From: an uncultured Chloroflexia bacterium
GTDB taxonomy: Bacteria > Chloroflexota > Limnocylindria > Limnocylindrales > CSP1-4
Length of the DNA stretch: 64,000 nucleotides
Reading direction: 5' to 3'
Assembly (NCBI GenBank): GCA_963838285.1
Contig: CAWIQP010000011.1
Coordinates: 75,917-139,916 of the forward strand
Shown: positions 1 to 64,000 of the stretch, one piece after another
Layout of the letters: each line of letters begins with the position of its first letter
Position numbering within the stretch: the first letter of the stretch is position 1
Program-made: the position numbers and the translations under genes
Notes under the pieces: model-generated
Databases searched by the model: none
What the model was told of the DNA's origin: nothing
Seen by the model: the letters and a program-made list of their open reading frames with translations, nothing else

Positions 1-375
1 CAAGAAGCCGGAGACGGAGACCGAGACCGAAAGCCGGGTCCGCCGGGGTTTCCCGCCTCCGGTGGATCAGCCGCCAGCGATGGCCTGATGGCCGGCGCCG
101 GCCAGGGTGCGACGATGGACAGCGCCGGGGCGGCCGGTCTCGGCGTTGCCGCCTGCGGGCGCTGACGGTCTGGCGGCCGAACTGAATACGGGCGTGTCGT
201 CGCCGCTGCGGCGGCGAACCAACTGAATACGCGCGTCGCCGCTGCGGCGAGTTCAAGCCTGGGCGCCGGCGAGTACGCGAGCGAGCGCACATTGAGGTGC
301 GTGAGCGAGCGGCGGAGCCGGCAACGACGGCATGGGCCGCCCCGGCGGCGACCCCTCACCTGCGAGAGGGGCCTC

Positions 376-1551
376 ATGGAGTACAAGGACTACTACAAGA
401 CGCTGGGAGTGCCGAGAGCGGCCACTCCGGCCGAAATCAAGAAGGCCTACCGGCGGCTGGCGCGCGAGCTTCACCCCGACCGCAACCCCGGCGACAAGAC
501 CGCGGAGCGCCGGTTCAAGGATGTCAACGAGGCCAACGAGGTCCTGGCCGACCCAAAGAAGCGCCAGCAATACGACATGCTCGGCTCCAACTGGGATCAA
601 TTCTCCCGCGGCGGCGGGGCCTCGAGCGGAACGGCTTCCGCCGGCAGCCCGTTCGGCGGCGATCCGTTCGGACCGGGCGGGCCCTTCGCCGGCTACGGGG
701 CAGGCGGCCAGGGCGGAAACGTCCGATACGAGTTCCACTCCACCGGCGAAGCGGACGATTTCTCGGACTTCTTCAACATGTTCTTCGGCGGAGCCGGTGC
801 GGCGGCCGGGGCGGCCGGACGATCGCCAGGCTCCGGGTCCGCATCCGGCTCGGCGGCGGGAGCGCGGTCGGCCGGAGCGGCCGGTTCGACGGCCACCCGG
901 CCGAAGGACGGCGGCCGCAGGACGGGCAACACGCTGGACGATCTGCTGTCGCGACTCCGGCCCAATGCCGGGTCCGGGGTGGACTCCACCGGCTCGGCCG
1001 GACCCACCGCCCGGCACAAGGGCGCACGCCACGGCGACGACGTGGAAGTCGAGGTCGACCTCAGCCTTGAAGAAGCTTTTCACGGCTCCGCCCGACTCGT
1101 GCAGGTCGGCGGCCGACGCCTCGAGGTCAAGGTCCCGGCCGGCGTGGAGACCGGGAGCAAGATCCGCCTGAGCGGCAAGGCCGGCTCCGGGGCCGACGCC
1201 GGCGACCTCTACCTGATCACGAAGATCGGGCCGCACCCGGTCTTCACGCGAAACGGCGCGGACCTCACTCGCGAGCTTCCGGTGACCCTGGGAGAGGCGC
1301 TGCTCGGCGGCGAGGTGGACGTGGAAACGCTCCGCGGCCGCGTCCTGCTCAACCTCCCCGCCGGCACGCAGCAGGGCCAGACCTTCAGGCTGGCCGGCCA
1401 GGGCATGCCGCGTCTCAAGGGCGAAGGCGCAGGCGACCTCTACGCTCGGGTCAAGATCGTCATGCCGGGCAAGCTGGAGGGGCGGCAGCGCAAAGCGGCC
1501 GAGGAGTTCCTGCGCCAGATCGTCCAACCGAATCCAAGAGTCAAGCTGTAG
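376..1551 (+). CDS. DnaJ-family co-chaperone (J-domain + G/F-rich + C-terminal substrate-binding domains, no zinc finger; CbpA-like)
   Basis: [12 protein letters not shown]...HPDRNP J-domain with HPD motif, Gly/Phe-rich linker, DnaJ C-terminal domains; GAGAGGGG RBS before ATG 376; longer ORF 292..1551 is an upstream extension. Confidence 0.85.
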
Positions 1552-1615
1552 CTGCCGGGATCGACCTCCCGCGCGACAACCATAGCGGGCCGTGGAGGCC
1601 CACTGAGAGAGACCC

Positions 1616-4370
<2,755 letters not shown>

Positions 4371-4378
<8 letters not shown>

Positions 4379-5642
4379 CCCCGGCGGCCCCCGCCCCGGC
4401 GCCGCTCCCAGCCCCCGACGCGGCGCCGGCGGCGGCCGAGAGCGCCCGAGCCCGCCCGGCGATCTCCAGCATTGCCCGGGTGTTGTGGTAGGGGCACTTC
4501 CAGAAGTCGGCTTTGTCCAGTCCCGGGATCGGCTCGCCCCTGGACGTGACGCGGCAGTACCACTCGCCGCCGACCCGGTCGATCTGGTGGGCGTCGATGA
4601 AATCCCACGTCCCCAGCGCGGCGTCGAGGAACTCGCTCCTGGACGTGAGCCCGTACGCGTTGAGGAACCCCACGACGCCCTCCGCCTGGACCCACCAGTG
4701 CTTGTCCGTGTCGAGCGGGCCGTCCGCCGGCGCCTCGTAGTAGATCCCGCCTTCGGCCCGGTCGTACCCCCGATCCAGCACGCACTCGGCCAGCCGCACG
4801 GCGGCCGCGGCGGCCCGGGCCTCGAGGGCGTCGTCTTCCAGCACCTGGGCAGCCTCGCACAGCAACCAGCCCGCCTCGATCTCGTGGCCGTACGAGACGA
4901 CATCGGACAGCGGCCGCCAGCCTTCGTCCTGAAACAGGATCAGGTGGCCGGTCCGGGCGTCGACGATCCGGTCGAGGAAGACGTCGAGCAAGGCCCGGAG
5001 TCGCTCTCGGGGCCGCGGCCGGCCGGAGACCCGCGCCAGCCCCGTGTATGCCTCCAGCACGTGGAGGTGGGTATTCATCGAGAACGGGGCGTTCAGGTCT
5101 CGGGCCGACAGTCGAATGTCGGCGATCGGCTCCCAGCCGCGCCCGCGCGCCTCCCAGTAGCCGCCGCCGGCCGGGTCGAGCGCGTGCGCCTCGACGTCCT
5201 CGAAGAGGCGCTCCGCACGATCGAGGGCCTCGGCCTCGCCGGTCGCTCGGAAGTACTCGGCCAGGGCGTAGATCCCGAAAGCCTGTCCGTACGTCTGCTT
5301 GCGACCCTGGAGCGTCCGGCCGTCGCCGTCCACCTCCCAGTAGAAACCGGCATGCTCGGCATCCCAGAAGTGTTCGAGCAGGTAGCGATAGGCCCGATCG
5401 GCCAGCTCCCGATAGAGCGGCTCCGGCCAGCGGCCCAGCGCGGCCGAGAAACTCCACAGGATGCGGGCGTTCAGGACGAGGCCCTTGGCGGCGGTCGGAT
5501 CCGGCCGGCCATCCGCCCCCACCCTGCCGAAGAAGCCGCCGCCGTCGCGGTCGACCGCTCGAGTCGCCCAGAACGGAAGTATCCCTTCGCGCAACTCGCG
5601 CTCGGCCGCGGGCTGGAGAGCGGCCAGTCGGTCGATCATCAT
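4371..5642 (-). CDS. N-acylglucosamine 2-epimerase (AGE) family protein
   Basis: 423 aa alpha/alpha-toroid AGE-family signature (ILWSFSAA...HFWD...GGFYWEVD); overlaps clpB stop by 8 nt; Gly/Ala/Ser low-complexity C-terminus. Confidence 0.75.
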
Positions 5643-5758
5643 GGGGCGATCCTAGCGGGCTCGACGCGGGCCCGTGGCGCTCGCGCCGCACGGCATACGA
5701 TCATGCGGCCCGATGGCAGGTCTTCCGGCACGGGACACGCACCTGGAGGTCGCCCGGC

Positions 5759-6454
5759 ATGAGGTTCGAGCTGGTTCGCGACAGGCTGGCCGTGCTGCCG
5801 CGCGAACTGCCCGCCGCACCGGCCGTCCTGACGCCCGTTCGAATCGACTCGCCGGAGGCGCTCTTCCCGGACGCCGGCCGGCGCGGTCGGCCCGCGGCGG
5901 TCCTCGTGCTGCTCTTCCCCGACGCTGCGGGCCAGGCCCGCGTGCTGCTGACGGCCCGCGCGCCGCAGGGCATCGGGCACGCCGGCGAGGTCAGCTTCCC
6001 GGGCGGCTCCGCCGAGGCGGGCGACGCCGACCCGATCGAGACCGCCATCCGCGAGGCGACCGAAGAGGTCGCGCTGAACCCGACCGCATGCGGCCTGCGT
6101 GTCGTCGGCGCACTGGAGGTGTTCGCCCTGACGGTGTCCGGGTTCCGCATCACGCCGGTCGTGGCCACGGCCGAGCGCCGGCCCGAGTGTCGAGCCGCTC
6201 CCGACGAGGTTGCCCGGATCGTGGAGGCTCCGGTCGAGGCGTTCCTGCCCGATGCCCCGGTCGAGCTGGAGGAGCGGGCCATCCGCCAGCGGCTGATTCG
6301 CTACGGCGTCTACCCGGTCGAAGGCGAGCGGGTCTGGGGCGCGACCGCTCGGATGCTCGGCCAGCTGGGTGCGCTGCTGGCCGAGGAACCCGCGGGCCAT
6401 CCGTCGAAAGCGGCCCACGACGCGTCGCGGCGACGCGCCGTGCCGGAGCGTCGC
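5759..6454 (+). CDS. NUDIX hydrolase (CoA pyrophosphatase-like); reading frame continues without stop into the downstream GNAT-like region
   Basis: ATG 5759 MRFELV...; Nudix box GHAGEVSFPGGSAEAGDADPIETAIREATEEVAL; the 5048..7150 ORF has no stop after the Nudix domain. Confidence 0.7.
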
Positions 6455-6965
6455 GTGCCGGCTTCCGGGCCGCCAACGGTTCGACGCGCCGTCGACGGCG
6501 ACCGTCCCGCGATCGACACATTCCTCGAGGACGTAGCGCCGGAGCTCGCTGCACACGCTCCCACCCGCGTCCGAACTGTTCGTGGCCGAGGATTCCGGCC
6601 GGCTTGCGGGCCTGGCCGGGTGGGCGCCGTGGGATCGGCCGCGATCGGCCGCCGACCCGCGCGGCTTCGACGGCCTGGCATTCGACCCCGACCAAGCCGC
6701 CGCCGAGGTCACTCTGCTCGCGGTGGCTCCCCGGCTGCGCGGCCGGGGGATTGGCAGGCTTCTGACGAACACGGTCGCGGACTCCGCCGCCGCGGCCGGC
6801 CGTCGACGGCTGCTCGCCTGGACTCTCGCCGACTCGGACGTTCATCCCTCGTCGATCGCCGCTCGGGCCTTCTTCCGCTCCTGCGGTTTCGAGGACGTGG
6901 CGGTCGATCGCCGCATCCAGGCGCGCGGCGAAGATCGCCTGCTGCTGAGCCGTCCACTCGGCTGA
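6455..6965 (+). CDS. GNAT-family N-acetyltransferase, apparently split over two reading frames (frameshift ~6545-6580) and/or fused to the upstream NUDIX gene
   Basis: GNAT beta1 (VRRAVDGDRPAIDTFLEDVAPEL) is in the Nudix frame; motif A/B part (LFVAEDSGRLAG...RLRGRGIGRLL...FFRSCGF) is in the frame of ORF 6582..6965. Confidence 0.5.
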
Positions 6966-7137
6966 GACTCCAGCTCGAGACCACCGCCGGCAGCGGCCTG
7001 TGGCCCGCGCCGCAATCCACCGTCCTGCCGGCCGAGATCGTGCCTTTCGCTCGCCGTTCGCCGCGCTATCGTTGCGCCGCCGCCATCCCCGCTACCGGGG
7101 GCATGGTCCGGGGGGCGTGCTCAGGAGGAATTGAGCC

Positions 7138-7893
7138 GTGGACTTCTTGATGCGCAAGATGACCGGCATCGAGGCGGTCAAGAACGGCGTCCCGAGCGAC
7201 GCGCTCGTCGAGAGCATCTCCGATACCGGCACCACCATCTCTTCGTCGTCCGTCGGGCCCGAAGCTCCCGTATACCAGTTCAGCCTGCAGGTGACGCCGA
7301 TCGGCGGCGCGGGGGCGCCGTACCCGGTCGTGGTCAAGGCTGCCGTTCCGCGCCTCTACATCCCCATGGTTCTGCCCGGCATCCGTGTCGGCGTGATGAT
7401 CGACCCGACGAACCCGCAGAAGGTCTCGCCGGACTTCACGCGCATCAACGCGGGAGCGCCGGCCGGCATGGCCGGGCCCGGGGGCGTGAACATCAACTTC
7501 GACGCGAACGGGCAGCCTCAGGACGGCCAGGTGAGTGCGCTGGTCGGAGCGGTCCGGAGCGGCGCCATGCCCACGACCAGGGGCAGCGCCGATCAGCTCC
7601 TGGCGACCGGCACCCACGGCACAGCCGTCATCACGTCGGCGCAGCCGCTCGGCAAGACGGTCCGCGACATCAACCCCAACGCCGATCCGTCGCGTCTCGA
7701 CGACCCGATGTGGGTGTTCACGGTCGAAGTCACCGTGCCGGGCATGCCGCCGTTTCCTGCGGTCTTCGGCCACCGCGTTCCCATCGCGAAGCTCGCGTCC
7801 GTGGCTCCCGGAGTGAAGGTGGCGGTCGCCGTCAACATGGCCAACCCGAGCCAGGAAGTCGCCATCGACTGGAACCAGTCGCCGGTCGCGTAG
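7138..7893 (+). CDS. hypothetical protein (no TM, Gly/Pro-rich, no recognisable domain)
   Basis: 251-aa ORF with protein-like composition; alternative start MRKMTG at 7150. Confidence 0.45.
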   Translation: MDFLMRKMTGIEAVKNGVPSDALVESISDTGTTISSSSVGPEAPVYQFSLQVTPIGGAGAPYPVVVKAAVPRLYIPMVLPGIRVGVMIDPTNPQKVSPDFTRINAGAPAGMAGPGGVNINFDANGQPQDGQVSALVGAVRSGAMPTTRGSADQLLATGTHGTAVITSAQPLGKTVRDINPNADPSRLDDPMWVFTVEVTVPGMPPFPAVFGHRVPIAKLASVAPGVKVAVAVNMANPSQEVAIDWNQSPVA

Positions 7894-7980
7894 GCTCGAG
7901 GCAGCGGCTCGGCCGAGACCAGGGCCGGGGCGAGCTGCCAGAGCCGAGCCCGGCGGCTTGCCCGCAGCGGGGCCGGCGGC

Positions 7981-8472
7981 CTACCAGGGCTCTTCTTCGG
8001 TCGAGCGGTGGTCCTCGGGAACGGTCGGCGGCCGCGGGGCGAGAGCTCCATCGGCCCGCAGCGATTCGGCCCGGGGCGTCTCCGCGGGCGGCGCGGTCGG
8101 CGCGAGAGCCGCCGCATCCTCCAGGCGTGACGCTTCGGCCGGTTCCTCCGCCGGAGTGAACTCGACGACGATGGCCCGCATCGGCGTCAGCTCCGTCCAG
8201 GCCGAGTGGACCACGTTCGGCGGCCAGACGACGGCCTCGCCGGGGGCCACGCGCGCCTGCTCGTCGCCCACGCGCACGAACCCGCCGCCCTCGATGACGA
8301 GGAAATAGGCCAGGTTCGGGTTCGAGTGGGGCGCGATCGAAGCTTTCGGTTTGAGGGCCAGCTCGGCGACGACGCCTCGCCCGTCGACGTGCACGGGCGC
8401 GGCCTCCACGCCGTGAGTGCCCGGAGGACCGTCCCCGCGTCGATGACCCGTGCCGAACCGGCGGATTTCCAT
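7981..8472 (-). CDS. cupin-domain protein
   Basis: 163 aa; cupin beta-barrel motifs (HSNPNLAYFLVIEGGGFVRVGDE...PPNVVHSAW); acidic Pro-rich C-terminal tail. Confidence 0.65.
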   Translation of the reverse strand: MEIRRFGTGHRRGDGPPGTHGVEAAPVHVDGRGVVAELALKPKASIAPHSNPNLAYFLVIEGGGFVRVGDEQARVAPGEAVVWPPNVVHSAWTELTPMRAIVVEFTPAEEPAEASRLEDAAALAPTAPPAETPRAESLRADGALAPRPPTVPEDHRSTEEEPW

Positions 8473-8557
8473 GGCGTTCGGATGCGCCTATCGAGCCGCG
8501 GCGGCGAAGGGACCGAGCGCGACCGGGTCGGGAGGCATTTCGATCGCCTCCTCGCGA

Positions 8558-9001
8558 TTACCGGCGGCGGCGCTTGGCCTTGGCCGGCGCCTTGGACCGG
8601 ATCGTGGCCTCTGGGTGCGCCGTCTTCGAGCGCTGGAAGTAGCGCTGCCGGGCCAGACGCTCTTCATAGGCCTGGATCAGCGGCGGGAAGTGCCAGAACC
8701 TGATCCAGATGAAGAGGACCGCGCCGCCGATCATGGTCGGCAGGACGAAGATGAAGTCGAAGCCGAAGATCGAGAACATCAGCAGGAGCGAGAAGACTCC
8801 CACCGAGGTCCACATCAGCCACTCGTTGAGGTCGAGGAAGACCGAATAGGCGTGCAGCCGCCGGCCCTGGAAGTTGTAGAAGATGATCCCGGCGACGAGC
8901 AGGACCAGGGAGATCTGCCAGACCCAGTTGAACAGGGGCGGGAAGTTGCTCTGGTTGAAGCCGATGAGCAGCGTGCTGATCTGGTTCCAAGGGCCGTCCA
9001 C
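8558..9001 (-). CDS. small integral membrane protein (3-4 TMs) with Lys/Arg-rich C-terminal tail
   Basis: GTG start at 9001; Trp/Phe/Ile-rich hydrophobic segments; AT-richer codon usage than neighbours; tail KAPAKAKRRRR. Confidence 0.55.
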   Translation of the reverse strand: MDGPWNQISTLLIGFNQSNFPPLFNWVWQISLVLLVAGIIFYNFQGRRLHAYSVFLDLNEWLMWTSVGVFSLLLMFSIFGFDFIFVLPTMIGGAVLFIWIRFWHFPPLIQAYEERLARQRYFQRSKTAHPEATIRSKAPAKAKRRRR

Positions 9002-9119
9002 GCGGGACCCTCCAAGTGTTCAGTCATTAGCGGTCGATTGACCTGGACGGGCGCCCGCCGGCGATCGGGGCCGAGCGTCGGCGGAGGGGCCGAGACACGG
9101 CCGTCGAAGCTGGCACCGG

Positions 9120-9300
9120 GTGCGCCTTCGATTTCGTGTGCAGGGAGTATGCCATGACCGGGCGCTATACTCGGCCCAATCCGGCAACCCGAGCCAGAAG
9201 CGCACCGCGTGCGGCGGGCCGATAGGTCGAGCGGGCAACGCGCCGACCACTGGACGACGGGGCCGAACCTCAGGCAGCTGGGAGGTACGCCTGGTGCGAG
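9120..9300 (+). ncRNA. candidate ZTP (pfl-motif) riboswitch in the purH leader (speculative)
   Basis: GGGAG...ACCGGGCG near 9140-9165 and ACGCCUGGUGCG at 9286-9297 (resembles the pfl 3' CCGCCUGGGC element) overlapping the purH GGAGG RBS and GTG; pfl motifs classically precede purH. Confidence 0.25.
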
Positions 9301-10842
9301 CCCTGCTCTCGGTGGCGAACCGGGAGGGCATCGTCGCGTTCGCGCGCGAGCTGCTCGCCCTCGGGATCGAGGTCTTCGCCACCGACGGCACGCGCGAGGC
9401 CCTGGCCGCCGACGGCGTCGAAGTAAGGTCCGTCTCCGAGCTGACTGGCTCCGATCCGATCGCGGGCGGCCAGGTCAAGACGCTCCATCCCGCCATCTAC
9501 GCCGGCATCCTGGCCCGCCGAGACCGGCCCGATCAGCTGGCCGAGCTCGAAGCCCAGAAGATCGGGCTGATCGACATCGTCGCCGTCAACGTGAGCCGAT
9601 TCGCCCCTCAGGTGGGCGCCCGCCTGGTGCCCATCGACGAAGCCATCGAGATGATCGACATCGGCGGCGCCGCCCTGCTTGCCGCCGCGGCTCGCAACTA
9701 CGCCGGCGTGGCGGCCGTGGCCAACCCGGCCCGCTACCTTCAGGTGATCGCGGAAGTGCGACAGAGAGGGGCCGTGTCCGCCGAGCTGCGGCAGCGTCTC
9801 GCGGCCGAGGCGTACGGGCTCGTCGCCGCGTACCACGCCGAGATCGCCGCGTACCTGTCCAACGTCGCCGGCGACATGTTCCCCGGACGGCTGGCCATGG
9901 TGCTCGAGAAGGTGGACGACCTGCGTTACGGCGAGAACCCGCCGCAGCACGCCGCCTTCTACCGCGAGACTACTCACCGGGCCGGCACGCTGGCCGACGC
10001 CACTCAGATCCAGGGGTCGCGACCGTCGTTCAACGACCTGCTGGACCTGGACGCCGCCTACGCCATAGCCGCCGATTTCACCGCCCCGACCGTAACGATC
10101 GTCAAGCACACCGACCCGGTCGGGCTGGCTTCGGCGGAGGAGCTGGTCGAGGCCTGCCGCAATGCCCTCGAAACGGACTCCGTGTCGTGCTTCGGCGGCA
10201 TCGTGGGGGTGAATCGCGAGCTCGACGGCGCCACCGCGCGCGAGATCGCCGCCAACTCGTACGAGGCGGTCGTGGCCCCGTCGTTCAGCCAGGCAGCGAT
10301 CGGGATCCTGGCCGGTAAGCCGCAGATCGCCCTGCTGGCGGTCCCGCCCAACCCCATCGAGGGACCGCGCGACTACGGCATCGCCAATCTCGACTTCAAG
10401 CGCATCGCCGGCGGCCTTGCTCGTCGAGACCAAGGACGAGCTGGGGCTCGACAAGACGCAACTCCAGGTCGTGACGAAGCGACGGCCCACGCTCGAGGAG
10501 CTGACGGACCTGCTGTTCGCGTGGCGGGCGGTGCGCCACGTCCGTTCCAACTCGATCGTGCTGGCGCGCGGCGCGGCCACGGTGGGCATCGGAGCGGCCC
10601 AGGCGAGCCGCCAGACGGCGGTGGAGATCGCCCTGCGGCGAGCCGGCGACAGGGCGCGGCTCTCGGTCATGGCGAGCGACGCCTACTTCCCGTTCCCGGA
10701 CGGCATCCAGATCGCCGCCCAGGCCGGCATCACGGCGATCATCCAGCCCGGGGGCTCGATTCGCGACGAGATGGCGATCGAGGTCGCGGATCGGCACCAC
10801 ATGGCGATGGTCTTCACGGGGCGGCGCCACTTCCGCCACTGA
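9294..10842 (+). CDS. purH: bifunctional AICAR transformylase / IMP cyclohydrolase PurH, with a +1 frameshift at ~10417
   Basis: GTG 9294 after GGAGG; MGS-like and AICARFT domains; conserved C-terminus (LVETKDELG...MVFTGRRHFRH) lies in ORF 10417..10842, one frame off from ...FKRIAGGL at 10401-10418. Confidence 0.9.
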
Positions 10843-10942
10843 TGGTCCGCGGCGGGCATGGGCGCGGGCGCGGTCGCGGGACCTGGGGCGCGCGGCCAGC
10901 CGGCTCGTCGGACCCGCGTCCGCCGCCGACGGACCCACCGCC

Positions 10943-11150
10943 GCCACCGGGCAGTTCGCGCCCTCTCCGCCGGCTCATTTGACCTTCGGTGATCCAACCG
11001 GGCTGCGGCGGCGCGGCGTGCCGTCTCAGCCGACCCCGGGTCGCCGCCGGCGAATCACCGTCGCCACGGGGCAGTCCTCTCCGTATCCGCCGGCTCATTT
11101 GACCCGTGGTGATCCAACCGGGCTCCGGGCGCGAATCACTGGGTGACAGC
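10943..11150. repeat. imperfect tandem duplication, period 120 bp (~1.7 copies; second copy carries a ~35-bp deletion)
   Basis: CCGCCGGCTCATTTGACC(T/C)N2GGTGATCCAACCGGGCT at 10965-11005 and again at 11085-11125; GCGAATCAC also repeated. Confidence 0.75.
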
Positions 11151-11743
11151 CGATCGGTAATGACGGACCGATCGGTCGGTCGGAGGAGAGGGATCGCCCG
11201 GCCTCCGGGCGATCGAAAGTGGCGGGCGACAGGTCGGAGCCCAGACAGCCGACGAGGGGCCTGTCGCCGCGCCGCTCCAGCAGCTGTGGAGCCGCGCCGG
11301 AGAGCGCGGCTTCTGTATTTCCCGGGCGGCGGGGCCTCGGCCAGACGCTCCATGCGGCAGACTCGCCAGAACTTGCCGATTTGACATCAGGGCGACGTTG
11401 GGCAAGCCGCCGAACTCCCGATCCTCGACCGAAGCCCGATTCCTGCCGCCGGACCAGCCTCCGGAGCCACGCTCACGTTCGATTCCGGCCGCGCGGCCGC
11501 GTCACCTCGACCGGGCCCGACCACTCGATGCCGGGGCGGTCGCCGAATGTCGGTCTCGTGTGAAATAGGAAATACCGGGATCCGGAGGTCGGCCGGGCCC
11601 GTTGCGGCCGATCCATTCGCGGCCGGGCCCGTCGCGGCTGAGCGGGTCCGCGATCCACCGGCGAGGCGTCGGGGCGCGGCGAGGCGTCGGGGCGCGGCCA
11701 GGCGTACGGGGCGGCGAGGCGCCGCGGGATTGAGCCGGATGCG

Positions 11744-12355
11744 TCAGGGCACCGCCGGCTCCACTACCCACCGTCCCAGGCTCGAATCCCAGCCCGCGAC
11801 GGCGCGGACGGACGAGGCGCCTTCGACCGACTCCCGGCGGGCTCGAGCCTCCGCGACCGACTCGTCCCAGCCGGGCGGCACCAGGTCCGGGGCCAGATCC
11901 GAGAGCGGAGCCAGCACGAAGAGGCGGCGGCTCGCCTCCGGGTGCGGAACCTCGAGCAGGCGCGTGGCCTTTGCCGGATCCGGGGAGCGGCCCTCCTCCG
12001 GCCGTTCCACAGCCATTTGCTCGTCGCCGAAGAGCAGCAGGTCCAGGTCCAGCTCGCGCGGGCCGTAGCGAGCCCGGATCTGCCGGCCGAAGGCCCGCTC
12101 GATCGACTTGAGGGCGAGCAGCAGCGCGATCGGGCCGGTATTGGCGCCGGGGCCGGCGGGCACGTCGAGGACCACGACGGCGTTGTGGAAGTCGGGCTGG
12201 TCCGTCACCTCGACCGGGGTCGTGACGTACAGGCGCGATACGCCGGCAAGGGTCGTCCCCGGGAGCGCGGCGAGGGCGTGAACGGCCGCGGTCAGCGTCG
12301 CCCGGGCGTCGCCGAGGTTGGCCCCCAGCCCGATGTATGCCCGAACCGTGCGCAT
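11744..12355 (-). CDS. folK: 2-amino-4-hydroxy-6-hydroxymethyldihydropteridine pyrophosphokinase (HPPK)
   Basis: MRTVRAYIGLGANLGDARATL...FHNAVVVLD...RELDLDLLLFGD...EVPHPE, classic HPPK motifs. Confidence 0.85.
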   Translation of the reverse strand: MRTVRAYIGLGANLGDARATLTAAVHALAALPGTTLAGVSRLYVTTPVEVTDQPDFHNAVVVLDVPAGPGANTGPIALLLALKSIERAFGRQIRARYGPRELDLDLLLFGDEQMAVERPEEGRSPDPAKATRLLEVPHPEASRRLFVLAPLSDLAPDLVPPGWDESVAEARARRESVEGASSVRAVAGWDSSLGRWVVEPAVP

Positions 12356-12432
12356 CGACTGGCTCCCGAGTTGCCGCTCCGGGCCGGGAGCGCGATCGCC
12401 GCGCGGCCGTGCACCGCGGCTAGACTCCGCTG

Positions 12433-13660
12433 GTGCGCCCGGTATTCGTGCTCATTCTCCACCCGGCGGCTCCCGCCGATGCCGGGCCCCTGGTCCGCGC
12501 GCTCGCGGAAGCTCGCCGAGCGCTCGCGGAGCGGCAGCGTGGCGCGTTCCTGGCCGCCGGCGCCGACGTCGGCCGAGATCGTGGCCGGTCCGCCGGACGG
12601 GCTCTCGTTCGGCGAGCGGCTGGCGGCCGAGGTTCGGGCGCGGGCCGGCGCGGAGGCGAAAGGGTCCGCGCCGAGGGCGGCGGCCGCCGAGCGGGCAGCG
12701 GCGAGGGACGCGGCCGAGCCGGCGGCGGATGGCGGCGGCCTGGTAGTCCTGGGCTCTGGCAGCATCCCCCTGGCCCGGGCAGCGGACCTTCGGCGCTTCG
12801 TGGAGGCGGCCGCGGGGCCCGGCGGGCACGCGCTGGCGAACAACCGCTATTCCGCGGACGTGGTCGCGATCTCGCGAGCGGCGGATCTGGCGGGGCTGCC
12901 GCCACTCCCCGCCGACAACGCCCTTCCCCGGTGGCTGGAGGAGTGGGCCGGAGTGGCCGTCACGGATCTCCGGTCGCGCTGGCGGCTGGGCGTCGACATC
13001 GACACGCCGCTCGATCTGATCGTGCTGCGCGATCCGGCGGCTCGCGAGCTCCACGCGACGGCGCCACTCGTCGGCGAGCGGCTGGCGGCACTCGCCGAGG
13101 TGATCTCGAACCGCCGCGCCGAGTTGCTGGTCGCCGGCCGCGTCTCGGCGAGGACCCTGGCCTGGCTGGAGCGCGGCGTCGCCTGCCGCGTCCGAGCCCT
13201 GGTCGAGGAGCGTGGACTGCGCGCCGCGTCGGCCCTCGCTCAATCCGGCGGCAAACGTGACGCGAGGCACGGCGGCGCCACGGCCGGCGCCACGGGCAAC
13301 GTCCGCCCGCCACGCTCGATCCTCGGCGAGTTGCTCGACCGCGACGGCCCGGAATCGCTGGCCCACACCGTATCGAAGCTGGCCGACGCCGCGGTCGTCG
13401 ACACGCGGGTCCTCCTGGCCCATCGGGCCGGCCCGGCCGACTCTCCGACCTCGCCTTCGCCAGCCTCCTCGCCCGACGCCGAGGAGCGCTTCGCCTCCGA
13501 CCTGCTGCTGCCCGCGTCCATCGCCGATCCGTGGCTCCGGGCTCTCGCCTCCTCGGCCGCGACGGCCCCCTCCGACCACCCGATCCTTCTCGGCGGCCAC
13601 ACGCTGCTCAACGGCGGACTGCGACTGCTCGCGGAGCGAGCTCGTGCGGGGGCCCGATGA
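12433..13660 (+). CDS. DUF2064/TIGR04282-like (nucleotide-diphospho-sugar-transferase-fold) protein with extra C-terminal domain; probable frameshift ~12568
   Basis: N-terminus VFVLILHPAAPADAGPLVRAL in frame of ORF 12433; remainder (GLVVLGSGSIPLARAADL...GVDIDTPLDLIVL, cf. DUF2064 DIDTPEDL) in frame of ORF 11942..13660; true start uncertain. Confidence 0.45.
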
Positions 13661-14858
13661 CGCCCGGTCGCCGTCCGCCTCCGCCGGATTCCCGGCAACC
13701 GTCCGATCGCCGGTCTCAGTCCGAGCCTTCGACGGGCAGTTCTACCGAGCTCGTCTCCTTCATTCGAGCCGAGATCGACGCGAGCCCCGACGCGCCGCAT
13801 CACCTTCGCGAGATACATGGAACGGGCCCTCTACGAGCCCGAACTGGGCTACTACCGCCAGGCCGCCGACCGACCTACCGACGCCGGCGACTTCCTGACC
13901 GCGCCCGAGACTCATCCCATCTTCGGCTGGACCCTCTCCCGCCGGATCGAGGCGATGTGGAACGAGCTGGGTCGCCCCCGGCCGTTCGACCTGGTCGAGT
14001 ACGGCGCAGGGTCCGGCACGCTGGCTCTTTCGATCCTCGACGGGCTGAGCCGACGGATTTCGACCGACCTGCTCGAAGCGATCCGATACCGGCCCATCGA
14101 ATCGAACCCGAACCGGCTGACCGACCTGCGCGACGGCTTCGAAAGGGCCGGCCATCTCGAGCGCCTGGCGCCAACCGGCTCTCCACCCAAGGGGGTCGTG
14201 CCCGTCACCGGCGTCGTCATTGCCAACGAGTTCCTCGACGCCATGCCCGTTCACCGTTTCGCGGTCCGTGGCGGGAGCCTGCTCGAGCTGTACGTCGCGT
14301 GGCTGGGACGGCTTCGTCCAAGTCGCCGCGGAACCGTCGACGCCGGAGCTCGCCGCCCGTCTCGCCGAGGACGGGGTCGAGATCGGCCAGCTCGCCGAAG
14401 GCCAGGTCGGCGAGATCTCCCTGGGCCTCGCCCCGTGGCTCCGGGGAGTGGCCGCCGGCCTCGATCGCGGCTTCGTCCTGGTAGTGGACTACGGCTACGA
14501 CGCGTCCGAGCTGTACGGCCCGCGCCGCCTGGCCGGCACCCTGCTCGGGTATCGCGGACATCGCGTGGAGGAAGACCCGTTCGCGTCCCCGGGCGAGGTG
14601 GACCTGACCGCCCACGTCGACTTCACCGCCGTGGAGCGGCTGGCCGCGAGCCAGGGCTTCCGGACCGTCTCGTCGACCACGCAGTCGGAGTTCCTCGTCT
14701 CCGCCGGCCTCGAGGAGGAGCTGCGCGCCCTGCAAGCCTCGCCCGATCTCACCCTGGCCGACTACACCCGCGCCCGCTCCGGCATCGTCCGCATGCTCGA
14801 CCCGCGCCACATGGGCCGCTTCCGCGTCCTGGTTATGGCCCGCAAGGAGCCCGGATAG
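13657..14858 (+). CDS. SAM-dependent methyltransferase MidA/NDUFAF7 family (DUF185), with two apparent +1 frameshifts (~13795, ~14305)
   Basis: ATG 13657 overlaps upstream stop (ATGA); motif segments lie in three frames: LVSFIRAEIDASPDAP | ITFARYMERALYEPELGYY...DLVEYGAGSGTLA | GFVQVAAEPS...VDYGY...DLTAHVDFTAV. Confidence 0.8.
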
Positions 14859-15286
14859 GCCAGTTCCCGTATTGCCGGGCCGTGGCGTCGACCGGCACGC
14901 TGCACCCGGAGGAGGGACCCAGGGTTCGGAGGCTGGCTTCGTGTCGGCAGATCCGGGCCACGCTGGGACCTCTCCATTCGAATCGCATTCCGTGTGCAAC
15001 CGCCAGTCCTACCCCGCTGGCGGCTCGGCCGGTCAAAGCGGGCGGTACCACGGCCACCGGGCCGCCCGCAGCCGGCTCCCCATTTCCGATCCCAGCCGAC
15101 TCGTGCGCCCGCGGGCGCGAGCCGGCCCATGCCGCCGGCGGCGGCCAGAGAGCGGTACCCCTGGTAGACTCTCCGATGGATCGCGAGGGAGCGGGCATCG
15201 AACCCGGCCCCGCGGCCGCCTGAAGGACAACCTCGCGCCCGACGCCGCAGACGCATCGCCGCGTGCGACGGGCCGGCTGGAGAACG

Positions 15287-15643
15287 ATGACCGGCATCTG
15301 GTACGTAGTCGGCTTGGCGTTCGCGGGGGTTTCTTTCGTCTTCCTCGTGATCGGCCTGGCCTGGCTGATATCGCACCGAAACCGCGGCGATCGCCACAAG
15401 GGACTGCCCTACGAGAGCGGCATCGACACCTACGGCGACACCTGGGGCCGGTCGGCCATCTCGTTCTACGTGTACGCCCTGCTCTTCGTCGCCTTCGACG
15501 TGGAGGTCGTCTTCCTCTACCTGTGGGCGATCGTCTTCCGCGATCTGCTGATCGGCGGCCTGGTGAGCATGGGCACCTTCGTCGTGGTCCTGATGCTCGG
15601 GCTGGCCTACGCGTGGCGGAAGGGAGTCCTGACGTGGCGGTAG
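15287..15643 (+). CDS. nuoA: NADH-quinone oxidoreductase subunit A
   Basis: MTGIWYVVGLAF...DTYGDTWGRSAISFYVYALLFVAFDVEVVFLYLWA; GGAGAACG RBS before ATG 15287 (ORF track starts at GTG 15263). Confidence 0.9.
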   Translation: MTGIWYVVGLAFAGVSFVFLVIGLAWLISHRNRGDRHKGLPYESGIDTYGDTWGRSAISFYVYALLFVAFDVEVVFLYLWAIVFRDLLIGGLVSMGTFVVVLMLGLAYAWRKGVLTWR

Positions 15644-15865
15644 GCGGTCGAGCGCCCAAGGGACGCGAAGCGGCGACCGGCCGCGGGCTCGCGCCCGCAT
15701 CCAGGGGCGAGGTGACCGCCCCGATCGTGGTTCCCAACACTCTGTGGCAGTCGGCCGATCCGCTCGCCTACGACGGCGGCGCGGCCCACGGACATCACCC
15801 ATCTGCGCGAGTTCGGTCTTACGGCCGCGGCCCGTGACGACGCCGCCCGCTGGGGAGCGCTCCAG

Positions 15866-16351
15866 GTGATCCCCACCAACGCGGACTACATCCTCGATCT
15901 CATCCGCGCCAACAGCCTGTGGCCGCTCCTGTCGGGCCTGGCCTGCTGCGCGTTCGAGATGATGTCGGGCGCCACGAGCAAGTTCGACATGGACCGCTGG
16001 GGGATGTTCCCGTTCCGCGCCTCTCCCCGCCAGGCCGACGTGCTCATCGTCGCCGGGACGCTGACGACCAAGATGTCGGGCCCTCTCGTGCGGCTCTGGG
16101 AGCAGATGCCCGAGCCCAAGTGGTGCGTCGCGCTGGGAGACTGCACGGTCTCGGGCGGACGCTACAAGCGCAGCTACTCCGTGGTCCAGGGAATCGACCG
16201 GGTCATGCCGGTGGACGTCTACATCCCGGGCTGCCCGCCGCGCCCCGAAGGCCTGATCTACGGCATGCTCCAGCTCGGTCAGCTCGTCAAGGACCGCCGC
16301 GGTCACTGGGACGAGCGCGAGATCGGCCCGACCGCACCGGACGACATCTGA
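15866..16351 (+). CDS. nuoB: NADH-quinone oxidoreductase subunit B (N2 cluster)
   Basis: NSLWPLLSGLACCAFEMM...RASPRQADVLIVAGT...GDCTVSGG...YIPGCPPRPE; GTG start; N-terminus may extend upstream. Confidence 0.9.
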   Translation: MIPTNADYILDLIRANSLWPLLSGLACCAFEMMSGATSKFDMDRWGMFPFRASPRQADVLIVAGTLTTKMSGPLVRLWEQMPEPKWCVALGDCTVSGGRYKRSYSVVQGIDRVMPVDVYIPGCPPRPEGLIYGMLQLGQLVKDRRGHWDEREIGPTAPDDI

Positions 16352-16354
16352 CCG

Positions 16355-16912
16355 ATGGATCGAACCCTCAAGGCCCGGCTCGAAGAACGCCTCGGCGACC
16401 TGCTGCGCGCCCCGGTCTACCAGCGCCACGACGAGACGGAGATCCGCATCGAGCCGGGCAGCGTTCCCGAGGTGCTGCGGCGGCTCCACGACGCCCGCGA
16501 CCTGCGGTTCGAGATCCTGGCCGACCTCGCCGGCGTGGACACGGGCGAGGTCATGCAGGTCGTATACCACCTGTGGAGCCCGATCTCCTCGGACTGGCTG
16601 CGGGTCATCGCCGACGGCATCTCCCGCGAAGACCCTCGCGCGCCCTCGGCGACCTTCCTCTGGATCGGCGCCGAATGGCTGGAGCGCGAGGCCTACGACA
16701 TGTACGGCATCGTCTTCGAGGGCAACCGCGACCTGCGCCGCATCTTCATGCCGCCCGACTACACGAGCTTCCCGCTCCGCAAGGACTTCCTCCTGCCCGA
16801 CGACGCGGCCCGATCGCCTGGCGCCGGCGTTCGCCACATGGAGCGAGCCCACGGCCCGGCCGTCACGGCCGACGATCCGGCCGCCGGCATCCGCCGCGCG
16901 CCGGCGAGTTGA
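16355..16912 (+). CDS. nuoC: NADH-quinone oxidoreductase subunit C (30 kDa)
   Basis: ATG 4 nt after nuoB stop; EREAYDMYGIVFEGNRDLRRIFMPPDY motif. Confidence 0.9.
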   Translation: MDRTLKARLEERLGDLLRAPVYQRHDETEIRIEPGSVPEVLRRLHDARDLRFEILADLAGVDTGEVMQVVYHLWSPISSDWLRVIADGISREDPRAPSATFLWIGAEWLEREAYDMYGIVFEGNRDLRRIFMPPDYTSFPLRKDFLLPDDAARSPGAGVRHMERAHGPAVTADDPAAGIRRAPAS

Positions 16913-17035
16913 GGACCGCGATGCCAGACCGCCAGCCCGCCCCACGCCCCCAGCCGGCCCGCTCGAAGAAGCGCGGCGCCGCGCCGGAGCCGCAACCGCA
17001 GCCGCAAGCCGCGGCAGTCCGCGGACGACCCGCGC

Positions 17036-18217
17036 GTGATGCTGGACCGGCAGATTGGCGCGCTGTTCGAGCCGATTCCGCCCTACCCGACCCGGACCGA
17101 GCGCGAAGGCGAGTTCTACAGCCTGGGCGACGGCGAGATGTTCCTCAACATCGGGCCTCACCACCCGGCCACTCACGGCGTCCTGCGCCTCGTCATGAAG
17201 CTCTCGGGCGAGCAGATCGTGGACGTGGATCCCGTTCTCGGCTACCTCCACCGCGGCGTGGAGAAGATCTGCGAGAACTCCGACTACTACCACGTCATCG
17301 ACCAGGTGGACCCGCTCGAGTACATCAGCTCGCTGTTCCAGGAGTGGGCCGCGGTCCTCTCCTTCGAGAAGCTCATGGACGTGCAGGTCCCGCGCCGGGC
17401 GGAGTACATCCGCGTCCTGTCGGGCGAGCTGCTCCGCATCGCCAGCCACACCCTCTTCATGGGCTTCCTGGCGCTGGACCTGGGCGGCCTTACGCCGATC
17501 CTGTACAGCTTCATCGAGCGTGACGAGATCGTCGAGATGCTGGCGTCCCTGACCGGGGCCCGGATGCTGTTCAACTACTTCCGCATCGGCGGCGTCAACG
17601 GCGACCTCAACCACGAGTTCATGAGCCGCCTGGGCGACTGGATGACCCGCGCCGCGAAGCAGACCGAGGCCCAGGCCGGGCTGCTCAACGAGAACGAGAT
17701 CTTCGTCCGGCGAATGCGGGGCGTGGGCGTCCTGGACCGCGCCACCGCCATCCGCTACGGGGTCACGGGCGGCAACCTCCGCGCCGCCGGCGTTCCGTTC
17801 GACCTGCGGCGAGCCCACCCCTACAGCGTCTACCCGGAGCTGGACTTCAACATCCCGACCCGCGACGAGGGCGACTCGCTGGCGCGCTACCTGATCCGCG
17901 TCGACGAGATCCGCGAGTCGATCAAGATCGTCGACCAGTGCCTGCACAACATGCCCGACGGCCCGGTGATGGCCAGCCTGCCGCGGCTCATCCGGCCGCG
18001 TCCCGGGCGCGCCTGGGGGGCATGCGAAGGGCCGCGCGGGATGCTCGGCGTGTACACGATCAGCGACGGCTCCAACCACCCGTTCCGCTTCCGCATCCAC
18101 GACCCGAGCTTCCTGAACCTCGAGACCGTGCCGGCGCTGCTGCCGGGCAATCTGCTGGCCGACACGATGGCCATCGTCTCATCGCTTGACCCGGTCATGG
18201 GCGGGATCGACAAGTGA
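17036..18217 (+). CDS. nuoD: NADH-quinone oxidoreductase subunit D (49 kDa)
   Basis: MFLNIGPHHPATHGVLRLVMKLSGE...GYLHRGVEK...; 393 aa. Confidence 0.95.
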   Translation: MMLDRQIGALFEPIPPYPTRTEREGEFYSLGDGEMFLNIGPHHPATHGVLRLVMKLSGEQIVDVDPVLGYLHRGVEKICENSDYYHVIDQVDPLEYISSLFQEWAAVLSFEKLMDVQVPRRAEYIRVLSGELLRIASHTLFMGFLALDLGGLTPILYSFIERDEIVEMLASLTGARMLFNYFRIGGVNGDLNHEFMSRLGDWMTRAAKQTEAQAGLLNENEIFVRRMRGVGVLDRATAIRYGVTGGNLRAAGVPFDLRRAHPYSVYPELDFNIPTRDEGDSLARYLIRVDEIRESIKIVDQCLHNMPDGPVMASLPRLIRPRPGRAWGACEGPRGMLGVYTISDGSNHPFRFRIHDPSFLNLETVPALLPGNLLADTMAIVSSLDPVMGGIDK

Positions 18218-19620
18218 GCAACGCCGCCACGCCCGCCCCGGGCCGCATGCGCTCCGCGATCGGCTTCATGCGGAGCTTCCCGGCCGAGTTCTGGGGCCGC
18301 CTGTCGCTCGTCGAGCGCCTGGCCCTGATCTTCGTCCCGGCCGCCATCGTGGCGGCGGTGGTAACCGTTCTGGCCATCGTCCTGCTCGGTCCGCCGTTCC
18401 TGGACTTCCTGGGAGCCAACCTGCCGCTCGTCCGCTTCGCGGTCGCGGCCACGGCGATCCTGCTGCTGACGGTGCCGACGGCCTTCGTCCTGATCTACCT
18501 CGAGCTCAAGGTCATCGCCCGGATGAACCTGCGCATCGGGCCCAACCGGGTGGGGCCGTGGGGCGCGGCGATGAGCCTGATCCACGGCTTCAAGGTCCTC
18601 TCCAAGGAGGACTTCGCCCCGACCGGCGCCGACATCACCGTCTTCACCCTGGCCCCGGTGGTGACCTACATGGCCAGCGTGATGACCCTCCTGGTCATCC
18701 CGTTCGCGCCGGGCCTGATCGGCCAGGATCTCAACATCGGCCTGCTGTACTTCTTCTCGATGGGCGGCCTGACCGTCGTGGGCCTGCTGATGGCGGGCTG
18801 GTCGAGCTTCAACAAGTACTCGCTCCTCGGCGGCCTGCGCTCGGCGGCGCAGATCGTCAGCTACGAGATCCCACTCACCCTCTCGGTCGTGGGCGTCATC
18901 GTCCTCGCCGGAACGATGAGCATGAACCGCATCGTGCTGGCCCAGTCGGGCTCGTTCCTCGACTGGTTCGTATTCAAGCAGCCCCTGGCGGCGCTCATCT
19001 TCTTCATCGCCGCCACGGCGGAGGCCAACCGCACGCCGTTCGACATGACCGAGGCCGACTCCGAGATCGTGGCCGGTTTCGCCACCGAGTACTCGGGGAT
19101 GCGCTTCGGCTTCTTCTTCTTCGCCGAGTACGTGAACGTCTTCATCATCTCGGCGCTCATCACCACGATCTTCTTCGGCGGCTGGACCGCGCCGTTCCAG
19201 TGGCCGTGGGCATACAACCTGAACTGGTTCAATCCCTGGTCGTTCGGCTTCTTCGGCTGGCTCGCCATCGTCCTGACCGTCGGCTACTTCGGGACAGTCT
19301 TCTTCGCCATCTTCGCCCGCCTCTTGGGCGGCCGCGAGTGGGGCCTGTGGTCCTCGATGGGCCTGGGCTTCCTGTTCCTGCTCGTGGTCGTCGCCGGCCT
19401 CGTCGTCCTGGCCGGCTTTGTCGCCTTCGACTGGGTCCAGGGACTGGTCTGGTTCATGGCCAAGACCTACGTCTTCGTCATCACCTTCGTCTGGATGCGG
19501 GCCACGCTGCCGCGCGTCAGGGTCGACCAGCTGATGGGCTTCGCCTGGAAATGGCTGCTGCCGGCCTCGCTTGTCAACCTCTTCGTGACGGCGACCGCCG
19601 TCGTCCTGCTGAACCGGTGA
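18214..19620 (+). CDS. nuoH: NADH-quinone oxidoreductase subunit H
   Basis: GTGA overlap with nuoD stop; ...LKVIARMNLRIGPNRVGPWG...ANRTPFDMTEADSEIVAGFATEYSGMRFGFFFFAEY; follows nuoD directly (no E/F/G between). Confidence 0.95.
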   Translation: MSNAATPAPGRMRSAIGFMRSFPAEFWGRLSLVERLALIFVPAAIVAAVVTVLAIVLLGPPFLDFLGANLPLVRFAVAATAILLLTVPTAFVLIYLELKVIARMNLRIGPNRVGPWGAAMSLIHGFKVLSKEDFAPTGADITVFTLAPVVTYMASVMTLLVIPFAPGLIGQDLNIGLLYFFSMGGLTVVGLLMAGWSSFNKYSLLGGLRSAAQIVSYEIPLTLSVVGVIVLAGTMSMNRIVLAQSGSFLDWFVFKQPLAALIFFIAATAEANRTPFDMTEADSEIVAGFATEYSGMRFGFFFFAEYVNVFIISALITTIFFGGWTAPFQWPWAYNLNWFNPWSFGFFGWLAIVLTVGYFGTVFFAIFARLLGGREWGLWSSMGLGFLFLLVVVAGLVVLAGFVAFDWVQGLVWFMAKTYVFVITFVWMRATLPRVRVDQLMGFAWKWLLPASLVNLFVTATAVVLLNR

Positions 19621-19627
19621 GCGCGCG

Positions 19628-20443
19628 ATGAGCTACGTTCCGGGCCTGGGCATCGCGAAGGGCATGGCGCTGACCATGCGCCGCTTCTTCGCGCCGAAGG
19701 CCACGATCCAGTATCCCGAGACCGCGCCCGACATCGCCGTCCGCTTCCGCGGCCGTCTGCAGCTGCTGTACGACGAACTGGGCAACATCAAGTGCGAAAC
19801 CTGCTTCCAGTGCGCCCAGGCCTGCCCCGTGGAGTGCATCGACATGGGCGGCTTCGACACTCGGGGCCGCTTCCACGTCCACTGGGGCGCGGCCGAGATG
19901 TACGCCGAGCGGCGCGAGGAGTCGGCCCTGAGACGGTCCGGACGGCCCGTGCCCGACCCCGTCTACAGCCACTTCGACTCGATCGACACGGCCGCGGTGG
20001 ACAGCATCCTGGCCAGGTACGACTTCGACGGGGCCGAGATGCTGCCCATCCTCGAGTCGATCCAGGGCGCCTACGGCTACCTGCCCGTGGCCGCCCTCAA
20101 GCGAGTGAGCGAGGTCTCCGGGGCTCCGTACGCGCTCATCTACGGCACCGCCACGTACTACGGCCACCTGCGCTTCGACAAGCCCGGACGCAGCGTGGGC
20201 GTCTGCCGCTGCACGTCCTGCATCCTGGCCGGCTCCAGCCGGATCCACCGCGTGCTCGCCAGGGAGCTTGGGACGGAGATTGGCCGGCGGCCGGCCCCGG
20301 GCGGAGTGGCGCTGGAGCAGATCCCCGCCCACGTCCCCGGCGCGTCCTCGCCGCTCGTCACGCTCGATGGCTCGCCACAGCAGGTGACCGCCGCCGGCGC
20401 CGCGGCCTGGGCCCGCGCCCTGGTCGGGAGGAACGTGGCATGA
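19628..20443 (+). CDS. nuoI/nuoE: chimeric NuoI N-terminal half (single 4Fe-4S motif) fused in frame to a NuoE-like thioredoxin-fold domain
   Basis: aa 1-70 KATIQYPE...RFRGRLQLL...CETCFQCAQACPVECI = NuoI first CxxCxxCxxxCP only (no second motif in any frame 19860-19990); aa ~110-230 ILARYDFDGAEMLPILESIQGAYGYLPVAALKRVSEVSG...VGVCRCTSCILAGS = NuoE, but second Cys pair is replaced (EQIPAHVPGASSP). Confidence 0.7.
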   Translation: MSYVPGLGIAKGMALTMRRFFAPKATIQYPETAPDIAVRFRGRLQLLYDELGNIKCETCFQCAQACPVECIDMGGFDTRGRFHVHWGAAEMYAERREESALRRSGRPVPDPVYSHFDSIDTAAVDSILARYDFDGAEMLPILESIQGAYGYLPVAALKRVSEVSGAPYALIYGTATYYGHLRFDKPGRSVGVCRCTSCILAGSSRIHRVLARELGTEIGRRPAPGGVALEQIPAHVPGASSPLVTLDGSPQQVTAAGAAAWARALVGRNVA

Positions 20444-21777
20444 CGTCCGCCGCCATTCTCGCGACCCCGGCCCGCTTCCCGCGCCTTCTCCTCCCGGCGA
20501 CCCCGGGGCGGGACCCGCTGGATCTCGACGCCGCGGTTGCGGCCGGCGCCTTCACCGCACTGAAGGCCGCGGTGAACGATCTCAAGGCGGAGGGCGTGAT
20601 AGCCGCGCTGGTCGAGTCCGGGATGCGCGGCCGTGGCGGCGGCGGCTTCCCGATCGGCGAGAAGTGGCGAGCCTGCGCCGCTGCCGAATCCGATCGCCGC
20701 TACGTCGTGGTGAACGCCTATCAATCCGACCCGGCGGTGATGACCGACCGCGTTCTGCTGGAGGTCAACCCCTACGCGGTCGTCGAGGGCGCCGCGATCG
20801 CGGCTTTCGCCGTCGGCGCGAGCGAGGTGATCGTCGCGGTCCGGGCCGAAGCCACGGACGCGATCCGGGCCATGGAGTCGGCCGTGGCGGAGGCCGAGTC
20901 GGCCGGCTTCATCGGGGCTGACGTCCTCGGCACCGGGACGGAGATCCGCTTCTCGGTCAGGCCGCTGCAGGGCTCCTACATGCTCGGCGAGGAGACGGTC
21001 CTGCTGAAGGGCCTGGAGGGCAAGCGCGGCCAGCCGGAGCAGCAGCCGCCGTACGTCACCACTCGCGGCCTCTTCGGAGCGCCGACCCTGATCCACGGAC
21101 CGCAGACCTTCGCCGCCGTCCCGACCATCCTGTCCGGCGGCATCGCCGGCTTCCCGGAGACCGGGGCGCGGGCTTTCGCGGGCACCGTCCTGGTCCAGAT
21201 CTCCGGTACGGTCGCCCAGCCCGGAGTCGCCGAGGTTCCGTTCGGCGTCACACTTCGGGAGGTCCTCGACGTCGCTGGCGGCGTTCCCGCCCCGCATCGG
21301 CTCAAGGCCGTGCTGGTAGGCGGCCCGTCGGGTGGCATCCTGCCGCCGGAGGGTCTGAGCGTCGGCTTCGACCACGACTCCCTGGCGAAGGCGGGCGCGT
21401 ACGTCGGTTCCGGGTCGATCGTCGTCGTGGATCAGCACGGCTGCGTCGTGGACCTGGCCGCGGTCCTGACCCGCTTCTGCGCCGATCAGGCCTGCGGAAA
21501 GACGATCCCCTGCCGGATCGGCCTGCGGCGGCTGGCCGAGATCGGCGCCCGGATCTGCGAAGGACAGCCGCGCGGCGACGAGATAACCCGCCTGACCGAC
21601 CTCTCCGCCGACATAGTCGGCAGCGCCCTGTGCGACCACGAGCGTCGCGCCACGCTCGCCATGCTGAGCGTCGTCCGGTACTTCCGCGACGAGCTCGACG
21701 CCCACATCGTCCGTAACACCTGTCCCGCCGGGATCTGCCAGCCCAAGGCAGATGCCCGTGCCGGGACCGTTTCCTGA
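20440..21777 (+). CDS. nuoF: NADH-quinone oxidoreductase subunit F (51 kDa, FMN/NADH, N3)
   Basis: ATGA overlap with upstream stop; ESGMRGRGGGGFPIGEKW, GEETVLLKGLEGKRG, CGKTIPCRIG...C cluster motifs. Confidence 0.95.
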   Translation: MTSAAILATPARFPRLLLPATPGRDPLDLDAAVAAGAFTALKAAVNDLKAEGVIAALVESGMRGRGGGGFPIGEKWRACAAAESDRRYVVVNAYQSDPAVMTDRVLLEVNPYAVVEGAAIAAFAVGASEVIVAVRAEATDAIRAMESAVAEAESAGFIGADVLGTGTEIRFSVRPLQGSYMLGEETVLLKGLEGKRGQPEQQPPYVTTRGLFGAPTLIHGPQTFAAVPTILSGGIAGFPETGARAFAGTVLVQISGTVAQPGVAEVPFGVTLREVLDVAGGVPAPHRLKAVLVGGPSGGILPPEGLSVGFDHDSLAKAGAYVGSGSIVVVDQHGCVVDLAAVLTRFCADQACGKTIPCRIGLRRLAEIGARICEGQPRGDEITRLTDLSADIVGSALCDHERRATLAMLSVVRYFRDELDAHIVRNTCPAGICQPKADARAGTVS

Positions 21778-21785
21778 GGCGTCCC

Positions 21786-24596
21786 ATGCGAGAACCGACC
21801 CCCCGCCCCAGCCCCAGCGCATCGCCCTCGACCGCGAAGTCCCGGAAACCCGGCAAGGCGGCGAAATCGGCCCCGCTGGACTCGGCTCCGGTGGAGGCAA
21901 CCACGATCGCCCCAATCAATGCCGTCGCCCCGGCGTCGGCGGCCCTTGAGGCCTACGAGGAGCGTCCCGTCGAGTCGTTGCGCGGGCTGCGGCCGCAGGC
22001 CAACCAGAAGGCCGTTTGGAACAAGCGCGCCGGCCGGCCGGACAGCCGGCCGGACTCCAGGACGCCCTACGACACCGTGGTGCCGTTCGACGACTCGCTG
22101 GCGGAGCGACTGATCACGACCCAGGCTCCCCAGCGCCCGCTCTCGACGCCCACCTTCCGCCTCTCGGTCGACGGCCGCGTGGTCGAGGGCACCGAGGGCC
22201 AGACGATCCTGGAGGTCTGCCGCGCCAACGGCATCGAGATCCCGACGCTCTGCTACGAGCCAAAGCTGCCGGGCTTCGGGGCCTGCCGTATGTGCGTCGT
22301 CGAGGTCGACGGCGAGGAGCACCCGCCCATCTCCTGCTCCCGCGCCGCAGAGGCCGGGATGGTCGTTCGAACCCAGACCGAGCAGCTCCGCCGCCTGCGC
22401 CGCACGAATCTCGAGCTGATCTTCAGCGACCACAACGCCTACTGCCTGCCGCCCTGCCAGAACAAGTGCCCCAGCCACATCGACATCCCGGGCTTCCTCA
22501 AGGCCAACGCCGAGGGGCAGTTCCGGGAGTCGGCCCGCATCTTCAAGCGGACCATCCCCTTCCCGTCGATCCTGGGTCGCGTCTGCCCCGCCCCGTGCGA
22601 GGACCACTGCCGCCGCGACGAGGTGGACGAGGCCATCGCCATCCGGGACAGCCACCGCTACGCCGGCGACACGGTTCTCGCGGCGCAGAAGAACGGCATC
22701 GAGCCGCCGCTGCCGTTCGAGACGTCGCCGAAGACGGGCAGGCGGGTGGCGATCGTCGGGTCCGGGCCGGCCGGAATGGCCGCGGCTTACTACCTGCTCC
22801 TGTCCGGCCACGACGTCACCGTCTTCGAACGCGACCCGGAGCCCGGCGGAATGCTCCGCTACGGCATCCCCGAGTACCGCCTCCCGAAGGCCGACGTCCT
22901 CGAGCCCGAGTACGAGGCCGTCTGGCGCCTCGGCGCGCGGCTGGAGTGCAACAAGGCGCTCGGTCGGGACTTCAGCCTGGACGACCTGCGGGACCAGGGC
23001 TTCGACTCGACCATCGTCGCCACCGGCTGCTACGACACGAACAAGCTCAACATCCCCAACGAGAACGCCGACGGAGTCATCGACGGCCTGGAGTACCTGC
23101 GGATCGCCACGCTCGGGCTCCCGTACCCGGGCCACAAGGGCAGCCGGGTGGTGGTCGTGGGCGGCGGCTTCACGGCCATGGACTGCTGGCGGACCTCGAT
23201 CCGGCAGGGCGCAAAGCAGGTTACGCTCGTCTACCGCCGCGACATGAAGGACATGCCGGCCTCGAGCGAGGTCCACGAGGCCCTCGAGGAGGGCGGCACC
23301 GCCGTCTTCCAGGCCGGCCCCACCCGGGTCCTCGTCGACGCGAACAACAAGGTCACCGGCGTCGAGTTCATCCGCATGCGGCCCGGCGCGCCCGACGCGA
23401 GCGGCCGGCGCCGCCCCGAGCCCGCCCCCGGAACCGAGTTCGTGGTCGAGTGCGACCGCGTCCTGCTGGCCATCGGCCAGGGGCCGGACCTGTCGTGGAT
23501 CGGACCCGGCAACGAGGGCGTGGCCGCGGTCAAGTACAAGCTCGCCGCCGACGCGGTCACGTTCGAGACCGGCAGGCCGGGCGTCTTCGGCGCCGGGGAC
23601 GTCCGGATCGGGGCCGCGACCGTCGTCCAGGCCATCGCCGAGGGCCGCCGCTGCGCCTATGCCGTCGACGCCTACCTCAAGGGCAACGACCTGACCGAGC
23701 TGCGGACGCGCCAGACGCTGGCCGAAGTGGAGCCGACCTTCCTCTCGATCGTGCCCTACACCGACGAGCCCAAGGAGGCTCGCCACCGTCTCAAGGCGAT
23801 GCCGGCGAAGGAGCGGTCCAGGAGCTACGTCGAGTACGAGATCCCGTACACGCCGGCGGAGGTCATGGCCGAGTCCACCCGCTGCCTGCAGTGCACCTGC
23901 GAGGCGCTGGGCAACTGCGACCTGCGCCGCCTCGGCATCGAGTACGGGACGACTCTACCGACGCTCGAGCCGGGCCACGATCAGGGCGCCGGCTTCCGGA
24001 GCGTCACCGAGAACCGCTTCACCGGCGCCAACCACGACTACATCCGCGACGACAGCCACGCCTTCATCCTGCGCGAGCCATCTCGCTGCATCGACTGCGG
24101 GCGCTGCGCCGCCGTCTGCGCGGACGTCGTGGGTGCGGCCTGCTACGACTTCATGCGGACCGGCTTCGACACGCTCGTGACGACGCCGCTGGACATGAGC
24201 CTCAACGACACGCCGTGCGTCTCCTGCGGCCGCTGCGCCGAGACGTGCCCCACGGGCGCGCTGATGCCCAAGCCGCGCGTCCTCGAGAAGTACGACGTCG
24301 ACGAAAGCCGCTGCATCCTGTGCGGCATCTGCGTCGACGCCTGCCCCTACGACGCCCTGCGCGGCGGTCAGGACAACGAGCTCGCCCACACCAGCCGGGC
24401 CAACCCGGAGGTCGATCTGATCGGGCTGGCCGCCGTCGAGCGCGAGACCGAGGTGACCTACGTCCGGCGCGAGCGCGACTGGCTGGCCCACGCCCTCGCC
24501 GAAGGACGCGTCGAGGACCCGGCGAGGATGCTGCCGGCCCTGCCGCAGTCCCTCGCCCCCGCCCGGAGCAATCGCAGGGGGGCAGATCGCCAATGA
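21786..24596 (+). CDS. chimeric Fe-S flavoprotein: NuoG-N-terminal-like 2Fe-2S/His-Cys3 domain + GltD-like FAD/NAD(P)H oxidoreductase + C-terminal 2x[4Fe-4S] ferredoxin, in the position of nuoG
   Basis: Pro/Ala-rich N-terminus; FRLSVDGRVVEGTEGQTILEVCRANGIEIPTLCYEPKLPGFGACRMCVVEV (NuoG/Nqo3 N1b-like); HNAYCLPPCQNKCPSHIDIPGFL...RVCPAPCEDHC (GltD-type); RVAIVGSGPAGMAAAYYL...GGMLRYGIPEYRLPK; CIDCGRCAAVC...CVSCGRCAETCP...CILCGICVDACP; no Mo-bisPGD-like NuoG C-terminal domain. Confidence 0.8.
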   Translation: MREPTPRPSPSASPSTAKSRKPGKAAKSAPLDSAPVEATTIAPINAVAPASAALEAYEERPVESLRGLRPQANQKAVWNKRAGRPDSRPDSRTPYDTVVPFDDSLAERLITTQAPQRPLSTPTFRLSVDGRVVEGTEGQTILEVCRANGIEIPTLCYEPKLPGFGACRMCVVEVDGEEHPPISCSRAAEAGMVVRTQTEQLRRLRRTNLELIFSDHNAYCLPPCQNKCPSHIDIPGFLKANAEGQFRESARIFKRTIPFPSILGRVCPAPCEDHCRRDEVDEAIAIRDSHRYAGDTVLAAQKNGIEPPLPFETSPKTGRRVAIVGSGPAGMAAAYYLLLSGHDVTVFERDPEPGGMLRYGIPEYRLPKADVLEPEYEAVWRLGARLECNKALGRDFSLDDLRDQGFDSTIVATGCYDTNKLNIPNENADGVIDGLEYLRIATLGLPYPGHKGSRVVVVGGGFTAMDCWRTSIRQGAKQVTLVYRRDMKDMPASSEVHEALEEGGTAVFQAGPTRVLVDANNKVTGVEFIRMRPGAPDASGRRRPEPAPGTEFVVECDRVLLAIGQGPDLSWIGPGNEGVAAVKYKLAADAVTFETGRPGVFGAGDVRIGAATVVQAIAEGRRCAYAVDAYLKGNDLTELRTRQTLAEVEPTFLSIVPYTDEPKEARHRLKAMPAKERSRSYVEYEIPYTPAEVMAESTRCLQCTCEALGNCDLRRLGIEYGTTLPTLEPGHDQGAGFRSVTENRFTGANHDYIRDDSHAFILREPSRCIDCGRCAAVCADVVGAACYDFMRTGFDTLVTTPLDMSLNDTPCVSCGRCAETCPTGALMPKPRVLEKYDVDESRCILCGICVDACPYDALRGGQDNELAHTSRANPEVDLIGLAAVERETEVTYVRRERDWLAHALAEGRVEDPARMLPALPQSLAPARSNRRGADRQ

Positions 24597-24645
24597 CCGT
24601 CATCGCGTACCGGGCCGCCGAACCGGTCCTGGAGGGAGGCGAGGC

Positions 24646-25194
24646 ATGCCGATAGGCGACTCGATCCCGCTGCTCGGGATCCGCTGGGACGACATCCTGT
24701 TCGTCGTTCTGTCCGCCACGCTTCTCGTGTCGGCCCTGATGGTGGTCACGCTGCGCGACATCATCCGCTGCGGCCTGGCCCTGATCGTCTCGTTCGCGTC
24801 CCTGGCGGGCATCTACGCCCTGCTCGGCGACCCGCTCATCGCCGCCACGCAGGTGCTCGTCTACATCGGCGCCATCAGCATCCTGATCCTGTTCGCGATC
24901 ATGATGACCCAGACGAAGGACGCGCCGGCGAGGCTGGTCTTCCAGACTCAGGCCTGGCTCGCCGCCGGCGCCGCGGCGGTCATCGCGGTGGTGATCGCCG
25001 CGACGGTTCTGGCCACGACGTGGCCCGCCGGCGGGCAGCGCCTCTGGACCGCCACCGCGGACGTCGCACATCTGCTCTTCCACGACTACGTTCTGCCGTT
25101 CGAGGTGGTCAGCGTCCTGCTGACGGCGGCGGTCGTCGGGGCGGTCTACCTGGCCCGCCGCGAGCCCAGCCGGCACGAGGAGGATCGGTCGTGA
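24646..25194 (+). CDS. nuoJ: NADH-quinone oxidoreductase subunit J
   Basis: GGAGGGAGG RBS; 5 TM ...ATQVLVYIGAISILILFAIMMTQ. Confidence 0.9.
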   Translation: MPIGDSIPLLGIRWDDILFVVLSATLLVSALMVVTLRDIIRCGLALIVSFASLAGIYALLGDPLIAATQVLVYIGAISILILFAIMMTQTKDAPARLVFQTQAWLAAGAAAVIAVVIAATVLATTWPAGGQRLWTATADVAHLLFHDYVLPFEVVSVLLTAAVVGAVYLARREPSRHEEDRS

Positions 25195-25502
25195 GCAACT
25201 CGCTCGACTCGTACCTGGTGCTGTCCGGCCTCCTCTTCGCCATCGGCACGTTCGGCTTCCTGGCCCGGCGCAACGCGATCAGCATGCTCATGTCGATCGA
25301 GCTGATGATCAACGCCGTCAATCTGACCATCCTGGCCTTCGGGGCGTTCGTGCCGCCGCTGAACGGGCACGCGGCGGTCATCGCCCTGATCGTGATCGCG
25401 GTCGCGGCGGCCGAGGCGACGGTGGGCCTGGCGATCGTCGTGGCCATCTACCGGAACCGCAAGACGCCGCTGGTCGACGAGTACGACTCGATGAAGGACT
25501 AG
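25191..25502 (+). CDS. nuoK: NADH-quinone oxidoreductase subunit K
   Basis: GTGA overlap with nuoJ stop; LFAIGTFGFLARRNAISMLMSIELMINAVNL. Confidence 0.9.
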   Translation: MSNSLDSYLVLSGLLFAIGTFGFLARRNAISMLMSIELMINAVNLTILAFGAFVPPLNGHAAVIALIVIAVAAAEATVGLAIVVAIYRNRKTPLVDEYDSMKD

Positions 25503-25506
25503 GGCG

Positions 25507-27463
25507 ATGAATCTTCCTCATCCCGCTGATCCCGCTGCTGCCCCTGGCCGGCTTCGCCGTCACCGGCCTGTTCGGCCGCGCGATGGGCCGGGAGTCGCAC
25601 CGGATCGCCATCTGGGCGGTCGTGGCCTCGTGGATCGTGGCGATGGTCGTCGCCTTCGGCGCCCTGGCCCACGTCGGCATCGCCGCGGCAGGCATCGACG
25701 TCAAGCTCTGGGACTGGATCCCGGCCACCGGCTTCCACGCCGACTTCGGCTTCTTCGTCGATCCGCTGACGGCCTGCCTGCTGATCGTGGTCACGACCAT
25801 CGGCATGCTCGTCCACATCTACTCGATCGGCTACATGGCCCACGACGCCGGCAAGTGGCGCTTCTTCGCCTACCTGAACCTGTTCATGTTCTCGATGCTC
25901 GTGCTGGTCCTGGCCGACAACTTCCTGCTCGTCTTCGCCGGCTGGGAGCTGGTGGGCCTGTGCAGCTACCTGCTGATCGGGTTCTGGTACCCGCGCCGGT
26001 CCGCGGCCGAGGCCGCCAAGAAGGCTTTCCTGGTCAACCGCGTCGGCGACATGGGCTTCGCCCTCGGGATCATGGCCATCTGGACCCAGCTCGGCACTCT
26101 CAACATGCAGCAGGTCTTCGCCGCGTTCGGAAGCGTCCCGCACGAGTGGCAGATCGCCATCGCCGCGCTTCTGCTCTGCGGCGCGGTCGGCAAGAGCGCC
26201 CAGTTCCCGCTCCACGTCTGGCTGCCGGACGCGATGGAGGGCCCCACGCCGGTCTCCGCCCTGATCCATGCCGCGACCATGGTCAACGCCGGCGTGTACC
26301 TCGTGGCCCGCTGCAACCCGATCTTCGGCGCCGCGCCCGAGGTGATGGTCGTCGTGGCCGCGATCGGCATCTTCACCGCCATCCTGGCCGCTTCGATCGC
26401 GTTCACCCAGACCGACATCAAGCGCGTCCTGGCCTACTCGACGCTCTCCCAGCTGGGCTACATGTTCGCCTCGCTGGGCGTCGGGGCGTGGACGGCGGCG
26501 ATCTTCCACCTGATGAGCCACGGCTTCTTCAAAGGCCTGCTCTTCCTCGACTCCGGCTCGGTCATCCACGCCGTCGACGGCGAGCAGGACATGCGCAAGA
26601 TGGGCGGCCTGGCGAAGAAGATTCCCGTCACCTACGCGACGATGCTCATCGGCTCGGTGGCCATCTCCGGCGTCCCGCCGCTGGCCGGGTTCTTCTCCAA
26701 GGACGAGATCCTGGGCGGCGCCTTCAAGAACGGCTTCCTGTGGGTCTGGGCGATCGGCTTCGCCGTCGCCGGCATGACCGCCTTCTACATGTTCCGGCTC
26801 ATGGGCCTGACCTTCTGGGGCGAGAGCCGCGTCGACCCGGAGAAGGAATCTCACATCCACGAGTCGCCGCCGTCGATGACCCGGCCGCTCATCCTGCTGG
26901 CCATCCCGGCGGTCTTCCTGGGCATGCTGATCGGCTTTCCGCCTGAATCGGGGCTGCTCCACCAGTGGCTCCAGCCGGTCTTCGAGGCCACCGTCGCGGC
27001 GAGCGGCCGGACAGAGGCCGCCTACAACTTCTTCGGCATCGACGGCGCGCTGGCAATCGGGACGACGGGCCTCGTGGCAATCGCCATAGTCGTGGCCTGG
27101 CGACTCTTCGGCGTGGACATGCCGGCCCTGGGTCTGCGGGCTCAGCCGCGCCCCGAGCGCGTTCGTGAGATCAGCGCCAGGCCGGGACTCGCCTTCCTGT
27201 ACCGCGGCTCCTCGAACAAGTGGTGGTTCGACGACCTGTACAACCTGCTCTTCGTGGTCTGGGGCGGCAGGCTCGCGGCCGCGGTCTTCTGGTTCGACCG
27301 CACGATAGTCGACGGCACCGTCAACGGCGTCGGCGCCGTGACCACCGGCGCGGGCGTCAGGCTCCGCCGCGTCCAGACGGGCCACGTCCAGAACTACGCC
27401 CTCGGCATCGCTCTCGGCCTGATCGTCATGGCCGTCGGCTACATCCTGATCGCGGTTCGGTAG
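25507..27463 (+). CDS. nuoL: NADH-quinone oxidoreductase subunit L, with apparent 1-bp insertion near 25516
   Basis: ATG 25507 MNL then frame shifts to FLIPLIPLLPLAGFAVTGLFGRAMGRE (ORF 25583..27463); removing one C from CTTCCTC restores MNLLIPLIPLL; antiporter-like body with long C-terminal horizontal helix. Confidence 0.9.
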
Positions 27464-27475
27464 GAGGAAGAGACG

Positions 27476-28999
27476 ATGAGCCTGCCGATCCTGAGCCTGA
27501 TCACGTTCACGCCGCTCGTCGGGGCGCTCGTGGTCGCCGTCCTGCCGTCGCGCCGCCCCGACCTCATCCGGCGCACCACCCTGGGCTTCACGCTGCTGGC
27601 ATGGGTCATGTCGCTGCTGCTGCTCGCGGCCTACGCCTTCGGCCAGACCGGCTTCCAGTTCAAGGAGGCGGCCGACTGGATCCCGTCCTTCGGCATCCAG
27701 TACAAGGTGGGCGTCGACGGCCTGAGCGTCCTGATGGTCGTGCTGACGACGACCCTGACGTGGATCAGCGTGCTGGCCAGCTTCGGCCCGATCAAGGACC
27801 GAGTGAAGGGCTACATGATCTCCTTCCTCGTCCTCGAGGTCGGCATGATCGGCGTCTTCGTCGCCCTGGACCTCTTCCTGTTCTACATCTTCTGGGAGAT
27901 CGTCCTGGTCCCGATGTACCTGATCATCGGCATCTGGGGCGGCGCCAACCGCGTCTACGCGACGATGAAGTTCGTGCTGTACACGCTCGTCGGGTCGCTG
28001 CTGATGCTGGTCGCGATCCTCGCCACGGCCTACGCCTACCAGGTGGCGCACGCCGGTTCCTGGGTCGGAGCCTTCGACTACGTGCAGCTCCAGCAGTTCG
28101 CGGCCTCCGGCGGCTTCGGTGACAACTTCCAGATCCTTGCCTTCCTGGCGCTCTTCCTGGCCTTCGCCATCAAGGTGCCGATGTTCCCGTTCCACACCTG
28201 GCTGCCCGACGCCCACACCGAGGCGCCCACGGCCGGCTCGGTGATCCTCGCCGGCGTCCTGCTCAAGCTCGGCGCCTACGGCCTGATCCGGTTCGCGGTG
28301 CCGCTCTACCCCTACGGGGCTCACACGTTCGCCTGGCCGATCATCGTCCTGAGCGTCATCGCCATCGTCTACGGCGCGATCGTGTCGATCGTCCAGCCCG
28401 ATCTCAAGCGCCTGATCGCCTACAGCTCGGTCAGCCACATGGGCTTCGTGACGCTCGGAATCTTCGTGTTCAGCGCCACCGCCCTCCAGGGCGCGATCCT
28501 GCAGATGATCAACCACGGCCTGATCACGGGCGGCCTCTTCCTCCTCGTCGGCGTCGTCTACGAGCGGACCCACGACCGAACCATCGCCAAGATGGGCGGT
28601 CTGGCGGCGGCGATGCCGATCTGGGCGACGGTCTTCGGCTTCTTCATCCTGGCCTCCGCCGGCCTGCCCGGCCTCTCCGGCTTCGTCGGCGAGTTCCTGG
28701 TCTTCGTCGGGTCGTTCGGGATCGCGCCGGTTATCGCGGTGGCCTCGATCATCGTCATGGTCCTGGCCGCCACCTACCTGCTGTGGATGTTCCAGCGCGT
28801 CGCCTTCGGCGTGCTGTCCGACTTCCTGCGAGGCCTCGGCGGTCACCTGACCGACATGACCGGGACCGAGCTGGCGACGCTCCTTCCGCTCGCCGCGCTG
28901 ATCGTCGTGCTCGGGCTGTTCCCGAGCCTCGTGCTCGATCTCCTCCGCGCTCCCGCCCAGGCGTTCCTGGCGGCGGCCGGAGTCGCGGTCGGCGGCTGA
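27476..28999 (+). CDS. nuoM: NADH-quinone oxidoreductase subunit M
   Basis: 507 aa antiporter-like subunit; ...FPFHTWLPDAHTEAPTAGSVILAGVLLKLGAYGLIRF. Confidence 0.95.
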   Translation: MSLPILSLITFTPLVGALVVAVLPSRRPDLIRRTTLGFTLLAWVMSLLLLAAYAFGQTGFQFKEAADWIPSFGIQYKVGVDGLSVLMVVLTTTLTWISVLASFGPIKDRVKGYMISFLVLEVGMIGVFVALDLFLFYIFWEIVLVPMYLIIGIWGGANRVYATMKFVLYTLVGSLLMLVAILATAYAYQVAHAGSWVGAFDYVQLQQFAASGGFGDNFQILAFLALFLAFAIKVPMFPFHTWLPDAHTEAPTAGSVILAGVLLKLGAYGLIRFAVPLYPYGAHTFAWPIIVLSVIAIVYGAIVSIVQPDLKRLIAYSSVSHMGFVTLGIFVFSATALQGAILQMINHGLITGGLFLLVGVVYERTHDRTIAKMGGLAAAMPIWATVFGFFILASAGLPGLSGFVGEFLVFVGSFGIAPVIAVASIIVMVLAATYLLWMFQRVAFGVLSDFLRGLGGHLTDMTGTELATLLPLAALIVVLGLFPSLVLDLLRAPAQAFLAAAGVAVGG

Positions 29000-29010
29000 G
29001 AGGAGATGGC

Positions 29011-30471
29011 ATGAGCTGGTCCGACGTCGGAACGATCTCGCCGGTCGTCATCGCCGTCCTGGTCGCGGCGGCGATCCTGGTCGTCGACATGGCCGTGCCC
29101 GGCCGGCGTACCCCGATTCTCGTCACCGCCCTGGGCGGCCTGGGCATCGTGGCCGTGGCGATCCTGATCCAGGCGGGCCACGGCGGCAGCGCCTTCGACG
29201 GCGCCTACTCCCTCGACAACCTGACCGTCTTCCTCGACATGCTGTTCGTGGCCATCGCGGCCCTGACCATCATGTTCGCGGTCGACTACCTGGAGCCGCG
29301 CGGCCTGCCCCTCGCCGAGTTCGCGGCGGTCCTGGTCTTCGCCATCACCGGCGCGATGCTCGTCGCCGGCTCGACGGACCTGCTGCTTCTCTTCGTCGCC
29401 CTGGAGCTGATGGTCCTGCCCGGCTATATGCTGGCCGGCTTCGCTCGGCGCGACCCGTACTCGACCGAGGGCGCGATCAAGTACTTCCTGCTCGGCTCGT
29501 TCTCGAGCGCGATCCTGCTCTTCGGCCTGGCCTACGACTGGGGGATGACCGGCACCACGAGCGTTGCCGGCGTGTCCGCGGCCCTCGCCACGGCCATCGC
29601 CCACGGCTCGATCCAGCCTGGCCTGGCCCTGGGTCTGGCCTTCATGACCGCCGGCGTCGCGTTCAAGATGGCGGCCGTGCCGTTCCACTACTGGACTCCG
29701 GACGCGTACCAGGGCTCGCCGACACCCGTCACGGCGTACCTGTCCGTGGGCCCCAAGATCGGCGCCTTCGCCATCGCCCTGCGCCTCTTCGTCGGCGCGC
29801 TCGGCCCGCTCAAGGCCGACTGGCTGCCCGTCGTCATCGTCCTGGCCGCTCTCACGATGACCCTCGGCAATCTGGTGGCGATCAGCCAGGACAACGTCAA
29901 GCGAATGCTGGCCTACTCCTCCATCGCCCACACCGGCTACATCCTGGTCGGCCTGGCGGCCTACGCCGGCGGCCAGCAGAGCGGCCTATCGGCGATCCTG
30001 TTCTACGGGGCCGCCTACACGTTCATGAACATGGGCGCCTTCGCGATCATCGCCGCTCTGCAGCGGCGGCCGGGAGTGAGCAGCCAGATCGCAACGTTCG
30101 CCGGGCTGGGCCGGCGCGATCCCTGGCTCGGCGCGCTGATGGCGCTCTTCCTGCTGTCGCTGACCGGCATCCCGCCGCTCGCCGGCTTCTGGGCCAAGGC
30201 CTACGTGATCCTGGCCGCTATCCAGGCCGGCGGATGGCTCACCGCCCTGGCGGTCCTGGCGATGATCAACGCGGCGGCGGCGGCCTTCTACTACCTGCGG
30301 GTCGTGGTCTACATGTACATGCGCGAGCCCGCCGAGGAGACCGCGCCGAGTTCCCCCGGACGGCTGTTCCGGACCGGCCTGGCGGTCACGGGCGTGGCGA
30401 CGCTCGTCTTCGGGCTCTTCCCGGCCCTCGTGACGGCAGCCAGCAACGCCGCGAACGTCTTCCGCGGCTAG
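29011..30471 (+). CDS. nuoN: NADH-quinone oxidoreductase subunit N
   Basis: GAGAGGAG RBS; ...AAVPFHYWTPDAYQGSPTPVTAYLSVGPKIGAFAI. Confidence 0.9.
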   Translation: MSWSDVGTISPVVIAVLVAAAILVVDMAVPGRRTPILVTALGGLGIVAVAILIQAGHGGSAFDGAYSLDNLTVFLDMLFVAIAALTIMFAVDYLEPRGLPLAEFAAVLVFAITGAMLVAGSTDLLLLFVALELMVLPGYMLAGFARRDPYSTEGAIKYFLLGSFSSAILLFGLAYDWGMTGTTSVAGVSAALATAIAHGSIQPGLALGLAFMTAGVAFKMAAVPFHYWTPDAYQGSPTPVTAYLSVGPKIGAFAIALRLFVGALGPLKADWLPVVIVLAALTMTLGNLVAISQDNVKRMLAYSSIAHTGYILVGLAAYAGGQQSGLSAILFYGAAYTFMNMGAFAIIAALQRRPGVSSQIATFAGLGRRDPWLGALMALFLLSLTGIPPLAGFWAKAYVILAAIQAGGWLTALAVLAMINAAAAAFYYLRVVVYMYMREPAEETAPSSPGRLFRTGLAVTGVATLVFGLFPALVTAASNAANVFRG

Positions 30472-30472
30472 A

Positions 30473-30538
30473 GGCCAGGGCGAGGGCCAGGGCCAGGGCG
30501 AGGGCGAGGGCGAGGGCGAGGGCGAGGGCGAGGGCGCA
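30473..30538. repeat. hexanucleotide microsatellite (GGCSAG)x11 immediately after the nuoN stop
   Basis: GGCCAGGGCGAGGGCCAGGGCCAGGGCGAGGGCGAG... ; ORF 30234..30632 reading through it (ARARAR...) looks spurious. Confidence 0.9.
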
Positions 30539-30628
30539 GGCTAAAGGCTGCGGCGACAGGGGCGCGCGGCTACTCCGACCGGGCAGGCAGTCTCGGCGCG
30601 GTTGGAGCCCGAAGTGGCGTCGGGCGGT

Positions 30629-30859
30629 CTAGCCGTCCCCGAACGGGGCGATCGTGTGCGACGGCGCGGCCGTAATGAGCGGCGTCGGGCTGACGATCGG
30701 CAGAGGCGTGGGCGAGTCCGTGGGCAGAACCACGGCCGTCGGCGGCGGCGGCACCGTTGGAGTCACGCCCGGCCAGGCCACGACGACCGCGACGGCGATC
30801 AGAAGCGCTGACAGGGCGCCCAGCAGCGCCCCGAAAATGATGCTCTTGCGACCAATCAT
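30629..30859 (-). CDS. small membrane-anchored Pro/Thr-rich protein
   Basis: 76 aa: N-terminal TM ([23 protein letters not shown]) then [21 protein letters not shown]; lower-GC codons; divergent from the sortase-like gene. Confidence 0.4.
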
Positions 30860-31070
30860 GGCGTGAGGTTACCAAGGATCGGGCCGTTGCGTCACGGACG
30901 CCTCGCGCAAACCCGCTCGAGAGGCACCCGCAGAGCCGCCGCGACGCCTCGCCGGGGTTCCGGCGCCACGAGGCCGAGCCAGCCGCGGGGCCCGCCTTTC
31001 GCGCGACTCGGCCCCGTTCCAGGGTCGACGCGGAGGCGGATCGGTCGAGCGCCTGCTAGGATGCCGGACC

Positions 31071-31871
31071 ATGCGACGCGTTCGCTCGATCCTCCGGGGC
31101 ACCTACCGCTCGGCCGTGCGGCCGATCGCGAGCGTCGCGGGCGATCTGCTCGGCCTGGTTCCCGCGCTCGTCGCCGGCGCCGGCGTCTTTCTGATCGTGG
31201 CCGGGCTGTTCAACTACCTCCAGCCGGCCGCGGCCGAGCCTACGGACACGCCCACGCCCGCCCCGGCTCAGTCCATCGCCATATACAGCCTGCCGCCGCG
31301 GGCGTCGATCGGGCCCTCAGGCAGCGCCGCCGTCACGGCCGCGATCGCGACACGCGTCACGATCCCCGCTCTGAACATCGACCTCCCGATCGTGTACGAC
31401 CCGAACGAGGAGTTCCCGCTCTGCAACGCGGCCGAATACATGGTCCTCGACAAGGCCCTCGCCTACCCCGGCCTGCCGCAGGCCACCTACCTGTACGCCC
31501 ATGCCCGCGCAGACATGTTCCTGCCGCTCCTGACCCAATCCAAGATCAACAACGGCGCGGCCATGGTCGGCATGTGGGTCGAGGTCTATACGGACGACGA
31601 CCAGCGCCACGTCTACCAGATCAGCGAGGTCATCCGCCACGTCCCCAACGCCCCGTCGGCATTCGACCGCGCGGAGGCGGCCACGACGGACCAGCTATGG
31701 CTGCAAACGTCGGAAGGACCGATCGGGTACCCGTACAAGCTGCAGGTCCTGGCTCAGCCCGTCGGCGTGCTGGCCGCCAGCGCGGCCGACGCGCATCCCG
31801 CCGGCAAGGGCAACGTCTGCCCGGATGCCCCCAAGTGCAAGACGGCGAACGGGGGCGGCTGCCGGCGCTAG
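31071..31871 (+). CDS. sortase-like (class E/F-like) domain protein with Ser at the catalytic-Cys position
   Basis: N-terminal TM, PT-rich linker (AAEPTDTPTPAPA), RVTIPALNIDLPIV, YLYAHAR (His site), MVGMWVEVYTDDDQRHVYQISEV, LWLQTSEGP where sortases have LxTC; C-terminal CPDAPKCK...GGGC. Confidence 0.4.
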   Translation: MRRVRSILRGTYRSAVRPIASVAGDLLGLVPALVAGAGVFLIVAGLFNYLQPAAAEPTDTPTPAPAQSIAIYSLPPRASIGPSGSAAVTAAIATRVTIPALNIDLPIVYDPNEEFPLCNAAEYMVLDKALAYPGLPQATYLYAHARADMFLPLLTQSKINNGAAMVGMWVEVYTDDDQRHVYQISEVIRHVPNAPSAFDRAEAATTDQLWLQTSEGPIGYPYKLQVLAQPVGVLAASAADAHPAGKGNVCPDAPKCKTANGGGCRR

Positions 31872-31940
31872 CGCGGAGCCGATCGGCACCCGCGGTCGAG
31901 GGTCGTACAGGATCCCGTAGATCCAACGCGGGCCGGCCCG

Positions 31941-33581
31941 TCAGAAGGCGATCTCGCCGGACTCCTCCCCGTCTCCCGTGCCACCTGCCGGCCCGCCCCT
32001 CGGCCCGTCGCGCAGCATGAGCGCCGGCACCACGGCGATCAGCGTAACCGCAGCGGCCACCAGGAATATGTCGACCAGGATCGCGGCGCCCTTCGTTGCT
32101 GCCCACTGCTCGAGCGCCTGGGCGACCAGGCCGTCGTCGATCGGCCGATCGCGCAGGTAGGCCGGTATGTACTGCTTGTAGGCGTCTCCGGAGCCGTAGA
32201 TTTCATTCGAGATGCGGGTGATCGTCGTGGACCCATAGGCCGTGAGGGCCGCCATGCCGACGGCCATGCCGATCATTCGGGCCACGGTCACGGTCGCCGA
32301 GGCCGCGCCGAAGGCGGCCCGCCCCGCAGATTCGATCGCGGCGGCGGAACGGGGCGTGACCGTAAGCCCGAAACCGATGCCGAAGACGGCGCCCGACGCG
32401 GCGAAGGCATTCGTCGAGGCGTCCGGACTCCAGGTCGACATCCACGCCAGGCCGCCGGCGCTGGCCACCAGACCGACGAGCGTCAGCAGCCGCAGCGAGA
32501 TGCGCCGGGCCAGGAAGCCCGAAGCGAGGGCGCCGAGGGCCATCGCCCCGGCAATCGCCCCCAGGACGACGCGCTGCTCCTCGGGGCCGCCGTACAGGAC
32601 GCGATCGACGAACACCGCTCCACCGACGATCGCGGTGGCCATCCCATACCCGGTAAGAAGCGAGATCAGCGCCGCGGACGAGAAGACACGATCCGCGAAG
32701 AGGCGCGGGTCCAGGAAGGGAAACGGCCGGCGGAGGCCGTGCCAGATCGCCAGCAACCCGGAGGCGATGCCGCCGAGGATCAGACCGCTCACGGCGACGT
32801 CCGTGGGCACGCCGAAGACCTGGTCCGAGTTGCCGATGAGCGTGGTCCCGAACAGGATCCCGGCGAGGGCGGCCGTGAAGAGGGCCGCGCCGACCCAGTC
32901 GATCTGGGCGGCCTGCCGGCGGGTGTCCCAGCCCGAACTCGCCGCCCAGGCGATGACCAGGGCGCATATCCCGATCGGGACGTTCACGTAGAAGACCCAG
33001 CGCCACGCGGGAGCGACGGTCGACACCAGCGGCCCGCCGGCCACGCCCATGTTCGCCAGGGCCGTCTCCGGATGAACCGTCTCGAGGACGGCCGCGCCGA
33101 CGAACGGACCGGCGGCCATGCCGAGGAAAGTCAGGGCGCCGATGACGCCGAGGGCCCGCGGCCGGGCGGCGCCCTCGAAAAGGTGCGAGGCGGCGGCCGT
33201 GGCGACGGGAATGATGGCGCCGCCGCCGACGGCCTGGACGAGACGGGCCGCGATGAGCTGGTCCAGGCTCTGGGAGAGCCCCGCCAGCAGCGAACCGATC
33301 GTGAAGACGGTGAGGGCCACCAGGAACAGACGGCGCGAGCCCCACAGATCGGTCAGGCGGCCGGCGAGCGGCATCGTCACGACGTACACCAGCAGGTAGC
33401 CGTTGATGATCCAGGACGCCTCGCGCAGGTCCGTCCAGTTGGCCATCGTCGCCAGGATCTGGGGCAGCGCGACGGCCGTGACCATCAGCTCGAGGCCGGC
33501 CAGGAAGACCCCGACGCCGAGGACGCCCAGGAGCATGTACGAGTCGCGGCGGCGCATGTCGGCCAGTTTACGGGCGGGCAT
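31941..33581 (-). CDS. MFS transporter (14-TMS DHA2-like)
   Basis: MFS motif GRLTDLWGSRR after TM2, ~14 hydrophobic segments; start set at internal ATG 33581 (ORF extends to 33746 with Arg-rich junk). Confidence 0.8.
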   Translation of the reverse strand: MPARKLADMRRRDSYMLLGVLGVGVFLAGLELMVTAVALPQILATMANWTDLREASWIINGYLLVYVVTMPLAGRLTDLWGSRRLFLVALTVFTIGSLLAGLSQSLDQLIAARLVQAVGGGAIIPVATAAASHLFEGAARPRALGVIGALTFLGMAAGPFVGAAVLETVHPETALANMGVAGGPLVSTVAPAWRWVFYVNVPIGICALVIAWAASSGWDTRRQAAQIDWVGAALFTAALAGILFGTTLIGNSDQVFGVPTDVAVSGLILGGIASGLLAIWHGLRRPFPFLDPRLFADRVFSSAALISLLTGYGMATAIVGGAVFVDRVLYGGPEEQRVVLGAIAGAMALGALASGFLARRISLRLLTLVGLVASAGGLAWMSTWSPDASTNAFAASGAVFGIGFGLTVTPRSAAAIESAGRAAFGAASATVTVARMIGMAVGMAALTAYGSTTITRISNEIYGSGDAYKQYIPAYLRDRPIDDGLVAQALEQWAATKGAAILVDIFLVAAAVTLIAVVPALMLRDGPRGGPAGGTGDGEESGEIAF

Positions 33582-33806
33582 CGGCGGGCGCGCAGATCGC
33601 TCGCTGTGTGGCGGCGACCGGACCGCGCCCCCGGCCGCGGCGGATGTGGCGCCGTGCCGGCGACCGCACCGCGCCCCCGGCCGCGCCGGGGCTGCCTGGC
33701 GTCGCTCTCCGGGCCGCGCGAGCGTGCCACCGCCACGCCCGGCCACACCGGCCTACTATTTCCGGCACCGCCCCCGGCACCGACCGAGGGCCCTCGGAGG
33801 AGATCG

Positions 33807-34311
33807 ATGCCAGGAGTCCGGACCCGCCGCGCGCCGCTCGCGATCGCGGCCCTGCTGGCGCTCGCCGCGCTTGCCGCGGGCTGCGCATCCGGCTCCTCGC
33901 CGACCGGGGGAAACGGCGGCAGCGCCGGCTGCGACCACTGGTGCGGCAACGGCTCGGCCACGGTGACGATCGGCGCCGCCACGACGACGATCTCCGGCGG
34001 CGGCTGCTACGACGGCGGCTCGGCCGGAGTGGACGCCCGCTTCGGCGACTGGGGGCCCAACGGAACCGGCGACTACCTGGAAGCGACCGCCTACCGCGCG
34101 GGCGGCCCGACGCCGACGCCCGCGGCGACCCTCTCGAATCCGAGTGCCTCGGAATACCCTTCGCCGAACGTCAGCGGCAACGTGGGCGGAAACCCGTTCA
34201 TTCTCGGCCCCGACACGATCGTCACGCTGACGGCCGAACGGCACGGGCTCCTTCTCCGGCACCGACCTGAACGGCGCCGGGCTCGTCAAGGGCACGTTCA
34301 GCTGCAGCTGA
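33807..34311 (+). CDS. lipoprotein (Gly/Thr-rich secreted domain); C-terminus in shifted frame
   Basis: MPGVRTRRAPLAIAALLALAALAAGC lipobox; after ~34240 another frame continues NGTGSFSGTDLNGAGLVKGTFSCS* (stop 34311) while the original frame decays into Arg-rich sequence. Confidence 0.5.
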
Positions 34312-34417
34312 CGGGCAACGGCGCCCACGGCGAGAGGGTCGCGGGCCGCCCACGAGCATCCGATCGGTCTGCACTCGGCGGCGTGGCGCGGCGTTCACAC
34401 ACGGCGGCGCGGCGAGC

Positions 34418-34446
34418 TTGACAGCCCCGGCCGGCCGACCTAGCAT
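34418..34446 (+). promoter_or_regulatory. sigma70-type promoter (TTGACA-17 bp-TAGCAT) for the arsR-pgsA1 operon
   Basis: TTGACA 34418-34423, 17-bp spacer, TAGCAT 34441-34446; divergent from the MFS gene. Confidence 0.55.
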
Positions 34447-34451
34447 CAACC

Positions 34452-34470
34452 GGCCTTTATATGAAAGGCC
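34452..34470. promoter_or_regulatory. perfect 7-5-7 palindrome GGCCTTT-ATATG-AAAGGCC just downstream of the -10 (candidate ArsR-family operator)
   Basis: seen directly in sequence; position typical of an autoregulatory repressor site. Confidence 0.5.
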
Positions 34471-34552
34471 CGTTTGTGCGGGGCGCGACCGCCTCGACAG
34501 CAAGCGCGGGTCCCGTCCATCCGCAGCCCGCATCATCGATACGAGGCCTCGC

Positions 34553-34987
34553 AACTTGCCCTCCCCCGCGCATTTCAGAGGCACAGTCGCGACGATCGTC
34601 GATCAACCCGACGACCTGCGCGAACTGCGCACCTTCCACAAGGCCCTGGCCGACGTCAACCGCCTTCGCATCGTGAAGAGGCTGGCCGAGGGGCCGGCCA
34701 CCGTCGGCGAGCTGATCGACACCGTCGGCCTGAGCCAGCCGCTCGTCTCGTGGCACATCGGCCGGCTCAAGGCCGCGGGGGTGATCGAGACCAAACGGAC
34801 CGGCCGCGAAGTGTTCTGCCAGCTCCGACCGAACGTGTTCGACGAGGTCGAGGAGCGCGAGCGCTTCCTGCTCGGAATGACCGGGGCGGCTCATGTCGCC
34901 GCCGTGGGGCGGGCACCCGAAGCCGCTCAGGTCGGTGGGCCGGTGCCAACGCAGCCGCCCGCACCGAACGCCGTCGAGGCGCGTTGA
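34553..34987 (+). CDS. ArsR/SmtB-family transcriptional regulator
   Basis: HTH LADVNRLRIVKRLAEGPATVGELIDTVGLSQPLVSWHIGRLKAAGVIETKRTGREVFCQL; start uncertain (ORF ATG 34418 lies inside the promoter; TTG 34553 proposed). Confidence 0.65.
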   Translation, partial: NLPSPAHFRGTVATIVDQPDDLRELRTFHKALADVNRLRIVKRLAEGPATVGELIDTVGLSQPLVSWHIGRLKAAGVIETKRTGREVFCQLRPNVFDEVEERERFLLGMTGAAHVAAVGRAPEAAQVGGPVPTQPPAPNAVEAR

Positions 34988-34989
34988 CC

Positions 34990-35631
34990 GTGGGCGACCA
35001 GTCCTTCGTGTCCCAGGCGACTCGGGCGCGTGTACGTGGCGCCGTCACTCCCATCGCCGTCGCGGCGGGCAAGCTCGGTCTGACACCGAACGCGTTGACG
35101 GTGATCGGCTTCATGATCTCCGGCGTCGCCGCCGCTACGGCCGCGGCCCAACTCTGGCTGGCCGCCGCCGCCCTGGTCATTTTCGGGGGCTCGTTCGACA
35201 TGCTCGACGGCGGGCTCGCCCGAGCCCAGAACCGCGTGACCCGGTTCGGGGCCTTCCTCGACTCGACCCTCGATCGCTGGGGTGAGGGCGTCGTCTACAT
35301 CGGGATCGTCGCCGGGGCTTCGGCCGCCGGCTATGTCGCGGGAGCGGTCCTGGCCGCGGCCGCGGCCGTATCCAGCTTCCAGGTCAGCTACACGCGGGCC
35401 AAGGCCGAGAGCCTGAGCCTGCACGGCGAGGTGGGCATCGCCCCCAGGGCCGAGCGTCTCGTCGTCCTGACCGTCGGCCTTGCCGCCGCCGGCCTGGACG
35501 GCGGCGTCGCGCCGGGCGCCCGCGGCCAGGTCTGGCTGGCGCTTGCCCTCGGCATCATCTTCCTGACCGCCAGCATCACGGCGGTTCAGCGAACCGCGCA
35601 CGTGCGTACGCAGCTTCGCAAAGAGGAGTAA
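34990..35631 (+). CDS. pgsA: CDP-alcohol phosphatidyltransferase (phosphatidylinositol-phosphate synthase PgsA1-like)
   Basis: DMLDGGLARAQNRVTRFGAFLDSTLDR = D-G-x2-A-R-x8-G-x3-D-x3-D motif; 6 TMs; GTG start right after arsR stop. Confidence 0.85.
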   Translation: MGDQSFVSQATRARVRGAVTPIAVAAGKLGLTPNALTVIGFMISGVAAATAAAQLWLAAAALVIFGGSFDMLDGGLARAQNRVTRFGAFLDSTLDRWGEGVVYIGIVAGASAAGYVAGAVLAAAAAVSSFQVSYTRAKAESLSLHGEVGIAPRAERLVVLTVGLAAAGLDGGVAPGARGQVWLALALGIIFLTASITAVQRTAHVRTQLRKEE

Positions 35632-35751
35632 CGATCGAGTGAGCGACAGGACCGGCAGCGACGCCGCGAACGCGGCCCACGCACGCGCGGCCGAGGCGCC
35701 GGCCAGCACCCCCGCGAAGAGCCGTGGCGCCGCACCGGCGGGCGAGACAAA

Positions 35752-36993
35752 GTGAGCGAGGAAACCTACGGCATCGGTCCGCAGGCGGCGAGCGACGGCG
35801 TCGAAGCGATACCCTCGGGCGCTTCGCCCGGCCGCGCGCCGGCACTCGCCGCGGCATCCGCGAGCGACGAGGCGGCGACCACCGGACGCCGCCTCGGCCT
35901 GCCCCGGAAGTCGGGCGCACCGAACGCCGAGCCGGCCAGGAAGCCCGAGCCGACCAAGACGTTCGTGGCGCCGCACCGGATGGAGAAGGAGACCTTCTTC
36001 ACCCACCTTGCCGGCCTCACGGCGCTGAGCTTCTGGCGCACGTCGTCCTGGATCGTGGGCCACCTCCCGGCCGGGCTCACGTATCGGGTCGGCGGCTGGA
36101 TCTCGATGATCGGCTACGCCGCCAGCCCAACCCGTCGCCGCTGGCTGCGGGCTAACTTCGGCCACGTCCTGGGCGTTTCGCCCGACGACAAGGCCGCCCA
36201 CCGCATGGCCCGCGCGGCGTACCGCAACTACTCGCGCTACATCCTGGAGCTGATGCGGCTGCCGTGGCTCAAGCCGGAGCAGGTCGAGCGGCTGCTCGAG
36301 GTCCACAGCCTCGATCGCTTCCTCGAGATCTACCGCGCGTCCAAAGGCGTGGTCCTGGTCGCGGCCCATCTCGGCAACAACGAGGCGGCCGCGGCGGGCT
36401 TCGCCGAGCACGGCCTGGAGATCAACGTCGTCGGCGACGACAGCTCCTACCGCGAGCTGTACGAGCTGTTCGCGCGCCAGCGCGAAAGCTGGGGTGTGAA
36501 GATGATCTCCTGGCGCAACCTGCGCGGCGTGTACGGCGCGCTCCGACGCCACGAGGGCCTGGTCCTGCTGGTCGACTGGGGCTACCGAGCGGACGGCATC
36601 CCCGTCAAGATGTTCGGCTCGTGGACGACGCTCCCGGCCGGTCCGGCCCTGCTGGCGGCCAAGCACGGCTCCACCATCGTCCCGTTCTCGATCAACAGGC
36701 TGCCCAGCGGAGCCTTCCGGGCGGCGGCCGACGATCCGATCCTGGTTCCCTCCGACTCCCCGGCGGACCTGGCGATCGCGACTCAGAAGATCGCGACCGC
36801 GCTCGAGGGCCACATCGCGCCGGCGCCGGAGCAGTGGTACAACTTCAAGCCGATCTGGCCGGCCACGGCCGAGGAGGCTGCCCGGCTCGAAGCGCGGAAC
36901 CGCGCGGCGATGGCGAACGACGCCAAGGGTGCGGCCCCGAACGGCGGGTCGACTCCCGGCGGCGGCGAGAAGCCGAAGCGCCCGGAGAAATGA
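35752..36993 (+). CDS. LpxL/HtrB-family lipid acyltransferase (PatA-like PIM acyltransferase)
   Basis: 413 aa; low-complexity N-terminus then lauroyl/myristoyl acyltransferase fold (GVVLVAAHLGNNE...LVDWGYRADG). Confidence 0.8.
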   Translation: MSEETYGIGPQAASDGVEAIPSGASPGRAPALAAASASDEAATTGRRLGLPRKSGAPNAEPARKPEPTKTFVAPHRMEKETFFTHLAGLTALSFWRTSSWIVGHLPAGLTYRVGGWISMIGYAASPTRRRWLRANFGHVLGVSPDDKAAHRMARAAYRNYSRYILELMRLPWLKPEQVERLLEVHSLDRFLEIYRASKGVVLVAAHLGNNEAAAAGFAEHGLEINVVGDDSSYRELYELFARQRESWGVKMISWRNLRGVYGALRRHEGLVLLVDWGYRADGIPVKMFGSWTTLPAGPALLAAKHGSTIVPFSINRLPSGAFRAAADDPILVPSDSPADLAIATQKIATALEGHIAPAPEQWYNFKPIWPATAEEAARLEARNRAAMANDAKGAAPNGGSTPGGGEKPKRPEK

Positions 36994-38006
36994 CCCGACA
37001 GGCGTCCCCCGCGGCCGGCGAGCCGCCCGTCCGGCGGCGTGGGCTTCGGCGCCGCCTGACCGACGAAGTGTCCGCGTTCTTCACCATCGGCGGGCTCAAG
37101 CTGATCCTGCACCTGCCCGAGCGGCCGATATGGGCTCTGGCCGACTTCGCCGGCGACATCTCGTACCGCTTGTCGCGTGCTCGCCGGGACCGCGTCCGCA
37201 GGAATTTGCGTCGCGTCCTGGAGTGGATGGCGGCAAACGGCCGCGGGGAAGAGTCGTACCGAGCCGCCGCCGCCGACCCGAATAGGCTCGAGGCGCTCGT
37301 CCGATCGGCCTTCAGGAACCAGGCTCGCTACAACGTGGAGCTGGCCCGAGCGCCAAAGTTCGACGCCGCCTGGGTGAGCGAGCGGCTGGAAGTCGAGAAT
37401 CCCGCGGAAGTGGACGCCTGGCTGACTCCCGGCCGAGCCCTGATCCTCATCGGCCTCCATTTCGGGGCGATCGAGGTGCCCGGGATCTATGCGATCCACC
37501 GCATGCGCCGGATCGTGAGCCCCATGGAGACGGTCGCCAACCCCCGTGTCCAGCGCTACGTGTTCTCGACGCGGGACACCATCGGCATCAAGATCGTGAC
37601 TCTGGAGGCGGCGGGCGTCGAGCTGCTGGCGGCGCTGCGGCGGGGCGAGGCGGTCGGGCTCGTGGCCGACCGCAACCTCACCGGCGGCGGCATCGAGGTC
37701 GAGCTGTTCGGCGCCGCGACCAGGATCCCCGCCGGTCCGGTACTGCTCGCGGCCGAAACCGGCGCGCCGGCATACATGTCGGCCGTGCGACGGGTCGGCC
37801 GGGGCCGCTATCGTGGCAGGGTGCGAGAGCTTCCACCGCCGGCGGGGGCGAGCAGGCGGGAGCGCAGTCGGGCTATGGCCCGCGAGGAGGCTCGACTCTT
37901 CGAGGAGTTCATCGTGGATGCACCGGAGCAGTGGCTGGCCCTGTTCCATCCGATCTGGCCCGACCTGGAGCAGCCACCAATGCCACCTACCGGAGACGAA
38001 GCGTGA
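36990..38006 (+). CDS. second LpxL/HtrB-family acyltransferase paralogue
   Basis: ATGA overlap with upstream stop; ALILIGLHFGAIE...GLVADRNLTGGGIEVELFG. Confidence 0.75.
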   Translation: MTRQASPAAGEPPVRRRGLRRRLTDEVSAFFTIGGLKLILHLPERPIWALADFAGDISYRLSRARRDRVRRNLRRVLEWMAANGRGEESYRAAAADPNRLEALVRSAFRNQARYNVELARAPKFDAAWVSERLEVENPAEVDAWLTPGRALILIGLHFGAIEVPGIYAIHRMRRIVSPMETVANPRVQRYVFSTRDTIGIKIVTLEAAGVELLAALRRGEAVGLVADRNLTGGGIEVELFGAATRIPAGPVLLAAETGAPAYMSAVRRVGRGRYRGRVRELPPPAGASRRERSRAMAREEARLFEEFIVDAPEQWLALFHPIWPDLEQPPMPPTGDEA

Positions 38007-38887
38007 CGACTGAGAAACCGCCGCGATTGGGCCAGGCGGACATGCACATCCATTCGATAGCTTCGGATGGCACGGGATCGGCCGCCCAGATCCTCGACTA
38101 CGCGGAGAACCGCACCGACCTGGATCTGATAGCAGTCGCCGACCACGAGCGCATCGAGGCCGCAGTGGAGTGTCAGCGGCTGGCCCGCGAGCGCGGCAGC
38201 CGGTTGGAGGTCGTCGTCGGCGAGGAGGTAACCACGCGCAGCGGCCACCTGCTCGGCCTATTCCTGCAGGCGCGCCTCAAGCGAAACCAGCGCCTCGAGA
38301 CGACCGTCGCCGAGATCCACGAGCAGGGCGGTCTGGCAATCGTGCCGCACCCGTTCTCCGCCTTCACCAAGGGCATGCGCAAGCACGCCATCATGCGGGT
38401 CCACCTCTCGTCCGATCCCCTGGTCTACTGGGATGCGCTGGAGGGCTACAACCCCTCTACGGCAGGCCGTTACGGCCGGGCCGCTACCATCAGGCTCGCC
38501 GCCGAGCTCGGCCTGGCGCTGGTCGGAAACAGCGACGCCCACACTCTCGACACCATCGGCGACGGCCGAACCACCTTCCCCGGTTCGACCTCGGAGGACT
38601 ACCGGCGGGCCATCGGCGAGCGAACCACCAGCGGCGTCTGCGCGGACTGGGGCCTCGTCCGCGAGGCGCTCATCTACGGCCGCCAGGTCCGCAAGCAGGC
38701 CCGAGACGTGGCCCGCTGGAGCCGGCGCAACCTGCTTCGAGACGACGCGCCGCGCGACCTGGGGGTGCCGCAGGATCAGCTGGCCCTCCAGCGGCAGCTC
38801 GAGTCCGAGTACCTCTCCGGACGAGGCAGGGCCCGCCACATGGCCGAGTCCGCGGAGCGCCAAGAGGCGGAGGAGCCGTCGGCGTGA
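38003..38887 (+). CDS. PHP-domain (polymerase/histidinol-phosphatase-like) metal-dependent phosphoesterase
   Basis: GTGA overlap; DMHIHSIASDGTGS...IAVADHERIE...IVPHPFS...GNSDAHTLDTIG. Confidence 0.7.
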   Translation: MTTEKPPRLGQADMHIHSIASDGTGSAAQILDYAENRTDLDLIAVADHERIEAAVECQRLARERGSRLEVVVGEEVTTRSGHLLGLFLQARLKRNQRLETTVAEIHEQGGLAIVPHPFSAFTKGMRKHAIMRVHLSSDPLVYWDALEGYNPSTAGRYGRAATIRLAAELGLALVGNSDAHTLDTIGDGRTTFPGSTSEDYRRAIGERTTSGVCADWGLVREALIYGRQVRKQARDVARWSRRNLLRDDAPRDLGVPQDQLALQRQLESEYLSGRGRARHMAESAERQEAEEPSA

Positions 38888-40071
38888 AGATCGGCCTGGT
38901 CACGCCGTACGTATACCCGCTCCCGGGTGGCGTGAACGCGCACGTCCGCTTCCTGTACGAGAACCTCCGGCTGCGCGGCCACGACGTCCGCATCCTGACC
39001 AGCAGCCACGGCCTGCAACGCTCGTCCGAGGGCGACGTCATTCGCATCGGCAAGGGCTTCAGCGTCCCGAGCAACGGCTCCGTGGGAACGATCACGCTCT
39101 CGCCGCGCTACGTGTCGCAGGTCCAGCGAGTTCTCGACCGCGAGCAGTTCGACCTGCTCCACTTCCACGAGCCGTTCGTGCCCTTCCTGTCTCTGGTGGT
39201 GCTGCGCCAGTCCACGAGCGTGAACATCGCCACGTTCCACGCCTACGCCGGTTTCTCGCCGGCGATGGAGCTCGGGAGCAAGACGCTCCAGGGCTACGCG
39301 CGCCGCCTCCACGGCCGGGTCGCGGTCAGCGCCGCGGCGCGGCACTTCGTCGATCGCTTCTTCCCCGGCGACTACAAGGTCATCTCCAACGGTGTCGACG
39401 TCGGCCGCTTCCAGCGCGCGGTGCCGATCGCCCGCTGGCAGGACGGCTGCCCCAACATCCTGTTCGTCGGCCGCCTGGAGGATCGAAAGGGCCTGCCGCA
39501 CCTGCTCAAGGCCTTCCGGCTGCTCCGCAAGAGCGGCCTCGAATGCCGGCTGCTCATCGTCGGCTCCGGCCCGCAGGAGCGCGAGGCGCGGCGATACGTG
39601 ATGACCCGCCGCCTCCAGAACGTCGAGTTCCTGGGCCGGGTCAGCGACGCCGAGAAGGCCCAGCTCTTCCGCACGGCCGACGTCTTCGTGTCTCCGGCCA
39701 CCGGCCGCGAGTCGTTCGGCATCGTCCTTCTCGAGGCGATGGCCGCCGGCGCACCGATCGTCTGCAGCGACATCCACGGCTACAAGGGCGTGGTCCAGCG
39801 CGGCCGTCAGGGCATCCTCGTGCCGCCGCGCGACGCCAAGAGCCTGGCGGCCGGCATCTCCGAGCTGCTGGCGAATCCGGAGCTGCGGGCCCGCATGGGG
39901 GCCGCCGGACAGGAGCGGGCCGAGCAGTTCAGCTGGGAGCGCGTCACGGCCAAGGTCGAGGAATACTACGGCTTCGTCATCCGCCGCCTCGCCGCCCAGG
40001 GCCAGCTCCCGCCGGGGTTCACGGCCGACGTTCCGCCCGCGTTGCACCCGCCGCTCGAGCACGGCGGCTGA
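38884..40071 (+). CDS. pimA: GT4 glycosyltransferase (phosphatidylinositol alpha-mannosyltransferase PimA-like)
   Basis: GTGA overlap; VKIGLVTPYVYPLPGGVNAHV...; GT-B/GT4 EX7E region ...SFGIVLLEAMAAGAPIVCSD. Confidence 0.8.
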   Translation: MKIGLVTPYVYPLPGGVNAHVRFLYENLRLRGHDVRILTSSHGLQRSSEGDVIRIGKGFSVPSNGSVGTITLSPRYVSQVQRVLDREQFDLLHFHEPFVPFLSLVVLRQSTSVNIATFHAYAGFSPAMELGSKTLQGYARRLHGRVAVSAAARHFVDRFFPGDYKVISNGVDVGRFQRAVPIARWQDGCPNILFVGRLEDRKGLPHLLKAFRLLRKSGLECRLLIVGSGPQEREARRYVMTRRLQNVEFLGRVSDAEKAQLFRTADVFVSPATGRESFGIVLLEAMAAGAPIVCSDIHGYKGVVQRGRQGILVPPRDAKSLAAGISELLANPELRARMGAAGQERAEQFSWERVTAKVEEYYGFVIRRLAAQGQLPPGFTADVPPALHPPLEHGG

Positions 40072-40183
40072 GCGCCGGCCGCTGAGGGGCTGAGCGCGGC
40101 ACCGCCCAATCGCCCGATTGCCCGGGGCGGCGGCGAGCCACTCCCCGGCCGCCTCCCGGCGGTCATTTCCGAACGAGGCCCAA

Positions 40184-43100
40184 TCAGGCGGGCGGCTCGT
40201 CCTTCCGGGACCGCTTGGGGGCCTCGGCTTCGCCACTCCCCGGGGAGGCGGGCGCGGGCGAGGCCGGTTCCGGCGAGACCGGCTCGGCGGACGCGACTTC
40301 GGCATCGGCAGTCTCGGTCGCCTCGACCCCATCGGTCGACTCTTCGGTGCCGGCGGATAGCAGCTTGGACCTGCGGTAGCCGACCACCACCCGGTGCTCC
40401 CAGGCGGCCCAGGCGGCCAGCCCGGCCACGAGAAGCGTGAACATCGTCAGCAGGATCGACCACGTCCCGATCAGCTTGACCGGAGCGGACTCCTGCAGGT
40501 TGACCGAGAACTGGAAGCCGTAGAACCAGGTCGGGAGCAGGGCGTTGTAGACGCTGATGATCGTGTTGGGCATCGGCAGGGCCGAGAGGTTCGGGTACAG
40601 GACGACGAACGCCACGACGGCGAAGGCGCAGACGCCGAGCACGAGGCGGCGCGGGTTGACGGCGGTCAGGGCCACGAACGCCAGGATCGCCAGGATCGGC
40701 AGCAGCACGAGCACGATCCCGTCGGACGGGAGCGCCGCCTGGAAGATGATGTCGCGCGGCCCGTTCTGACCGAGCCACCACAGCAGCACGCCGGCCACCG
40801 CGACCGGTACGAGCAGCTGGAGGATCCACAGATTGTCGTCGTGGCCGGCGTTCTGCCGGCGCTCGATCCGCCACAGGAGATAGACGAGGGAGGCCAGGGC
40901 GGCGACCAGGACGATGGCGATCAGCAGCACCCGCGTCTCGACGCGGACGTCGCCCGTCCCCGTTCCGCAGATGGTGTTGCCGAAGTAGTCGGCCGTGTTC
41001 ACCCGGGCCAGGCCGCACAGCGGGTACTTGAGCAGCCATACGGCGGCCGGGAAGAGCAGGGCCGCGGCCGCCGCGACCCTGGCCAGCAGCCATGTTCGTC
41101 GCGATGGGCCGTGCCACAGCTCGGCCAGGAAGTAGGCGAGCGCTAACAGGAAGAAGGGCAAGGCCGTGTAGAAGTGGTACTGGAACGCGGCTCTATCGAT
41201 CCGCGCCCACGACAGCCATTGCCAGAAGAAGGCCACGGCTATCAAGGTCAGGGCAAGGCTCCGCCTCTTGAAGGCCTGCCAGCAGACGAAGGCCATTGCG
41301 ACGATCGCCATCCACCACAGCGCCGGATTGCCGCCGTCGTAGATCATCGAGCCGGCGTCGTTGGCGTAGCCGATGCTCTCGAACCAGACGGGCTTGAGGT
41401 CCATCGGCCATGCCCACCACGGCGAGCTCGCCGCGTGCGAGGCGCGCAGGTCGTTGTGGTAGTTGTACATCTGGATGGTCAGATCCCAGAGCGTCTGCCC
41501 GGTGTGCCCGGCGGGCCAGGCGTTGTCGCAGACACCGGTGACCGGCTCGACGTGCCAGCAGGCGATGGCCGGCAGCGGACCGGTGGCGGCGGTCTCCGTC
41601 TGCCACGGCATGGCCCAGGGGAAGTACACGACCACGTAGACGACGATCGGCAGGACCAGCAAGCACGCGCTCATCCAGGCTGCCGGCAGGCCGAAGCCCG
41701 AGCCCAGGCGCAGCCACCCGGTGGGGGCGGGCGCCGCCGGCTCGGCAAACCGCGACGGGTCGTCGGGACCAGGCGGCACGGCCAGCGGTCCGAACCCGAG
41801 CCCGCCGGCGAAGCGGAAGGCGACGGCGGCGGCGGCTCCGGCGGCGATCCCGGCGGCCCCCACCTCGAGGAGAAGCCCGCTCTGGCGCACGACGCCCGCG
41901 GCGCCGGCCAGGACTCCGATGACGATCGGGGCCCCGATCGCGAACCACAGCTCTTCCCGCGTCCAGGCGATCGGGTGGTACGCGTTCGCGGCCGCCGCGA
42001 CGGCGGTGATCGTCAGCATGAGGATGAAGAAGGTGTAGTTCGGGGCGCCGTTCTGGATCGTGCCCGGCGACAACAGCAACGCGGCCCCAAACAGCCCGGC
42101 CGCGACGACGGCGGTCACCACCCAGACGAAGACCTTGTCGGGCGTCGTTCGCACCGAGAACGCCCAGACGAACCCGCCGACGACCACGGCCAGCGCCAGC
42201 CCGATCAGCAGGATCACGCCCACGGGGCTGCCCGTGTTGGGCTCGGTGGTCATTTCCGCGATCGCCATCCAGCCCAGGACGCCGGTCCCGGCCGCGAGGC
42301 CGAGGATCGTGATCAGCCGGCCCAGCGCCGACCGGATCAGGATCAGGATCCCGATGCTGGCGATCGCGTACAGGGCCACCCACTTGGAGGCCAGCCCCAG
42401 GCCGAGGATCACCCCCAGGATCGGCATCGTGACCCAGAAGGCGATCCGGCTCTTCCAGACGTTCAACCACAAGATGGCGAAGAGCAGGTAGGCCAATAAC
42501 AGGAAGCCGCCCACGTACGTGTCGTTCATCGCGATGCGCGATTGGACGAAGAGCATCCCGTCGGTCAAGGAGAAGAGGGCGACGAGCAGCCCGATTGACC
42601 GCCGGCGGAACAGGACGCGGGCCAGCAGATACAGGCACGCCGCCATCAGGGCGCCGAAGAGGACCCCGATGATGCGCCACGAGAAGGCGAATTGACCGAC
42701 GTCCACGGTCGCCATTGAGCCGTCCGACGAGAACGCCAGGACCTGCTCGCGGTCCGTGTCCGGCAGCGTGGGAGTCGAATCGAGGCCGATCGCAGCCGGC
42801 TGGAAGGGCAGCGGCGCGTCCGAGAAGACGGCGTCGCCGTTGGTCTCGATCGCGTAGACGGTCCAGCCCTTGCCGTCGGGCGTTCGTCCGAGAGCCTGGG
42901 CGACCCTGGTGGCGCCGTCGAAGACGACCTGCGTGACCGGCCCCGGCATCTGGATCTCGCTCGAGTCCTTGGTCAACGTTCCGGGGCCGCCCGAAGTGTC
43001 GGGATGGATCAGCACGATCGAGTCGCCGGCGGCGACGTAGGACGCCTGGTTGGTGTTGATGCTGGTGCCCTGGAGGTCCGAGTAGTTGAGTGCGATCGAG

Positions 43101-45445
43101 GTCGCCGGGGCGTCGGTCGCGATGGTGGAGGTCACGATGAGGCGGCGCACGTCCAGCAGCCCGACGCCGCTCTTGTACGCCACGATCGCCTGCGGGTCGG
43201 AGGGCACGACCTGAATGTCGGGCAGCTGGCCCTTGGTGATCAGGTCCTGGACCGCCGTCACCTGGGCGGAGCTGAGCGGCCCGACGTTCAACGCCTCGTT
43301 GACGCCCGGCGGCGTGGTCGCGTTGAGGGCATCCTCGACGTACGTCTGATCCAGGGCGAGGGCGGTAGCCAGTGCCTGCTGCTCGGACGGCGGCGGCGCG
43401 GTGGCCGTCGGGCTCTTGACCAGGACCGTCGGCGTGACGCCCAGGTTGGCGAAATCGGCGGCTCCGGGAACCACGCCGTGCGCCACGACCGTGCCGCCGT
43501 TCTGGCTGAGGTCGATCGAGACCATGTCGCCGGCGTCGTCGGAAGCCAGCAGGTAGGGGGGCGTCCCGGAGTAGAGGTGCGTGATGGACAGGCCCGCGGA
43601 GACGGCCAGCTCTGTCGGGGCCTTGGGCGTGGTCGCCACGCCGTTCTGGACGTCGTCCAGGGACGTGGTGTCGATGCGGTAGATCGCCCCGCTCGAAGTC
43701 CCGACGTAGACCAGACCGGTGGGCCCTACCGCCGAGAACGACGACGCGCCCGGAATCGGGAACGTCTGCACGAGCGCCCGGGTCTGGAGGTCGTAGACGC
43801 GCACGTCCGAGCCGGTGGCCACGAAGACCCGGTCGCCGAAGCGCTGGCCCGTGTCGGCCGCGTCCGGGTTGTTCGGGTCGGCCGTTGGAGACGTCGCGGT
43901 ACGAGGCTGGACGAGCGTGGCCTTGACCGTGACGTCGAGATCGCCGGTGGCCGTGACCTTGTCGTCGGAGAAGAGGGTGATGCCGGCCGCGATGGCGTAC
44001 TTGGCCAGCATCGGGTGGGTCCACTCGTAGATGTAGACGCCGTCCACGTTGTGGGGGATGTTGTAGCGCCAGTCCTGCAGGAACTCGGTGGCGCTTCGCG
44101 CGTGGTACACCTCGTCGAAGTGCATCTGCATCGGCTCGTCGAGGCGGTAGATCCGCATCGATAGCACGGCCACCACCAGGGCCACCACGACCCAGATGTC
44201 CAGCTTGTCCAGGCGACCGCGCGGCTCCGAGTCGAGCGAGGCGGTCCTGTCGGGGCTCGTCGACCGGCGCGCCAGGCGCCGCCACACGCGCATGACCTGG
44301 TGGGGGACGTATTGCGGGCGGCCGGGTCCGTCGAGGTAGTCGACGTCCTCTTCCCAATCCTCGTACTCGTCGTACTGCTCGTCGTCCACGTACTCTTCGG
44401 CCTCTTCGGCCTCCTCGGACGGTTCGAAGCCTTGCGAGCGGCCGGGTCTCGTATCCTCGGCTCGCAGGGCGAGGCTCGAGGCCGCGCCCACATTCGACGG
44501 CAGTTCGACGGCGGCGGTTGCGTCGCCGGACGGAATGGCTGCCGCGGTAGTCTCGGGGAGATCCGGCTCGCCGAAGGGTTCGACCGGACCGATGGTGCTC
44601 CACCATCCGCCTGACTCGGGCTCCAGCGCGGCCCGGGCAATCTCCCGCTCCAGCCCTGCGACGGCGCGGCGGCGGAGTTGAAGCAGCGCCCAGACCATCG
44701 CCAGGCCGGTCACGACGCTGCAGACGGCGATGGGCCAGATGAGCCCGTCGAACCACGTGGCCGTCAGGATCCCGTTTCCCCAGTCGTTCAGCGTGCCGGC
44801 GATCGTCCCGTCCGTAGTGGGGATGCCCTGGTACTGGACCAGCACGGCGAGCAGGTTCGCCGCGTTGACCACAGTCAGGGCCAGGTAGGCCACGCTCCAT
44901 CGCCACGAGACGGCCAGCAGGACGGCGCCCAGGCCGAAGAACGGGAAGAGGTATCGCTCGTGAGCCCTCGTCGGCACGACGAAGAAGGCGATGGCAAGGA
45001 CGGCCAGCGCCACCAGCAGCGACTGGGCATCGTCACGCCAGGCCGCCCAGAGGCTCACGCCGACGAGGGTCGCGACCAGCAGGCCGTCGCCCAGTACGGC
45101 GGCGTAGAGGAGGCCGGTCATGCCGAGAAACGCGACCGACGCGATGACGGCGGCCGCTACGAAGAACGCTCCCGACAGGCCGACGAACTCGGCCCGCAAC
45201 CACCCGACGAGGCCCTGCCCGATACCCTCGCGCCTGTGCCCGCTCCCCCACCGAGCGGTCGCCGTGCGTCGACCGAGCCTACCAGGGTCCGGCTCGACCG
45301 CCTGGCGACGATGCCGCGACCACGAGCAGCGCGGCCACGGCCAGGGCGATTGCGAGGACGGTCGCCGGGAAAGGCCCGACGACGAACCCCGGGCCACTCG
45401 TTCCCGAGCTGGCATCGGTCCACGGCGCGTCGTGGATCCAGGCAT
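40184..45445 (-). CDS. giant (1753 aa) GT-C-fold membrane glycosyltransferase: N-terminal TM block, acidic linker, PMT/GT39-like DE-motif domain, large beta-propeller-like periplasmic insert, C-terminal multi-TM region
   Basis: EEAEEAEEYVDDEQYDEYEDWEEDVDYLDG linker; RIYRLDEPMQMHFDEVYHARSATEF (PMT DE motif); ~450-aa soluble region with repeated VYVGTSSGAIYRID-type strands; >15 TMs; start uncertain and may be two genes joined by a frameshift. Confidence 0.55.
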   Translation of the reverse strand: MPGSTTRRGPMPARERVARGSSSGLSRRPSSQSPWPWPRCSWSRHRRQAVEPDPGRLGRRTATARWGSGHRREGIGQGLVGWLRAEFVGLSGAFFVAAAVIASVAFLGMTGLLYAAVLGDGLLVATLVGVSLWAAWRDDAQSLLVALAVLAIAFFVVPTRAHERYLFPFFGLGAVLLAVSWRWSVAYLALTVVNAANLLAVLVQYQGIPTTDGTIAGTLNDWGNGILTATWFDGLIWPIAVCSVVTGLAMVWALLQLRRRAVAGLEREIARAALEPESGGWWSTIGPVEPFGEPDLPETTAAAIPSGDATAAVELPSNVGAASSLALRAEDTRPGRSQGFEPSEEAEEAEEYVDDEQYDEYEDWEEDVDYLDGPGRPQYVPHQVMRVWRRLARRSTSPDRTASLDSEPRGRLDKLDIWVVVALVVAVLSMRIYRLDEPMQMHFDEVYHARSATEFLQDWRYNIPHNVDGVYIYEWTHPMLAKYAIAAGITLFSDDKVTATGDLDVTVKATLVQPRTATSPTADPNNPDAADTGQRFGDRVFVATGSDVRVYDLQTRALVQTFPIPGASSFSAVGPTGLVYVGTSSGAIYRIDTTSLDDVQNGVATTPKAPTELAVSAGLSITHLYSGTPPYLLASDDAGDMVSIDLSQNGGTVVAHGVVPGAADFANLGVTPTVLVKSPTATAPPPSEQQALATALALDQTYVEDALNATTPPGVNEALNVGPLSSAQVTAVQDLITKGQLPDIQVVPSDPQAIVAYKSGVGLLDVRRLIVTSTIATDAPATSIALNYSDLQGTSINTNQASYVAAGDSIVLIHPDTSGGPGTLTKDSSEIQMPGPVTQVVFDGATRVAQALGRTPDGKGWTVYAIETNGDAVFSDAPLPFQPAAIGLDSTPTLPDTDREQVLAFSSDGSMATVDVGQFAFSWRIIGVLFGALMAACLYLLARVLFRRRSIGLLVALFSLTDGMLFVQSRIAMNDTYVGGFLLLAYLLFAILWLNVWKSRIAFWVTMPILGVILGLGLASKWVALYAIASIGILILIRSALGRLITILGLAAGTGVLGWMAIAEMTTEPNTGSPVGVILLIGLALAVVVGGFVWAFSVRTTPDKVFVWVVTAVVAAGLFGAALLLSPGTIQNGAPNYTFFILMLTITAVAAAANAYHPIAWTREELWFAIGAPIVIGVLAGAAGVVRQSGLLLEVGAAGIAAGAAAAVAFRFAGGLGFGPLAVPPGPDDPSRFAEPAAPAPTGWLRLGSGFGLPAAWMSACLLVLPIVVYVVVYFPWAMPWQTETAATGPLPAIACWHVEPVTGVCDNAWPAGHTGQTLWDLTIQMYNYHNDLRASHAASSPWWAWPMDLKPVWFESIGYANDAGSMIYDGGNPALWWMAIVAMAFVCWQAFKRRSLALTLIAVAFFWQWLSWARIDRAAFQYHFYTALPFFLLALAYFLAELWHGPSRRTWLLARVAAAAALLFPAAVWLLKYPLCGLARVNTADYFGNTICGTGTGDVRVETRVLLIAIVLVAALASLVYLLWRIERRQNAGHDDNLWILQLLVPVAVAGVLLWWLGQNGPRDIIFQAALPSDGIVLVLLPILAILAFVALTAVNPRRLVLGVCAFAVVAFVVLYPNLSALPMPNTIISVYNALLPTWFYGFQFSVNLQESAPVKLIGTWSILLTMFTLLVAGLAAWAAWEHRVVVGYRRSKLLSAGTEESTDGVEATETADAEVASAEPVSPEPASPAPASPGSGEAEAPKRSRKDEPPA

Positions 45446-46460
45446 GATCGCGGGCCATCGCGTCGCCCGCGTTCCCTACCAGCGCCCACGGGTTGTAGGC
45501 GTTGAGCGTCAGGTACGGGTACTCACCGAAGGTGTTGACCAGGTGGCTGACGATCGCGTCGAAGACCATGCCCGCGAACGCGAGGACGGTGCCGGCGCCG
45601 AGCAGCGCGGAGACCCGGGTCCGCCGCACCGAGTCCACGATCGGCAGGTATCGCCGGGCCAGGAAGAAGACGCCGGCGCCGGCAACCAGCCCGACGGCCA
45701 GCGTGACCAGCCCGGACAGGGACGCCAGGCGCCCGACGGCCCCGACGAAGTCGAGCCCGGTGAAGGGCAGGCAGACCAGGGCGGCCGCGGCGAGGCCGGC
45801 TCCGAGCGAACTGAGGATCCGCTCCGGCTCAGGCTCGCCCGTCTTCGGCGCGATCGAACGGCGCAGGACGACGAAGCCGACCACGAAACCGAGGATGCCG
45901 AGCTGCATCTTCGTCAGCGCGGCCAGGACCGCCAGCGCCGAGGCCGACTCGCGGTGGTCGCGCTGCAGCTCGCGCAGGCCCAGCAGCAGCAGGATCGACC
46001 CGACCGAGTCCGCCTGGCCCCAGATGGCGCTGTTGAACCAGGTGATCGGGTTGACGAGGACGATGAACGCGACGATGAGGGCCCGACGGTTGTTGACCCC
46101 AAGGTCCCTCGCCATCAGCCAGACCATCGCGGCGAGCCCAAGGTCGGCGAACATCGGCACGACCTTCACGCCCTCGCCGATGTTGCCGCCGGTCAGGAAG
46201 CTGACCGCTCCGAGCAGCAGAAGATAGACGGGTGGATAGTCGAGGAAGCCGGGCCGGCTGTAGAACCCGATCGGCCCGTTGCGGGCGATGTCGTTGCCCC
46301 ACGCCTGGAACGCCCCGAGGTCGTTTGGAAAGCCCGACCCCGGCAACAGGACGTATGCGATGATGAAGCGGAGGATCAGACCCAGTGCGAGGAGAACGAC
46401 GATTGCGGGAATCCCAGTGACGGCACCACTCGTTCCCGAAAAGCGCCCCCGCGGGCTGTC
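45279..46460 (-). CDS. GT-C-fold integral membrane glycosyltransferase (family unresolved)
   Basis: C-terminal part of minus ORF 45279..48497 (remainder is antisense to the + gene); ~11 TMs; FPNDLGAFQAWGNDIARNGPIGFYSRPGFLDYPPVY loop; start approximate. Confidence 0.45.
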   Translation of the reverse strand, partial: DSPRGRFSGTSGAVTGIPAIVVLLALGLILRFIIAYVLLPGSGFPNDLGAFQAWGNDIARNGPIGFYSRPGFLDYPPVYLLLLGAVSFLTGGNIGEGVKVVPMFADLGLAAMVWLMARDLGVNNRRALIVAFIVLVNPITWFNSAIWGQADSVGSILLLLGLRELQRDHRESASALAVLAALTKMQLGILGFVVGFVVLRRSIAPKTGEPEPERILSSLGAGLAAAALVCLPFTGLDFVGAVGRLASLSGLVTLAVGLVAGAGVFFLARRYLPIVDSVRRTRVSALLGAGTVLAFAGMVFDAIVSHLVNTFGEYPYLTLNAYNPWALVGNAGDAMARDHAWIHDAPWTDASSGTSGPGFVVGPFPATVLAIALAVAALLVVAASSPGGRAGPW

Positions 46461-46586
46461 CTCTCGCGAGCTCGGGCCTGACAAGCGATTCGGCCTCCTG
46501 GGCGAGCGCTGAGGTGGAGCGGAGTATAACCCAGGCCACGCCTGGACACGGCGGCCCGGCCGAGGCGGCAGAGCCGGCGGCCGATC

Positions 46587-48350
46587 GTGACGGACGGTGC
46601 CGAACCCGCCCGGGACGGCGGCGCGCGAGCGATCACGTACATCTGGGGCATCGGCCTGGTCGTCCTGTGCCTGGTCGTCTACATCTTCATCAACCCCGAC
46701 CGCGGCAACCCCTACATACACTTCGTCTGGCAGGCGCAGGCGTGGCTCGACGGGCAGATCTCGATCCCGACCCACGTCCAGACGCCTCCCGGCAACTCCT
46801 GGTACCAGGATTACCAGCCGATCCTCGACGCCCTGGGCAACGACACCAACCGGGGCACGCTCCCCTTCCCGCCCCTGCCGGCCCTCGTGCTGCTGCCGTT
46901 CGTGAGCGTCTGGCACCTCTTCACCAACGAGGGACTTCTGGCCACGATCTTCGCCGCGCTGGACGTGGGGCTGGCCTACTGGATGCTCGGCTACCTGCCG
47001 ATCCGCCACGAGATACGCGTCCTGAGCGCACTCTTCCTGGGCCTCGGCACGGTGCTCTGGTACGCCGCCGCGATCGGCAGCACCTGGTTCTGGGCCCACA
47101 TCGTGGCCGTCGGCTGCCTGCTGGGGGCGCTCGGCCTGGCACTCTCCGCGGACCGTGAGGCCGCCGGGCCGCGGCCCCTCGCCGATGAGTTCGCCGCGGC
47201 CCGGCGGCCGGAGTGGTCCGGCGGGTGGCTTGCGGCGGGGACGATCGTCGTCCTGGGCGTGCTCGGCGCGCTTCTGTACGTGCTGGCCAGGGCCGGGACC
47301 CCGGCCGCGGCGATCGCCGGCCTGGGCGTCCTGATCGCCGTCGCCGCGGCCGTGCTCGCGCTGGCGGTTTCGGGCGGCCGCGGCGTCCTCGTGCCGCTCC
47401 TGCTGGTACTCGCTCTCGTGGGCGGCGTGCCCGCCGCGCTCGTCGCCGGAGCCCAGTGGCCGATGGCGCTGGCAGTCGTGGACGCGATCGGCGTGGTCCT
47501 CGTAGTGGGCCTGATCGGCCTGGCGAGAGCGAGACCGGAAACGGTGGATCGGTTCCTCATCGCCTTCCGGGCGGCCCTGGCGCGCCCCGAGTCGCTGCAG
47601 CTGGCCGCGGGCCTGCTCTTCGGACTGGCCTGCACGGCGCGCCTGACGATCGTCTTCGGCTTCCCCTTCCTGATCCTCGTGGGCGGAGGCGGAAGCTGGC
47701 TGCGCCGCGCCCTGCTGGCCGGCGCCGGCGCCGCGGTTCCGCTGGTGGCGCTGCTCGTCTACACCTACGCGGGCACCGGCGACCTCTTCAACCCCGTCTA
47801 CAACTACCTCTATCACCAGGAGCTGGCCTACACCTTCCTCAACTACCACGCCGACTGGTCGGTCGAGGACATCCGCTACGTCCCCCAGAACCTGATGATC
47901 ATGCTGTTCAACACGCCGTTGATCGCGCCGGCCAACTACCCCTGGTCCTCGGACCTGCTCTGCCAGGGCGGGGCGGCCCGCGGCCTGTTCGACAAGTCCT
48001 GCCCGCTCGCGGTCCCGAACTGGGTCGGCAACAGCATCTTCCTGACGAGCCCCGCCTATCTCCTCGCGCCGCTGGCGTGGCTGCCGATTCGGCGCCTGAA
48101 GATAGATCGGGTCACGGCCGGAGCCACGATCGCCGTGATGGCCATCGCCTTCGTGAACCTCATGCACTTCAGCCAGGGCTGGGTCCAGTTCGGCTACCGC
48201 TTCAGCAACGACTTCGCCCCGTTCGCGCTGATCCTCGTGGCCCTGGGCGCCAGCCGCCTCGGTCGCCTGTGGCCTCTCGTCCTGCTCGTGGCGGCGTCGA
48301 TCGTCATCAACTTCTGGGGGACGACCTGGGGAGTGATCCTTGGCTGGTGA
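46587..48350 (+). CDS. ArnT/PMT-like (GT83/GT39-type) GT-C glycosyltransferase
   Basis: 587 aa, ~13 TMs; first periplasmic loop with conserved acidic/aromatic residues (FINPDRGNPYIHFVWQAQAWLDG). Confidence 0.65.
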   Translation: MTDGAEPARDGGARAITYIWGIGLVVLCLVVYIFINPDRGNPYIHFVWQAQAWLDGQISIPTHVQTPPGNSWYQDYQPILDALGNDTNRGTLPFPPLPALVLLPFVSVWHLFTNEGLLATIFAALDVGLAYWMLGYLPIRHEIRVLSALFLGLGTVLWYAAAIGSTWFWAHIVAVGCLLGALGLALSADREAAGPRPLADEFAAARRPEWSGGWLAAGTIVVLGVLGALLYVLARAGTPAAAIAGLGVLIAVAAAVLALAVSGGRGVLVPLLLVLALVGGVPAALVAGAQWPMALAVVDAIGVVLVVGLIGLARARPETVDRFLIAFRAALARPESLQLAAGLLFGLACTARLTIVFGFPFLILVGGGGSWLRRALLAGAGAAVPLVALLVYTYAGTGDLFNPVYNYLYHQELAYTFLNYHADWSVEDIRYVPQNLMIMLFNTPLIAPANYPWSSDLLCQGGAARGLFDKSCPLAVPNWVGNSIFLTSPAYLLAPLAWLPIRRLKIDRVTAGATIAVMAIAFVNLMHFSQGWVQFGYRFSNDFAPFALILVALGASRLGRLWPLVLLVAASIVINFWGTTWGVILGW

Positions 48351-50118
48351 GCGCCCAGCGGGAAGATTGCGACCCGCCTTCGATAGTCTGACCCGTCCCG
48401 AGTTCCTGGCGGCCGCGGTCGCTCCCGCCGCGGCGGCCGCGCTGACGCTCCTCCTCATCGTCCCCACCGTCGCCCCCGGCGTCCTCAACTGGGACACGGC
48501 CGAATTCCAGACGGTGGGCCCGGTACTCGGAACCGCCCATCCGACCGGCTACCCGAGCTACGTGATCCTTGGCTGGCTGGCCTCGATCGTCCTGCAGCCC
48601 CTTGGCGATCCGGCCTACCGGATGAACCTGCTCCAGGCGATCCTGGCGGCAGCGGCCGTGGCTGGGACGGTGGCCGTAGTCCAGGTCCTGACCGGGCGGC
48701 GTCTGATCGCGCTGGCCACCGGGCTGATGCTGGCCTGCAGCCAGCTCTTCTGGCGCCTCTCCACCCACGCCGACCCGCACATGTTCCACGTCGCCCTCAC
48801 GGCGATCCTGTTCGTGGCCCTGCTGATGTGGGACCTGCGGCTTCGCAGCGAAGACCCGGATACGGTCCGCCGCGCCGACCGCTGGCTGGTGTTCGCGGCC
48901 TTCGTCTACGGCGTGGCAGTGGCCAACCACTCCCTGGCGCTGCTGCTGCCGCCCGCCATCGGCCTGTTCGTTCTGGTCGCGGACTGGCGGGTCATCTTCC
49001 GCCCGAGGACGATCGTCGCCTGCGTCGCCGTCCTCGTCGGCACGATGGCGGTTCTGTTCAGCGAGCTGCCGATCCGGGCGGCGATGAACGCGCCGCTCGT
49101 GTACGGCCACCCGGACACGTGGAGCGGCTTTCAGTACGTGGTCCTGGCCGAGCAATTCCGGGGCAGCCTGTCGGATCCGTTCGGCGACCTCCCGGCAAAG
49201 GCCGGACAGGTGCTGGACCTCTTCACGGGCTGGCTGGGCCCGCTGGCCATGGTGGCGGCCCTGGGAGTGGTCACGAGCCTCATCCGGCGCCCCCGCTACC
49301 TGATCCTGAGCGGGCTCTCGGCGGTGGTCACGTGCGGCTTCGCGGCCTCCTACGCCAACGCCGACATCCAGCGCTACTACCTGTTGCCGTTGCTCATCGT
49401 CTTCACCTGGATCGGCCTCGCGGCCGCCGACGTGGTCGCGCTGATCGGCTGGGTCGCTGCGGAGGTGCGGCAGCGCGCAACCCCGGAGGCGTCGCGGGGC
49501 CTGGATTCGGCCGCCGAACCGGGCGATGACCCGCGGCCGGGCGACGCGCCGGAGGCAGGGACGGCGCCGTCCGGGCTCGCCATCGACGGGACTCCCGCTC
49601 TCTCGCCCCGCCTCGGAACCGGACTGGCCGGCTGGGCCGTCATCGCCGGCGAGATCGTCGTCGCCGCGGCGATCGTCTTCTCGGCCGTGAACGTCGTGCC
49701 CGCGCGGCAGCTCCCACAGAGCGGCACGAACCCGGGCGGCGTGAGCCAGGCGAACGACACCTCCGACGCGGCCTGGCTGAAGGCGGTCCTCGCTCCCGCA
49801 AGCGCGGGCGGGCTGCCGGCCAACTCGGTGATCATGAGCTGGTGGAGCGCGTCCACCACGCTCTGGTACGGCCAGCGAGTCCTGGGCATGCGGCCCGACA
49901 TAACCATCATCGACGACAGCACCCGCGTGGACGACAACCTGGGCACGGTTCAGGATGTGTTCAACTCCTACCTGGGTAATAGGCCGGTGTTCACGATCCG
50001 GATCGAAGGCGGCGTCGACGGGATGGACGCGCTGAACCAGGAGTACGAGATCGGGACCTACGACCTGGGGAACGGCTACACGATCGCCCAGGTGCTAGCT
50101 CGAAAGGGAAGCCAGTGA
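48340..50118 (+). CDS. DUF2723/TMEM260-like GT-C membrane protein
   Basis: NWDTAEFQTVGPVLGTAHPTGYPSYVILGW signature; TTG start overlapping upstream stop by 11 nt; C-terminal soluble domain. Confidence 0.7.
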   Translation: MAGERPAGRLRPAFDSLTRPEFLAAAVAPAAAAALTLLLIVPTVAPGVLNWDTAEFQTVGPVLGTAHPTGYPSYVILGWLASIVLQPLGDPAYRMNLLQAILAAAAVAGTVAVVQVLTGRRLIALATGLMLACSQLFWRLSTHADPHMFHVALTAILFVALLMWDLRLRSEDPDTVRRADRWLVFAAFVYGVAVANHSLALLLPPAIGLFVLVADWRVIFRPRTIVACVAVLVGTMAVLFSELPIRAAMNAPLVYGHPDTWSGFQYVVLAEQFRGSLSDPFGDLPAKAGQVLDLFTGWLGPLAMVAALGVVTSLIRRPRYLILSGLSAVVTCGFAASYANADIQRYYLLPLLIVFTWIGLAAADVVALIGWVAAEVRQRATPEASRGLDSAAEPGDDPRPGDAPEAGTAPSGLAIDGTPALSPRLGTGLAGWAVIAGEIVVAAAIVFSAVNVVPARQLPQSGTNPGGVSQANDTSDAAWLKAVLAPASAGGLPANSVIMSWWSASTTLWYGQRVLGMRPDITIIDDSTRVDDNLGTVQDVFNSYLGNRPVFTIRIEGGVDGMDALNQEYEIGTYDLGNGYTIAQVLARKGSQ

Positions 50119-50915
50119 CAGCAGGGGCGAGCGCCGGAGCAGGCGCGGTTGCGGGATCGACCGCCAAGCGCGTCGAGGAGCTCTCGTTCTTCTTCCCCGC
50201 GCACAACGAAGAGGCCAACCTCGAGGCCCTGGTCGACGAGGCGCTGGGCGCCCTACCCGAGCTTGCGGAGAAGTTCGAGATCATCGCGGTGGACGACGGC
50301 TCGCGCGACCGCACGCCCGCAATCGCCGACGAGCTCGCCGCCAAGCATCCGGGCGTCTTCCGGGTCGTTCATCACCCCACCAACCTCGGCTACGGCGCGG
50401 CCCTTCGGTCCGGGTTCGGGGCCACCCGCTTCGGGCTGATCGCGTTCATCGACGGCGACCGCCAGTTCAGGGTCGCGGACGTCGGCCGGCTTACCGAGCG
50501 GCTCGCCGCGGCCGACGCCCCGGACGTCGTGGTCGGATACCGCATCGGGCGGGCCGACCCGCTCATCCGGCGCTGGTACGCTCGCATCTACCACTTCTCG
50601 AACCGGATCTTCTTCGGTGTCCGGGTCCGCGACATCGACTGCGCCTGCAAGCTCTTCAAGCGCGAGGCACTGGTCCCGGTCCGGATATCGTCGGGCGGCG
50701 CCTTCTTCACGGCCGAGCTGCTGATCAAGCTTCGCTACGAGGGTCGCAAGCTGGCGGAGGTCGGCGTTCCGCACTACCCGCGGATTGCCGGCTCCCAGAC
50801 CGGGGCCAGACCGAAGGTCGTCCTGCGCGCGGTGCGCGACTTCTGGGGGCTGCGGTTCCGACTGTGGTTCCGCCGCGGCGGGGCGATGCGGCGCGGAGAG
50901 CCGATCCTCGGCTAG
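50115..50915 (+). CDS. GT2 polyprenyl-phosphate sugar synthase (Ppm1/DPM1-like)
   Basis: GTGA overlap; FFFPAHNEEANL...IIAVDDGSRDRT...GYGAALRSG...DGDRQF...DCACKLFKRE. Confidence 0.85.
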   Translation: MTAGASAGAGAVAGSTAKRVEELSFFFPAHNEEANLEALVDEALGALPELAEKFEIIAVDDGSRDRTPAIADELAAKHPGVFRVVHHPTNLGYGAALRSGFGATRFGLIAFIDGDRQFRVADVGRLTERLAAADAPDVVVGYRIGRADPLIRRWYARIYHFSNRIFFGVRVRDIDCACKLFKREALVPVRISSGGAFFTAELLIKLRYEGRKLAEVGVPHYPRIAGSQTGARPKVVLRAVRDFWGLRFRLWFRRGGAMRRGEPILG

Positions 50916-50925
50916 TCTCGCCGGT

Positions 50926-51188
50926 CGGGCGGCCGATCCCTTCGTTGGCTTCTCCGCTCCTCGCTCACGCACGTCCAGGTGCGCTCGCTGCGGTGCTCGC
51001 GCGGCGCCTCGGCCTCGGCTCGCCGGACCGGCGAGAGTCTCCTGGCGGGCGGCCGATCCCTTCGTTGCCTTCTCCGCTCCTCGCTCACGCACGTCCAGGT
51101 GCGCTCGCTGCGGTGCTCGCGCGGCGCCTCGGCCTCGGCTCGCCGGACCGGCGAGAGTCTCCTGGCGGCCTGGCGGGCGGCCGATCCC
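50926..51188. repeat. tandem repeat, period 120 bp, ~2.2 near-identical copies with internal palindromes
   Basis: 50941-51060 and 51061-51180 differ by one substitution plus an 8-bp duplication (CCTGGCGG); contains CTCGCCGG-A-CCGGCGAG perfect palindrome and CGCAC-N6-GTGCG hairpin; lies between convergent genes. Confidence 0.9.
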
Positions 51189-51213
51189 TGCCGCGCGGCG
51201 CCTCGGCATCGCG

Positions 51214-51738
51214 TCACTCGGGAGGCGGCCCCTCCGAACCCGGCCCCTCGCGATGCTCTTCTTCAAGGTCGACGTCCAGGGAGTTGACGAATTCGCGGAA
51301 GACCTCGAGCTTCTCGTCGACCTGCGACTCGGGCTCGACGCCCGCTCGATCGATGACATCCGTGGCGGCGAAGATTCGGACGCCCGTCCGGACGGCCAGG
51401 GCCAGCGCGTCCGACGGCCGGGCGTCGATCGCGTAGGTGCGGCCGCCCAGTTCCAGCTCGAGCGTGGCGTGGAACGTCTCGTCCGAGAGACTCGAAACGA
51501 TGACGCGCTGCAGCTTCACGCCGAGTTCGGCCAGGGCGGTGGCGAACAGGTCGTGGGTGAATGGCCGCTCGGGGGTGACCCCCTGCAGGCGTGTCGCGAT
51601 GGCATTGGCCTCCCAGGGGCCGATCCAGATCGGGAGGTAGCGTTCGCGTCCCGTTTCCTTGAGCAGGACGACGTGCTGGCTGGAGAGCATGTGCACCCGG
51701 ACGCTCTCGACGACGACTTCGACGAGCGACTCTGCCAT
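51214..51738 (-). CDS. bifunctional nuclease (BFN/DUF151) family protein
   Basis: MLSSQHVVLLKETGRERYLPIWIGPWEANAIA...RPFTHDL...IDARPSDALALAVRTGVRIF; acidic C-terminus. Confidence 0.8.
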   Translation of the reverse strand: MAESLVEVVVESVRVHMLSSQHVVLLKETGRERYLPIWIGPWEANAIATRLQGVTPERPFTHDLFATALAELGVKLQRVIVSSLSDETFHATLELELGGRTYAIDARPSDALALAVRTGVRIFAATDVIDRAGVEPESQVDEKLEVFREFVNSLDVDLEEEHREGPGSEGPPPE

Positions 51739-51781
51739 CGGTCGATTATCCCACTCCGGGCGCGGCGCGGCCCCCGACCGG

Positions 51782-54040
51782 CTAGTGCTTCTTGGTCGGC
51801 GAGGGCGTCGGCAGCGGGATGAGGCTGGGCCCCGGCGAGGCCGAGGCCGAGGGTGCGGCGGACGGATTGAGGTAGGCGCTCATCAGGTTGCCGCCTTCGG
51901 TCCAGTACAGGGTCGGGCTCGAACCGCCGGTGCCGGGGATCACGAACATTCCGGTGAGGGCCGAGAACCAGGGCGTGTTGGCTGGAACCATGTACTGGCC
52001 GACGATGCTGCCGTCGCTCTTCGTGAACGCGACGATGCGCCGGTTCAGCCCGTCGTAGGCGTAGAAGGTGCCCGCGTCCTGGGCCGGGTTGTCGGCAGTG
52101 AGGCGCGTGTAGAAGGGACCGTTCGGCCGGAGCAGCTGGTCGCCCGTCGAGGCGGGCTTCCAGGTATGGACCACCTGGCCGAGCTCGTACTGGGTGATCT
52201 GGCCCTTGTCGACGAGGTAGACCTTGCCGTCTACGTACATGTCGTCGACCGTCGAGACGTCCTGGGAGACGCTCAGGTAGTTGATCCGGCCGAGCTGGGG
52301 ATAGCCGCTGCCGTCGGGCGACGGCGGGTACTTGAGGACCTGGTGCTGGCTCGGGGCCACGATGTAGAAGTTGTACTGATCCTGGTTGGCGTTGGTGATG
52401 AACGTCCCCATGGCGCGCGGCCCGACGCCCCAGTTGGCGTTGTCGGGGATGCTGACCTTGATCAAGGACCCACGACCCGTGGTGTCGCCTTGCGCCGGGT
52501 GCCACCGCCACAGCGAGTTGAACGAGTCGAGGATCAGGACGTCCTGACCGCCGGTTGCAAGCAGGCGCGGAGTCCCGACGATACCGCCACCGATGGGCGG
52601 CGGCTGATTGACGATCAGCACCGGGATCTTGGCCCCCGTCTGCAGGTTCACCCGATAGACGGTGCCGACCGTGCTGTCGAGGACGTAGGCCGCTCCGTCG
52701 GGACCGAGCACGAGACCTTCCAGATCGTCCGTCAGGAACGACAGGACGACCTTCGGCTGGACGGTGGTCACGTGGTAGTAGTCGTTCAGACCGGCCACGA
52801 CCTGGGCTCGCAGACCGGCCAGATCGGCCGAATCGTAGCCGTTCTGCTGTGCCACCTGGAGTTCGCTGTAGGCATCCTCCAGATACCCGGCCGCCGTGGC
52901 CGGGTCGCTCGAGAGGAGGTCCTTGCCGTTGCCGTAGACGTCGAAGAGGTCCGTCACGACCTGGTTGTGGGCCACCTGGGCCTTCTGCTGGCGGTCGACG
53001 TTGTCGGTGCGGCCGGTCCCGGACAGCAGCCACATGCTGGTGCCGACGATGGCGATCACCGCCAGCAGGCCGATGACCGCGATGGCGGCACGCTGCTGCC
53101 GCTCCCGTCGAACGGTCATGGGCGTCACTCGACCGCGGGACATGGCCCGCTGGGGCATGCGGTCGAAGAAGCCGTAGACGCCGCGACGCAGCCAGCCGTC
53201 GGCGACGATCTGGGCCTGCCGGGCCGATGCCTGGACGGCGGTCACGCCGCCGGACACGGCGTCGGCCAGGGGGATCGGCGAGCGTTCCGGGGCTCCGGCC
53301 ATCGAGTCGCCCGGCCAGACCGGCTTGAGAGGCGACGCCTTGTGAGTGGACGCGACCTCCGAGGCCTCGATGACCACGACGCCGTCGCCGCCGGTGCTGC
53401 CGAGGCTGCCCGACCCGAACTGGCGGTGGATCTGCTCGACGGCGGCCTGAGGATGCAGCTGCATGACCGCGTCCTGGATCGGGCCCAGGCCGATGCGCCG
53501 GGAGACGTTCGGGGACATGAGGATGAGGCAGTCGCCCGCGGTTATCTCGCCGTGCCAGACCTCGGGGCCATCCACGTCGTCGACGGGCAGGCCGCTGTCC
53601 GGGCTCGAGTCCGGGAGGGTCAGGAGCCGCGCCTGCCGGACGAGGTAAGCCTCGGCCGGGCCGAGCGTGGCCACGTAGAGCTCGTTGCCCCTGACTACGG
53701 CGAGGGCGAGACCGATCGGACCGGATTCGCCGGCGGCGACGACCGGCCTGTCCGGCGAGTGGAAGAGGACCTTGTTGGCCGCGCCGATCGACTTCCGAAG
53801 GCAGACGGCAATACCGGCCGACAGGTCGTAGTAGTAGTCATCCCGTATACGCTCGGCAACGAGCTTGGTCGCCTCGCGCAGCTTGCGCCCACCGGCCCCC
53901 GTGACGAGCAGGTACAGGCTCCCCTTGGTGCGCGACGTCGAGCCGATGAGGGGCTCGACAACGACGACGGTGTCGGCTGAGTCGGGTAGTCGTTGTGACT
54001 CGGCGAGGACGCCGAGGTTCATGTGCAGACGGACTGCCAT
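51782..54040 (-). CDS. membrane protein with N-terminal cytoplasmic domain, single TM and C-terminal extracytoplasmic beta-propeller-like domain
   Basis: 752 aa; TM AAIAVIGLLAVIAIVGTSMWLL near aa 300; repeated strand motifs in C-terminal 400 aa; Pro/Ser-rich tail LIPLPTPSPTKKH. Confidence 0.45.
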   Translation of the reverse strand: MAVRLHMNLGVLAESQRLPDSADTVVVVEPLIGSTSRTKGSLYLLVTGAGGRKLREATKLVAERIRDDYYYDLSAGIAVCLRKSIGAANKVLFHSPDRPVVAAGESGPIGLALAVVRGNELYVATLGPAEAYLVRQARLLTLPDSSPDSGLPVDDVDGPEVWHGEITAGDCLILMSPNVSRRIGLGPIQDAVMQLHPQAAVEQIHRQFGSGSLGSTGGDGVVVIEASEVASTHKASPLKPVWPGDSMAGAPERSPIPLADAVSGGVTAVQASARQAQIVADGWLRRGVYGFFDRMPQRAMSRGRVTPMTVRRERQQRAAIAVIGLLAVIAIVGTSMWLLSGTGRTDNVDRQQKAQVAHNQVVTDLFDVYGNGKDLLSSDPATAAGYLEDAYSELQVAQQNGYDSADLAGLRAQVVAGLNDYYHVTTVQPKVVLSFLTDDLEGLVLGPDGAAYVLDSTVGTVYRVNLQTGAKIPVLIVNQPPPIGGGIVGTPRLLATGGQDVLILDSFNSLWRWHPAQGDTTGRGSLIKVSIPDNANWGVGPRAMGTFITNANQDQYNFYIVAPSQHQVLKYPPSPDGSGYPQLGRINYLSVSQDVSTVDDMYVDGKVYLVDKGQITQYELGQVVHTWKPASTGDQLLRPNGPFYTRLTADNPAQDAGTFYAYDGLNRRIVAFTKSDGSIVGQYMVPANTPWFSALTGMFVIPGTGGSSPTLYWTEGGNLMSAYLNPSAAPSASASPGPSLIPLPTPSPTKKH

Positions 54041-54124
54041 TGGCGGCTACTAGCGGCGGGACTGATTGCGCCCGTGGTATCCAGCCGCATCCCAGGCGGC
54101 CGGACTGGCGTTCGCAGGTGGGGA

Positions 54125-54571
54125 TTATACGTGGCGCGTCGTTATGCGGAGCTGACGGACGGGCGCCCGAGTTGTGGCTCGGAGCGCGGCGAGGAGCTCG
54201 GGCGAGCGCAGGCGCACCTCCTGGGCGACGATCGGCTCGTCCGTTTCGACGGTCGCCACGCCCTGTCGCAGGTCGACGAGACGGCACGATCCGGCCGCCG
54301 CGGGGATGCGCTCGGCCACGATTTCCAGCCAGGCGGCCGCCGCTCGAGCCTGTTCGAGCTGGTCCTCCAGGCCGAACTGCCGAGCCGTCCGCGGCAGCAG
54401 ATCGGCCAGCCGCTCCATGCCCCTGGGCTTGTCCTGCGGGTCGCGGTCGAGATCGCCGGAACCGGCGCGACGGTAGCCGCCTTCGGCGCCGCCGCGCTCG
54501 CCGACCTCTCGCTCGACCCGGCCCCTGTCGCCGGGGCCGCCTTCGCCCGGCCGGCGAGTGGAACCCGTCAT
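54125..54571 (-). CDS. DUF721-family protein (conserved recF-downstream gene)
   Basis: internal ATG 54571 forms ATGA overlap with recF stop; ...GMERLADLLPRTARQFGLEDQLEQARAAAAWLEIV...LRSPELLAAL. Confidence 0.65.
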   Translation of the reverse strand: MTGSTRRPGEGGPGDRGRVEREVGERGGAEGGYRRAGSGDLDRDPQDKPRGMERLADLLPRTARQFGLEDQLEQARAAAAWLEIVAERIPAAAGSCRLVDLRQGVATVETDEPIVAQEVRLRSPELLAALRATTRAPVRQLRITTRHV

Positions 54572-55908
54572 GAGCCGCCCTCCACAATCCGCGCGCCACC
54601 CTCGCCATCCGGCACCACTTGCCACGGCCGCGCCCGGCGGCGCAGGTCGACGTCGATGTCCTCCGGGTCCGTCGTCGTGACGAGTGCCTGGGGCAGCTCG
54701 GCGATGCGGCGCACCAGGTGCCCCCGGCGGACGTGGTCCAGCTCGCTGAATACGTCGTCGAGGAGCAGCAGCGGCGGCCGGCCGTCCAGCGACGTCAGCA
54801 GGTCGAGCTCCGCCAGCTTGAGCGCCAGGATTGCCGTCCGCTGCTGGCCGCGGGACGAGAAAGTGGCCAGGTCGCGTCCCCCGAGGCCGAACATCAGGTC
54901 GTCGCGGTGAGGACCGACGAGGGTGGAGCCGTTCCAGACCTCCTTCTCGGCCGTCTCGGCCAGCCGCCTCGCCAGGGCGTCCCGCGCCGCCTCGCCGGGG
55001 AGCGGCGCGGCATTCGATACATACGCGACCGTGAGCCGCTCCTCGTCCGGCGCGATCTCACGGTGGGCGGCGGCCAGAGGCTCCGCCAGCAACTCCAGCA
55101 GGCGAAGCCGCGCCTCCACGACCGCGGCCCCGGAAGCGAGAAGCGGCTCGTCCCAGAGCCGGAGCTGGTCGCGGTCCGCCTCGCCCTCGCGAATGGCCCG
55201 CAGCAGGCTGTTGCGCTGCTGCAGGGCCCGGCCGTAGGTGACCATGTTGGCGGAGTAGCTCGGGTCGTGGGGGGCGGTCAGTCCATCCAGGGCGGCTCGC
55301 CTCAGCGCCGGCGACCCGATGACCAGCAGCATCTCCTCGGGCGCGAAGAGGACGGTCCGCAAGTGCTCCGCCAGCGCCCCCGGCCGTCTCGGAACGCCGT
55401 TCACCTGGATTCTCTTTCGGCCGCCCGCCTGGAGCGTCAGTTCCAGGGACGCGACCGGCGGCGTGGGGGCCGGCACACCGAAGGCCGCCATCTCCTCTGT
55501 GCTGGGCCGCGCGCCGCCCCCGCCCGCGTCGGTTGCTCCCGCGTCGGTTGCTCCCGCGTTGCGGTCACCAGCCGCCGGCTCCTCGAAGCGCCCCAGAAGG
55601 CCTTCTATCCGGAGGAAGTCCGCGCCCCAGCGGATCAGCTCGGCGTCGGTCGCGGTCCGGTGGCTTCGTCCCAGCGCCAGCAGCACCACGGCCTCGAGCA
55701 GAGTCGTCTTGCCCGCGGCGTTCGGTCCCCATATGAGCTGCGGCCCGGGCCCGAGCTCGATGTCGAGCGCGGCGTAGCCCCGGAGATTCCGGATGGTCAG
55801 AGATCGAAGGAGCGTCGCGGGTCTCCGGTGAGACGCGCCGGCGCGAGGATCGGAGATGTGCGGCTCCTGACGGTCGTTGATCTCGTGCCCTTGATCCGCC
55901 GGTCGCAA
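54568..55908 (-). CDS. recF: DNA replication and repair protein RecF
   Basis: LRSLTIRNLRGYAALDIELGPGPQLIWGPNAAGKTTLLEA (Walker A)...; contains a low-complexity insert (AGATDAGATDAGGGG); N-terminal 33 aa of ORF may not be translated. Confidence 0.9.
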   Translation of the reverse strand: MRPADQGHEINDRQEPHISDPRAGASHRRPATLLRSLTIRNLRGYAALDIELGPGPQLIWGPNAAGKTTLLEAVVLLALGRSHRTATDAELIRWGADFLRIEGLLGRFEEPAAGDRNAGATDAGATDAGGGGARPSTEEMAAFGVPAPTPPVASLELTLQAGGRKRIQVNGVPRRPGALAEHLRTVLFAPEEMLLVIGSPALRRAALDGLTAPHDPSYSANMVTYGRALQQRNSLLRAIREGEADRDQLRLWDEPLLASGAAVVEARLRLLELLAEPLAAAHREIAPDEERLTVAYVSNAAPLPGEAARDALARRLAETAEKEVWNGSTLVGPHRDDLMFGLGGRDLATFSSRGQQRTAILALKLAELDLLTSLDGRPPLLLLDDVFSELDHVRRGHLVRRIAELPQALVTTTDPEDIDVDLRRRARPWQVVPDGEGGARIVEGGS

Positions 55909-55927
55909 GACCCGCGTGCTCGCGGAC

Positions 55928-57046
55928 CTACGAGGTCGTCTTGACGGGCATGACTACGTGGACGTACTGCTCGTCGGGGACCGGCCGGAAGACGCCGGGC
56001 GAAAGTGGCCCATTCAGCTCGATCGAGAACTGGTCCGCGTCGACGTTCGTCAGGACATCCAGCAGGTAGCGGGCGTTGAAGGCGATGGTGGTTCCGTCGC
56101 CCTCGACCTTGGCCTCGACGTCGCTCTTGTTGTCGCCGACGTCGGCTGCCGCGCTGACCGTCACTCCGATCTCGGCGTCCTTGCCGACCTGGAGCTTGAC
56201 GATGTTGGCCGACGAGCTGGCGATCAGGCTGGCCAGCCTGACGGCCGCCAGAAGCTGGTCGCGGTCGACTGTGGCCTTCGTAGTGAAGCCCTTGGGCAGC
56301 ACCTGCTGGTAGTTGGGAAACTGGCCGTCAATCAGGCGGCTGACCAGATCGAAGCCCTCGAGGTGGAACAGGATCTGGTTGCGGCTCGGCGACAGGACGA
56401 TGTCGACCGGGTCGTTCGTATCGGACAGGACCCGCGAAAGCTCGTGGAGCGAGCGGGCCGGCACGACGACGCTCGTCTCCTCGACCGGGTCGAGCACGGT
56501 CAGTGTCTTGACCGCGATCCGGTAGTTGTCGGCCGCCGCCAGAGTCAGCTTGTCGCCCTCGAACCTGGCGAGTACGCCGGTCAGGATGGGCCGCGCCTCG
56601 TCCGTTGCTGCGGCGAAAGTCACCTCACCGAGAGCCGACCGCAGGACGTTCTGTGGGACCCGCGTGGTCGGCCGCTCGCCTGCCGTCGGGATCGCCGGGA
56701 ACTCCTCGGCGTCTATGCCCTTGACTCGCGTCTCGAACCGGCCGGCCTGTATGTGAAGAGTTTCCTGGGCCTGGAGTTCGAGATCGACGCGCTCGTTGGC
56801 AGGCAGGCCGGCCACGATATCGGCCAGCAGGCGCGCCGGCACGGTCATCGAGCCGCCGGTGTCTATCTTGCCCGGCACCCAGTACGTCATCCCTATCTCG
56901 AGGTTGGTCGCGGTCAGCTTGAGACCGCCGTCCTCCGTTCGAAGAAGGACGTTGTTCAGGACCGGCAGCGTGCTTCGGGTCGAGACGGCACGGCTGACAA
57001 CCTGGAGACCACGAGCCAGGTTCTCCTGCATGACCGAGAGTTTCAC
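55928..57046 (-). CDS. dnaN: DNA polymerase III beta sliding clamp
   Basis: VKLSVMQENLARGLQVVSRAV... three-domain clamp; start placed at GTG 57046 (ORF extends to ATG 57076). Confidence 0.9.
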   Translation of the reverse strand: MKLSVMQENLARGLQVVSRAVSTRSTLPVLNNVLLRTEDGGLKLTATNLEIGMTYWVPGKIDTGGSMTVPARLLADIVAGLPANERVDLELQAQETLHIQAGRFETRVKGIDAEEFPAIPTAGERPTTRVPQNVLRSALGEVTFAAATDEARPILTGVLARFEGDKLTLAAADNYRIAVKTLTVLDPVEETSVVVPARSLHELSRVLSDTNDPVDIVLSPSRNQILFHLEGFDLVSRLIDGQFPNYQQVLPKGFTTKATVDRDQLLAAVRLASLIASSSANIVKLQVGKDAEIGVTVSAAADVGDNKSDVEAKVEGDGTTIAFNARYLLDVLTNVDADQFSIELNGPLSPGVFRPVPDEQYVHVVMPVKTTS

Positions 57047-57076
57047 GTTTGTCTCACTCCCCTGAAGACCGGGCAT

Positions 57077-57599
57077 GGCGGACTGCGATCGGGAATCTGG
57101 TGACGGGCGACGATCCTACTCCAGGTGGATTGTCTATCTATCTTCTCTTCCCGTCATCACCGTAATCATGGTGTGGAGACTGTGGGTTCGCTGCACGGCC
57201 ACGCTCGGGCCGGCGGTGGATGAAGCCGCTCTTCAGGTGGAGCGTTCGCGACAAATCGGGGATTAGCGGCGCGATCGACGGTGGACTTGTCGAGGCGGCG
57301 TCGCCGCAAGCCTCGGCTACCGGTCTATCGGTCCACCTGGGGCGACGGTCGGACGTCCGAGTTCCCCACAACGGAGGCGGTTTCTCCACCGAATTCCGGC
57401 GGCTTTTCCACAGGAGCGCGCTCGTTCGAGGCGTCGATGCGCGGAGCCGGATGGATCCGGCGCCGGGCTGCGGCGGTCCGTTTATTGGAGCGAACGGAGT
57501 TGGGTGAAGGAGTCCAGTCGACGCCGGCCGGGAACGCAGGGCTCGACAAACAGCCGGCGCCCGGACTGCTAACGCGGCTTCCGGCGATGCAGCCCGCCT
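57077..57599. other. probable oriC: dnaA-dnaN spacer with DnaA-box cluster and AT-rich unwinding-element candidate
   Basis: same-orientation boxes TTCCCCACA (57362-57370), TTCTCCACC (57382-57390), TTTTCCACA (57404-57412; 8/9 to TTATCCACA), TGTGGAGAC at ~57170; AT-rich ATTGTCTATCTATCTTCTCTT at 57128-57150. Confidence 0.6.
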
Positions 57600-58976
57600 C
57601 TACTCCGAGTAGATCAGCTCCCGGACTGCCGCCAGCTCGCGGCGGAGCTCGTCGTTGATGCCCATCTCGCGATTGATCTTGTCGCAGGCGTGGAGGACGG
57701 TGGAGTGATCCCGGCCGCCCAACTCGGCGCCGATGCGGAGCAGCGAGACGTCCGTCTCCTCGCGCATGAGGAACATCGCGATCTGGCGCGGAACGACGAT
57801 CGCCTTGTCGCGCTTCTGGCCCTTGAGGGCCTCGATCTGGACGCCGTAGTAGTCGGATACGGCGCGGGTTATCCGCTCCGGCGTGACCTGGCGCTTCTTC
57901 GGGTTGTAGAGGACGTTCGAGAGCACCGCCTGGGCCAGCTCGATCGTGATCGGCACCGCGCCCATGCTGGCGTACGCCACGATCCGATTGAGGGCGCCTT
58001 CGAGCTCCCGGATGTTGCTCACGACCTTGCGGGCGATGAATTCCAGGACGTCCGAGCTGACCGGCACGGCCTGCTCCTCCGCCTTGGCCCGAAGGATGGC
58101 GATGCGGGTCTCGAGGTCCGGCGCGGTCAGGTCCGCGATCAGGCCCCATTCGAAGCGGCTGCGAAGCCGCTCTTCCAGGGTGAGGATCGCCTTGGGCGGC
58201 CGATCGGACGACAGGACGATCTGCTTGCCGTCCTCGTGGATCGCGTTGAACGTATGGAAGAACTCTTCCTGAGTCCGCTCCTTGTCCGCGATGAACTGGA
58301 TGTCGTCGATCAGGAGCAGGTCGATACGGCGATAGCGGGCCCGGAAGTCGTCGATCTTGCCCTGCTGGATGCTGGTGATGAACTCGTTGGTGAACTTCTC
58401 GCTGGTGGCGTATACGACGCGCTTGCGAGGGAAGCGGGCCATCACCGCGTTGCCCACCGCGTGCATCAGGTGGGTCTTGCCCAGGCCCACGCCTCCGTAC
58501 AGGAAGAGCGGGTTGTAGGCGTGGCCCGGCCGCTCGGCCACGGACAGGCTGGCGGCATGGGCTAGACGGTTGGCCGACCCCACGATGAAGTTGGCGAACG
58601 TGTAGCGGGGGTTGAGGTTGGTCGAGGCGCCCTCGGGAGCGCCCACCCGCGTGGCCTCGAGGCGGACCGGCTGAGATACGGCCGGGGCCGCGGCTCCGCC
58701 GGAGGCGCCGTTGCCGTTGCCGGTATCGCCGGCGGGCCGGACCATGAATTCAACCTGAACGCTGTACCCGACTATGCGGGCCAGCGTCTGCGAAATCAGG
58801 GAGCGGTAGCGGGTCTCGAGCCAATCCTTGGCGAAACCGTTCGGCACGGCGATCTTGAACCGATTGTCGTCGACGTCGACGAGCACGGTGTCGCGCAGCC
58901 AGGTTTCGAAATTGGCGGGAGACAGGGAAACCTGGAGTTCTCCCAGTGCTGCGCGCCAGACTTGTTTCGCGTCCAT
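57600..58976 (-). CDS. dnaA: chromosomal replication initiator DnaA
   Basis: MDAKQVWRAAL...; AAA+ GGVGLGKTHLMHA; C-terminal DnaA-box-binding domain ...HSTVLHACDKI. Confidence 0.95.
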   Translation of the reverse strand: MDAKQVWRAALGELQVSLSPANFETWLRDTVLVDVDDNRFKIAVPNGFAKDWLETRYRSLISQTLARIVGYSVQVEFMVRPAGDTGNGNGASGGAAAPAVSQPVRLEATRVGAPEGASTNLNPRYTFANFIVGSANRLAHAASLSVAERPGHAYNPLFLYGGVGLGKTHLMHAVGNAVMARFPRKRVVYATSEKFTNEFITSIQQGKIDDFRARYRRIDLLLIDDIQFIADKERTQEEFFHTFNAIHEDGKQIVLSSDRPPKAILTLEERLRSRFEWGLIADLTAPDLETRIAILRAKAEEQAVPVSSDVLEFIARKVVSNIRELEGALNRIVAYASMGAVPITIELAQAVLSNVLYNPKKRQVTPERITRAVSDYYGVQIEALKGQKRDKAIVVPRQIAMFLMREETDVSLLRIGAELGGRDHSTVLHACDKINREMGINDELRRELAAVRELIYSE

Positions 58977-59417
58977 CGAGGCAGGCTTAGTCCTGTACGA
59001 GACTGAGATGGATAGCCAGAATCGTGACGGACACCCGGTCCACTACTACCCTCGTGGCGCCGTGAGCCTCCAACCTCCAGCCTCTCCCTCGGAGCAGTCC
59101 GGCGGTCCTCACGGTTCCTCTGGGCCTATGCCCAAGGTTGTCTGGCGCCGCGGGCCGCCGAAGAATAGCACCGCTTCAGCGGCGCGGGCAAGGACCTGTA
59201 CCGTATCGAATCGCATACTCCCCAGGAGTATCCGTCCTCATCCGCCAGAATCGGCTCGAACGCTCCCCGGGGGCCTGCGCTCGTTTGACACTCCGCGTCG
59301 CTCGTACATATAATCCGCCGGCAGACGCGCCAAAGCGCTTTCGTGCGCCCGGCGCGTTCGCGTGCCTTTTCGGGGTATCCTGACCCCGAGGCCCAATGGA
59401 GAGAACCACACCATCCG

Positions 59418-59552
59418 ATGAAACAGACCTACCAGCCCAAGAAGCGGCATCGCAGCAAGGAACACGGCTTCCGCGCCCGGATGAAGACCACCGGGGGACG
59501 CCGGGTGTTGGCCGCCCGCCGCGCTCACGGCCGCAAGAAGCTCACGGTCTGA
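59418..59552 (+). CDS. rpmH: 50S ribosomal protein L34
   Basis: [44 protein letters not shown]. Confidence 0.95.
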
Positions 59553-59584
59553 AGACGGACCGCGGCCACAATCCGCCGCGGCTG

Positions 59585-59923
59585 GTGATGCTCTCCAAGC
59601 CGGAGGACTTCGCGGCGCTGCAGGGAGAAGGAATCGTCAGGTCCCACTCACTGCTGCTGGTTCGAATCCGACGGACGGGCCTCGAGGAGACGCGCTTCGG
59701 ACTATCGACCGGACGCAAGCTCGGCGGAGCGGTGGTTCGGAATCGGGTGCGCAGGCGACTCCGGGAGGCGCTCAGGGTGATGGCGCCCTCGTTCCAGCCA
59801 GGCTGGGACGTCCTGATCATCGCCCGATCGCCTGTCATCGGCGCGGACTTCCAGACGCTGACGGGCGCACTGCACAACCTCCTCCGCCGGGGAGGCGTTC
59901 TCGGAGGGCGGACCGTCACGTGA
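59585..59923 (+). CDS. rnpA: ribonuclease P protein component
   Basis: starts 30 nt after rpmH; [16 protein letters not shown]...[15 protein letters not shown] motif. Confidence 0.85.
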
Positions 59924-60126
59924 AAACGGTCGGCATCGGGCTCATAAGGCTCTACCGCCGCCTCTTCGCCTGGCGCCCGTCGGTCTGTCGCTACGAGCCA
60001 ACCTGCTCGGTCTACACCGAACAGGCCATCGCCAAGTACGGTCTGCTTCGAGGGAGCTGGATGGGAATGCGTCGAATCGCTCGCTGCCACCCGTGGAGTC
60101 GTGGTGGCTACGACCCTGTTCGCTAG
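59920..60126 (+). CDS. yidD: membrane protein insertion efficiency factor YidD
   Basis: GTGA overlap with rnpA stop; [34 protein letters not shown]. Confidence 0.85.
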
Positions 60127-61390
60127 CGTGACCTCTCTCGGGCGGAAGCCCTCCTCCAGGTCCCGGGCCCTCACCCGCTGGGCCGCATTCGGGCTGTTCG
60201 TCGCGCTCCTGGCCCTCGCGGTCGTGGCCTGCGGAACGGCCGCCGCAGCCGATCCGACGCCGACGGCTCAGGTCGGTGCGGTGGCTTCGGCTCCCGCCCA
60301 GGCCGCGGCAGGCGTCTCGGCGTCGCCCCTTCCCAGCCCAACCGCCAGTCCGGCCCCGCTGCTTGCGGCTACCCCCGGCGCGGATCCGGCCTCGCTGTTC
60401 GGCTGGCTCTTCACGCCGATCTTCCAGGGGCTTTTCCTCCTCCTGGCCGGGCTCTACGCGCTGACGGGCAATATCGTCGTCTCGATCGTGCTGATGACGC
60501 TGCTGATACGGCTCGTCACGGTCCGCCTCTCGGCTCGGCAGATCGTGTCGCAGAAGCGGATGCAGATGCTGTCGAAGGAACTGAGGGTCCTGAACCAGGA
60601 ACTGCAACGCCGCTACAAGGGCGACCGCCTGGCCATACAGCAGGCCACACAGGCGTTCTACAAAGAACGGGGCGTCAGCCCAACCGCGGGCTGCCTGCCG
60701 TCGCTGCTGCAGATGGGCCTGCTCTTTCCGATGTACTGGGTCATCCGAGACGGCCTGACGAACTTCGATCCGAGCGCCATGCTGCGCGTCTTCGGAGTCG
60801 ACCTGGTTCCGTCGATCGTATGCCCCAACCCGGCCCACATCGTCAACGGAGTCGTCGACAAGGCTCTTCCGTGCATCAACACGGTCGTCTTCGACATCAA
60901 CGTCGGGCAGCCGCAGGTCCTCTTCAATCTGCCGCTGGGCTTCTTCACCCTCGGCGTGAGCGCGCTGGCCCTGACGGCCGGCCTGCTGCAATTCGTCCAA
61001 AGCCGAATGCTGATGCCGCCGGCCTCGGAGAGCGATCCGTCGGCCAGCACTCAGCGCACGATGATGGTCATCTTCCCGTTCTTCTCGATAATCTACGGCG
61101 GCTTCCTCCCCGCCGGGCTTTTCGTCTACTGGATCTCGACCTCAGTCTTCTCGATCACTCAGCAATTCATGATCGTCGGGTGGGGCTCGATGTTCCCGCT
61201 CTTCGGCTGGAGCCCGTCCTTCGCCCGAAACCACACCCCAAGGTTCCCGGTCACCATGCCCGAGCCAGTCGACGCAGGCAAGTCGCTGGCGGCCACCCGG
61301 CACAAGCCGGAGGAGCGGTGGGCATCCGCGGCCTCAACGTTACGGCCCAACACGCACAGGCGCGCAGGCCGACGAGGGAGACGACGCTGA
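60101..61390 (+). CDS. yidC: membrane protein insertase YidC (with signal peptide/lipobox-like VVACG)
   Basis: Ala/Pro-rich periplasmic linker then 60-kDa insertase core ([19 protein letters not shown]...[34 protein letters not shown]). Confidence 0.9.
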
Positions 61391-61391
61391 C

Positions 61392-62465
61392 ATGACTGCT
61401 TATCGCGACGCTTACCGAGAATTCACCGGCAAGACGGTGGAGGAGGCCCTGCGCGGGGCCCGGGAAGAGTTCGGTGTGGGCCTCGACGAGCTCGACTTCG
61501 AGATCCTGACGCCGGGCAGCCGCGGCGTCCTGGGTATGGGCGCGGAGCCCGCCCGGGTCCTGGCGGCACCCCGCTCGGCGCTGGGCGGCGCCGCTCCAAA
61601 GCGAGAGGCGGCTGCGCAGGTTCCGATCGCGGCGCCCAGCCACGACCGTGAGGATCGCCCGCGCCACGACCGCGACTTCGGACACGACCGCGACCGAGGC
61701 CCGCGCCCCGCCTGGCGTGAAGACCGGGCCCCCTCGGCGGATCGAGGCCCCCGCCCCGCCGGCGACCGCGACCGTGCTCCCCGCCCCGCCGGCGACCGTG
61801 GACCCCGCCCGAGTGGCGGCCACTTCGACCGAGACCGTGGCCCCCGCCCCGCCGGCGACCGCGGACCCCGCCCCGACCGCGGCCCGCGTTTCGACGCAGG
61901 CCACCGTCCCCCCGCCGGCCTGACGCCAAAGGATCTCGCCGAGATCGCGGCCGCGCGCGGGACTCCGCATCCCGAACGGTCGGAGTCGGCCGAGGTCACG
62001 CCCGAGGCCATGGCCGCGGCCAAGGAGATCCTCGAGCAGGTGATGACCCGGCTCGAGTTCAACGTCCGCGTCGAGATCAAGGCGGGCGAGACGAACCGAC
62101 TCAACGTCGTCGGAGAGGGCGACGAGAAGGAAGCGCTCGGCGCCTTGATCGGGCGCAAGGGCGAGCGCCTCTCGGCGCTGCAGCACCTCGTCAACCTGCT
62201 GCTGTCGAAGCGCGTCGGCGAGTGGACGAGGATCCTGGTCGACGTCGAGGACTACCGCGGCCGGCGCGAACGCCAGCTGCGCGACATCGCCAACCGCGCC
62301 GCGGAACGCGTCGTCGAGACCGGGAAGATGCTCCAGCTGGAACCGATGCCCGCGCTCGAGCGGCGCTGGATCCATCTCGCCCTGCGCGACCACGAGCGCG
62401 TCGGCACGCAGTCCATCGGCGAGGAGCCGAATCGGCGCGTGGTCGTCTTGCCGCGCGACATCTGA
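61392..62465 (+). CDS. khpB: Jag/KhpB R3H-domain RNA-binding protein
   Basis: Jag_N (EALRGAREEFG...EILTPGSRGVLG), tandem DRGPRPAGDR-type linker repeats, KH (NVVGEGDEKEALGALIGRKGERLSALQHL) and R3H (RRWIHLALRDHERVGTQSIGEEPNRRV) domains. Confidence 0.85.
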   Translation: MTAYRDAYREFTGKTVEEALRGAREEFGVGLDELDFEILTPGSRGVLGMGAEPARVLAAPRSALGGAAPKREAAAQVPIAAPSHDREDRPRHDRDFGHDRDRGPRPAWREDRAPSADRGPRPAGDRDRAPRPAGDRGPRPSGGHFDRDRGPRPAGDRGPRPDRGPRFDAGHRPPAGLTPKDLAEIAAARGTPHPERSESAEVTPEAMAAAKEILEQVMTRLEFNVRVEIKAGETNRLNVVGEGDEKEALGALIGRKGERLSALQHLVNLLLSKRVGEWTRILVDVEDYRGRRERQLRDIANRAAERVVETGKMLQLEPMPALERRWIHLALRDHERVGTQSIGEEPNRRVVVLPRDI

Positions 62466-62708
62466 ACCGAGTGTATTGTCGGCGGGCCTCCCGCGGGTGA
62501 AAGAAGTCAGTTCCTCGTAGCCACCACTTCGAGGGGTTACAAAGTTACCCGTCTTGCTCAACGATTCGGGCGGACGGCGTAACGGGTAGTTGCGGTCGCG
62601 CGTCTATCGCCCGGCCGGCGTCAACGCCCGGTCCATTCACCCACGCCACTAGTTGCCGTCAGCGCCGGTTCCCGACCGGTGCGGTAGAAGCGGTAGAAAA
62701 GGATTGAG

Positions 62709-64000
62709 ATGACCACGGACTCGCTCGGGCCAGACTCGCTCGGGTCGAAGGAGCAGAACAAGGGCTCGGTTCGCGACGTGCAGTTCGCGTCGGTCCCGGC
62801 CAAAGCCTCGGGTGGCGAAGCGGCCGAACGGACGGACGTCGGCGCTATCGCCCCGCAGCCTCCGCGACAGTCGACTCCGACTCCGGCGCCCGCGCCGGCC
62901 CGTGCAGCCTCGGCAACTCCTCGCGATCTTCGCGCGGTCGGTTTCGTGGTTGCGTTCGTCGTCGGCGCCGTCGCGGCCCTCTTCCTGCTCTCGGCGGTCG
63001 CCTTCGGCTTCGCCGGGACCTACGACAACCGCGTCCTGCCGGGCGTGCACGTCGGGTCGGTCGACCTGTCGGGACTCACTCGCGACCAGGCCATCGCCAA
63101 GCTGCAGTCCGGGCTGTCGTATCTGAGCCAGGGCCAGGTCACGGTGACGACCCCGGCCGGGACGGCCACCATCACGTACCAGCAGGCCGGCCGCGGGCCC
63201 GACGTGGAGGCCATGGCCGACGCGGCAATGGCCGTCGGCCACTCCGGTAATGCAATCTCAGACGCCGCGAGCGTCGTCCATACCGCGGCCTTCGGCCAGG
63301 ACATTCCCGTGGTCGTCCAGGTGGACCCGAACGTGCTGGCCCAACGCCTCCACGAGCTCGTCGGCACGGACACGGTCGAGCCGCAGAACGCTCAGGCCAT
63401 GTCGAAGGACGGCGCCTTCAGCTTCACTCCTTCGTCGACGGGTAAGGGCATCGACGAGATGGCCGTGGGCACGGCGATCATCAATCAACTGACCCAGCCC
63501 AGCTCACCGCCGGATCTCCAGTCGAGCGCCTCGTTCGTGTCGTTGAAGCCGCAGATCACGGATTCCGACGCCCAGAACGCGATCTCGATGGCACAGAAGA
63601 TGACCGTGGACGTCCACGTGACCTGGAGCGTGCCGCCCGCCTCGGCGCCGGCCAACTGGAAGAGCTCGAAGTGGACGATCAGTGCTGCTCAGATCGGCGG
63701 CTGGATCGTCTTCGGCACGCGGCAGGACGGGACGTATGCGCCGGCAGTCGATCCGGCCAAGGTGCAGGCGTATCTCGCGACCGTCACCGCCAAGACCACC
63801 ATTCCCGCGCAGGAGCCCACCGTCAAATGGGACTCCACCGGCAAGCCGATCGGCCTAGCGTCGGGCGTGGACGGTGTTGGCATCGACCTCGCCGCCACGA
63901 GCTCGGCCGTCTCCGCTTACCTTGATACGCTCGCGAGCGGCGGCAGCGTCGGGCCGAGCGTCGAGGTCGTCACGACGCCGATCTCGCCTCAGATCACGAA
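62709..64000 (+). CDS. membrane-anchored VanW/YoaR-like protein with repeated putative peptidoglycan-binding domains (3' end outside window)
   Basis: open frame from ATG 62709 to the window edge, absent from the ORF track (no in-window stop); TM AVGFVVAFVVGAVAALFLL; motif LPGVHVGSVDLSGLTRDQAIAKLQ; replaces the canonical rsmG-parA-parB position after jag. Confidence 0.5.
   Translation, partial: MTTDSLGPDSLGSKEQNKGSVRDVQFASVPAKASGGEAAERTDVGAIAPQPPRQSTPTPAPAPARAASATPRDLRAVGFVVAFVVGAVAALFLLSAVAFGFAGTYDNRVLPGVHVGSVDLSGLTRDQAIAKLQSGLSYLSQGQVTVTTPAGTATITYQQAGRGPDVEAMADAAMAVGHSGNAISDAASVVHTAAFGQDIPVVVQVDPNVLAQRLHELVGTDTVEPQNAQAMSKDGAFSFTPSSTGKGIDEMAVGTAIINQLTQPSSPPDLQSSASFVSLKPQITDSDAQNAISMAQKMTVDVHVTWSVPPASAPANWKSSKWTISAAQIGGWIVFGTRQDGTYAPAVDPAKVQAYLATVTAKTTIPAQEPTVKWDSTGKPIGLASGVDGVGIDLAATSSAVSAYLDTLASGGSVGPSVEVVTTPISPQIT

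What the first reader, a model, noticed from the sequence alone, without database searches (positions are those of the whole stretch)
15287..30471. Non-canonical complex I locus: nuoABCD-H-(I'::E)-F-(G'::GltD)-JKLMN
All membrane-arm and Q-module genes (A,B,C,D,H,J,K,L,M,N) are present and look canonical. The NADH-input module is rearranged. The E/F/G block sits after nuoI instead of between nuoD and nuoH. NuoI and NuoE are one ORF. The nuoG position holds a NuoG-N-terminus::GltD-like flavoprotein. E-like + F + (NuoG-Nterm+GltD) resembles the subunit set of Nfn/Stn-type (Bfu-family) NAD(P)H/ferredoxin-coupled flavin enzymes rather than canonical Nqo1-3. The locus may therefore be a proton-pumping complex I with an alternative, possibly NADPH- or ferredoxin-linked or bifurcating, input module. 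I know of no characterised complex I with a GltD-type subunit in place of NuoG.
Basis: partly seen in the sequence, partly recalled or inferred. Interest (0 to 1): 0.85.

Follow-up and report, generated by a model that had tools for sequence, protein, structure and literature searches.

The report
Complex I with split NuoI subunit
This 13-gene respiratory complex I operon of an uncultured soil/freshwater Chloroflexota bacterium has its ferredoxin-like subunit NuoI cut in two, with an NADPH/NADH-oxidising flavoprotein module of the Nfn/Stn transhydrogenase type inserted between the halves, a design that is standard for a whole bacterial class and has apparently not been described.

Summary
Window 15287-30471 is one tight + strand operon: nuoA-B-C-D-H-[NuoI N-half::NuoE-like]-[NuoF-like]-[2Fe-2S::GltD::NuoG-type Fe-S::NuoI C-half]-J-K-L-M-N.

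NuoI is split. Its first Cys motif opens the E-like protein and its second closes the 936-aa flavoprotein, so the input module sits inside nuoI.

E, F and G' are closest to the solved NfnABC/StnABC (Bfu-type) transhydrogenases, not to canonical Nqo1-3. The bifurcation hallmarks are missing:
- F has no extra Fe-S domains.
- The E cluster lacks two Cys.
- The F cluster has Cys-to-Thr.
- There is no formate-dehydrogenase-like domain.

The order is identical in 80 of 80 Ca. Limnocylindria genomes examined. All 13 genes show dN/dS of 0.05-0.20. The same split module occurs in cultured Ktedonobacteria as a nuoB-I'E-F-G' cluster.

Most likely function (inferred): a non-bifurcating, proton-pumping NAD(P)H:menaquinone oxidoreductase with an FAD/NADPH site and an FMN/NADH site. 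This is a new variant of complex I. The literature I could search does not describe it. I could not check whether a second, canonical nuo set exists in these genomes.

The parts
13799..14852 (+). NDUFAF7-like methyltransferase (PF02636) just upstream of nuoA. It is a possible complex I assembly factor and appears frameshifted near nt 14313-14326 in this window.
   Evidence: Pfam hits fall in two frames. tblastn with the intact 402-aa orthologue of L001 aligns residues 42-213 in one frame and 211-386 in the next. The same synteny is seen in L001.
15287..15643 (+). nuoA
   Evidence: PF00507, E 7e-31
15866..16351 (+). nuoB, the N2 cluster subunit. The CC, GDC and GCPP motifs are present.
   Evidence: PF01058; motifs located
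16355..16912 (+). nuoC
   Evidence: PF00329
17036..18217 (+). nuoD, with the GPHHPATHG and GYLHRGVEK motifs
   Evidence: PF00346; motifs
18214..19620 (+). nuoH (468 aa, with an N-terminal extension and an insertion)
   Evidence: PF00146, E 1e-102, residues 81-460
19628..19885 (+). NuoI N-terminal half (aa 1-86 of the 271-aa ORF). It holds the NuoI N-terminal segment and the first motif C56-x2-C59-x2-C62-x3-C66-P.
   Evidence: TIGR01971 profile 1-62. Aligns to Nqo9 2fug_9 residues 6-68. dN/dS 0.10.
19886..20443 (+). Conserved linker plus the NuoE/NfnC-like part of the same ORF. The helical F-binding part is aa ~121-190. The thioredoxin-like part is aa 191-271 and has C193-x-C195-x2-C198 and His235 in place of the usual four Cys.
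   Evidence: PF01257, E 3e-18. Best PDB relatives are NfnC 9n5u_C and StnA 8oh5_A. Cys/His pattern. dN/dS 0.17-0.25.
20440..21777 (+). NuoF/BfuB-core-like flavoprotein (445 aa). It has the FMN Gly-rich loop, the GEET motif, the cluster motif C-G-K-T-I-P-C and the CPAGIC motif. It has no extra Fe-S domains.
   Evidence: PF01512, PF10589 and SLBB. HydB 8a6t_B scores 347 bits, covering residues 148-573 of 630. Motif conservation.
21786..22145 (+). Low-complexity N-terminal extension of the large flavoprotein (aa 1-120). It varies between relatives, so the true start is uncertain.
   Evidence: Consensus and conservation lines; dN/dS 0.35
22146..22400 (+). NuoG/NfnA-type [2Fe-2S] domain (C156, C167, C170, C184)
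   Evidence: PF13510, E 2e-20. The four Cys are invariant in 53 sequences.
22401..23705 (+). GltD/NfnB-like insert. It carries two [4Fe-4S] sites (C220, C224, C228, C267, C271, C275 and His290), FAD GxGxxG, and an NAD(P)H Rossmann fold with Y483-R484-R485.
   Evidence: PF14691 and PF07992. Alignment to Csac NfnA. Invariant columns. AF2 pLDDT 85-96.
23871..24269 (+). NuoG/HydA-type Fe-S region. It holds a C700-x2-C-x-C-x5-C711 cluster and a 2x[4Fe-4S] ferredoxin-like domain (C768..C778, C811..C821).
   Evidence: PF22117 Fer4_Nqo3 and Fer4. Alignment to NfnA/StnC. dN/dS 0.04.
24270..24596 (+). NuoI C-terminal half fused to the end of the flavoprotein. It holds the strand preceding the motif, the second motif C843-x2-C846-x2-C849-x3-C853-P, and a NuoI-type tail, followed by a variable end.
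   Evidence: TIGR01971 profile 71-113. PDB NuoI hits: 8qby_I residues 93-133 and 2fug_9 residues 86-124. When rejoined with the N-half it matches profile 1-113 as one stretch, 98 bits. dN/dS 0.07.
24646..25194 (+). nuoJ
   Evidence: PF00499
25191..25502 (+). nuoK
   Evidence: PF00420
25583..27463 (+). nuoL
   Evidence: PF00662, PF00361 and PF01010
27476..28999 (+). nuoM
   Evidence: PF00361
29011..30471 (+). nuoN
   Evidence: PF00361

Best explanation
The locus encodes a complete, functional complex I whose electron-input module has a different origin and attachment from the canonical NuoEFG.

Origin (inferred): an 11-subunit-type operon (A-B-C-D-H-I-J-K-L-M-N) received an Nfn/Stn-type (Bfu-derived) three-gene cassette in frame, inside nuoI.

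Resulting proteins (shown): polypeptide 1 is NuoI N-half plus an E-like tether. Polypeptide 2 is an F-like FMN protein. Polypeptide 3 is a [2Fe-2S] domain, a GltD-type FAD/NADPH domain, NuoG-type [4Fe-4S] clusters and the NuoI C-half.

Assembly (inferred): the two NuoI halves supply 4 + 4 Cys. They rebuild the 2x[4Fe-4S] ferredoxin fold (N6a/N6b) across two chains. This anchors the module covalently on both sides, in place of the missing NuoG C-terminal domain.

Electron flow (inferred): NADPH is oxidised at the FAD and NADH at the FMN. Electrons from both sites run through the shared Fe-S chain to N6a/N6b, then to N2 in NuoB, then to menaquinone. The canonical membrane arm pumps protons.

The enzyme is not expected to bifurcate, because the ferredoxin branch and the intact FMN/two-cluster site are gone.
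For: Anatomy and the NuoI split:
- Complementary profile coverage: TIGR01971 1-62 and 71-113.
- The rejoined halves match NuoI models as one stretch, E 2e-28. The sixteen best hits are all NuoI-type subunits: thirteen NuoI models plus NdhI, FpoI and the formate hydrogenlyase iron-sulfur subunit.
- There is no other nuoI gene between H and J.
- The third Cys motif of G' has no partner within G'.

Nfn/Stn ancestry.

In NfnA/StnC the branch A2-A4-A5 into the Fdh-like domain is a dead end (papers). Here the NuoI C-half motif aligns where the first Fdh-domain cluster motif starts.

Conservation:
- The gene order is identical in 80/80 Limnocylindria loci with enough flank.
- dN/dS is 0.05-0.20 for all 13 genes. 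By region it is 0.10 for I_N, 0.07 for I_C and 0.11 for GltD.
- All Fe-S Cys, His290, YRR and the I_C Cys are invariant in 53 sequences spanning Limnocylindria and Ktedonobacteria.
- The FMN loop and GEET motif are conserved in F.
- The [2Fe-2S] cluster that links F to the chain is invariant.

Non-bifurcation: F aligns only to the core of HydB (148-573 of 630) and of StnB (110-526 of 584). The E cluster ligands are remodelled or lost. Deleting that cluster abolishes bifurcation in Stn (paper). Non-bifurcating homologues lack B2-B5 (paper).

The N2 and quinone-site motifs are intact.
Against: - There is no biochemical, expression or structural evidence.
- AlphaFold could not model the Fe-S-rich C-terminal region or the rejoined NuoI.
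- F is the least conserved subunit (mean 61% identity).
- F carries family-wide changes near the flavin (NADE becomes N-[AG]-Y-x) and a Cys-to-Thr change in its cluster motif. Its NADH site may be altered or inactive.
- NADPH versus NADH specificity of the GltD site rests on motif similarity only.
- In Ktedonobacteria the module sits with nuoB alone. In one lineage the operon has no J-N genes nearby. Attachment to a proton-pumping membrane arm is therefore not proven for the whole family.
- A second canonical complex I in these genomes was not excluded.
Confidence: 0.6

Rival explanations
1. NADPH-only complex I. The GltD FAD site is the sole physiological input. The F-like protein and the E-like part have lost NADH dehydrogenase activity and survive as a scaffold that holds the large subunit on NuoI.
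For: - F is the least conserved subunit (61% mean identity, against 79% for G').
- The canonical NADE segment is N-[AG]-Y-x in the whole family. The window's NNVET segment reads HGPQT.
- The cluster motif has lost a Cys.
- The E thioredoxin-like domain is lost in several lineages.
- In T. carboxidivorans the FMN loop reads GAGRLTG.
Against: - dN/dS of F is 0.175, similar to NuoH and NuoJ.
- The Gly-rich loop, GEET, the cluster motif region and the fourth Cys are highly conserved within the class.
- The [2Fe-2S] cluster is invariant in 53 sequences. In NfnABC the corresponding cluster lies on the path that connects F to the chain.
- Basal and distant lineages keep the four-Cys motif.
Confidence: 0.15
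2. The main role is pyridine-nucleotide balancing, not respiration. The two nucleotide sites are wired together, so the enzyme would act as a quinone-buffered NADPH/NADH transhydrogenase. It could also run in reverse, using proton-motive force and quinol to reduce NADP+.
For: The module descends from transhydrogenases, in which electrons flow FAD -> Fe-S chain -> FMN (papers). Both sites and the connecting clusters are conserved.
Against: - The module is covalently joined to NuoI, within a full operon with intact N2 and quinone-site motifs and a complete antiporter-like arm, all under purifying selection.
- Members of this class are described as aerobic (preprint), where forward electron flow to quinone is strongly favoured.
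- I did not check whether PntAB or SthA are absent.
Confidence: 0.12
3. A bifurcating or confurcating 'Nuo-Bfu'-type enzyme that needs reduced ferredoxin together with NAD(P)H to reduce menaquinone, as predicted for Geobacter-type Nuo-Bfu.
For: Sequence ancestry lies in the Bfu family. Schut et al. 2022 predicted membrane-bound, quinone-reducing Bfu enzymes.
Against: - The ferredoxin-binding C-terminal domain and the N-terminal domain of the B subunit are absent.
- The C1 cluster is remodelled or lost, and B1 is changed.
- The organisms are described as aerobic.
Confidence: 0.05
4. Artefact or decaying paralogue: a misassembly or frameshift created the fusions, or the locus is a degenerate copy next to a canonical nuo operon.
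For: One neighbouring gene (NDUFAF7-like) does carry an apparent frameshift in this window. The existence of a second nuo set could not be checked.
Against: - The architecture is identical in 80 independent genomes and in lineages only 25-47% identical.
- dN/dS is 0.05-0.20 for every gene.
- The junction regions themselves are conserved.
Confidence: 0.02

Closest known systems
Canonical bacterial complex I (NDH-1; Nqo1-15 of Thermus thermophilus, NuoA-N of E. coli)
   Same: - All eleven core subunits of the Q-module and membrane arm are present.
- The N2 ligand motifs in NuoB and the quinone-site motifs in NuoD are present.
- The flavoprotein is F-type, with an E-type partner and a NuoG-type N-terminal Fe-S domain.
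   Different: - NuoI is encoded in two halves on two different polypeptides.
- The input genes lie inside nuoI, not between nuoD and nuoH.
- There is no NuoG molybdopterin-like domain.
- A GltD-type FAD/NADPH domain is inserted into the NuoG-like part.
- F and E are closer to Bfu enzymes than to Nqo1/Nqo2.
NfnABC / StnABC, Bfu-family electron-bifurcating transhydrogenases (PDB 9BOV, 8OH5, 9N5U)
   Same: - The subunit trio is E-like, F-like and a large subunit. The large subunit's order is [2Fe-2S], GltD insert with FAD/NADPH and two [4Fe-4S], then NuoG/HydA-type clusters. It scores 460-530 bits over residues 124-853.
- The NADPH-site YRR..MPA stretch is shared.
   Different: - The Fdh-like C-terminal domain is missing. 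In Stn that domain is needed for the tetramer.
- The B subunit has no N- or C-terminal Fe-S domains, so there is no ferredoxin site.
- The Lys ligand that is strictly conserved in StnC is His here.
- The E-type and F-type clusters next to FMN are remodelled.
- Both ends of the cassette are fused to NuoI halves, and the cassette is embedded in a nuo operon.
Predicted 'Nuo-Bfu' complexes (Schut et al. 2022, PMC9304861; Geobacter, Deferribacteres, Planctomycetes, Nitrospirae)
   Same: [quoted passage not shown]
   Different: - Nuo-Bfu keeps 14 separate subunits.
- Its B subunit carries the ferredoxin-type domains used to define the family.
- The paper mentions neither a GltD insert nor a split NuoI for Nuo-Bfu.
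- It is predicted to confurcate NADH and ferredoxin.
- The taxa differ.
11-subunit 'ancestral' complex I (NuoABCDHIJKLMN without an N-module)
   Same: If the inserted cassette is removed in silico, the gene order is exactly A-B-C-D-H-I-J-K-L-M-N.
   Different: Here an NAD(P)H-oxidising module is present and covalently attached through NuoI.
Mbx-like operons in which a GltD-related flavoprotein takes the place of NuoI (Degli Esposti 2015, PMC4758237)
   Same: A GltD-type NAD(P)(H) flavoprotein is coupled to a complex I-related membrane complex at the NuoI position.
   Different: - There the GltD protein replaces NuoI and is proposed to reduce NAD(P)+.
- Here NuoI is retained in two halves.
- Here the GltD domain is part of a NuoG/NfnA-type subunit and is accompanied by F- and E-like proteins.

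Membership tests
Respiratory complex I (NDH-1) | Genes for the eleven core subunits A, B, C, D, H, I, J, K, L, M, N | tested here: met
   There are Pfam hits for ten of them. NuoI is present as two halves.
Respiratory complex I (NDH-1) | N2 cluster ligands in NuoB (tandem CC, GxC, GCPP) and quinone-site motifs in NuoD. The motif definitions come from my own knowledge of Nqo6/Nqo4. | tested here: met
   CC at residue 27, GDC at 91 and GCPP at 122 in NuoB. GPHHPATHG and GYLHRGVEK in NuoD.
Respiratory complex I (NDH-1) | Canonical N-module: separate NuoE, NuoF and NuoG, with NuoG carrying the molybdopterin-like C-terminal domain, encoded between nuoD and nuoH | tested here: not met
   nuoH overlaps the end of nuoD by 4 nt. 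There is no molybdopterin Pfam domain in any frame. E is fused to the I N-half.
Respiratory complex I (NDH-1) | NADH:quinone oxidoreductase activity coupled to proton translocation | not testable with these tools
   This needs biochemistry.
NuoI (TIGR01971) | One polypeptide with two CxxCxxCxxxCP motifs, scoring above the curated cut-off (113 bits) | tested here: not met
   The N-half scores 51 bits (profile 1-62) and the C-half 57 bits (profile 71-113), on different proteins. The in-silico rejoined sequence scores 98 bits and covers profile 1-113 of 121, just under the cut-off.
Bfu family (bifurcating BfuBC core, Schut et al. 2022; Li et al. 2025) | [quoted passage not shown] | tested here: not met
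   F (445 aa) has only Complex1_51K, SLBB and NADH_4Fe-4S. It aligns to HydB 148-573 of 630 and to StnB 110-526 of 584. Only the CPAGxC remnant is kept.
Bfu family (bifurcating BfuBC core, Schut et al. 2022; Li et al. 2025) | Flavobicluster: FMN plus a four-Cys [4Fe-4S] B1 and a four-Cys [2Fe-2S] C1 | tested here: not met
   - The FMN loop is present.
- The B1 motif is C-x2-T-x2-C in 48 of the 52 Limnocylindria-clade F sequences in the alignment.
- C1 has CxCxxC plus His in place of the second Cys pair, and the domain is absent in some lineages.
Bfu family (bifurcating BfuBC core, Schut et al. 2022; Li et al. 2025) | Ferredoxin-dependent electron bifurcation | not testable with these tools
   This needs enzyme assays.
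Nfn-Bfu/Stn large subunit (NfnA/StnC) | [2Fe-2S] domain, GltD insert (FAD, NADPH, two [4Fe-4S]) and NuoG/HydA-type [4Fe-4S] clusters, in this order | tested here: met
   Pfam order. Alignments with 9bov_A and 8oh5_C over residues 124-853. Ligands invariant.
Nfn-Bfu/Stn large subunit (NfnA/StnC) | Lys ligand (K170) of the FAD-proximal cluster, reported as strictly conserved in StnC | tested here: not met
   The aligned residue is His290, invariant in 53 family members.
Nfn-Bfu/Stn large subunit (NfnA/StnC) | C-terminal formate-dehydrogenase-like domain with two further clusters, needed for the tetramer | tested here: not met
   The protein ends about 80 residues after the point where that domain begins in NfnA/StnC. 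That stretch is NuoI-like instead.
Predicted Nuo-Bfu (Schut et al. 2022) | 14-subunit nuo cluster with a full BfuABC (ferredoxin-domain-bearing B subunit) replacing NuoEFG | tested here: not met
   There are 13 genes. The B subunit has no ferredoxin domain, the A subunit is GltD-bearing and NuoI is split.

The most novel reading that the evidence does not exclude
This would be an independently evolved way of giving the 11-subunit complex I core a pyridine-nucleotide input. A transhydrogenase-derived cassette was spliced into the ferredoxin-like subunit NuoI. The result would be the first proton-pumping NADPH-respiring (dual NADPH/NADH) complex I. Its two NuoI clusters would each be ligated by cysteines from two different polypeptides. 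It would be the standard respiratory entry point of the abundant soil and freshwater class Limnocylindria, and it would also occur in cultured Ktedonobacteria.
Probability: 0.45. Interest if true: 0.9.

Novelty: new variant of a known kind. Interest (0 to 1): 0.8.

Why it matters
- **Modular evolution.** Complex I is the textbook case of modular enzyme evolution, but only one way of attaching the NADH module is known in detail. This locus shows a second attachment. Its module has a different ancestry (Nfn/Stn-type rather than Nqo1-3) and a different join (through a split NuoI rather than the NuoG C-terminal domain).
- **Physiology.** If the GltD site feeds the quinone pool, NADPH could be respired directly with proton pumping. 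No characterised complex I does this. It would change how redox balance is modelled in Limnocylindria (Ellin6529), one of the dominant uncultured soil and lake lineages.
- **Bifurcation mechanism.** The remodelled clusters next to the FMN offer a natural 'bifurcation-off' comparison for the current debate on the Bfu mechanism.
- **Testability.** The same module occurs in cultured Thermogemmatispora and Ktedonobacter, so these ideas can be tested directly.
- **Annotation.** Current annotation hides the system. The subunits are labelled 'FAD-dependent oxidoreductase', 'formate dehydrogenase major subunit' and 'NAD(P)H-dependent oxidoreductase subunit E'. Pipelines would therefore report nuoI and nuoG as missing.

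Tried and rejected
- An exact-sequence look-up of the 936-aa protein found nothing, so I used relatives instead.
- The 11-sequence alignment of I_N::E fusions was too divergent for the genome scan. A five-sequence alignment worked, but it reaches only Limnocylindria.
- AlphaFold2 on an in-silico rejoined NuoI without an alignment gave pLDDT 39, which is unusable.
- I searched with the rejoined NuoI hoping to find unsplit NuoI proteins in Limnocylindria. It returned only I_N::E fusions and C-terminal fragments of G' (P0407, P0409, P0414). This gives no evidence either way about a canonical nuoI.
- AlphaFold2 of the 936-aa protein with 53 homologues modelled the [2Fe-2S] and GltD domains well, but not residues 644-936 (pLDDT about 26). 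I therefore ran no fold search and draw no structural conclusion about the I_C part.
- One 'distant fusion' (the P0220 cluster, L086) turned out to be a Por-Bfu cluster with a generic ferredoxin motif. I removed it from the family.
- Several 50%-cluster representatives (P0200, P0250, P0218, P0182) are frameshifted translations and were ignored.
- The idea that F is simply decaying was rejected. Its dN/dS is 0.175 and its motifs are conserved.
- The idea that an upstream Cys always compensates for the lost cluster Cys was only partly borne out. About 11 sequences lack both.
- Literature searches for a prior description found none. The library is not complete.

Full report
**What is in the window.**
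The window is 70% G+C. Between 15287 and 30471 it holds thirteen + strand genes. They are separated by -4 to 222 nt, and nine of the twelve junctions are 12 nt or less.

Pfam assigns the core genes as follows:
- A: Oxidored_q4
- B: Oxidored_q6
- C: Complex1_30kDa
- D: Complex1_49kDa
- H: NADHdh
- J: Oxidored_q3
- K: Oxidored_q2
- L: Proton_antipo_N/M/C
- M and N: Proton_antipo_M

NuoB has the tandem-Cys, GDC and GCPP motifs. NuoD has GPHHPATHG and GYLHRGVEK. From my knowledge of Nqo6 and Nqo4, these are the N2 ligands and the quinone-site loop and tyrosine motifs.

Three unusual genes lie between nuoH and nuoJ.

**The three unusual genes.**
(i) 19628-20443 (271 aa).
- Residues 9-77 match NuoI models, but only their first half: TIGR01971 positions 1-62 of 121, and Nqo9 2fug_9 residues 6-68. 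This half has one CxxCxxCxxxCP motif.
- Residues 117-250 match NuoE-type thioredoxin-like ferredoxins.

(ii) 20440-21777 (445 aa).
- It overlaps the previous stop codon as ATGA.
- It is NuoF-like: Complex1_51K, SLBB and NADH_4Fe-4S.

(iii) 21786-24596 (936 aa).
- The domain order is Fer2_4 (124-198), Fer4_20 (220-299), Pyr_redox_2 (320-620), Fer4_Nqo3 (761-826) and a last Fer4 unit (837-859). There is no molybdopterin domain.
- The alternative-frame ORFs over this gene have no Pfam match.
- The last unit and its tail match the second half of NuoI: TIGR01971 positions 71-113, with PDB NuoI chains 8qby_I residues 93-133 and 2fug_9 residues 86-124.

**NuoI is split.**
The two partial matches are complementary. 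I joined residues 1-86 of protein (i) to residues 830-912 of protein (iii). The joined sequence hits NuoI models as one continuous stretch: TIGR01971 positions 1-113 of 121, 98 bits, E 2e-28, against a curated cut-off of 113. The sixteen best families are all NuoI-type subunits: thirteen NuoI models plus NdhI, FpoI and the formate hydrogenlyase iron-sulfur subunit.

Each half carries four motif cysteines (56/59/62/66 and 843/846/849/853). In a 2x[4Fe-4S] ferredoxin fold each cluster takes three Cys from one motif and one from the other (established knowledge). Neither half can therefore bind a cluster alone.

No other nuoI gene lies between H and J. The third Cys motif of protein (iii) has no partner inside that protein.

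If the cassette is removed, the gene order is that of the 11-subunit complex I, A-B-C-D-H-I-J-K-L-M-N.

**Ancestry of the cassette.**
Against all solved structures:
- The large protein is closest to NfnA of Caldicellulosiruptor (9bov_A, 532 bits), StnC of Sporomusa (8oh5_C, 471) and an archaeal NfnA (9n5u_A, 463), aligned over residues 124-853. Canonical NuoG chains reach only about 50-80 bits, on the first hundred residues.
- The E part is closest to NfnC, StnA and the C subunit of 9bov.
- F is closest to HydB, StnB and NfnB (322-347 bits). Mycobacterial NuoF scores 287 and Thermus Nqo1 231.

In NfnA/StnC the chain FAD-A7-A6-A3-A2-A1 leads to the FMN. A side branch A2-A4-A5 runs into an inactive formate-dehydrogenase-like domain and is described as an evolutionary remnant (papers). 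In the window protein that domain is absent. The NuoI C-half motif aligns exactly where its first cluster motif begins.

My inference is that the dead-end branch has become the exit towards N6a/N6b, N2 and quinone.

**What is kept and what is lost.**
I aligned 52-53 family members from the fetched loci against reference segments of HydB and NfnA.

Kept in the large subunit:
- all Fe-S cysteines
- the FAD GxGxxG motif
- GGMLRYGIPEYRLPK
- the second Rossmann fold, with the YRR..MPA stretch shared with the NADPH-dependent NfnA
- the [2Fe-2S] ligands

These stay invariant even when Ktedonobacteria at 45-49% identity are included.

One change in the large subunit: the Lys that ligates the FAD-proximal cluster, reported as strictly conserved and essential in StnC, is an invariant His (His290) here.

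F:
- It keeps the Gly-rich FMN loop, the GEET segment and the CPAGxC remnant.
- It lacks the N-terminal thioredoxin-like and C-terminal ferredoxin domains of Bfu B subunits.
- Its cluster motif is C-G-K-T-I-P-C in 48 of the 52 Limnocylindria-clade sequences. Four basal Limnocylindria and the distant lineages keep C-x2-C-x2-C. Most Thr variants have an extra Cys five residues upstream, but about eleven do not.
- The canonical N-A-D-E segment is N-[AG]-Y-x throughout the family.

E part:
- It keeps the helical region that binds F in homologues.
- Its cluster site reads C-x-C-x2-C plus a conserved His instead of the second Cys pair.
- Several lineages lack the thioredoxin-like domain altogether: L001, L077, L084, L087 and Thermogemmatispora.

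The Bfu papers define the bifurcating site as FMN plus the B1 and C1 clusters. They report that deleting the C1-type cluster abolishes bifurcation in Stn. They also state that non-bifurcating homologues lack B2-B5. By these criteria the module here is not a bifurcating one.

**Is it real and functional?**
- The closest relatives of the large protein are more than 120 clusters at 76-93% identity, several named Candidatus Limnocylindrales.
- A relative on a 2.98-Mb contig has the same thirteen genes in the same order.
The best 80 are all from Chloroflexota MAGs: Ca. Limnocylindria, Limnocylindrales, Limnocylindrus and Aquidulcis.
- Every locus with enough flank shows A-B-C-D-H-IE-F-G'-J-K-L-M-N.
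- Mean identity to the window ranges from 87% (B) and 79% (G') down to 65% (IE) and 61% (F).
- Nei-Gojobori dN/dS over seven to nine close pairs is 0.05-0.20 for all thirteen genes: F 0.175, IE 0.19, G' 0.12.
- By region, dN/dS is 0.10 for the NuoI N-half, 0.07 for the C-half, 0.04 for the NuoG-type clusters, 0.11 for GltD and 0.25 for the E thioredoxin-like part.

Misassembly and pseudogenisation are therefore excluded. All parts, including both NuoI halves and the linker, are under purifying selection.

**Wider distribution.**
- I_N::E fusions only 25-30% identical sit in the same D-H-IE-F-G' context (L003, L004/5).
- A 'Chloroflexi bacterium' (GCA_016190715.1, L087) has A-B-C-D-H-IE-F-G', but no J-N genes follow. 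Its G' again ends in the NuoI C-half.
- A search with that G' found about 800-aa homologues in cultured Thermogemmatispora carboxidivorans, T. aurantia, T. argillosa and Ktedonobacter robiniae, in many Ktedonobacterales MAGs and in a Dehalococcoidales MAG.
- In T. carboxidivorans, in K. robiniae and on a 1.36-Mb metagenome contig, the context is a four-gene cluster, nuoB-I_N::E'-F-G'::I_C, with no other nuo gene within 10 kb.

The conserved unit is therefore NuoB plus split NuoI plus the flavoprotein module. Whether the remaining subunits are encoded elsewhere in those genomes was not tested.

**Most likely mechanism.**
Shown:
- the gene anatomy
- the homologies
- the conserved ligand and nucleotide motifs
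- the absence of the bifurcation domains
- purifying selection

Inferred:
- The two NuoI halves reconstitute N6a/N6b across two chains. They also tether the module, replacing the anchoring role of the missing NuoG C-terminal domain.
- NADPH is oxidised at the GltD FAD and NADH at the F FMN.
- Both streams converge on the NuoG-type clusters and leave through N6a/N6b and N2 to menaquinone, with proton pumping by the canonical arm.

The lineage is described as aerobic (preprint). This fits with loss of a low-potential ferredoxin branch.

Confidence is about 0.85 for the structural reading and about 0.5 for dual NADPH/NADH input. I give 0.6 overall.

Rivals are:
- NADPH-only input, with F and E as scaffold
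- a primarily transhydrogenase or reverse-flow role
- ferredoxin-dependent confurcation
- an artefact

**Comparison with the literature.**
- Schut et al. 2022 predicted membrane-bound 'Nuo-Bfu' enzymes in Geobacter, Deferribacteres, Planctomycetes and Nitrospirae. These have full ferredoxin-domain B subunits. The paper mentions neither a GltD insert nor a split NuoI.
- Degli Esposti 2015 noted mbx-like operons in which a gltD-related flavoprotein replaces NuoI.
- The two genomic papers on Limnocylindria that I could read do not mention complex I or NADH dehydrogenase at all. Neither does a Chloroflexi-supergroup preprint.
- Searches combining NuoI, NuoE, NuoG, GltD, split, fusion, Bfu, Chloroflexi and Ktedonobacter terms found no description.

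Public annotations call the subunits 'FAD-dependent oxidoreductase', 'formate dehydrogenase major subunit' and 'NAD(P)H-dependent oxidoreductase subunit E'. I rate it a new variant of a known kind.

**Limits.**
- There is no expression, biochemical or structural evidence.
- AlphaFold gave no usable model of the Fe-S-rich parts.
- I could not search the carrier genomes for a second canonical nuo set, NDH-2 or transhydrogenases.
- Nucleotide specificity and the nature of the remodelled clusters are inferred from motifs only.

Noticed in passing
window 13799-14852 (+): The NDUFAF7-like methyltransferase (PF02636) just upstream of nuoA is split over two reading frames, with an apparent frameshift near nt 14313-14326. 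The orthologue in L001 is intact (402 aa), and the synteny folK - unknown gene - methyltransferase - nuoA is conserved. This could be a sequencing error or a real pseudogene.
   Followed up: partly
L088 7150-12409 (Thermogemmatispora carboxidivorans), L089 7300-12406 (Ktedonobacter robiniae), L090 7319-12406: In cultured Ktedonobacteria the split module forms a four-gene cluster, nuoB - I_N::E' (no thioredoxin-like domain) - F - G'::I_C. No other nuo gene lies within 10 kb. Where, or whether, the membrane subunits are encoded is unknown.
   Followed up: partly
L087 6481-14281 (Chloroflexi bacterium GCA_016190715.1): The operon runs nuoA-B-C-D-H-I_N::E'-F-G'::I_C and then stops. nuoJ-N do not follow. 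The next genes are a flavin reductase, a GYD protein, a ferredoxin and pyruvate:ferredoxin oxidoreductase subunits.
   Followed up: no
window 20440-21777 and F genes of L006-L085: The [4Fe-4S] motif next to the FMN reads C-G-K-T-I-P-C (second Cys replaced by Thr) in most Limnocylindria. Most of these have an extra Cys five residues upstream, but about eleven have neither. Four basal lineages (L056, L067, L076, L082) keep the canonical motif. This may be a [3Fe-4S] cluster or a ligand swap.
   Followed up: partly
window 20198-20440; IE genes of L001, L077, L084, L087, L088: The E-type [2Fe-2S] site reads C-x-C-x2-C plus a conserved His, which is a possible 3Cys-1His site. Several lineages have lost the whole thioredoxin-like domain and keep only the helical part.
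   Followed up: partly
window 22653-22655 (His290 of the 936-aa protein): The Lys that ligates the FAD-proximal [4Fe-4S] cluster in StnC/NfnA (reported as strictly conserved) is an invariant His in this family.
   Followed up: partly
window 54568-62465: recF, dnaN and dnaA lie on the - strand (54568-59042), and yidC and jag on the + strand (59948-62465). G+C drops to about 0.655 at 56-60 kb. The replication origin probably lies near 59-60 kb, so the nuo operon sits about 30 kb from it.
   Followed up: no
window 40184-45475 (-) and 48337-50118 (+): A 1763-aa ORF has weak protein O-mannosyltransferase (PMT, PMT_4TMC) matches. A neighbouring gene is TMEM260-like/PMT_2. Two large ORFs nearby (46530-48350 and 51782-54046) have no Pfam match.
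   Followed up: no
window 18214-19620: NuoH is unusually long at 468 aa. The Pfam match starts at residue 81 and spans 380 residues against a 298-position profile, so there is an N-terminal extension and at least one insertion.
   Followed up: no
window 21786-22145: The large flavoprotein starts with about 120 Pro/Ala/Ser/Arg-rich residues. These vary in length and sequence among relatives (dN/dS 0.35). Only the last ~25 residues (AERLLTTQAPQRP...) are conserved, so the true start codon is uncertain.
   Followed up: no
L086 7819-15933: This is a Por-Bfu-type cluster in a Chloroflexota contig. Pyruvate:ferredoxin oxidoreductase subunits flank a ferredoxin-motif::NuoE-like protein and a full-length Bfu B subunit. 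It was picked up only through the generic ferredoxin motif and is not part of the complex I family.
   Followed up: partly

Follow-up and report, generated by a model that had tools for sequence, protein, structure and literature searches.

A three-gene cassette of the Nfn/Bfu type probably lies inside nuoI of an 11-subunit-type complex I operon, with the N6a/N6b domain rebuilt from two polypeptides, a reading to which we assign a probability of about 80%. NuoI/Nqo9/TYKY (NDUFS8) is the 2x[4Fe-4S] subunit of complex I that carries clusters N6a and N6b. With the cassette placed within nuoI, the product of the 5' half of that gene becomes the N-terminus of a NuoE-like protein and the product of the 3' half becomes the C-terminus of an NfnA-like protein. 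Few respiratory enzymes have been studied as thoroughly as complex I, whose core subunit NuoI/TYKY is regarded as indivisible. A conserved and widespread split would mean that two chains, one attached to each of two different subunits of an Nfn/Bfu-type input module, can together form the N6a/N6b ferredoxin domain.

Organization of the locus

Examination of the 64-kb window, which is the whole stretch of DNA that was analysed, places ten core complex I genes in one cluster in the order A-B-C-D-H...J-K-L-M-N, as in operons of the 11-subunit type. Pfam assigns nuoA to nuoD through the set Oxidored_q4, Oxidored_q6, Complex1_30kDa, and Complex1_49kDa, and nuoJ to nuoN through the set Oxidored_q3, Oxidored_q2, and Proton_antipo_N/M. 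The features are as follows, all on the + strand.

15263-15643, +: nuoA
15866-16351, +: nuoB
16355-16912, +: nuoC
17036-18217, +: nuoD
18214-19620, +: nuoH, 468 aa, directly upstream of the fusion gene (Pfam NADHdh, E 1e-102)
19628-20443, +: fusion ORF, 271 aa, ATG start and TGA stop
19628-19861, +: NuoI N-terminal half, aa 1-78 of the ORF (TIGR01971, PDB NuoI/TYKY chains, invariant Cys)
19862-19984, +: conserved linker, aa 79-119 (...RFHVHWG..YAERREESALRRSGRPVPD...), between the NuoI half and the NuoE-like domain
19985-20443, +: NuoE/BfuC-like thioredoxin-like domain, aa 120-271 (PF01257, PDB, AlphaFold2, conservation)
20440-21777, +: NuoF/BfuB-like flavoprotein core, 445 aa (Pfam Complex1_51K, SLBB, NADH_4Fe-4S)
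21786-24263, +: NfnA/StnC-like (BfuA-like) body of a 936-aa protein (Pfam, NCBIfam PRK12814, PDB, Cys map)
24267-24596, +: NuoI C-terminal half closing the 936-aa protein, aa 828-885 and tail (TIGR01971, NF004537, PDB)
24646-25194, +: nuoJ
about 25197-25502, +: nuoK
25583-27463, +: nuoL
27476-28999, +: nuoM
28783-30471, +: nuoN (extent of the ORF; the true start is probably near 28996)

The gene order is thus nuoA-B-C-D-H-[I(N)-E]-F-[G'-I(C)]-J-K-L-M-N, and the cassette is located between H and J, whereas in 14-subunit operons it is found between D and H. The product of nuoH aligns over aa 81-460 with NADHdh model positions 5-298 and exceeds the span of the Pfam model by about 86 residues. The TGA stop of the fusion ORF overlaps the ATG of the next gene as ATGA at 20440-20443. 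Both NuoI motifs are encoded between the end of nuoH at 19620 and the start of nuoJ at 24646, and there is no separate nuoI between the 936-aa gene and nuoJ.

Two halves of NuoI on two polypeptides

Within the 271-aa ORF, NuoI models match aa 9-77, with TIGR01971 positions 1-62 of 121 aligned to aa 12-74 (E 7.8e-14), and PDB NuoI/TYKY chains match the same half at E values of about 1e-9. When aa 1-111 were scanned alone, all 10 of the top 10 NCBIfam matches were NuoI models. This half includes the NuoI-specific region that precedes the first cluster motif (YPE..RFRG), the first CxxCxxCxxxCP motif, and an extra invariant Cys70. The only CxxCxxCxxxC motif of the ORF, CETCFQCAQACP, occupies aa 56-67 (nt 19793-19828), and with this one motif the ORF reaches 51-54 bits, below the TIGR01971 family cut-off of 113 bits. 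No Cys cluster is present in any forward frame of 19860-19990, where two frames contain no Cys and the third contains two isolated Cys and a stop. The original prediction had described this local picture accurately, namely a NuoI N-terminus with its first motif, and a second motif missing from all forward frames of that interval. It had taken NuoI to be reduced to one 4Fe-4S motif, but the second motif is not lost from the locus and is encoded in the 936-aa protein two genes downstream.

The end of that protein, aa 828-885 (nt 24267-24440), aligns with TIGR01971 positions 71-113 of 121 and NF004537 positions 100-149 of 204, and holds the second motif at aa 843-854 (nt 24312-24347). Scanned alone, this piece returned NuoI models as eight of its eight top NCBIfam matches, at 40.5 bits, and PDB NuoI chains match the region of the motif at an E value of about 1e-9. 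For both pieces, generic ferredoxins score at least four orders of magnitude weaker than NuoI models. A hand-made join of the two halves covers TIGR01971 positions 1-113 at 97.5 bits, compared with 53.7 and 40.5 bits for the halves alone, which is still below the cut-off, and it matches PDB NuoI/TYKY at an E value of 1.5e-19, compared with about 1e-9 for each half. Like canonical NuoI, the halves jointly span positions 1-113 of the 121 in the model, lie between nuoH and nuoJ, and have a GP.FE-like stretch after the second motif, here in the tail of the 936-aa protein. The differences are that NuoI is here in two pieces on two polypeptides, about 4.4 kb apart with three other proteins or domains encoded between them, that neither piece reaches a family cut-off by itself, and that Cys70 is additional.

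The window contains four CxxCxxCxxxC motifs in all, of which the ORF has one and the 936-aa protein three. Two of the latter three constitute an ordinary NuoG/StnC ferredoxin-like domain, and once they are assigned to it, one orphan motif is left in each protein. In solved StnC the second motif is followed by ...TVCTFCGMGC, without a further CxxCxxCxxxCP motif; we interpret this sequence as the cluster motif at the start of the molybdopterin-like domain. HMMER loosely aligned the third motif of the 936-aa protein with this CxxCxxxC cluster motif of StnC, but an origin as a remnant of it was rejected, given that the NuoI-specific scores are far stronger. In the 2x[4Fe-4S] fold, three of the Cys ligands of a cluster come from one motif and the fourth is supplied by the other motif, and the halves would therefore have to pack together. 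Most likely the N6a/N6b pair is kept and is assembled from the two chains.

AlphaFold2 modelling of the ORF, using a shallow alignment of 30 sequences, gave pLDDT values of 33-53 for the NuoI half. The C-terminal 303 aa of the 936-aa protein, also modelled from a shallow alignment, had a mean pLDDT of 33.6. The low values in the NuoI half were considered as a sign of a half domain, and this was rejected because the C-terminus of the 936-aa protein scored as low over a complete two-motif domain.

Conservation of the split among relatives

A database search for NuoI-NuoE fusions, as the original prediction had proposed, recovered 580 matched stretches with the fusion intact, drawn from species-representative genomes and from many independent assemblies. 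The best 80 of these 580 are all from Chloroflexota and are mostly labelled Limnocylindria or Limnocylindrales. At the protein level, the 270-272-aa architecture is present in at least 120 clusters at 71-89% identity. Exactly one motif is found in 79 of 80 homologous fusion genes, the sole exception having masked bases, and three motifs are found in the 936-aa homologues of 56 of 61 relatives, the remainder being N-masked. The original prediction had also allowed for related fusions that retain both motifs, implying a local loss of sequence here; no fusion homologue with two motifs was found among the homologues examined. All eight Cys of the ORF, Cys70 among them, and His235 are invariant in 80/80 sequences. 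The linker contains many residues that are invariant across 16 sequences and has a mean identity of 73% over 79 relatives; it is partly deleted in a second lineage.

All three parts of the ORF are under purifying selection. In the six relatives for which a reliable gap-free comparison could be made, dN/dS ranged from 0.02 to 0.11 in the NuoI part, from 0.06 to 0.29 in the linker, and from 0.23 to 0.42 in the NuoE part, the last being above the remainder of the ORF (L014 and L015 were left out as misaligned, with identity below that from tblastn). The order H-[IE]-F-[G'I]-J is retained in those loci that are long enough to show gene order. In two loci (L004 and L006) the fusion gene is present as an orphan, away from any nuo operon, an extra copy in some genomes that our model does not explain.

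The design of one motif in the fusion and three in the larger protein is also seen in three further divergent lineages, represented by L081 (66% GC, P0212 family, with one cluster labelled Thermoleophilia), L083 (50% GC), and L084 (59% GC). L083 differs in that its GltD domain is fused to F. The L081 relative has a full BfuB of 636 aa, with an N-terminal 2Fe-2S and a C-terminal 2x4Fe-4S domain, and a four-Cys NuoE domain.

These comparisons bear on the possibility that the ORF encodes a one-cluster NuoI, in which Cys56, Cys59, and Cys62 together with Cys70 hold a single [4Fe-4S] and the third motif of the 936-aa protein binds an extra cluster without pairing with the ORF. Single-cluster ferredoxins with a remote fourth ligand provide a precedent, and Cys70 (CPVEC) lies outside the canonical motif and is nonetheless invariant. 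However, Cys70 is missing in other split lineages (CPVQVI, CPVEAI) although the one-plus-three rule is kept there. Furthermore, the lone CxxCxxCxxxCP that ends the 936-aa protein would itself be left partnerless, and its flanks (YDVDxxRC...CPxDAL..G.DxELA) are NuoI-specific and not those of a generic ferredoxin. We therefore regard a one-cluster NuoI as unlikely. There is a smaller chance, and a slim one, that a canonical nuoI resides elsewhere in the genome and that the half-NuoI pieces are docking tags or relics anchoring an accessory Nfn-like module. The orphan copies do show that such genes also occur outside the locus, but in the loci examined there is no other candidate NuoI gene between nuoH and nuoJ, and the eight cluster Cys of the halves are strictly conserved while the N-half has the lowest dN/dS of the ORF, neither of which is expected for relic tags.

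The probable Nfn/Bfu-type module between the halves

The three proteins of the cassette point to a module of Nfn/Bfu-type origin, as judged from their sequence matches. In the fusion ORF, the frame runs on into a NuoE-like domain, as originally predicted, which matches Pfam PF01257 (2Fe-2S_thioredx) over aa 120-250 (E 2.8e-18, with 66.6 bits at aa 125-248 against a gathering cut-off of 24.8). Its closest PDB entries are NfnC 9n5u_C and StnA 8oh5_A, and AlphaFold2 models it with confidence (pLDDT 76-92). Of the four Cys that bind the [2Fe-2S] cluster N1a/C1 in the pattern C-x4-C ... C-x3-C, the first two are retained as C193 and C198, and the sites of the third and fourth are A234 and G238, within EQIPAHVPGASSP, so that the second N1a Cys pair is lacking, again as had been noted from the sequence. 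Across 80 sequences the third site is T/A/S/V/G and the fourth G/D/E. This is not a simple loss of ligands, since the extra C195 (within nt 20204-20221) and H235 (nt 20330-20332) are invariant in 80/80 sequences, and the NuoE cluster site may have been remodelled in the Limnocylindria clade to three Cys and one His. The domain thus resembles NuoE/Nqo2/24-kDa and HydC/NfnC/StnA (PF01257) in its confidently modelled thioredoxin-like fold, in its first Cys pair, and in the NuoF-like gene that comes next with an overlapping stop and start. It differs from them in the substituted third and fourth Cys, in the invariant Cys195 and His235, and in having half of NuoI fused at its N-terminus.

The F protein matches HydB/StnB/NfnB in the PDB at E values of 1e-102 to 1e-95, compared with 1.8e-84 for the best complex I NuoF. 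Pfam detects neither an N-terminal 2Fe-2S_thioredx domain nor the C-terminal ferredoxin (2x[4Fe-4S]) domain of bifurcating BfuB. Its active-site substitutions are unusual, with Thr at the second Cys of the N3 (B1) motif (ACGKTIPC) and NAYQ in place of NADE, and they may make the activity of this subunit doubtful. An upstream Cys ('FC') was considered as compensating for the lost N3 Cys and was rejected, as the position is C/G/A/S across the clade. The idea that F and the NuoE domain are decaying has only partial support; conservation is lowest in these parts, but the odd residues are kept clade-wide and dN/dS is <1.

The 936-aa protein matches NCBIfam PRK12814 at an E value of 9e-163 and, in the PDB, StnC (9bov_A/8oh5_C) and NfnA (9n5u_A), with the match to 9bov_A (E 2.4e-20) falling in the region after the FAD domain. 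Ahead of its NuoI half it is composed of the following parts.

N-terminus: variable, Pro/Ala-rich
aa 124-198: 2Fe-2S domain (Pfam Fer2_4)
aa 220-634: GltD/NfnL-like FAD/NAD(P)H domain (Pfam Fer4_20 and Pyr_redox_2, aa 220-620)
aa 700-711: CxxCxC..C cluster motif (Cys map)
aa 768-778 and 811-822: motifs A and B of the two-cluster ferredoxin-like domain

The N-terminal 2Fe-2S domain and the inserted NfnL/GltD-like FAD-NADP(H) domain are those of Nfn-Bfu A subunits. No Pfam match to an Fdh/NuoG-like (molybdopterin-fold) domain was obtained, and the protein stops 83 residues past the third motif, leaving no space for such a domain; the NuoI-like tail is there instead.

Given that the three proteins are nearest to soluble NfnABC/StnABC/HydABC, E-F-G' might be a separate soluble transhydrogenase of the Nfn type that merely travels in the nuo operon. 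This we consider very improbable, as the flanking proteins are fused to halves of a subunit that docks on the membrane arm in four lineages, the 936-aa protein is without the Fdh/NuoG-like domain of NfnA/StnC, and the BfuB/BfuC cofactor set for bifurcation is incomplete in the clade. Damage or an assembly artefact, in which a deletion or collapse removed the second motif together with the stop and start between nuoI and nuoE, has only the local look of the ORF in its favour, one motif and then an in-frame NuoE-like domain, and its probability is negligible, as the architecture recurs across the clusters and stretches described above with invariant key residues and dN/dS of 0.02-0.42, the missing half is conserved in frame 3.8 kb downstream, and canonical operons do not place nuoE after nuoI, such that a simple deletion could not have made the junction. 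Of the two outcomes originally envisaged, a rebuilt electron wire or a damaged gene, damage does not stand against a gene that is conserved, selected, and syntenic in hundreds of genomes; rebuilding does stand, but it concerns the upstream input module and not NuoI.

Proposed arrangement of the complex

In the arrangement that we favor, a cassette within nuoI, a 13-gene complex I operon would carry an NAD(P)H-oxidising cassette (NuoE/BfuC-like, NuoF/BfuB-like, and NfnA/StnC-like) in the inter-motif loop of NuoI. The composite NuoI domain with N6a and N6b would sit on NuoH and NuoB as usual and would hold the input module by covalent links on its two sides. The entry points for electrons would be the GltD-like FAD site, supplied by NADPH or NADH, and/or the FMN of the NuoF-like subunit, and the electrons would then pass through the Fe-S clusters of the NfnA-like protein to the composite NuoI, to N2 in NuoB, and on to quinone. 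In the Limnocylindria clade the module would be reduced and presumably non-bifurcating, with a truncated BfuB, one N3 ligand replaced, and the NuoE site remodelled. The sequence data show which domains are present, that the two halves complement each other, and that both sequence and gene order are conserved. Physical reconstitution of the domain, cofactor occupancy, donor specificity, and the direction of electron flow are inferred, and for donor, cofactors, and direction the prediction derives from homology only.

The split design, conserved in hundreds of genomes of soil and freshwater Chloroflexota, looks like an independent attachment of a module to complex I. More tentatively, and at rather less than even odds, it may represent an independent second route by which an 11-subunit ferredoxin-type complex I gained a pyridine-nucleotide module, through insertion into nuoI with the halves stapling the module to the core, in place of an addition of NuoEFG between nuoD and nuoH. 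The Limnocylindria enzyme, with its simplified NuoE and NuoF, would then be a proton-pumping NADPH (or dual NADH/NADPH):quinone oxidoreductase, and relatives with full BfuBC would couple bifurcation or confurcation to the proton pump. The locus would be a natural example of the grafting of an input module onto an 11-subunit core and bears on how the N-module was acquired. It predicts that NADPH or bifurcation-type chemistry feeds a proton pump in the abundant soil and freshwater Limnocylindria and in at least three other lineages. Annotation pipelines name the product of the ORF "NuoE" and the 936-aa protein "formate dehydrogenase major subunit", and a metabolic reconstruction would then count nuoI among the absent genes of these genomes and treat their complex I as incomplete.

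Comparison with known systems

No published split NuoI or NuoI-NuoE fusion was found in the literature searched, which included few subscription journals, a scope that leaves absence unproven. Enzymes of the 11-subunit type (nuoABCDHIJKLMN; cyanobacterial NDH-1; PMC3144371, PMC11238625) share the core gene order and electron entry at NuoI, but their NuoI is intact and they have no NAD(P)H module of their own.

Among known systems, the predicted Nuo-Bfu and the solved NfnABC/StnABC come closest. Members of the Bfu family share a conserved BfuBC core that bifurcates electrons and contains FMN together with six Fe-S clusters, B1-B5 and C1 (Schut et al. 2022, PMC9304861). That set is incomplete in our locus and is complete, by sequence, in L081. 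The same study predicted 'Nuo-Bfu' in Geobacter, Deferribacteres, Planctomycetes, and Nitrospirae from a 14-subunit A-to-N cluster, and says nothing of NuoI, of a split, or of a fusion (Schut et al. 2022, PMC9304861). Nuo-Bfu resembles the present system in that a Bfu-type module, encoded midway through the nuo cluster of a complex I core, replaces canonical NuoEFG. Here, in contrast, a module of the Nfn (NADPH-domain) type lies within nuoI and is found in other phyla, and the Limnocylindria version is without the BfuB ferredoxin domain that defines the family there. NfnABC/StnABC (PDB 9n5u, 8oh5, 9bov; PMC11829005, PMC10482914, PMC7483475) provide the best or near-best PDB matches for the three-protein set, and their A subunit has the same N-terminal 2Fe-2S, inserted GltD/NfnL-like FAD-NADP(H), and two-cluster ferredoxin-like domains. 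Compared with them, A is here without the Fdh/NuoG-like domain, B is without both terminal domains, and C is without the four-Cys site. In addition, the module is joined to a membrane complex by the fusions to the halves of NuoI, and with the module wired in this way bifurcation to ferredoxin is unlikely.

Organization of the complex I operon and the fusion gene

One complex I operon lies within the window, arranged as listed below.

Features of the operon
15263-15643: nuoA
15866-16351: nuoB
16355-16912: nuoC
17036-18217: nuoD
18214-19620: nuoH
19628-20443, plus strand: fusion ORF of 271 aa, its stop codon shared in part with the following gene's start (ATGA)
20440-21777: NuoF-like gene (F)
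21786-24596: gene for a 936-aa protein
24646-25194: nuoJ
about 25197-25502: nuoK
25583-27463: nuoL
27476-28999: nuoM
to 30471: nuoN

No separate nuoI is present in this operon. Instead, residues 9-77 of the fusion ORF match NuoI (TIGR01971 model positions 1-62 of 121, E = 7.8e-14; NuoI/TYKY chains of solved complex I, E ~1e-9), and residues 120-250 form a NuoE-type thioredoxin-like [2Fe-2S] domain (PF01257, E = 2.8e-18; score 66.6 bits, cut-off 24.8). The original prediction, of a NuoI reduced to one [4Fe-4S] motif and joined in frame to a NuoE-like domain lacking its second cysteine pair, is borne out in each of these features: the NuoI part contains a single CxxCxxCxxxCP motif (CETCFQCAQACP, aa 56-67), no cysteine cluster occurs in any forward frame of 19860-19990, and the NuoE-like domain keeps the first pair (C193, C198) with A234 and G238 at the third and fourth canonical positions. 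A fifth cysteine, Cys70 (CPVEC; window 19835-19837), sits four residues past the first NuoI motif; it is invariant across the Limnocylindria clade and missing from the other lineages with the same NuoI split.

Elsewhere in the operon, NuoH, at 468 aa, exceeds the span of the Pfam model by approximately 86 residues and has a hydrophobic insertion around aa 330-420; its counterparts in three relatives' loci, L081, L083 and L084, measure 375, 321 and 363 aa, respectively. Bearing no relation to NuoI, very large genes resembling those for membrane glycosyltransferases cluster at 40184-50915: the minus strand encodes a 1753-aa protein that has PMT and PMT_4TMC domains, and TMEM260-like/PMT_2 proteins are encoded at 46587-50118.

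Conservation of the fusion gene

If the gene were damaged, the second motif would simply have been lost from the ORF, an explanation that the original prediction had allowed for and that we reject on the basis of clade-wide conservation. A protein search returned at least 120 clusters with 71-89% identity to the fusion ORF, nearly all of 270-272 aa, and a scan of one genome per species gave 580 stretches encoding relatives. The best 80 of these 580, a closed 3.68-Mb chromosome among them, are all from Chloroflexota MAGs, most of which carry the label Candidatus Limnocylindrales or Limnocylindria. All eight cysteines and His235 are invariant in 80/80 sequences, and exactly one motif is found in 79/80, the remaining gene having masked bases. 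Furthermore, in comparisons with six relatives the NuoI part has dN/dS values of 0.02-0.11, the linker 0.06-0.29 and the NuoE part 0.23-0.42. At two relatives' loci (L006, 8001-8867; L004, 5784-6596) there is an additional, orphan copy of the fusion gene, which shares 78-79% identity with that of the window and has no nuo genes nearby. Next to the L006 copy are an ABC ATPase gene and one resembling 2-oxoglutarate dehydrogenase E1, and its MAG also has a full operon (L024).

The second NuoI motif

The CxxCxxCxxxC motif occurs four times in the 64 kb, once in the fusion ORF and three times near the end of the 936-aa protein (aa 768, 811 and 843). Those at aa 768 and 811 make up the two-cluster ferredoxin-like domain that is usual in NuoG/HydA/StnC-type proteins. 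Past its second motif, the aligned StnC structure has no further CxxCxxCxxxCP but ...TVCTFCGMGC, which we take to be the cluster motif opening the molybdopterin-like domain. The third motif of the 936-aa protein and its flanks match TIGR01971 positions 71-113 of 121 and NF004537 positions 100-149 of 204, and the NuoI-model positions covered by this tail are exactly those absent from the fusion ORF. Searched alone, the tail has NuoI families as its top eight NCBIfam matches (best E = 1.3e-10), with generic ferredoxin families from 6e-6. In more distant relatives the third motif is followed by RCGPDFELAH, nearer still to the canonical VEGPNFEFAT.

Joining residues 1-78 of the fusion ORF to this tail by hand gave E = 1.5e-19 and 73.5 bits against canonical NuoI/TYKY, compared to approximately 41 bits for each half, and 97.5 bits on TIGR01971 (positions 1-113). 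As the one-stretch alignment follows from the construction, what is informative is the complementary coverage and the additive scores.

The 936-aa protein opens with a Pro/Ala/Ser-rich extension of ~100-120 aa (window 21786-22150) that is kept in close relatives only, distant ones aligning from aa ~87-107; translation may in fact begin at a later start codon. Many homologue entries are only 300-520 aa, even on contigs of 100 kb-1 Mb, which points to truncation by the gene calls or to frameshifts in MAGs from long reads.

The same design in relatives

With I(N)-E denoting the fusion and G'-I(C) the 936-aa protein, the order nuoA-B-C-D-H-[I(N)-E]-F-[G'-I(C)]-J-...-L is constant down to 56% identity (Ca. 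Limnocylindrus) in loci long enough to reveal it, other than L004 and L006 with their orphan copies. Three C-terminal motifs are found in 56/61 large proteins, the other five being broken by masked bases. A wider search of 1.8 billion cluster representatives recovered full-length fusions at 30-50% identity, and gene contexts indicate that three further lineages share the NuoI-split design.

Loci of further lineages
L081, 66% GC: H-IE(253 aa, one motif)-F(636 aa)-G'(824 aa, three motifs)-J-K-L-M-N
L083, 50% GC (module at 2076-6023): GltD-like FAD domain fused to the NuoF/BfuB-like protein (1048 aa in all), and a 265-aa NuoG-like protein
L084, 59% GC: IE(271)-F(468)-G'(at least 749 aa, three motifs)

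L081 carries P0321, which belongs to the P0212 family, where one cluster bears the label Thermoleophilia; the last motif region of its G' ends ..FEL. At L083 the FAD domain is not fused to the NuoG-like protein, which at 265 aa comprises 2Fe-2S, a His-ligated cluster motif, two motifs and then a NuoI-like third (the NuoI C-half); the module is rearranged and the NuoI split kept. Fusions retaining both motifs, which would have implied local sequence loss in the window, were not found among those examined.

Each cluster of the 2x[4Fe-4S] ferredoxin fold uses three cysteines of one motif and a fourth from the other; therefore, one motif by itself is not enough for a complete cluster there. The best explanation for a pair of orphan NuoI-type halves within one operon is that they reconstitute a single domain. 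In complex I, NuoI neighbours NuoG, and N5 passes electrons to N6a; fusing a NuoG-like ferredoxin end to the second half of NuoI would thus join adjacent redox centres. The rebuilt wire of the original prediction is better put as a NuoI split in two that brackets an inserted Nfn/Bfu-type module, with the second motif at aa 843 of the 936-aa protein. We infer reconstitution, and likewise cofactor content, donor specificity and direction.

The inserted module

For the NuoE-like domain the closest matches are NfnC (9n5u_C) and StnA (8oh5_A), and for F they are HydB/StnB/NfnB (E = 1e-102 to 1e-95; best complex I NuoF, 1.8e-84). The 936-aa protein matches PRK12814 (2Fe-2S plus GltD-like, E = 9e-163), with a StnC/NfnA match past the FAD domain. 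NfnABC and StnABC, both with solved structures, belong to the Bfu family and act as electron-bifurcating NADH/ferredoxin:NADP+ transhydrogenases; their A subunit has an N-terminal domain, an NfnL(GltD)-like FAD domain and an Fdh/NuoG-like domain (PMC11829005, PMC10482914). In contrast, the 936-aa protein has no Fdh/NuoG-like domain and carries the NuoI C-half after the ferredoxin-like domain instead.

F (445 aa) lacks both end domains of bifurcating BfuB, the 2Fe-2S at the N-terminus and the 2x[4Fe-4S] at the C-terminus. Thr takes the place of the second cysteine in its N3/B1 motif (ACGKTIPC), as in 69/70 relatives; a nearby upstream cysteine, considered as a stand-in, is not conserved. Clade-wide, N[AG]Y[QE] replaces the canonical NADE near the flavin site and GEET is retained, the unusual residues lying at aa about 90-100 and 346-358. 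In the NuoE-like domain, CRCTSC (aa 193-198, window 20204-20221) includes an extra Cys195, and His235 (20330-20332) adjoins the lost third-ligand position; both are invariant in 80/80, and a remodelled 3Cys-1His metal site is possible. CxCxxC also occurs in other lineages with or without the second pair (for example L084, CQCPAC; P0135, CDCASC). By the published criterion for bifurcation, a BfuBC core with B1-B5 and C1 (PMC9304861), the version in this clade would not be expected to bifurcate; in the L081 relative the set is still complete. G' and NuoB are the most conserved subunits among relatives and F the least, which is compatible with the GltD-like site as main entry.

Comparison with known systems

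In annotation pipelines the pieces go by the names "NADH:ubiquinone oxidoreductase subunit E", "formate dehydrogenase major subunit" or "formate hydrogenlyase subunit 6/NuoI", and full-text literature searches found no published account of the split-NuoI arrangement. Schut et al. (2022) predicted a 14-subunit "Nuo-Bfu" in Geobacter, Deferribacteres, Planctomycetes and Nitrospirae, with Nfn-Bfu as a separate soluble type, and contain no occurrence of NuoI, split or fusion (PMC9304861). Degli Esposti (2015) mentioned gltD-related flavoproteins in place of NuoI in mbx-like operons, a different situation from that in the window. The split NuoI is a widespread variant of complex I/Nuo-Bfu and, as far as we found, an undescribed one. 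The window shares its core gene order with 11-subunit operons (nuoABCDHIJKLMN), and the pyridine-nucleotide module looks like a separate acquisition. Canonical 14-subunit operons have nuoEFG between nuoD and nuoH, whereas the cassette of the window lies inside nuoI.

What the first reader, a model, noticed from the sequence alone, without database searches (positions are those of the whole stretch)
21786..24596. nuoG position occupied by a NuoG-N-terminus::GltD-like NAD(P)H flavoprotein with C-terminal di-cluster ferredoxin
Residues ~120-230 match the NuoG/Nqo3 N-terminal 2Fe-2S domain (IPTLCYEPKLPGFGACRMCVVEV, GMVVRTQT) through the His-containing cluster motif (HNAYCLPPCQNKCP). The sequence then continues as a glutamate-synthase-small-subunit/dihydropyrimidine-dehydrogenase-type domain (CP-SHIDIPGFL, RVCPAPCEDHC, Rossmann RVAIVGSGPAGMAAAYYL and GGMLRYGIPEYRLPK). 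It ends with two CxxCxxCxxxCP motifs. The whole molybdopterin-like two-thirds of NuoG is missing. This architecture is that of NfnB/StnC/SfrB-type NADPH:acceptor oxidoreductases. Here it is embedded between nuoF and nuoJ, with translational coupling signatures upstream (ATGA overlap for nuoF, a 9-nt gap to this ORF).
Basis: partly seen in the sequence, partly recalled or inferred. Interest (0 to 1): 0.85.

Follow-up and report, generated by a model that had tools for sequence, protein, structure and literature searches.

The report
Complex I with split NuoI and NADPH module
In this soil and freshwater bacterium, the respiratory complex I operon carries a three-gene NADH/NADPH-oxidising cassette, borrowed from a transhydrogenase family, inserted inside the nuoI gene; the two halves of NuoI are fused to the cassette's outer proteins, which predicts a proton pump that can burn NADPH as well as NADH.

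Summary
It is a collinear homologue of the first ~700 residues of the large subunit of Bfu-type transhydrogenases: Caldicellulosiruptor NfnA (E 2e-158) and Sporomusa StnC (E 7.5e-140). The order is a [2Fe-2S] domain, an inserted GltD-like FAD/NADPH domain, then Fe-S domains. The formate-dehydrogenase-like C-terminal domain is absent.

The last Cys motif (843-853) and its flanks are the second half of NuoI. The first half of NuoI is fused to a decayed NuoE/BfuC-like domain in the ORF at 19628-20443. No intact nuoI lies in the operon. The gene order is A-B-C-D-H-[I'::E]-F-[G'::I'']-J-K-L-M-N.

NuoF and the NuoE part also match Bfu subunits better than complex I subunits. The arrangement is invariant in all 84 related loci examined. 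It occurs in at least 561 species-level genomes, mostly Limnocylindria. A Thermoleophilia clade keeps the complete bifurcating BfuB/BfuC core.

Most likely function: a non-bifurcating, dual-entry NAD(P)H:quinone oxidoreductase. I found no published description of it. I rate it a new variant of a known kind, of high interest, with nothing yet tested biochemically.

The parts
15263..15643 (+). nuoA
   Evidence: Pfam Oxidored_q4, E 2.8e-31
15866..16351 (+). nuoB. It carries the cluster N2 cysteines: tandem CC, GDC and GCPP.
   Evidence: Pfam Oxidored_q6, E 1.3e-26. The cysteines were read directly from the sequence.
16355..16912 (+). nuoC
   Evidence: Pfam Complex1_30kDa, E 6e-35
17036..18217 (+). 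nuoD. It is the quinone-reducing complex I / NDH-1 type.
   Evidence: Pfam Complex1_49kDa, E 3e-84. The best PDB hits are Thermus Nqo4 (311 bits) and NdhH (about 305 bits), against Mbh/FHL at 137-197 bits.
18214..19620 (+). nuoH, at 468 aa, with extra sequence relative to the Pfam model
   Evidence: Pfam NADHdh, E 1e-102, residues 81-460 on a 298-position model
19628..19975 (+). NuoI N-terminal half (I'): the N-terminal helix region, the single motif C56-x2-C59-x2-C62-x3-C66-P, and a conserved linker
   Evidence: Residues 9-73 align to NuoI/TYKY 76-140 of 7a23_D and to 18-81 of 8qby_I. NCBIfam TIGR01971 NuoI positions 1-62 of 121 are matched. The four Cys are invariant in 64/64 relatives, and there is never a second motif.
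19976..20443 (+). NuoE/BfuC-like thioredoxin-type domain fused to I'. It has lost two of the four [2Fe-2S] cysteines.
   Evidence: Pfam 2Fe-2S_thioredx at 125-248, E 3e-18. The best PDB hits are NfnC 9n5u_C, StnA 8oh5_A and NfnC 9bov_C. The second Cys pair is replaced by AHVPGASSP (alignment). In most Limnocylindria the domain is truncated, to IE proteins of 170-240 aa.
20440..21777 (+). NuoF/BfuB-like FMN/NADH subunit (445 aa). It lacks the N-terminal thioredoxin-like domain and the C-terminal ferredoxin domain of BfuB. The N3 ligand pattern is altered.
   Evidence: Pfam Complex1_51K, SLBB and NADH_4Fe-4S. PDB scores: HydB 8a6t_B 347 bits, StnB 329, NfnB 328/322, against complex I NuoF at 287 (M. 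smegmatis), 237 (E. coli) and 231 (Thermus). The motif FC-x4-CGK(T/S)IPC replaces SCGKCxPC; C347, C352, C358 and C398 are conserved in 60-63 of 65 sequences.
21786..22145 (+). N-terminal, low-complexity extension of G' (residues 1-120), poorly conserved
   Evidence: Mean identity to relatives is 29%. pLDDT is below 50. GC3 is 0.82 and then 0.95.
22155..22400 (+). G' [2Fe-2S] domain of the NuoG N1b / HydA type (C156, C167, C170, C184)
   Evidence: Pfam Fer2_4, E 2e-20. TIGR01973 NuoG positions 2-100 are matched. The Cys are conserved in 70 of 72 sequences.
22401..23690 (+). G' GltD-like insertion. It comprises H216/C220/C224/C228 and C267/C271/C275 (two [4Fe-4S] sites), the FAD Rossmann fold (VAIVGSGPAG) and the NADPH Rossmann fold (VVVVGGGFTAMD...VYRRDMKDMPA).
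   Evidence: Pfam Fer4_20 and Pyr_redox_2. PDB hits: NfnB 4ylf_B E 4e-76, NfnI-L 5jca_L, GltD 2vdc_G. Motifs are conserved and the domain is 78-91% identical across the clade.
23883..24254 (+). G' Fe-S relay: C700-x2-C703-x-C705-x5-C711, plus a HydA/NfnA-type two-cluster ferredoxin domain (C768..C778 and C811..C821P)
   Evidence: This region aligns to NfnA 9bov_A 553-676 and StnC 8oh5_C 551-700. Pfam Fer4_Nqo3 covers 761-826. All Cys are conserved in 71-72 of 72 sequences.
24255..24500 (+). NuoI C-terminal half (I'') fused to G': KYDVDESRC843-x2-C846-x2-C849-x3-C853-P-YDAL...ELA...R
   Evidence: TIGR01971 NuoI positions 71-113 of 121, and PRK05888 NuoI 100-149 of 204, are matched. The region aligns to 7a23_D 152-187 and to 8qby_I 93-134; at 45 bits this is the best single-stretch PDB hit. 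The Cys are conserved in 71 of 72 sequences. The junction is conserved in Thermoleophilia.
24646..25194 (+). nuoJ
   Evidence: Pfam Oxidored_q3
25191..25502 (+). nuoK. Its GTG start overlaps the nuoJ stop.
   Evidence: Pfam Oxidored_q2; junction shown
25583..27463 (+). nuoL
   Evidence: Pfam Proton_antipo_N, _M and _C
27476..28999 (+). nuoM
   Evidence: Pfam Proton_antipo_M
29011..30471 (+). nuoN
   Evidence: Pfam Proton_antipo_M

Best explanation
Anatomy. The window encodes a complex I whose electron-input module is not the canonical NuoEFG. It is a reduced BfuC-BfuB-BfuA (Nfn/Stn-type transhydrogenase) cassette that lies inside nuoI. The 271-aa protein is NuoI-N (first Cys motif) fused to a BfuC/NuoE remnant. 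NuoF is a BfuB core stripped of its accessory domains. The 936-aa protein (G') is an NfnA/StnC homologue whose formate-dehydrogenase-like domain has been replaced by NuoI-C (second Cys motif).

Assembly (inferred). The two NuoI halves come together on NuoB/D/H and jointly ligate clusters N6a and N6b, because each cluster of a 2x[4Fe-4S] fold needs cysteines from both motifs. This also clamps the input module to the Q-module.

Electron paths (inferred by homology to the solved NfnABC and StnABC structures).
- NADH reduces FMN in NuoF, and electrons pass through the N3-like cluster and the [2Fe-2S] cluster to the ferredoxin-domain clusters of G'.
- NADPH reduces FAD in the GltD-like domain, and electrons pass through its two [4Fe-4S] clusters into the same ferredoxin-domain clusters.
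- From there electrons leave through the branch that is a dead end in Nfn/Stn, now occupied by N6a/N6b, to N2 and then to quinone. This drives proton pumping by NuoH and NuoJ-N.

Bifurcation. The BfuC [2Fe-2S] cluster and the BfuB ferredoxin-binding domain are absent in this lineage, so the enzyme is predicted to be non-bifurcating: a dual-entry NAD(P)H:quinone oxidoreductase.

What is shown and what is inferred. Shown: the domain homologies, the complementary NuoI halves, the conservation of the ligands and the invariant gene order. Inferred: the assembly, the electron paths, the use of NADPH and the direction of electron flow.
For: 1. G' is collinear with NfnA/StnC over 124-853 (E 2e-158 and 7.5e-140; Foldseek). 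No molybdopterin Pfam domain is present.
2. The NuoI halves are complementary. IE residues 12-74 match TIGR01971 positions 1-62 and G' residues 831-873 match positions 71-113 of 121. The PDB alignments are to 7a23_D 76-140 and 152-187.
3. Motif accounting. Motifs 768 and 811 pair with each other in the solved homologues. That leaves exactly one orphan motif in G' and one in IE.
4. All 32 cluster Cys and H216 of G', and the 4 Cys of IE, are conserved in 70-72 of 72 and 64 of 64 relatives respectively.
5. The order B-C-D-H-IE-F-G-J-L-M holds in every one of the 84 loci that has enough flank. At least 561 species-level genomes carry the junction.
6. NuoF and the NuoE part score higher against Bfu subunits than against complex I subunits.
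7. Thermoleophilia relatives keep the same split nuoI together with a complete BfuB (630-638 aa) and a four-Cys BfuC.
8. The FAD and NADPH motifs (GGGFTAMD, YRR, MPA) are intact, and the GltD domain is as conserved as the rest of the protein.
9. NuoB and NuoD are of the quinone-reducing complex I type.
10. Published structures show the path FAD-A7-A6-A3-A2-A1-B1-FMN, with A4/A5 as a dead-end branch off A2 (PMC11829005; PMC10482914).
11. The genes overlap or abut, with no internal promoter or terminator signals.
Against: - There is no biochemical, expression or structural datum for any member. All hosts are uncultured MAGs.
- The AlphaFold model of G' has low confidence over 726-897, so it says nothing about how the tail folds. 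A co-fold of the two NuoI halves could not be run.
- Pfam also reads motifs 811 and 843 together as one Fer4_7 dicluster domain, with a typical 21-residue spacing. A self-contained ferredoxin is therefore not formally excluded.
- I could not check whether an intact nuoI exists elsewhere in these genomes.
- A Thermoleophilia subclade has a degenerate NADPH site, which shows that the NADPH port is dispensable in some lineages.
- If both flavins communicate freely, the enzyme would short-circuit the NADH and NADPH pools. That would call for gating that I cannot see in the sequence.
Confidence: 0.6

Rival explanations
1. The NADPH port is a relic. The GltD-like domain is kept only as a structural or Fe-S scaffold inherited from the Nfn/Stn ancestor, and the enzyme is in practice an ordinary NADH:quinone oxidoreductase with an odd NuoG.
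For: A Thermoleophilia subclade (P0132, P0273, P0276) has lost the YRR/MPA NADPH motif yet keeps the domain. Other ancestral parts are visibly decaying in Limnocylindria: the NuoE cluster and the BfuB accessory domains.
Against: In Limnocylindria and in most Thermoleophilia the FAD and NADPH motifs and all seven ligands of the two GltD clusters are conserved. The FAD/NADPH region is 78% and the GltD Fe-S region 91% identical across the clade, comparable to the Fe-S relay. Parts that are truly unused, such as the NuoE cluster domain, have decayed.
Confidence: 0.15
2. The architecture is the same but the physiological direction is reversed. Proton-motive force drives electrons from quinol to NADP+ (and NAD+), to make NADPH for biosynthesis or CO2 fixation in organisms living on high-potential donors. 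Alternatively, the module mainly equilibrates NADH and NADPH.
For: Complex I is reversible (established knowledge). Reverse-flow roles have been proposed for other unusual nuo modules, for example NUO-2 of Nitrospina (PMC3578206). The Nfn/Stn ancestors connect NADH and NADPH through the same cluster chain.
Against: Nothing in the window points to lithotrophy. The neighbours are housekeeping genes: DnaJ, ClpB, HPPK and glycosyltransferases. No data bear on direction.
Confidence: 0.15
3. NuoI is not reconstituted. Motifs 811 and 843 of G' form a normal 2x[4Fe-4S] ferredoxin domain. The IE protein carries a degenerate single-motif NuoI remnant. A different subunit or geometry links G' to NuoB.
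For: Pfam Fer4_7/Fer4_9 match 811-857 as one dicluster domain, and the 21-residue spacing is typical.
Against: Motif 768 (four Cys, invariant in 71 of 72) would then be left without partners, whereas in the solved NfnA, StnC and HydA structures it pairs with the motif equivalent to 811. Both halves carry NuoI-specific flanks beyond the Cys motifs. The IE motif is invariant in 64 of 64 sequences, which would not be expected of a remnant.
Confidence: 0.07
4. E, F and G' form a separate soluble NADH/NADPH oxidoreductase that is merely encoded within the nuo operon. The membrane complex would then be an 11-subunit, ferredoxin-type enzyme.
For: Eleven-subunit nuo operons without an N-module are common (PMC3144371 and PMC4758237). 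The closest solved relatives are soluble.
Against: The only NuoI sequence in the operon is divided between IE and G', so the membrane complex cannot have N6a/N6b without them. The fusions are invariant in two phyla. The tetramerising Fdh-like domain of the soluble enzymes is missing.
Confidence: 0.03

Closest known systems
NfnABC / StnABC (Bfu-family NADH-dependent ferredoxin:NADP+ oxidoreductase). Large subunit: NfnA (PDB 9BOV/9BP5, 9N5U) or StnC (8OH5).
   Same: G' is collinear with residues 4-699 of NfnA. Shared features are the [2Fe-2S] domain, the H-x3-C-x3-C-x3-CP junction, the GltD-like FAD/NADPH domain with two [4Fe-4S] sites, C-x2-C-x-C-x5-C, and the two-cluster ferredoxin domain. The gene order C-B-A (E-F-G) is the same. 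The NuoF and NuoE parts score best against BfuB and BfuC.
   Different: There is no Fdh-like C-terminal domain and no A5 cluster; NuoI-C takes their place. In the window lineage BfuB lacks its N-terminal thioredoxin-like domain and its C-terminal B3/B4 ferredoxin domain, and BfuC lacks cluster C1, so the bifurcation site defined in PMC11829005 is incomplete. The module is encoded inside a nuo operon and fused to NuoI.
Canonical complex I (NuoA-N / Nqo1-14), in particular NuoG/Nqo3 and NuoI/Nqo9/TYKY
   Same: All membrane-arm and Q-module subunits are present and typical. The N1b-type [2Fe-2S] domain and an N4-type ferredoxin domain are present in G'. The NuoI sequence is present in full when the two halves are added together.
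   Different: The gene order is A-B-C-D-H-I'E-F-G'I''-J..N rather than A..N. NuoI is split between two polypeptides. NuoG lacks its molybdopterin-like two-thirds and carries a GltD insertion and a second flavin. The N1a cluster is lost. One N3 ligand is displaced (CGK(T/S)IPC, with an upstream Cys).
Predicted 'Nuo-Bfu' complexes (Schut et al. 2022, PMC9304861), also described as NUO-2 of Nitrospina/Kuenenia (PMC3578206)
   Same: The idea is the same: a complex I whose NuoEFG is replaced by a BfuABC module encoded in the middle of the nuo cluster. The Thermoleophilia relatives found here (L003, L085, L086), with a complete BfuB and BfuC, fit this idea.
   Different: Those operons are described as 14-subunit A-N clusters in Deferribacteres, Proteobacteria, Planctomycetes and Nitrospirae, with a NuoG-like BfuA. 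No GltD/NADPH domain and no split NuoI are described. They are themselves uncharacterised predictions.
mbx-like operons in which NuoI is replaced by a gltD-like flavoprotein (Degli Esposti 2015, PMC4758237)
   Same: A GltD-family NAD(P)H flavoprotein is attached to a complex-I-like membrane module at the NuoI position.
   Different: There the flavoprotein is said to substitute for NuoI in a hydrogenase-related Mbx-type complex. Here NuoI is retained (split), the module is a full Nfn/Stn-type three-subunit cassette, and the host is a quinone-reducing complex I.
NfnB/NfnL of NfnAB(SL), GltD, SudA, SfrB, and DPD domains I-III
   Same: They share the GltD fold with two [4Fe-4S] clusters, FAD and NADPH: 4ylf_B E 4e-76, 5jca_L, 2vdc_G and 1h7x_A.
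   Different: They share only that domain. None has the NuoG-type [2Fe-2S] N-terminus, the HydA-type ferredoxin domain or the NuoI tail.

Membership tests
Nfn-Bfu / Stn large subunit (NfnA/StnC) | N-terminal HydA/NuoG-type [2Fe-2S] domain | tested here: met
   Fer2_4 at 124-198; aligned to 9bov_A from residue 4; four Cys conserved
Nfn-Bfu / Stn large subunit (NfnA/StnC) | GltD-like domain inserted after the [2Fe-2S] domain, with two [4Fe-4S] sites and FAD and NADPH binding motifs | tested here: met
   Fer4_20 and Pyr_redox_2; collinear alignment; GGGFTAMD...YRR...MPA intact. Cofactor binding itself was not tested.
Nfn-Bfu / Stn large subunit (NfnA/StnC) | C-x2-C-x-C-x5-C site plus a two-cluster ferredoxin domain | tested here: met
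   C700-C711, C768-C778 and C811-C821 align to 9bov_A 553-676 and are conserved
Nfn-Bfu / Stn large subunit (NfnA/StnC) | C-terminal formate-dehydrogenase-like (molybdopterin-fold) domain with cluster A5, which mediates tetramerisation | tested here: not met
   There is no molybdopterin Pfam hit. The protein ends 83 residues after C853. The alignments stop at about residue 700 of the 1172-1178-residue chains.
Bfu family (electron-bifurcating BfuBC core) | BfuC [2Fe-2S] cluster C1, part of the B1-FMN-C1 flavobicluster | tested here: not met
   The second Cys pair is absent in the window, and the domain is truncated in most Limnocylindria. The feature is met in the Thermoleophilia relatives.
Bfu family (electron-bifurcating BfuBC core) | BfuB N-terminal thioredoxin-like domain and C-terminal 2x[4Fe-4S] (B3/B4) ferredoxin-binding domain | tested here: not met
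   NuoF is 445 aa and aligns only to HydB 148-573. It has no Fer4 or thioredoxin-like Pfam hit. The feature is met in L003, L085 and L086.
Bfu family (electron-bifurcating BfuBC core) | Electron-bifurcating activity with NAD(H), ferredoxin and a third substrate | not testable with these tools
   This needs enzymology.
NuoI / Nqo9 / TYKY | Two CxxCxxCxxxCP motifs in one polypeptide of about 160-200 aa | tested here: not met
   IE has exactly one motif in all 64 relatives. No intact nuoI lies in the operon or in the 64-kb window.
NuoI / Nqo9 / TYKY | Full coverage of the NuoI profile, including the N-terminal segment and the segment after motif 2 | tested here: met
   Coverage is met only by adding the two halves: TIGR01971 positions 1-62 (IE) plus 71-113 (G') of 121, and 7a23_D 76-140 plus 152-187.
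NuoI / Nqo9 / TYKY | Binds clusters N6a and N6b between NuoG and NuoB | not testable with these tools
This needs a structure or EPR.
NuoG / Nqo3 | N1b [2Fe-2S], His-ligated N5, N4, and a large molybdopterin-like C-terminal domain | tested here: not met
   The N1b and N4-type motifs are present. The N5 motif is retained only as H216-x3-C220, 32 residues after the last N1b Cys, and is then interrupted by GltD. The C-terminal domain is absent. TIGR01973 scores 87.5 bits against a cut-off of 470.
Proton-pumping complex I (quinone-reducing) | NuoA, B, C, D, H, J, K, L, M and N present, with the N2 cysteines in NuoB and a complex-I-type NuoD | tested here: met
   All ten are found by Pfam. The NuoB cysteines were read. 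NuoD scores best against Nqo4/NdhH. The equivalents of His38 and Tyr87 (GPHHPATHGV and LEY) were read against the Thermus sequence as I remember it (my own knowledge).

The most novel reading that the evidence does not exclude
An 11-subunit complex I ancestor acquired its NAD(P)H-oxidising module independently of the canonical NuoEFG, when a bfuC-bfuB-bfuA (nfn/stn) cassette inserted into nuoI. The module therefore docks through the ferredoxin-domain branch that is a dead end in Nfn/Stn, not through the canonical N5-N6a contact. In Thermoleophilia, which keep the complete BfuB/BfuC core, the enzyme would be a membrane-bound, proton-pumping, quinone-linked electron-confurcating machine with four substrates: NADH, ferredoxin, NADPH and quinone. 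The Limnocylindria form in this window would be its simplified aerobic descendant, which respires NADPH directly.
Probability: 0.3. Interest if true: 0.9.

Novelty: new variant of a known kind. Interest (0 to 1): 0.8.

Why it matters
1. Complex I is regarded as strictly NADH-specific in bacteria and mitochondria. A natural version with a second, NADPH-specific flavin site wired into the same cluster chain would change how reducing power is thought to enter respiration. It would apply to two very abundant but uncultured soil and freshwater lineages, Limnocylindria (Ellin6529) and Thermoleophilia. At least 561 species-level genomes carry it.

2. A 2x[4Fe-4S] subunit split between two polypeptides, each fused to a different subunit of the input module, is an unusual solution for assembling a multi-subunit redox enzyme. 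It gives a dated 'molecular fossil' of how modules were grafted onto the complex I core. The origin of the N-module is a long-standing question in complex I evolution, and this makes it comparable across an independent case.

3. The Thermoleophilia form provides a concrete candidate for the hypothetical membrane-bound bifurcating 'Nuo-Bfu' class.

4. A practical point. Public annotation calls these proteins 'formate dehydrogenase major subunit', 'FAD-dependent oxidoreductase', 'subunit E, partial' or 'hypothetical'. Pathway-completeness tools will therefore score these genomes as lacking NuoG and NuoI, and hence as lacking a complete complex I.

Tried and rejected
- An exact look-up of the window protein in the assembly index found nothing on record. 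The source was inferred from relatives that are 92-97% identical.
- AlphaFold of G' with a 74-sequence alignment gave confident [2Fe-2S] and GltD domains but pLDDT below 50 for 726-897. I used it only for the Foldseek ranking. It is uninformative for the tail.
- The reading 'C-terminal di-cluster ferredoxin' (Pfam Fer4_7 at 811-857) was considered and rejected on motif accounting and on homology to the solved structures. It is kept as a low-probability rival.
- A scan for an internal promoter or terminator found nothing at the gene borders.
- Rfam found no RNA family in the window.
- Seven literature searches were run. None returned a paper describing a split nuoI or a GltD-containing NuoG in these lineages. 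One search was badly specified and uninformative.
- My first GC3 calculation for the 3' end was out of frame. It is corrected.
- I made no proper phylogeny of NuoF/BfuB. The 'Bfu-type' assignment rests on PDB bit-score ranking and on retained BfuB-specific sequence (the CPAGxC hinge), not on a tree.

Full report
**1. The observation**

Pfam places domains as follows:
- a NuoG/HydA-type [2Fe-2S] domain at 124-198;
- the first 17 positions only of the NuoG His-cluster model at 205-221;
- the Fe-S domain of the GltD/DPD family at 220-299;
- the two-Rossmann flavoprotein domain at 320-620;
- an Nqo3-type ferredoxin domain at 761-826;
- a last 4Fe-4S motif at 837-859.

No molybdopterin domain is found. 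Third-position GC in this frame is 0.93-1.0 through about codon 905. The upstream gene overlaps its predecessor by ATGA. The gap to this ORF is 8 nt, not 9, with a GAGG in front of the ATG. No promoter-like or terminator-like signal sits at the gene's borders.

One correction: there are three CxxCxxCxxxC motifs, at 768, 811 and 843.

**2. What the protein is**

Against the PDB, the protein aligns in one collinear stretch, 124-853. The targets are residues 4-699 of Caldicellulosiruptor NfnA (9bov_A, E 2e-158), Sporomusa StnC (8oh5_C, E 7.5e-140) and Thermococcus NfnA (9n5u_A, E 1.7e-137). Proteins that contain only the GltD domain (NfnB 4ylf_B, NfnI-L, GltD, DPD) match only 221-635. Foldseek on an AlphaFold model gives the same ranking.

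The published structures describe this architecture (PMC10482914; PMC11829005):
- a [2Fe-2S] domain, a GltD-like NADPH/FAD domain inserted after it, NuoG-type clusters, and an inactive formate-dehydrogenase-like domain;
- electrons running FAD-A7-A6-A3-A2-A1 to the FMN subunit;
- A4/A5 forming a dead-end branch off A2.

The window protein stops where the Fdh-like domain of NfnA/StnC would begin.

**3.

NCBIfam matches the last 60 or so structured residues of the protein (831-873) to positions 71-113 of the 121-position NuoI model. The PDB search aligns them to the second Cys motif and the following segment of NuoI/TYKY (7a23_D 152-187; 8qby_I 93-134). At 45 bits this is the best single-stretch hit, against 21 bits or less per repeat for polyferredoxins.

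The ORF two genes upstream (19628-20443, 271 aa) begins with the complementary piece. Residues 9-73 align to NuoI/TYKY 76-140, covering the N-terminal segment through the first Cys motif, and to NuoI model positions 1-62. It continues as a NuoE/BfuC-like thioredoxin-type domain (Pfam at 125-248).

No intact nuoI lies in the operon or in the window. Pfam finds nuoA, B, C, D, H, J, K, L, M and N, and nothing else of that kind. The order is therefore A-B-C-D-H-[I'::E]-F-[G'::I'']-J-K-L-M-N: a three-gene cassette sits inside nuoI, and its two outer genes are fused in frame to the two NuoI halves.

In solved HydA, NfnA and StnC structures, the motifs equivalent to 768 and 811 share two clusters between them. 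That leaves motif 843 without a partner in G' and motif 56-66 without a partner in IE. In a 2x[4Fe-4S] fold each cluster takes three cysteines from one motif and one from the other. The two polypeptides must therefore come together for N6a and N6b to form. This last step is an inference.

**4. The whole input module is Bfu-type**

- NuoF (20440-21777) scores 347-322 bits against HydB, StnB and NfnB. It scores 287, 237 and 231 bits against NuoF of M. smegmatis, E. coli and Thermus.
- NuoF keeps the BfuB 'CPAGxC' hinge sequence but lacks the N-terminal thioredoxin-like domain and the C-terminal ferredoxin domain of BfuB.
- Its N3 motif is FC-x4-CGK(T/S)IPC instead of SCGKCxPC. The displaced ligand set is conserved.
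- The NuoE part matches NfnC and StnA best and has lost the second Cys pair of its [2Fe-2S] site.

These are bit-score rankings. I did not build a phylogeny.

**5. Relatives**

The protein family search returns hundreds of relatives that are 76-93% identical, named Candidatus Limnocylindrales or Chloroflexota where they are named at all.

I scanned one genome per species with an alignment of the ferredoxin/NuoI-C junction. The best 80 are almost all labelled Limnocylindria or Chloroflexota MAGs.

In all 84 loci held, the gene order is B-C-D-H-IE-F-G-J-L-M wherever the contig allows, with no exception. Conservation across these loci is as follows:
- all 32 cluster cysteines and His216 of G' are conserved in 70-72 of 72 sequences;
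- the four IE cysteines are conserved in 64 of 64;
- IE never has a second motif;
- the GltD FAD/NADPH region is 78% and its Fe-S region 91% identical to the window on average, like the Fe-S relay (89-94%), while the N-terminal 120 residues (29%) and the last 25 residues (36%) are not conserved.

The NuoE part is visibly decaying: 271 aa here, 221 aa in L001, and about 170 aa in some long contigs.

**6. A second, informative clade**

The exhaustive search of representatives showed that, outside Limnocylindria, the nearest proteins are 1100-1250-aa StnC/NfnA-like proteins at about 40% identity. One 816-aa protein, P0132, carries the same NuoI-C tail.

Its relatives are Thermoleophilia MAG proteins of about 825 aa. 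Their loci (L003, L004, L085, L086) have the same split nuoI and the same gene order. They differ in keeping two complete subunits:
- a complete BfuB of 630-638 aa, with the N-terminal thioredoxin-like domain, canonical SCGKCVPCR, the hinge, and two C-terminal CxxCxxCxxxC motifs;
- a BfuC part with all four cysteines.

Every subunit is 30-52% identical between the two clades, so the operon diverged as a unit. The window form is thus best read as a reduced derivative of a complete Nfn/Stn-type Bfu module inserted in nuoI.

Most Thermoleophilia keep the NADPH motif. One subclade (P0132, P0273, P0276) has lost it.

**7. Mechanism**

Shown:
- the domain homologies;
- the complementary NuoI halves;
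- the conserved ligands and FAD/NADPH motifs;
- a quinone-type Q-module, with the NuoB N2 cysteines and NuoD closest to Nqo4/NdhH;
- the invariant synteny.

Inferred:
- The halves of NuoI assemble on the Q-module and anchor the input module.
- NADH enters at FMN in NuoF. NADPH enters at FAD in G'.
- Both streams meet at the ferredoxin-domain clusters of G'. They leave through the branch that is a dead end in Nfn/Stn, where NuoI-C now follows in sequence at the place of cluster A5, and pass to N6a/N6b, N2 and quinone.
- Cluster C1 and the B3/B4 domain are missing, so by the criteria of PMC11829005 bifurcation is not expected in the window lineage.

I put 0.6 on this dual-entry NAD(P)H:quinone oxidoreductase reading as a whole. 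My confidence in the anatomy alone is about 0.85-0.9.

The rivals are:
- a relic NADPH site (0.15);
- reverse or transhydrogenase operation (0.15);
- a self-contained C-terminal ferredoxin with no NuoI reconstitution (0.07);
- a separate soluble enzyme (0.03).

**8. Comparison with what is known**

As a protein, G' is an NfnA/StnC homologue. It fails one defining feature of that family, the Fdh-like domain. Its partners in this lineage fail the defining features of the bifurcating BfuBC core.

As a system, it is a complex I that fails the canonical gene order, the single-polypeptide NuoI and the NuoG architecture.

The nearest concept in the literature is the predicted, uncharacterised 'Nuo-Bfu' (PMC9304861), also described as NUO-2 of Nitrospina/Kuenenia (PMC3578206). 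That concept is described in other phyla, with a NuoG-like BfuA, 14 separate subunits, no GltD domain and no split NuoI. Degli Esposti (PMC4758237) noted gltD-like flavoproteins replacing NuoI in mbx-like operons, which is a related but different arrangement.

Searches of the open-access library found no description of the present arrangement in Limnocylindria or Thermoleophilia. That library omits most subscription journals, so prior description cannot be excluded.

**9. Verdict**

This is a new variant of a known kind (complex I with an alternative input module), with two features a specialist would not expect:
- a NuoI split across two fusion proteins;
- a conserved NADPH/FAD entry site.

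It is widespread in abundant uncultured lineages. Everything functional remains to be tested. Interest: 0.8.

Noticed in passing
window 13799-14852 (+): A Methyltransf_28 gene lies directly upstream of nuoA. This is the Pfam family that I recall as including the complex I assembly factor NDUFAF7/MidA. It is in the same position in L001 and L002. In the window it is split over two reading frames (13799-14326 in frame 2, 14313-14852 in frame 3), whereas the L001 copy is an intact 402-aa ORF. This is either a frameshift (pseudogene) or an assembly error. The conserved linkage to nuo suggests a role in NuoD methylation.
   Followed up: partly
L003 7330-12451; L085 7311-12475; L086 7375-12475: Thermoleophilia MAGs carry the same split nuoI, but with a complete bifurcating-type BfuB (630-638 aa) and a four-Cys BfuC. 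They are candidates for a membrane-bound Nfn-type 'Nuo-Bfu'.
   Followed up: partly
window 21475-21510 (NuoF residues 346-358): The N3 cluster motif is FC-x4-CGK(T/S)IPC. The canonical middle Cys of SCGKCxPC is replaced by Thr or Ser and an upstream Cys appears. This is conserved in 60-63 of 65 Limnocylindria sequences, while the Thermoleophilia relatives keep the canonical motif.
   Followed up: partly
window 19976-20443 and relatives (L001 7979-8644; P0431, P0433, P0434): The NuoE/BfuC domain decays stepwise within Limnocylindria: 271 aa with two of four Cys here, 221 aa with no cluster region in L001, and about 170 aa in some long contigs. The NuoI-N part stays invariant throughout.
   Followed up: partly
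P0132, P0273, P0276 (Thermoleophilia subclade): The second Rossmann fold has lost the YRR...MPA NADPH signature (for example LSPCARADMTAPP), while the FAD motif and all the clusters are kept.
   Followed up: no
window 19628-19840 (IE residue 70): A fifth cysteine follows directly after the NuoI motif (CP-V/I-E-C70). It is present in 63 of the 64 aligned sequences; the exception has Val, and the Thermoleophilia locus L003 has Val at this position. Its role is unknown.
   Followed up: no
window 21786-22145: G' has an N-terminal extension of about 120 residues, rich in Pro, Ala and Ser. It is poorly conserved (29%) and predicted to be disordered. In-frame alternative starts lie at codons 36, 65 and 98/99. 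Thermoleophilia proteins lack most of it.
   Followed up: partly
window 18214-19620: NuoH is long (468 aa). The 298-position Pfam model is spread over residues 81-460, which implies insertions of about 80 residues plus an N-terminal extension.
   Followed up: no
window 15644-15865 and 16913-17035: There are unusually long gaps between nuoA and nuoB (222 nt) and between nuoC and nuoD (123 nt), in an operon that is otherwise tightly packed or overlapping. L001 annotates a longer NuoB (242 aa).
   Followed up: no
window 40184-45445 (-), 46587-50118 (+): A 1753-aa ORF has protein-O-mannosyltransferase (PMT) domains. Next to it lie two roughly 590-aa ORFs, one of which is PMT/TMEM260-like and the other of which has no Pfam hit.
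   Followed up: no
public annotation of relatives: G' homologues are labelled 'formate dehydrogenase major subunit', 'FAD-dependent oxidoreductase' or 'glutamate synthase beta subunit-like'. IE homologues are labelled 'NAD(P)H-dependent oxidoreductase subunit E, partial', 'ferredoxin' or 'hypothetical'. Automated pathway calls would miss NuoG and NuoI in these genomes.
   Followed up: no
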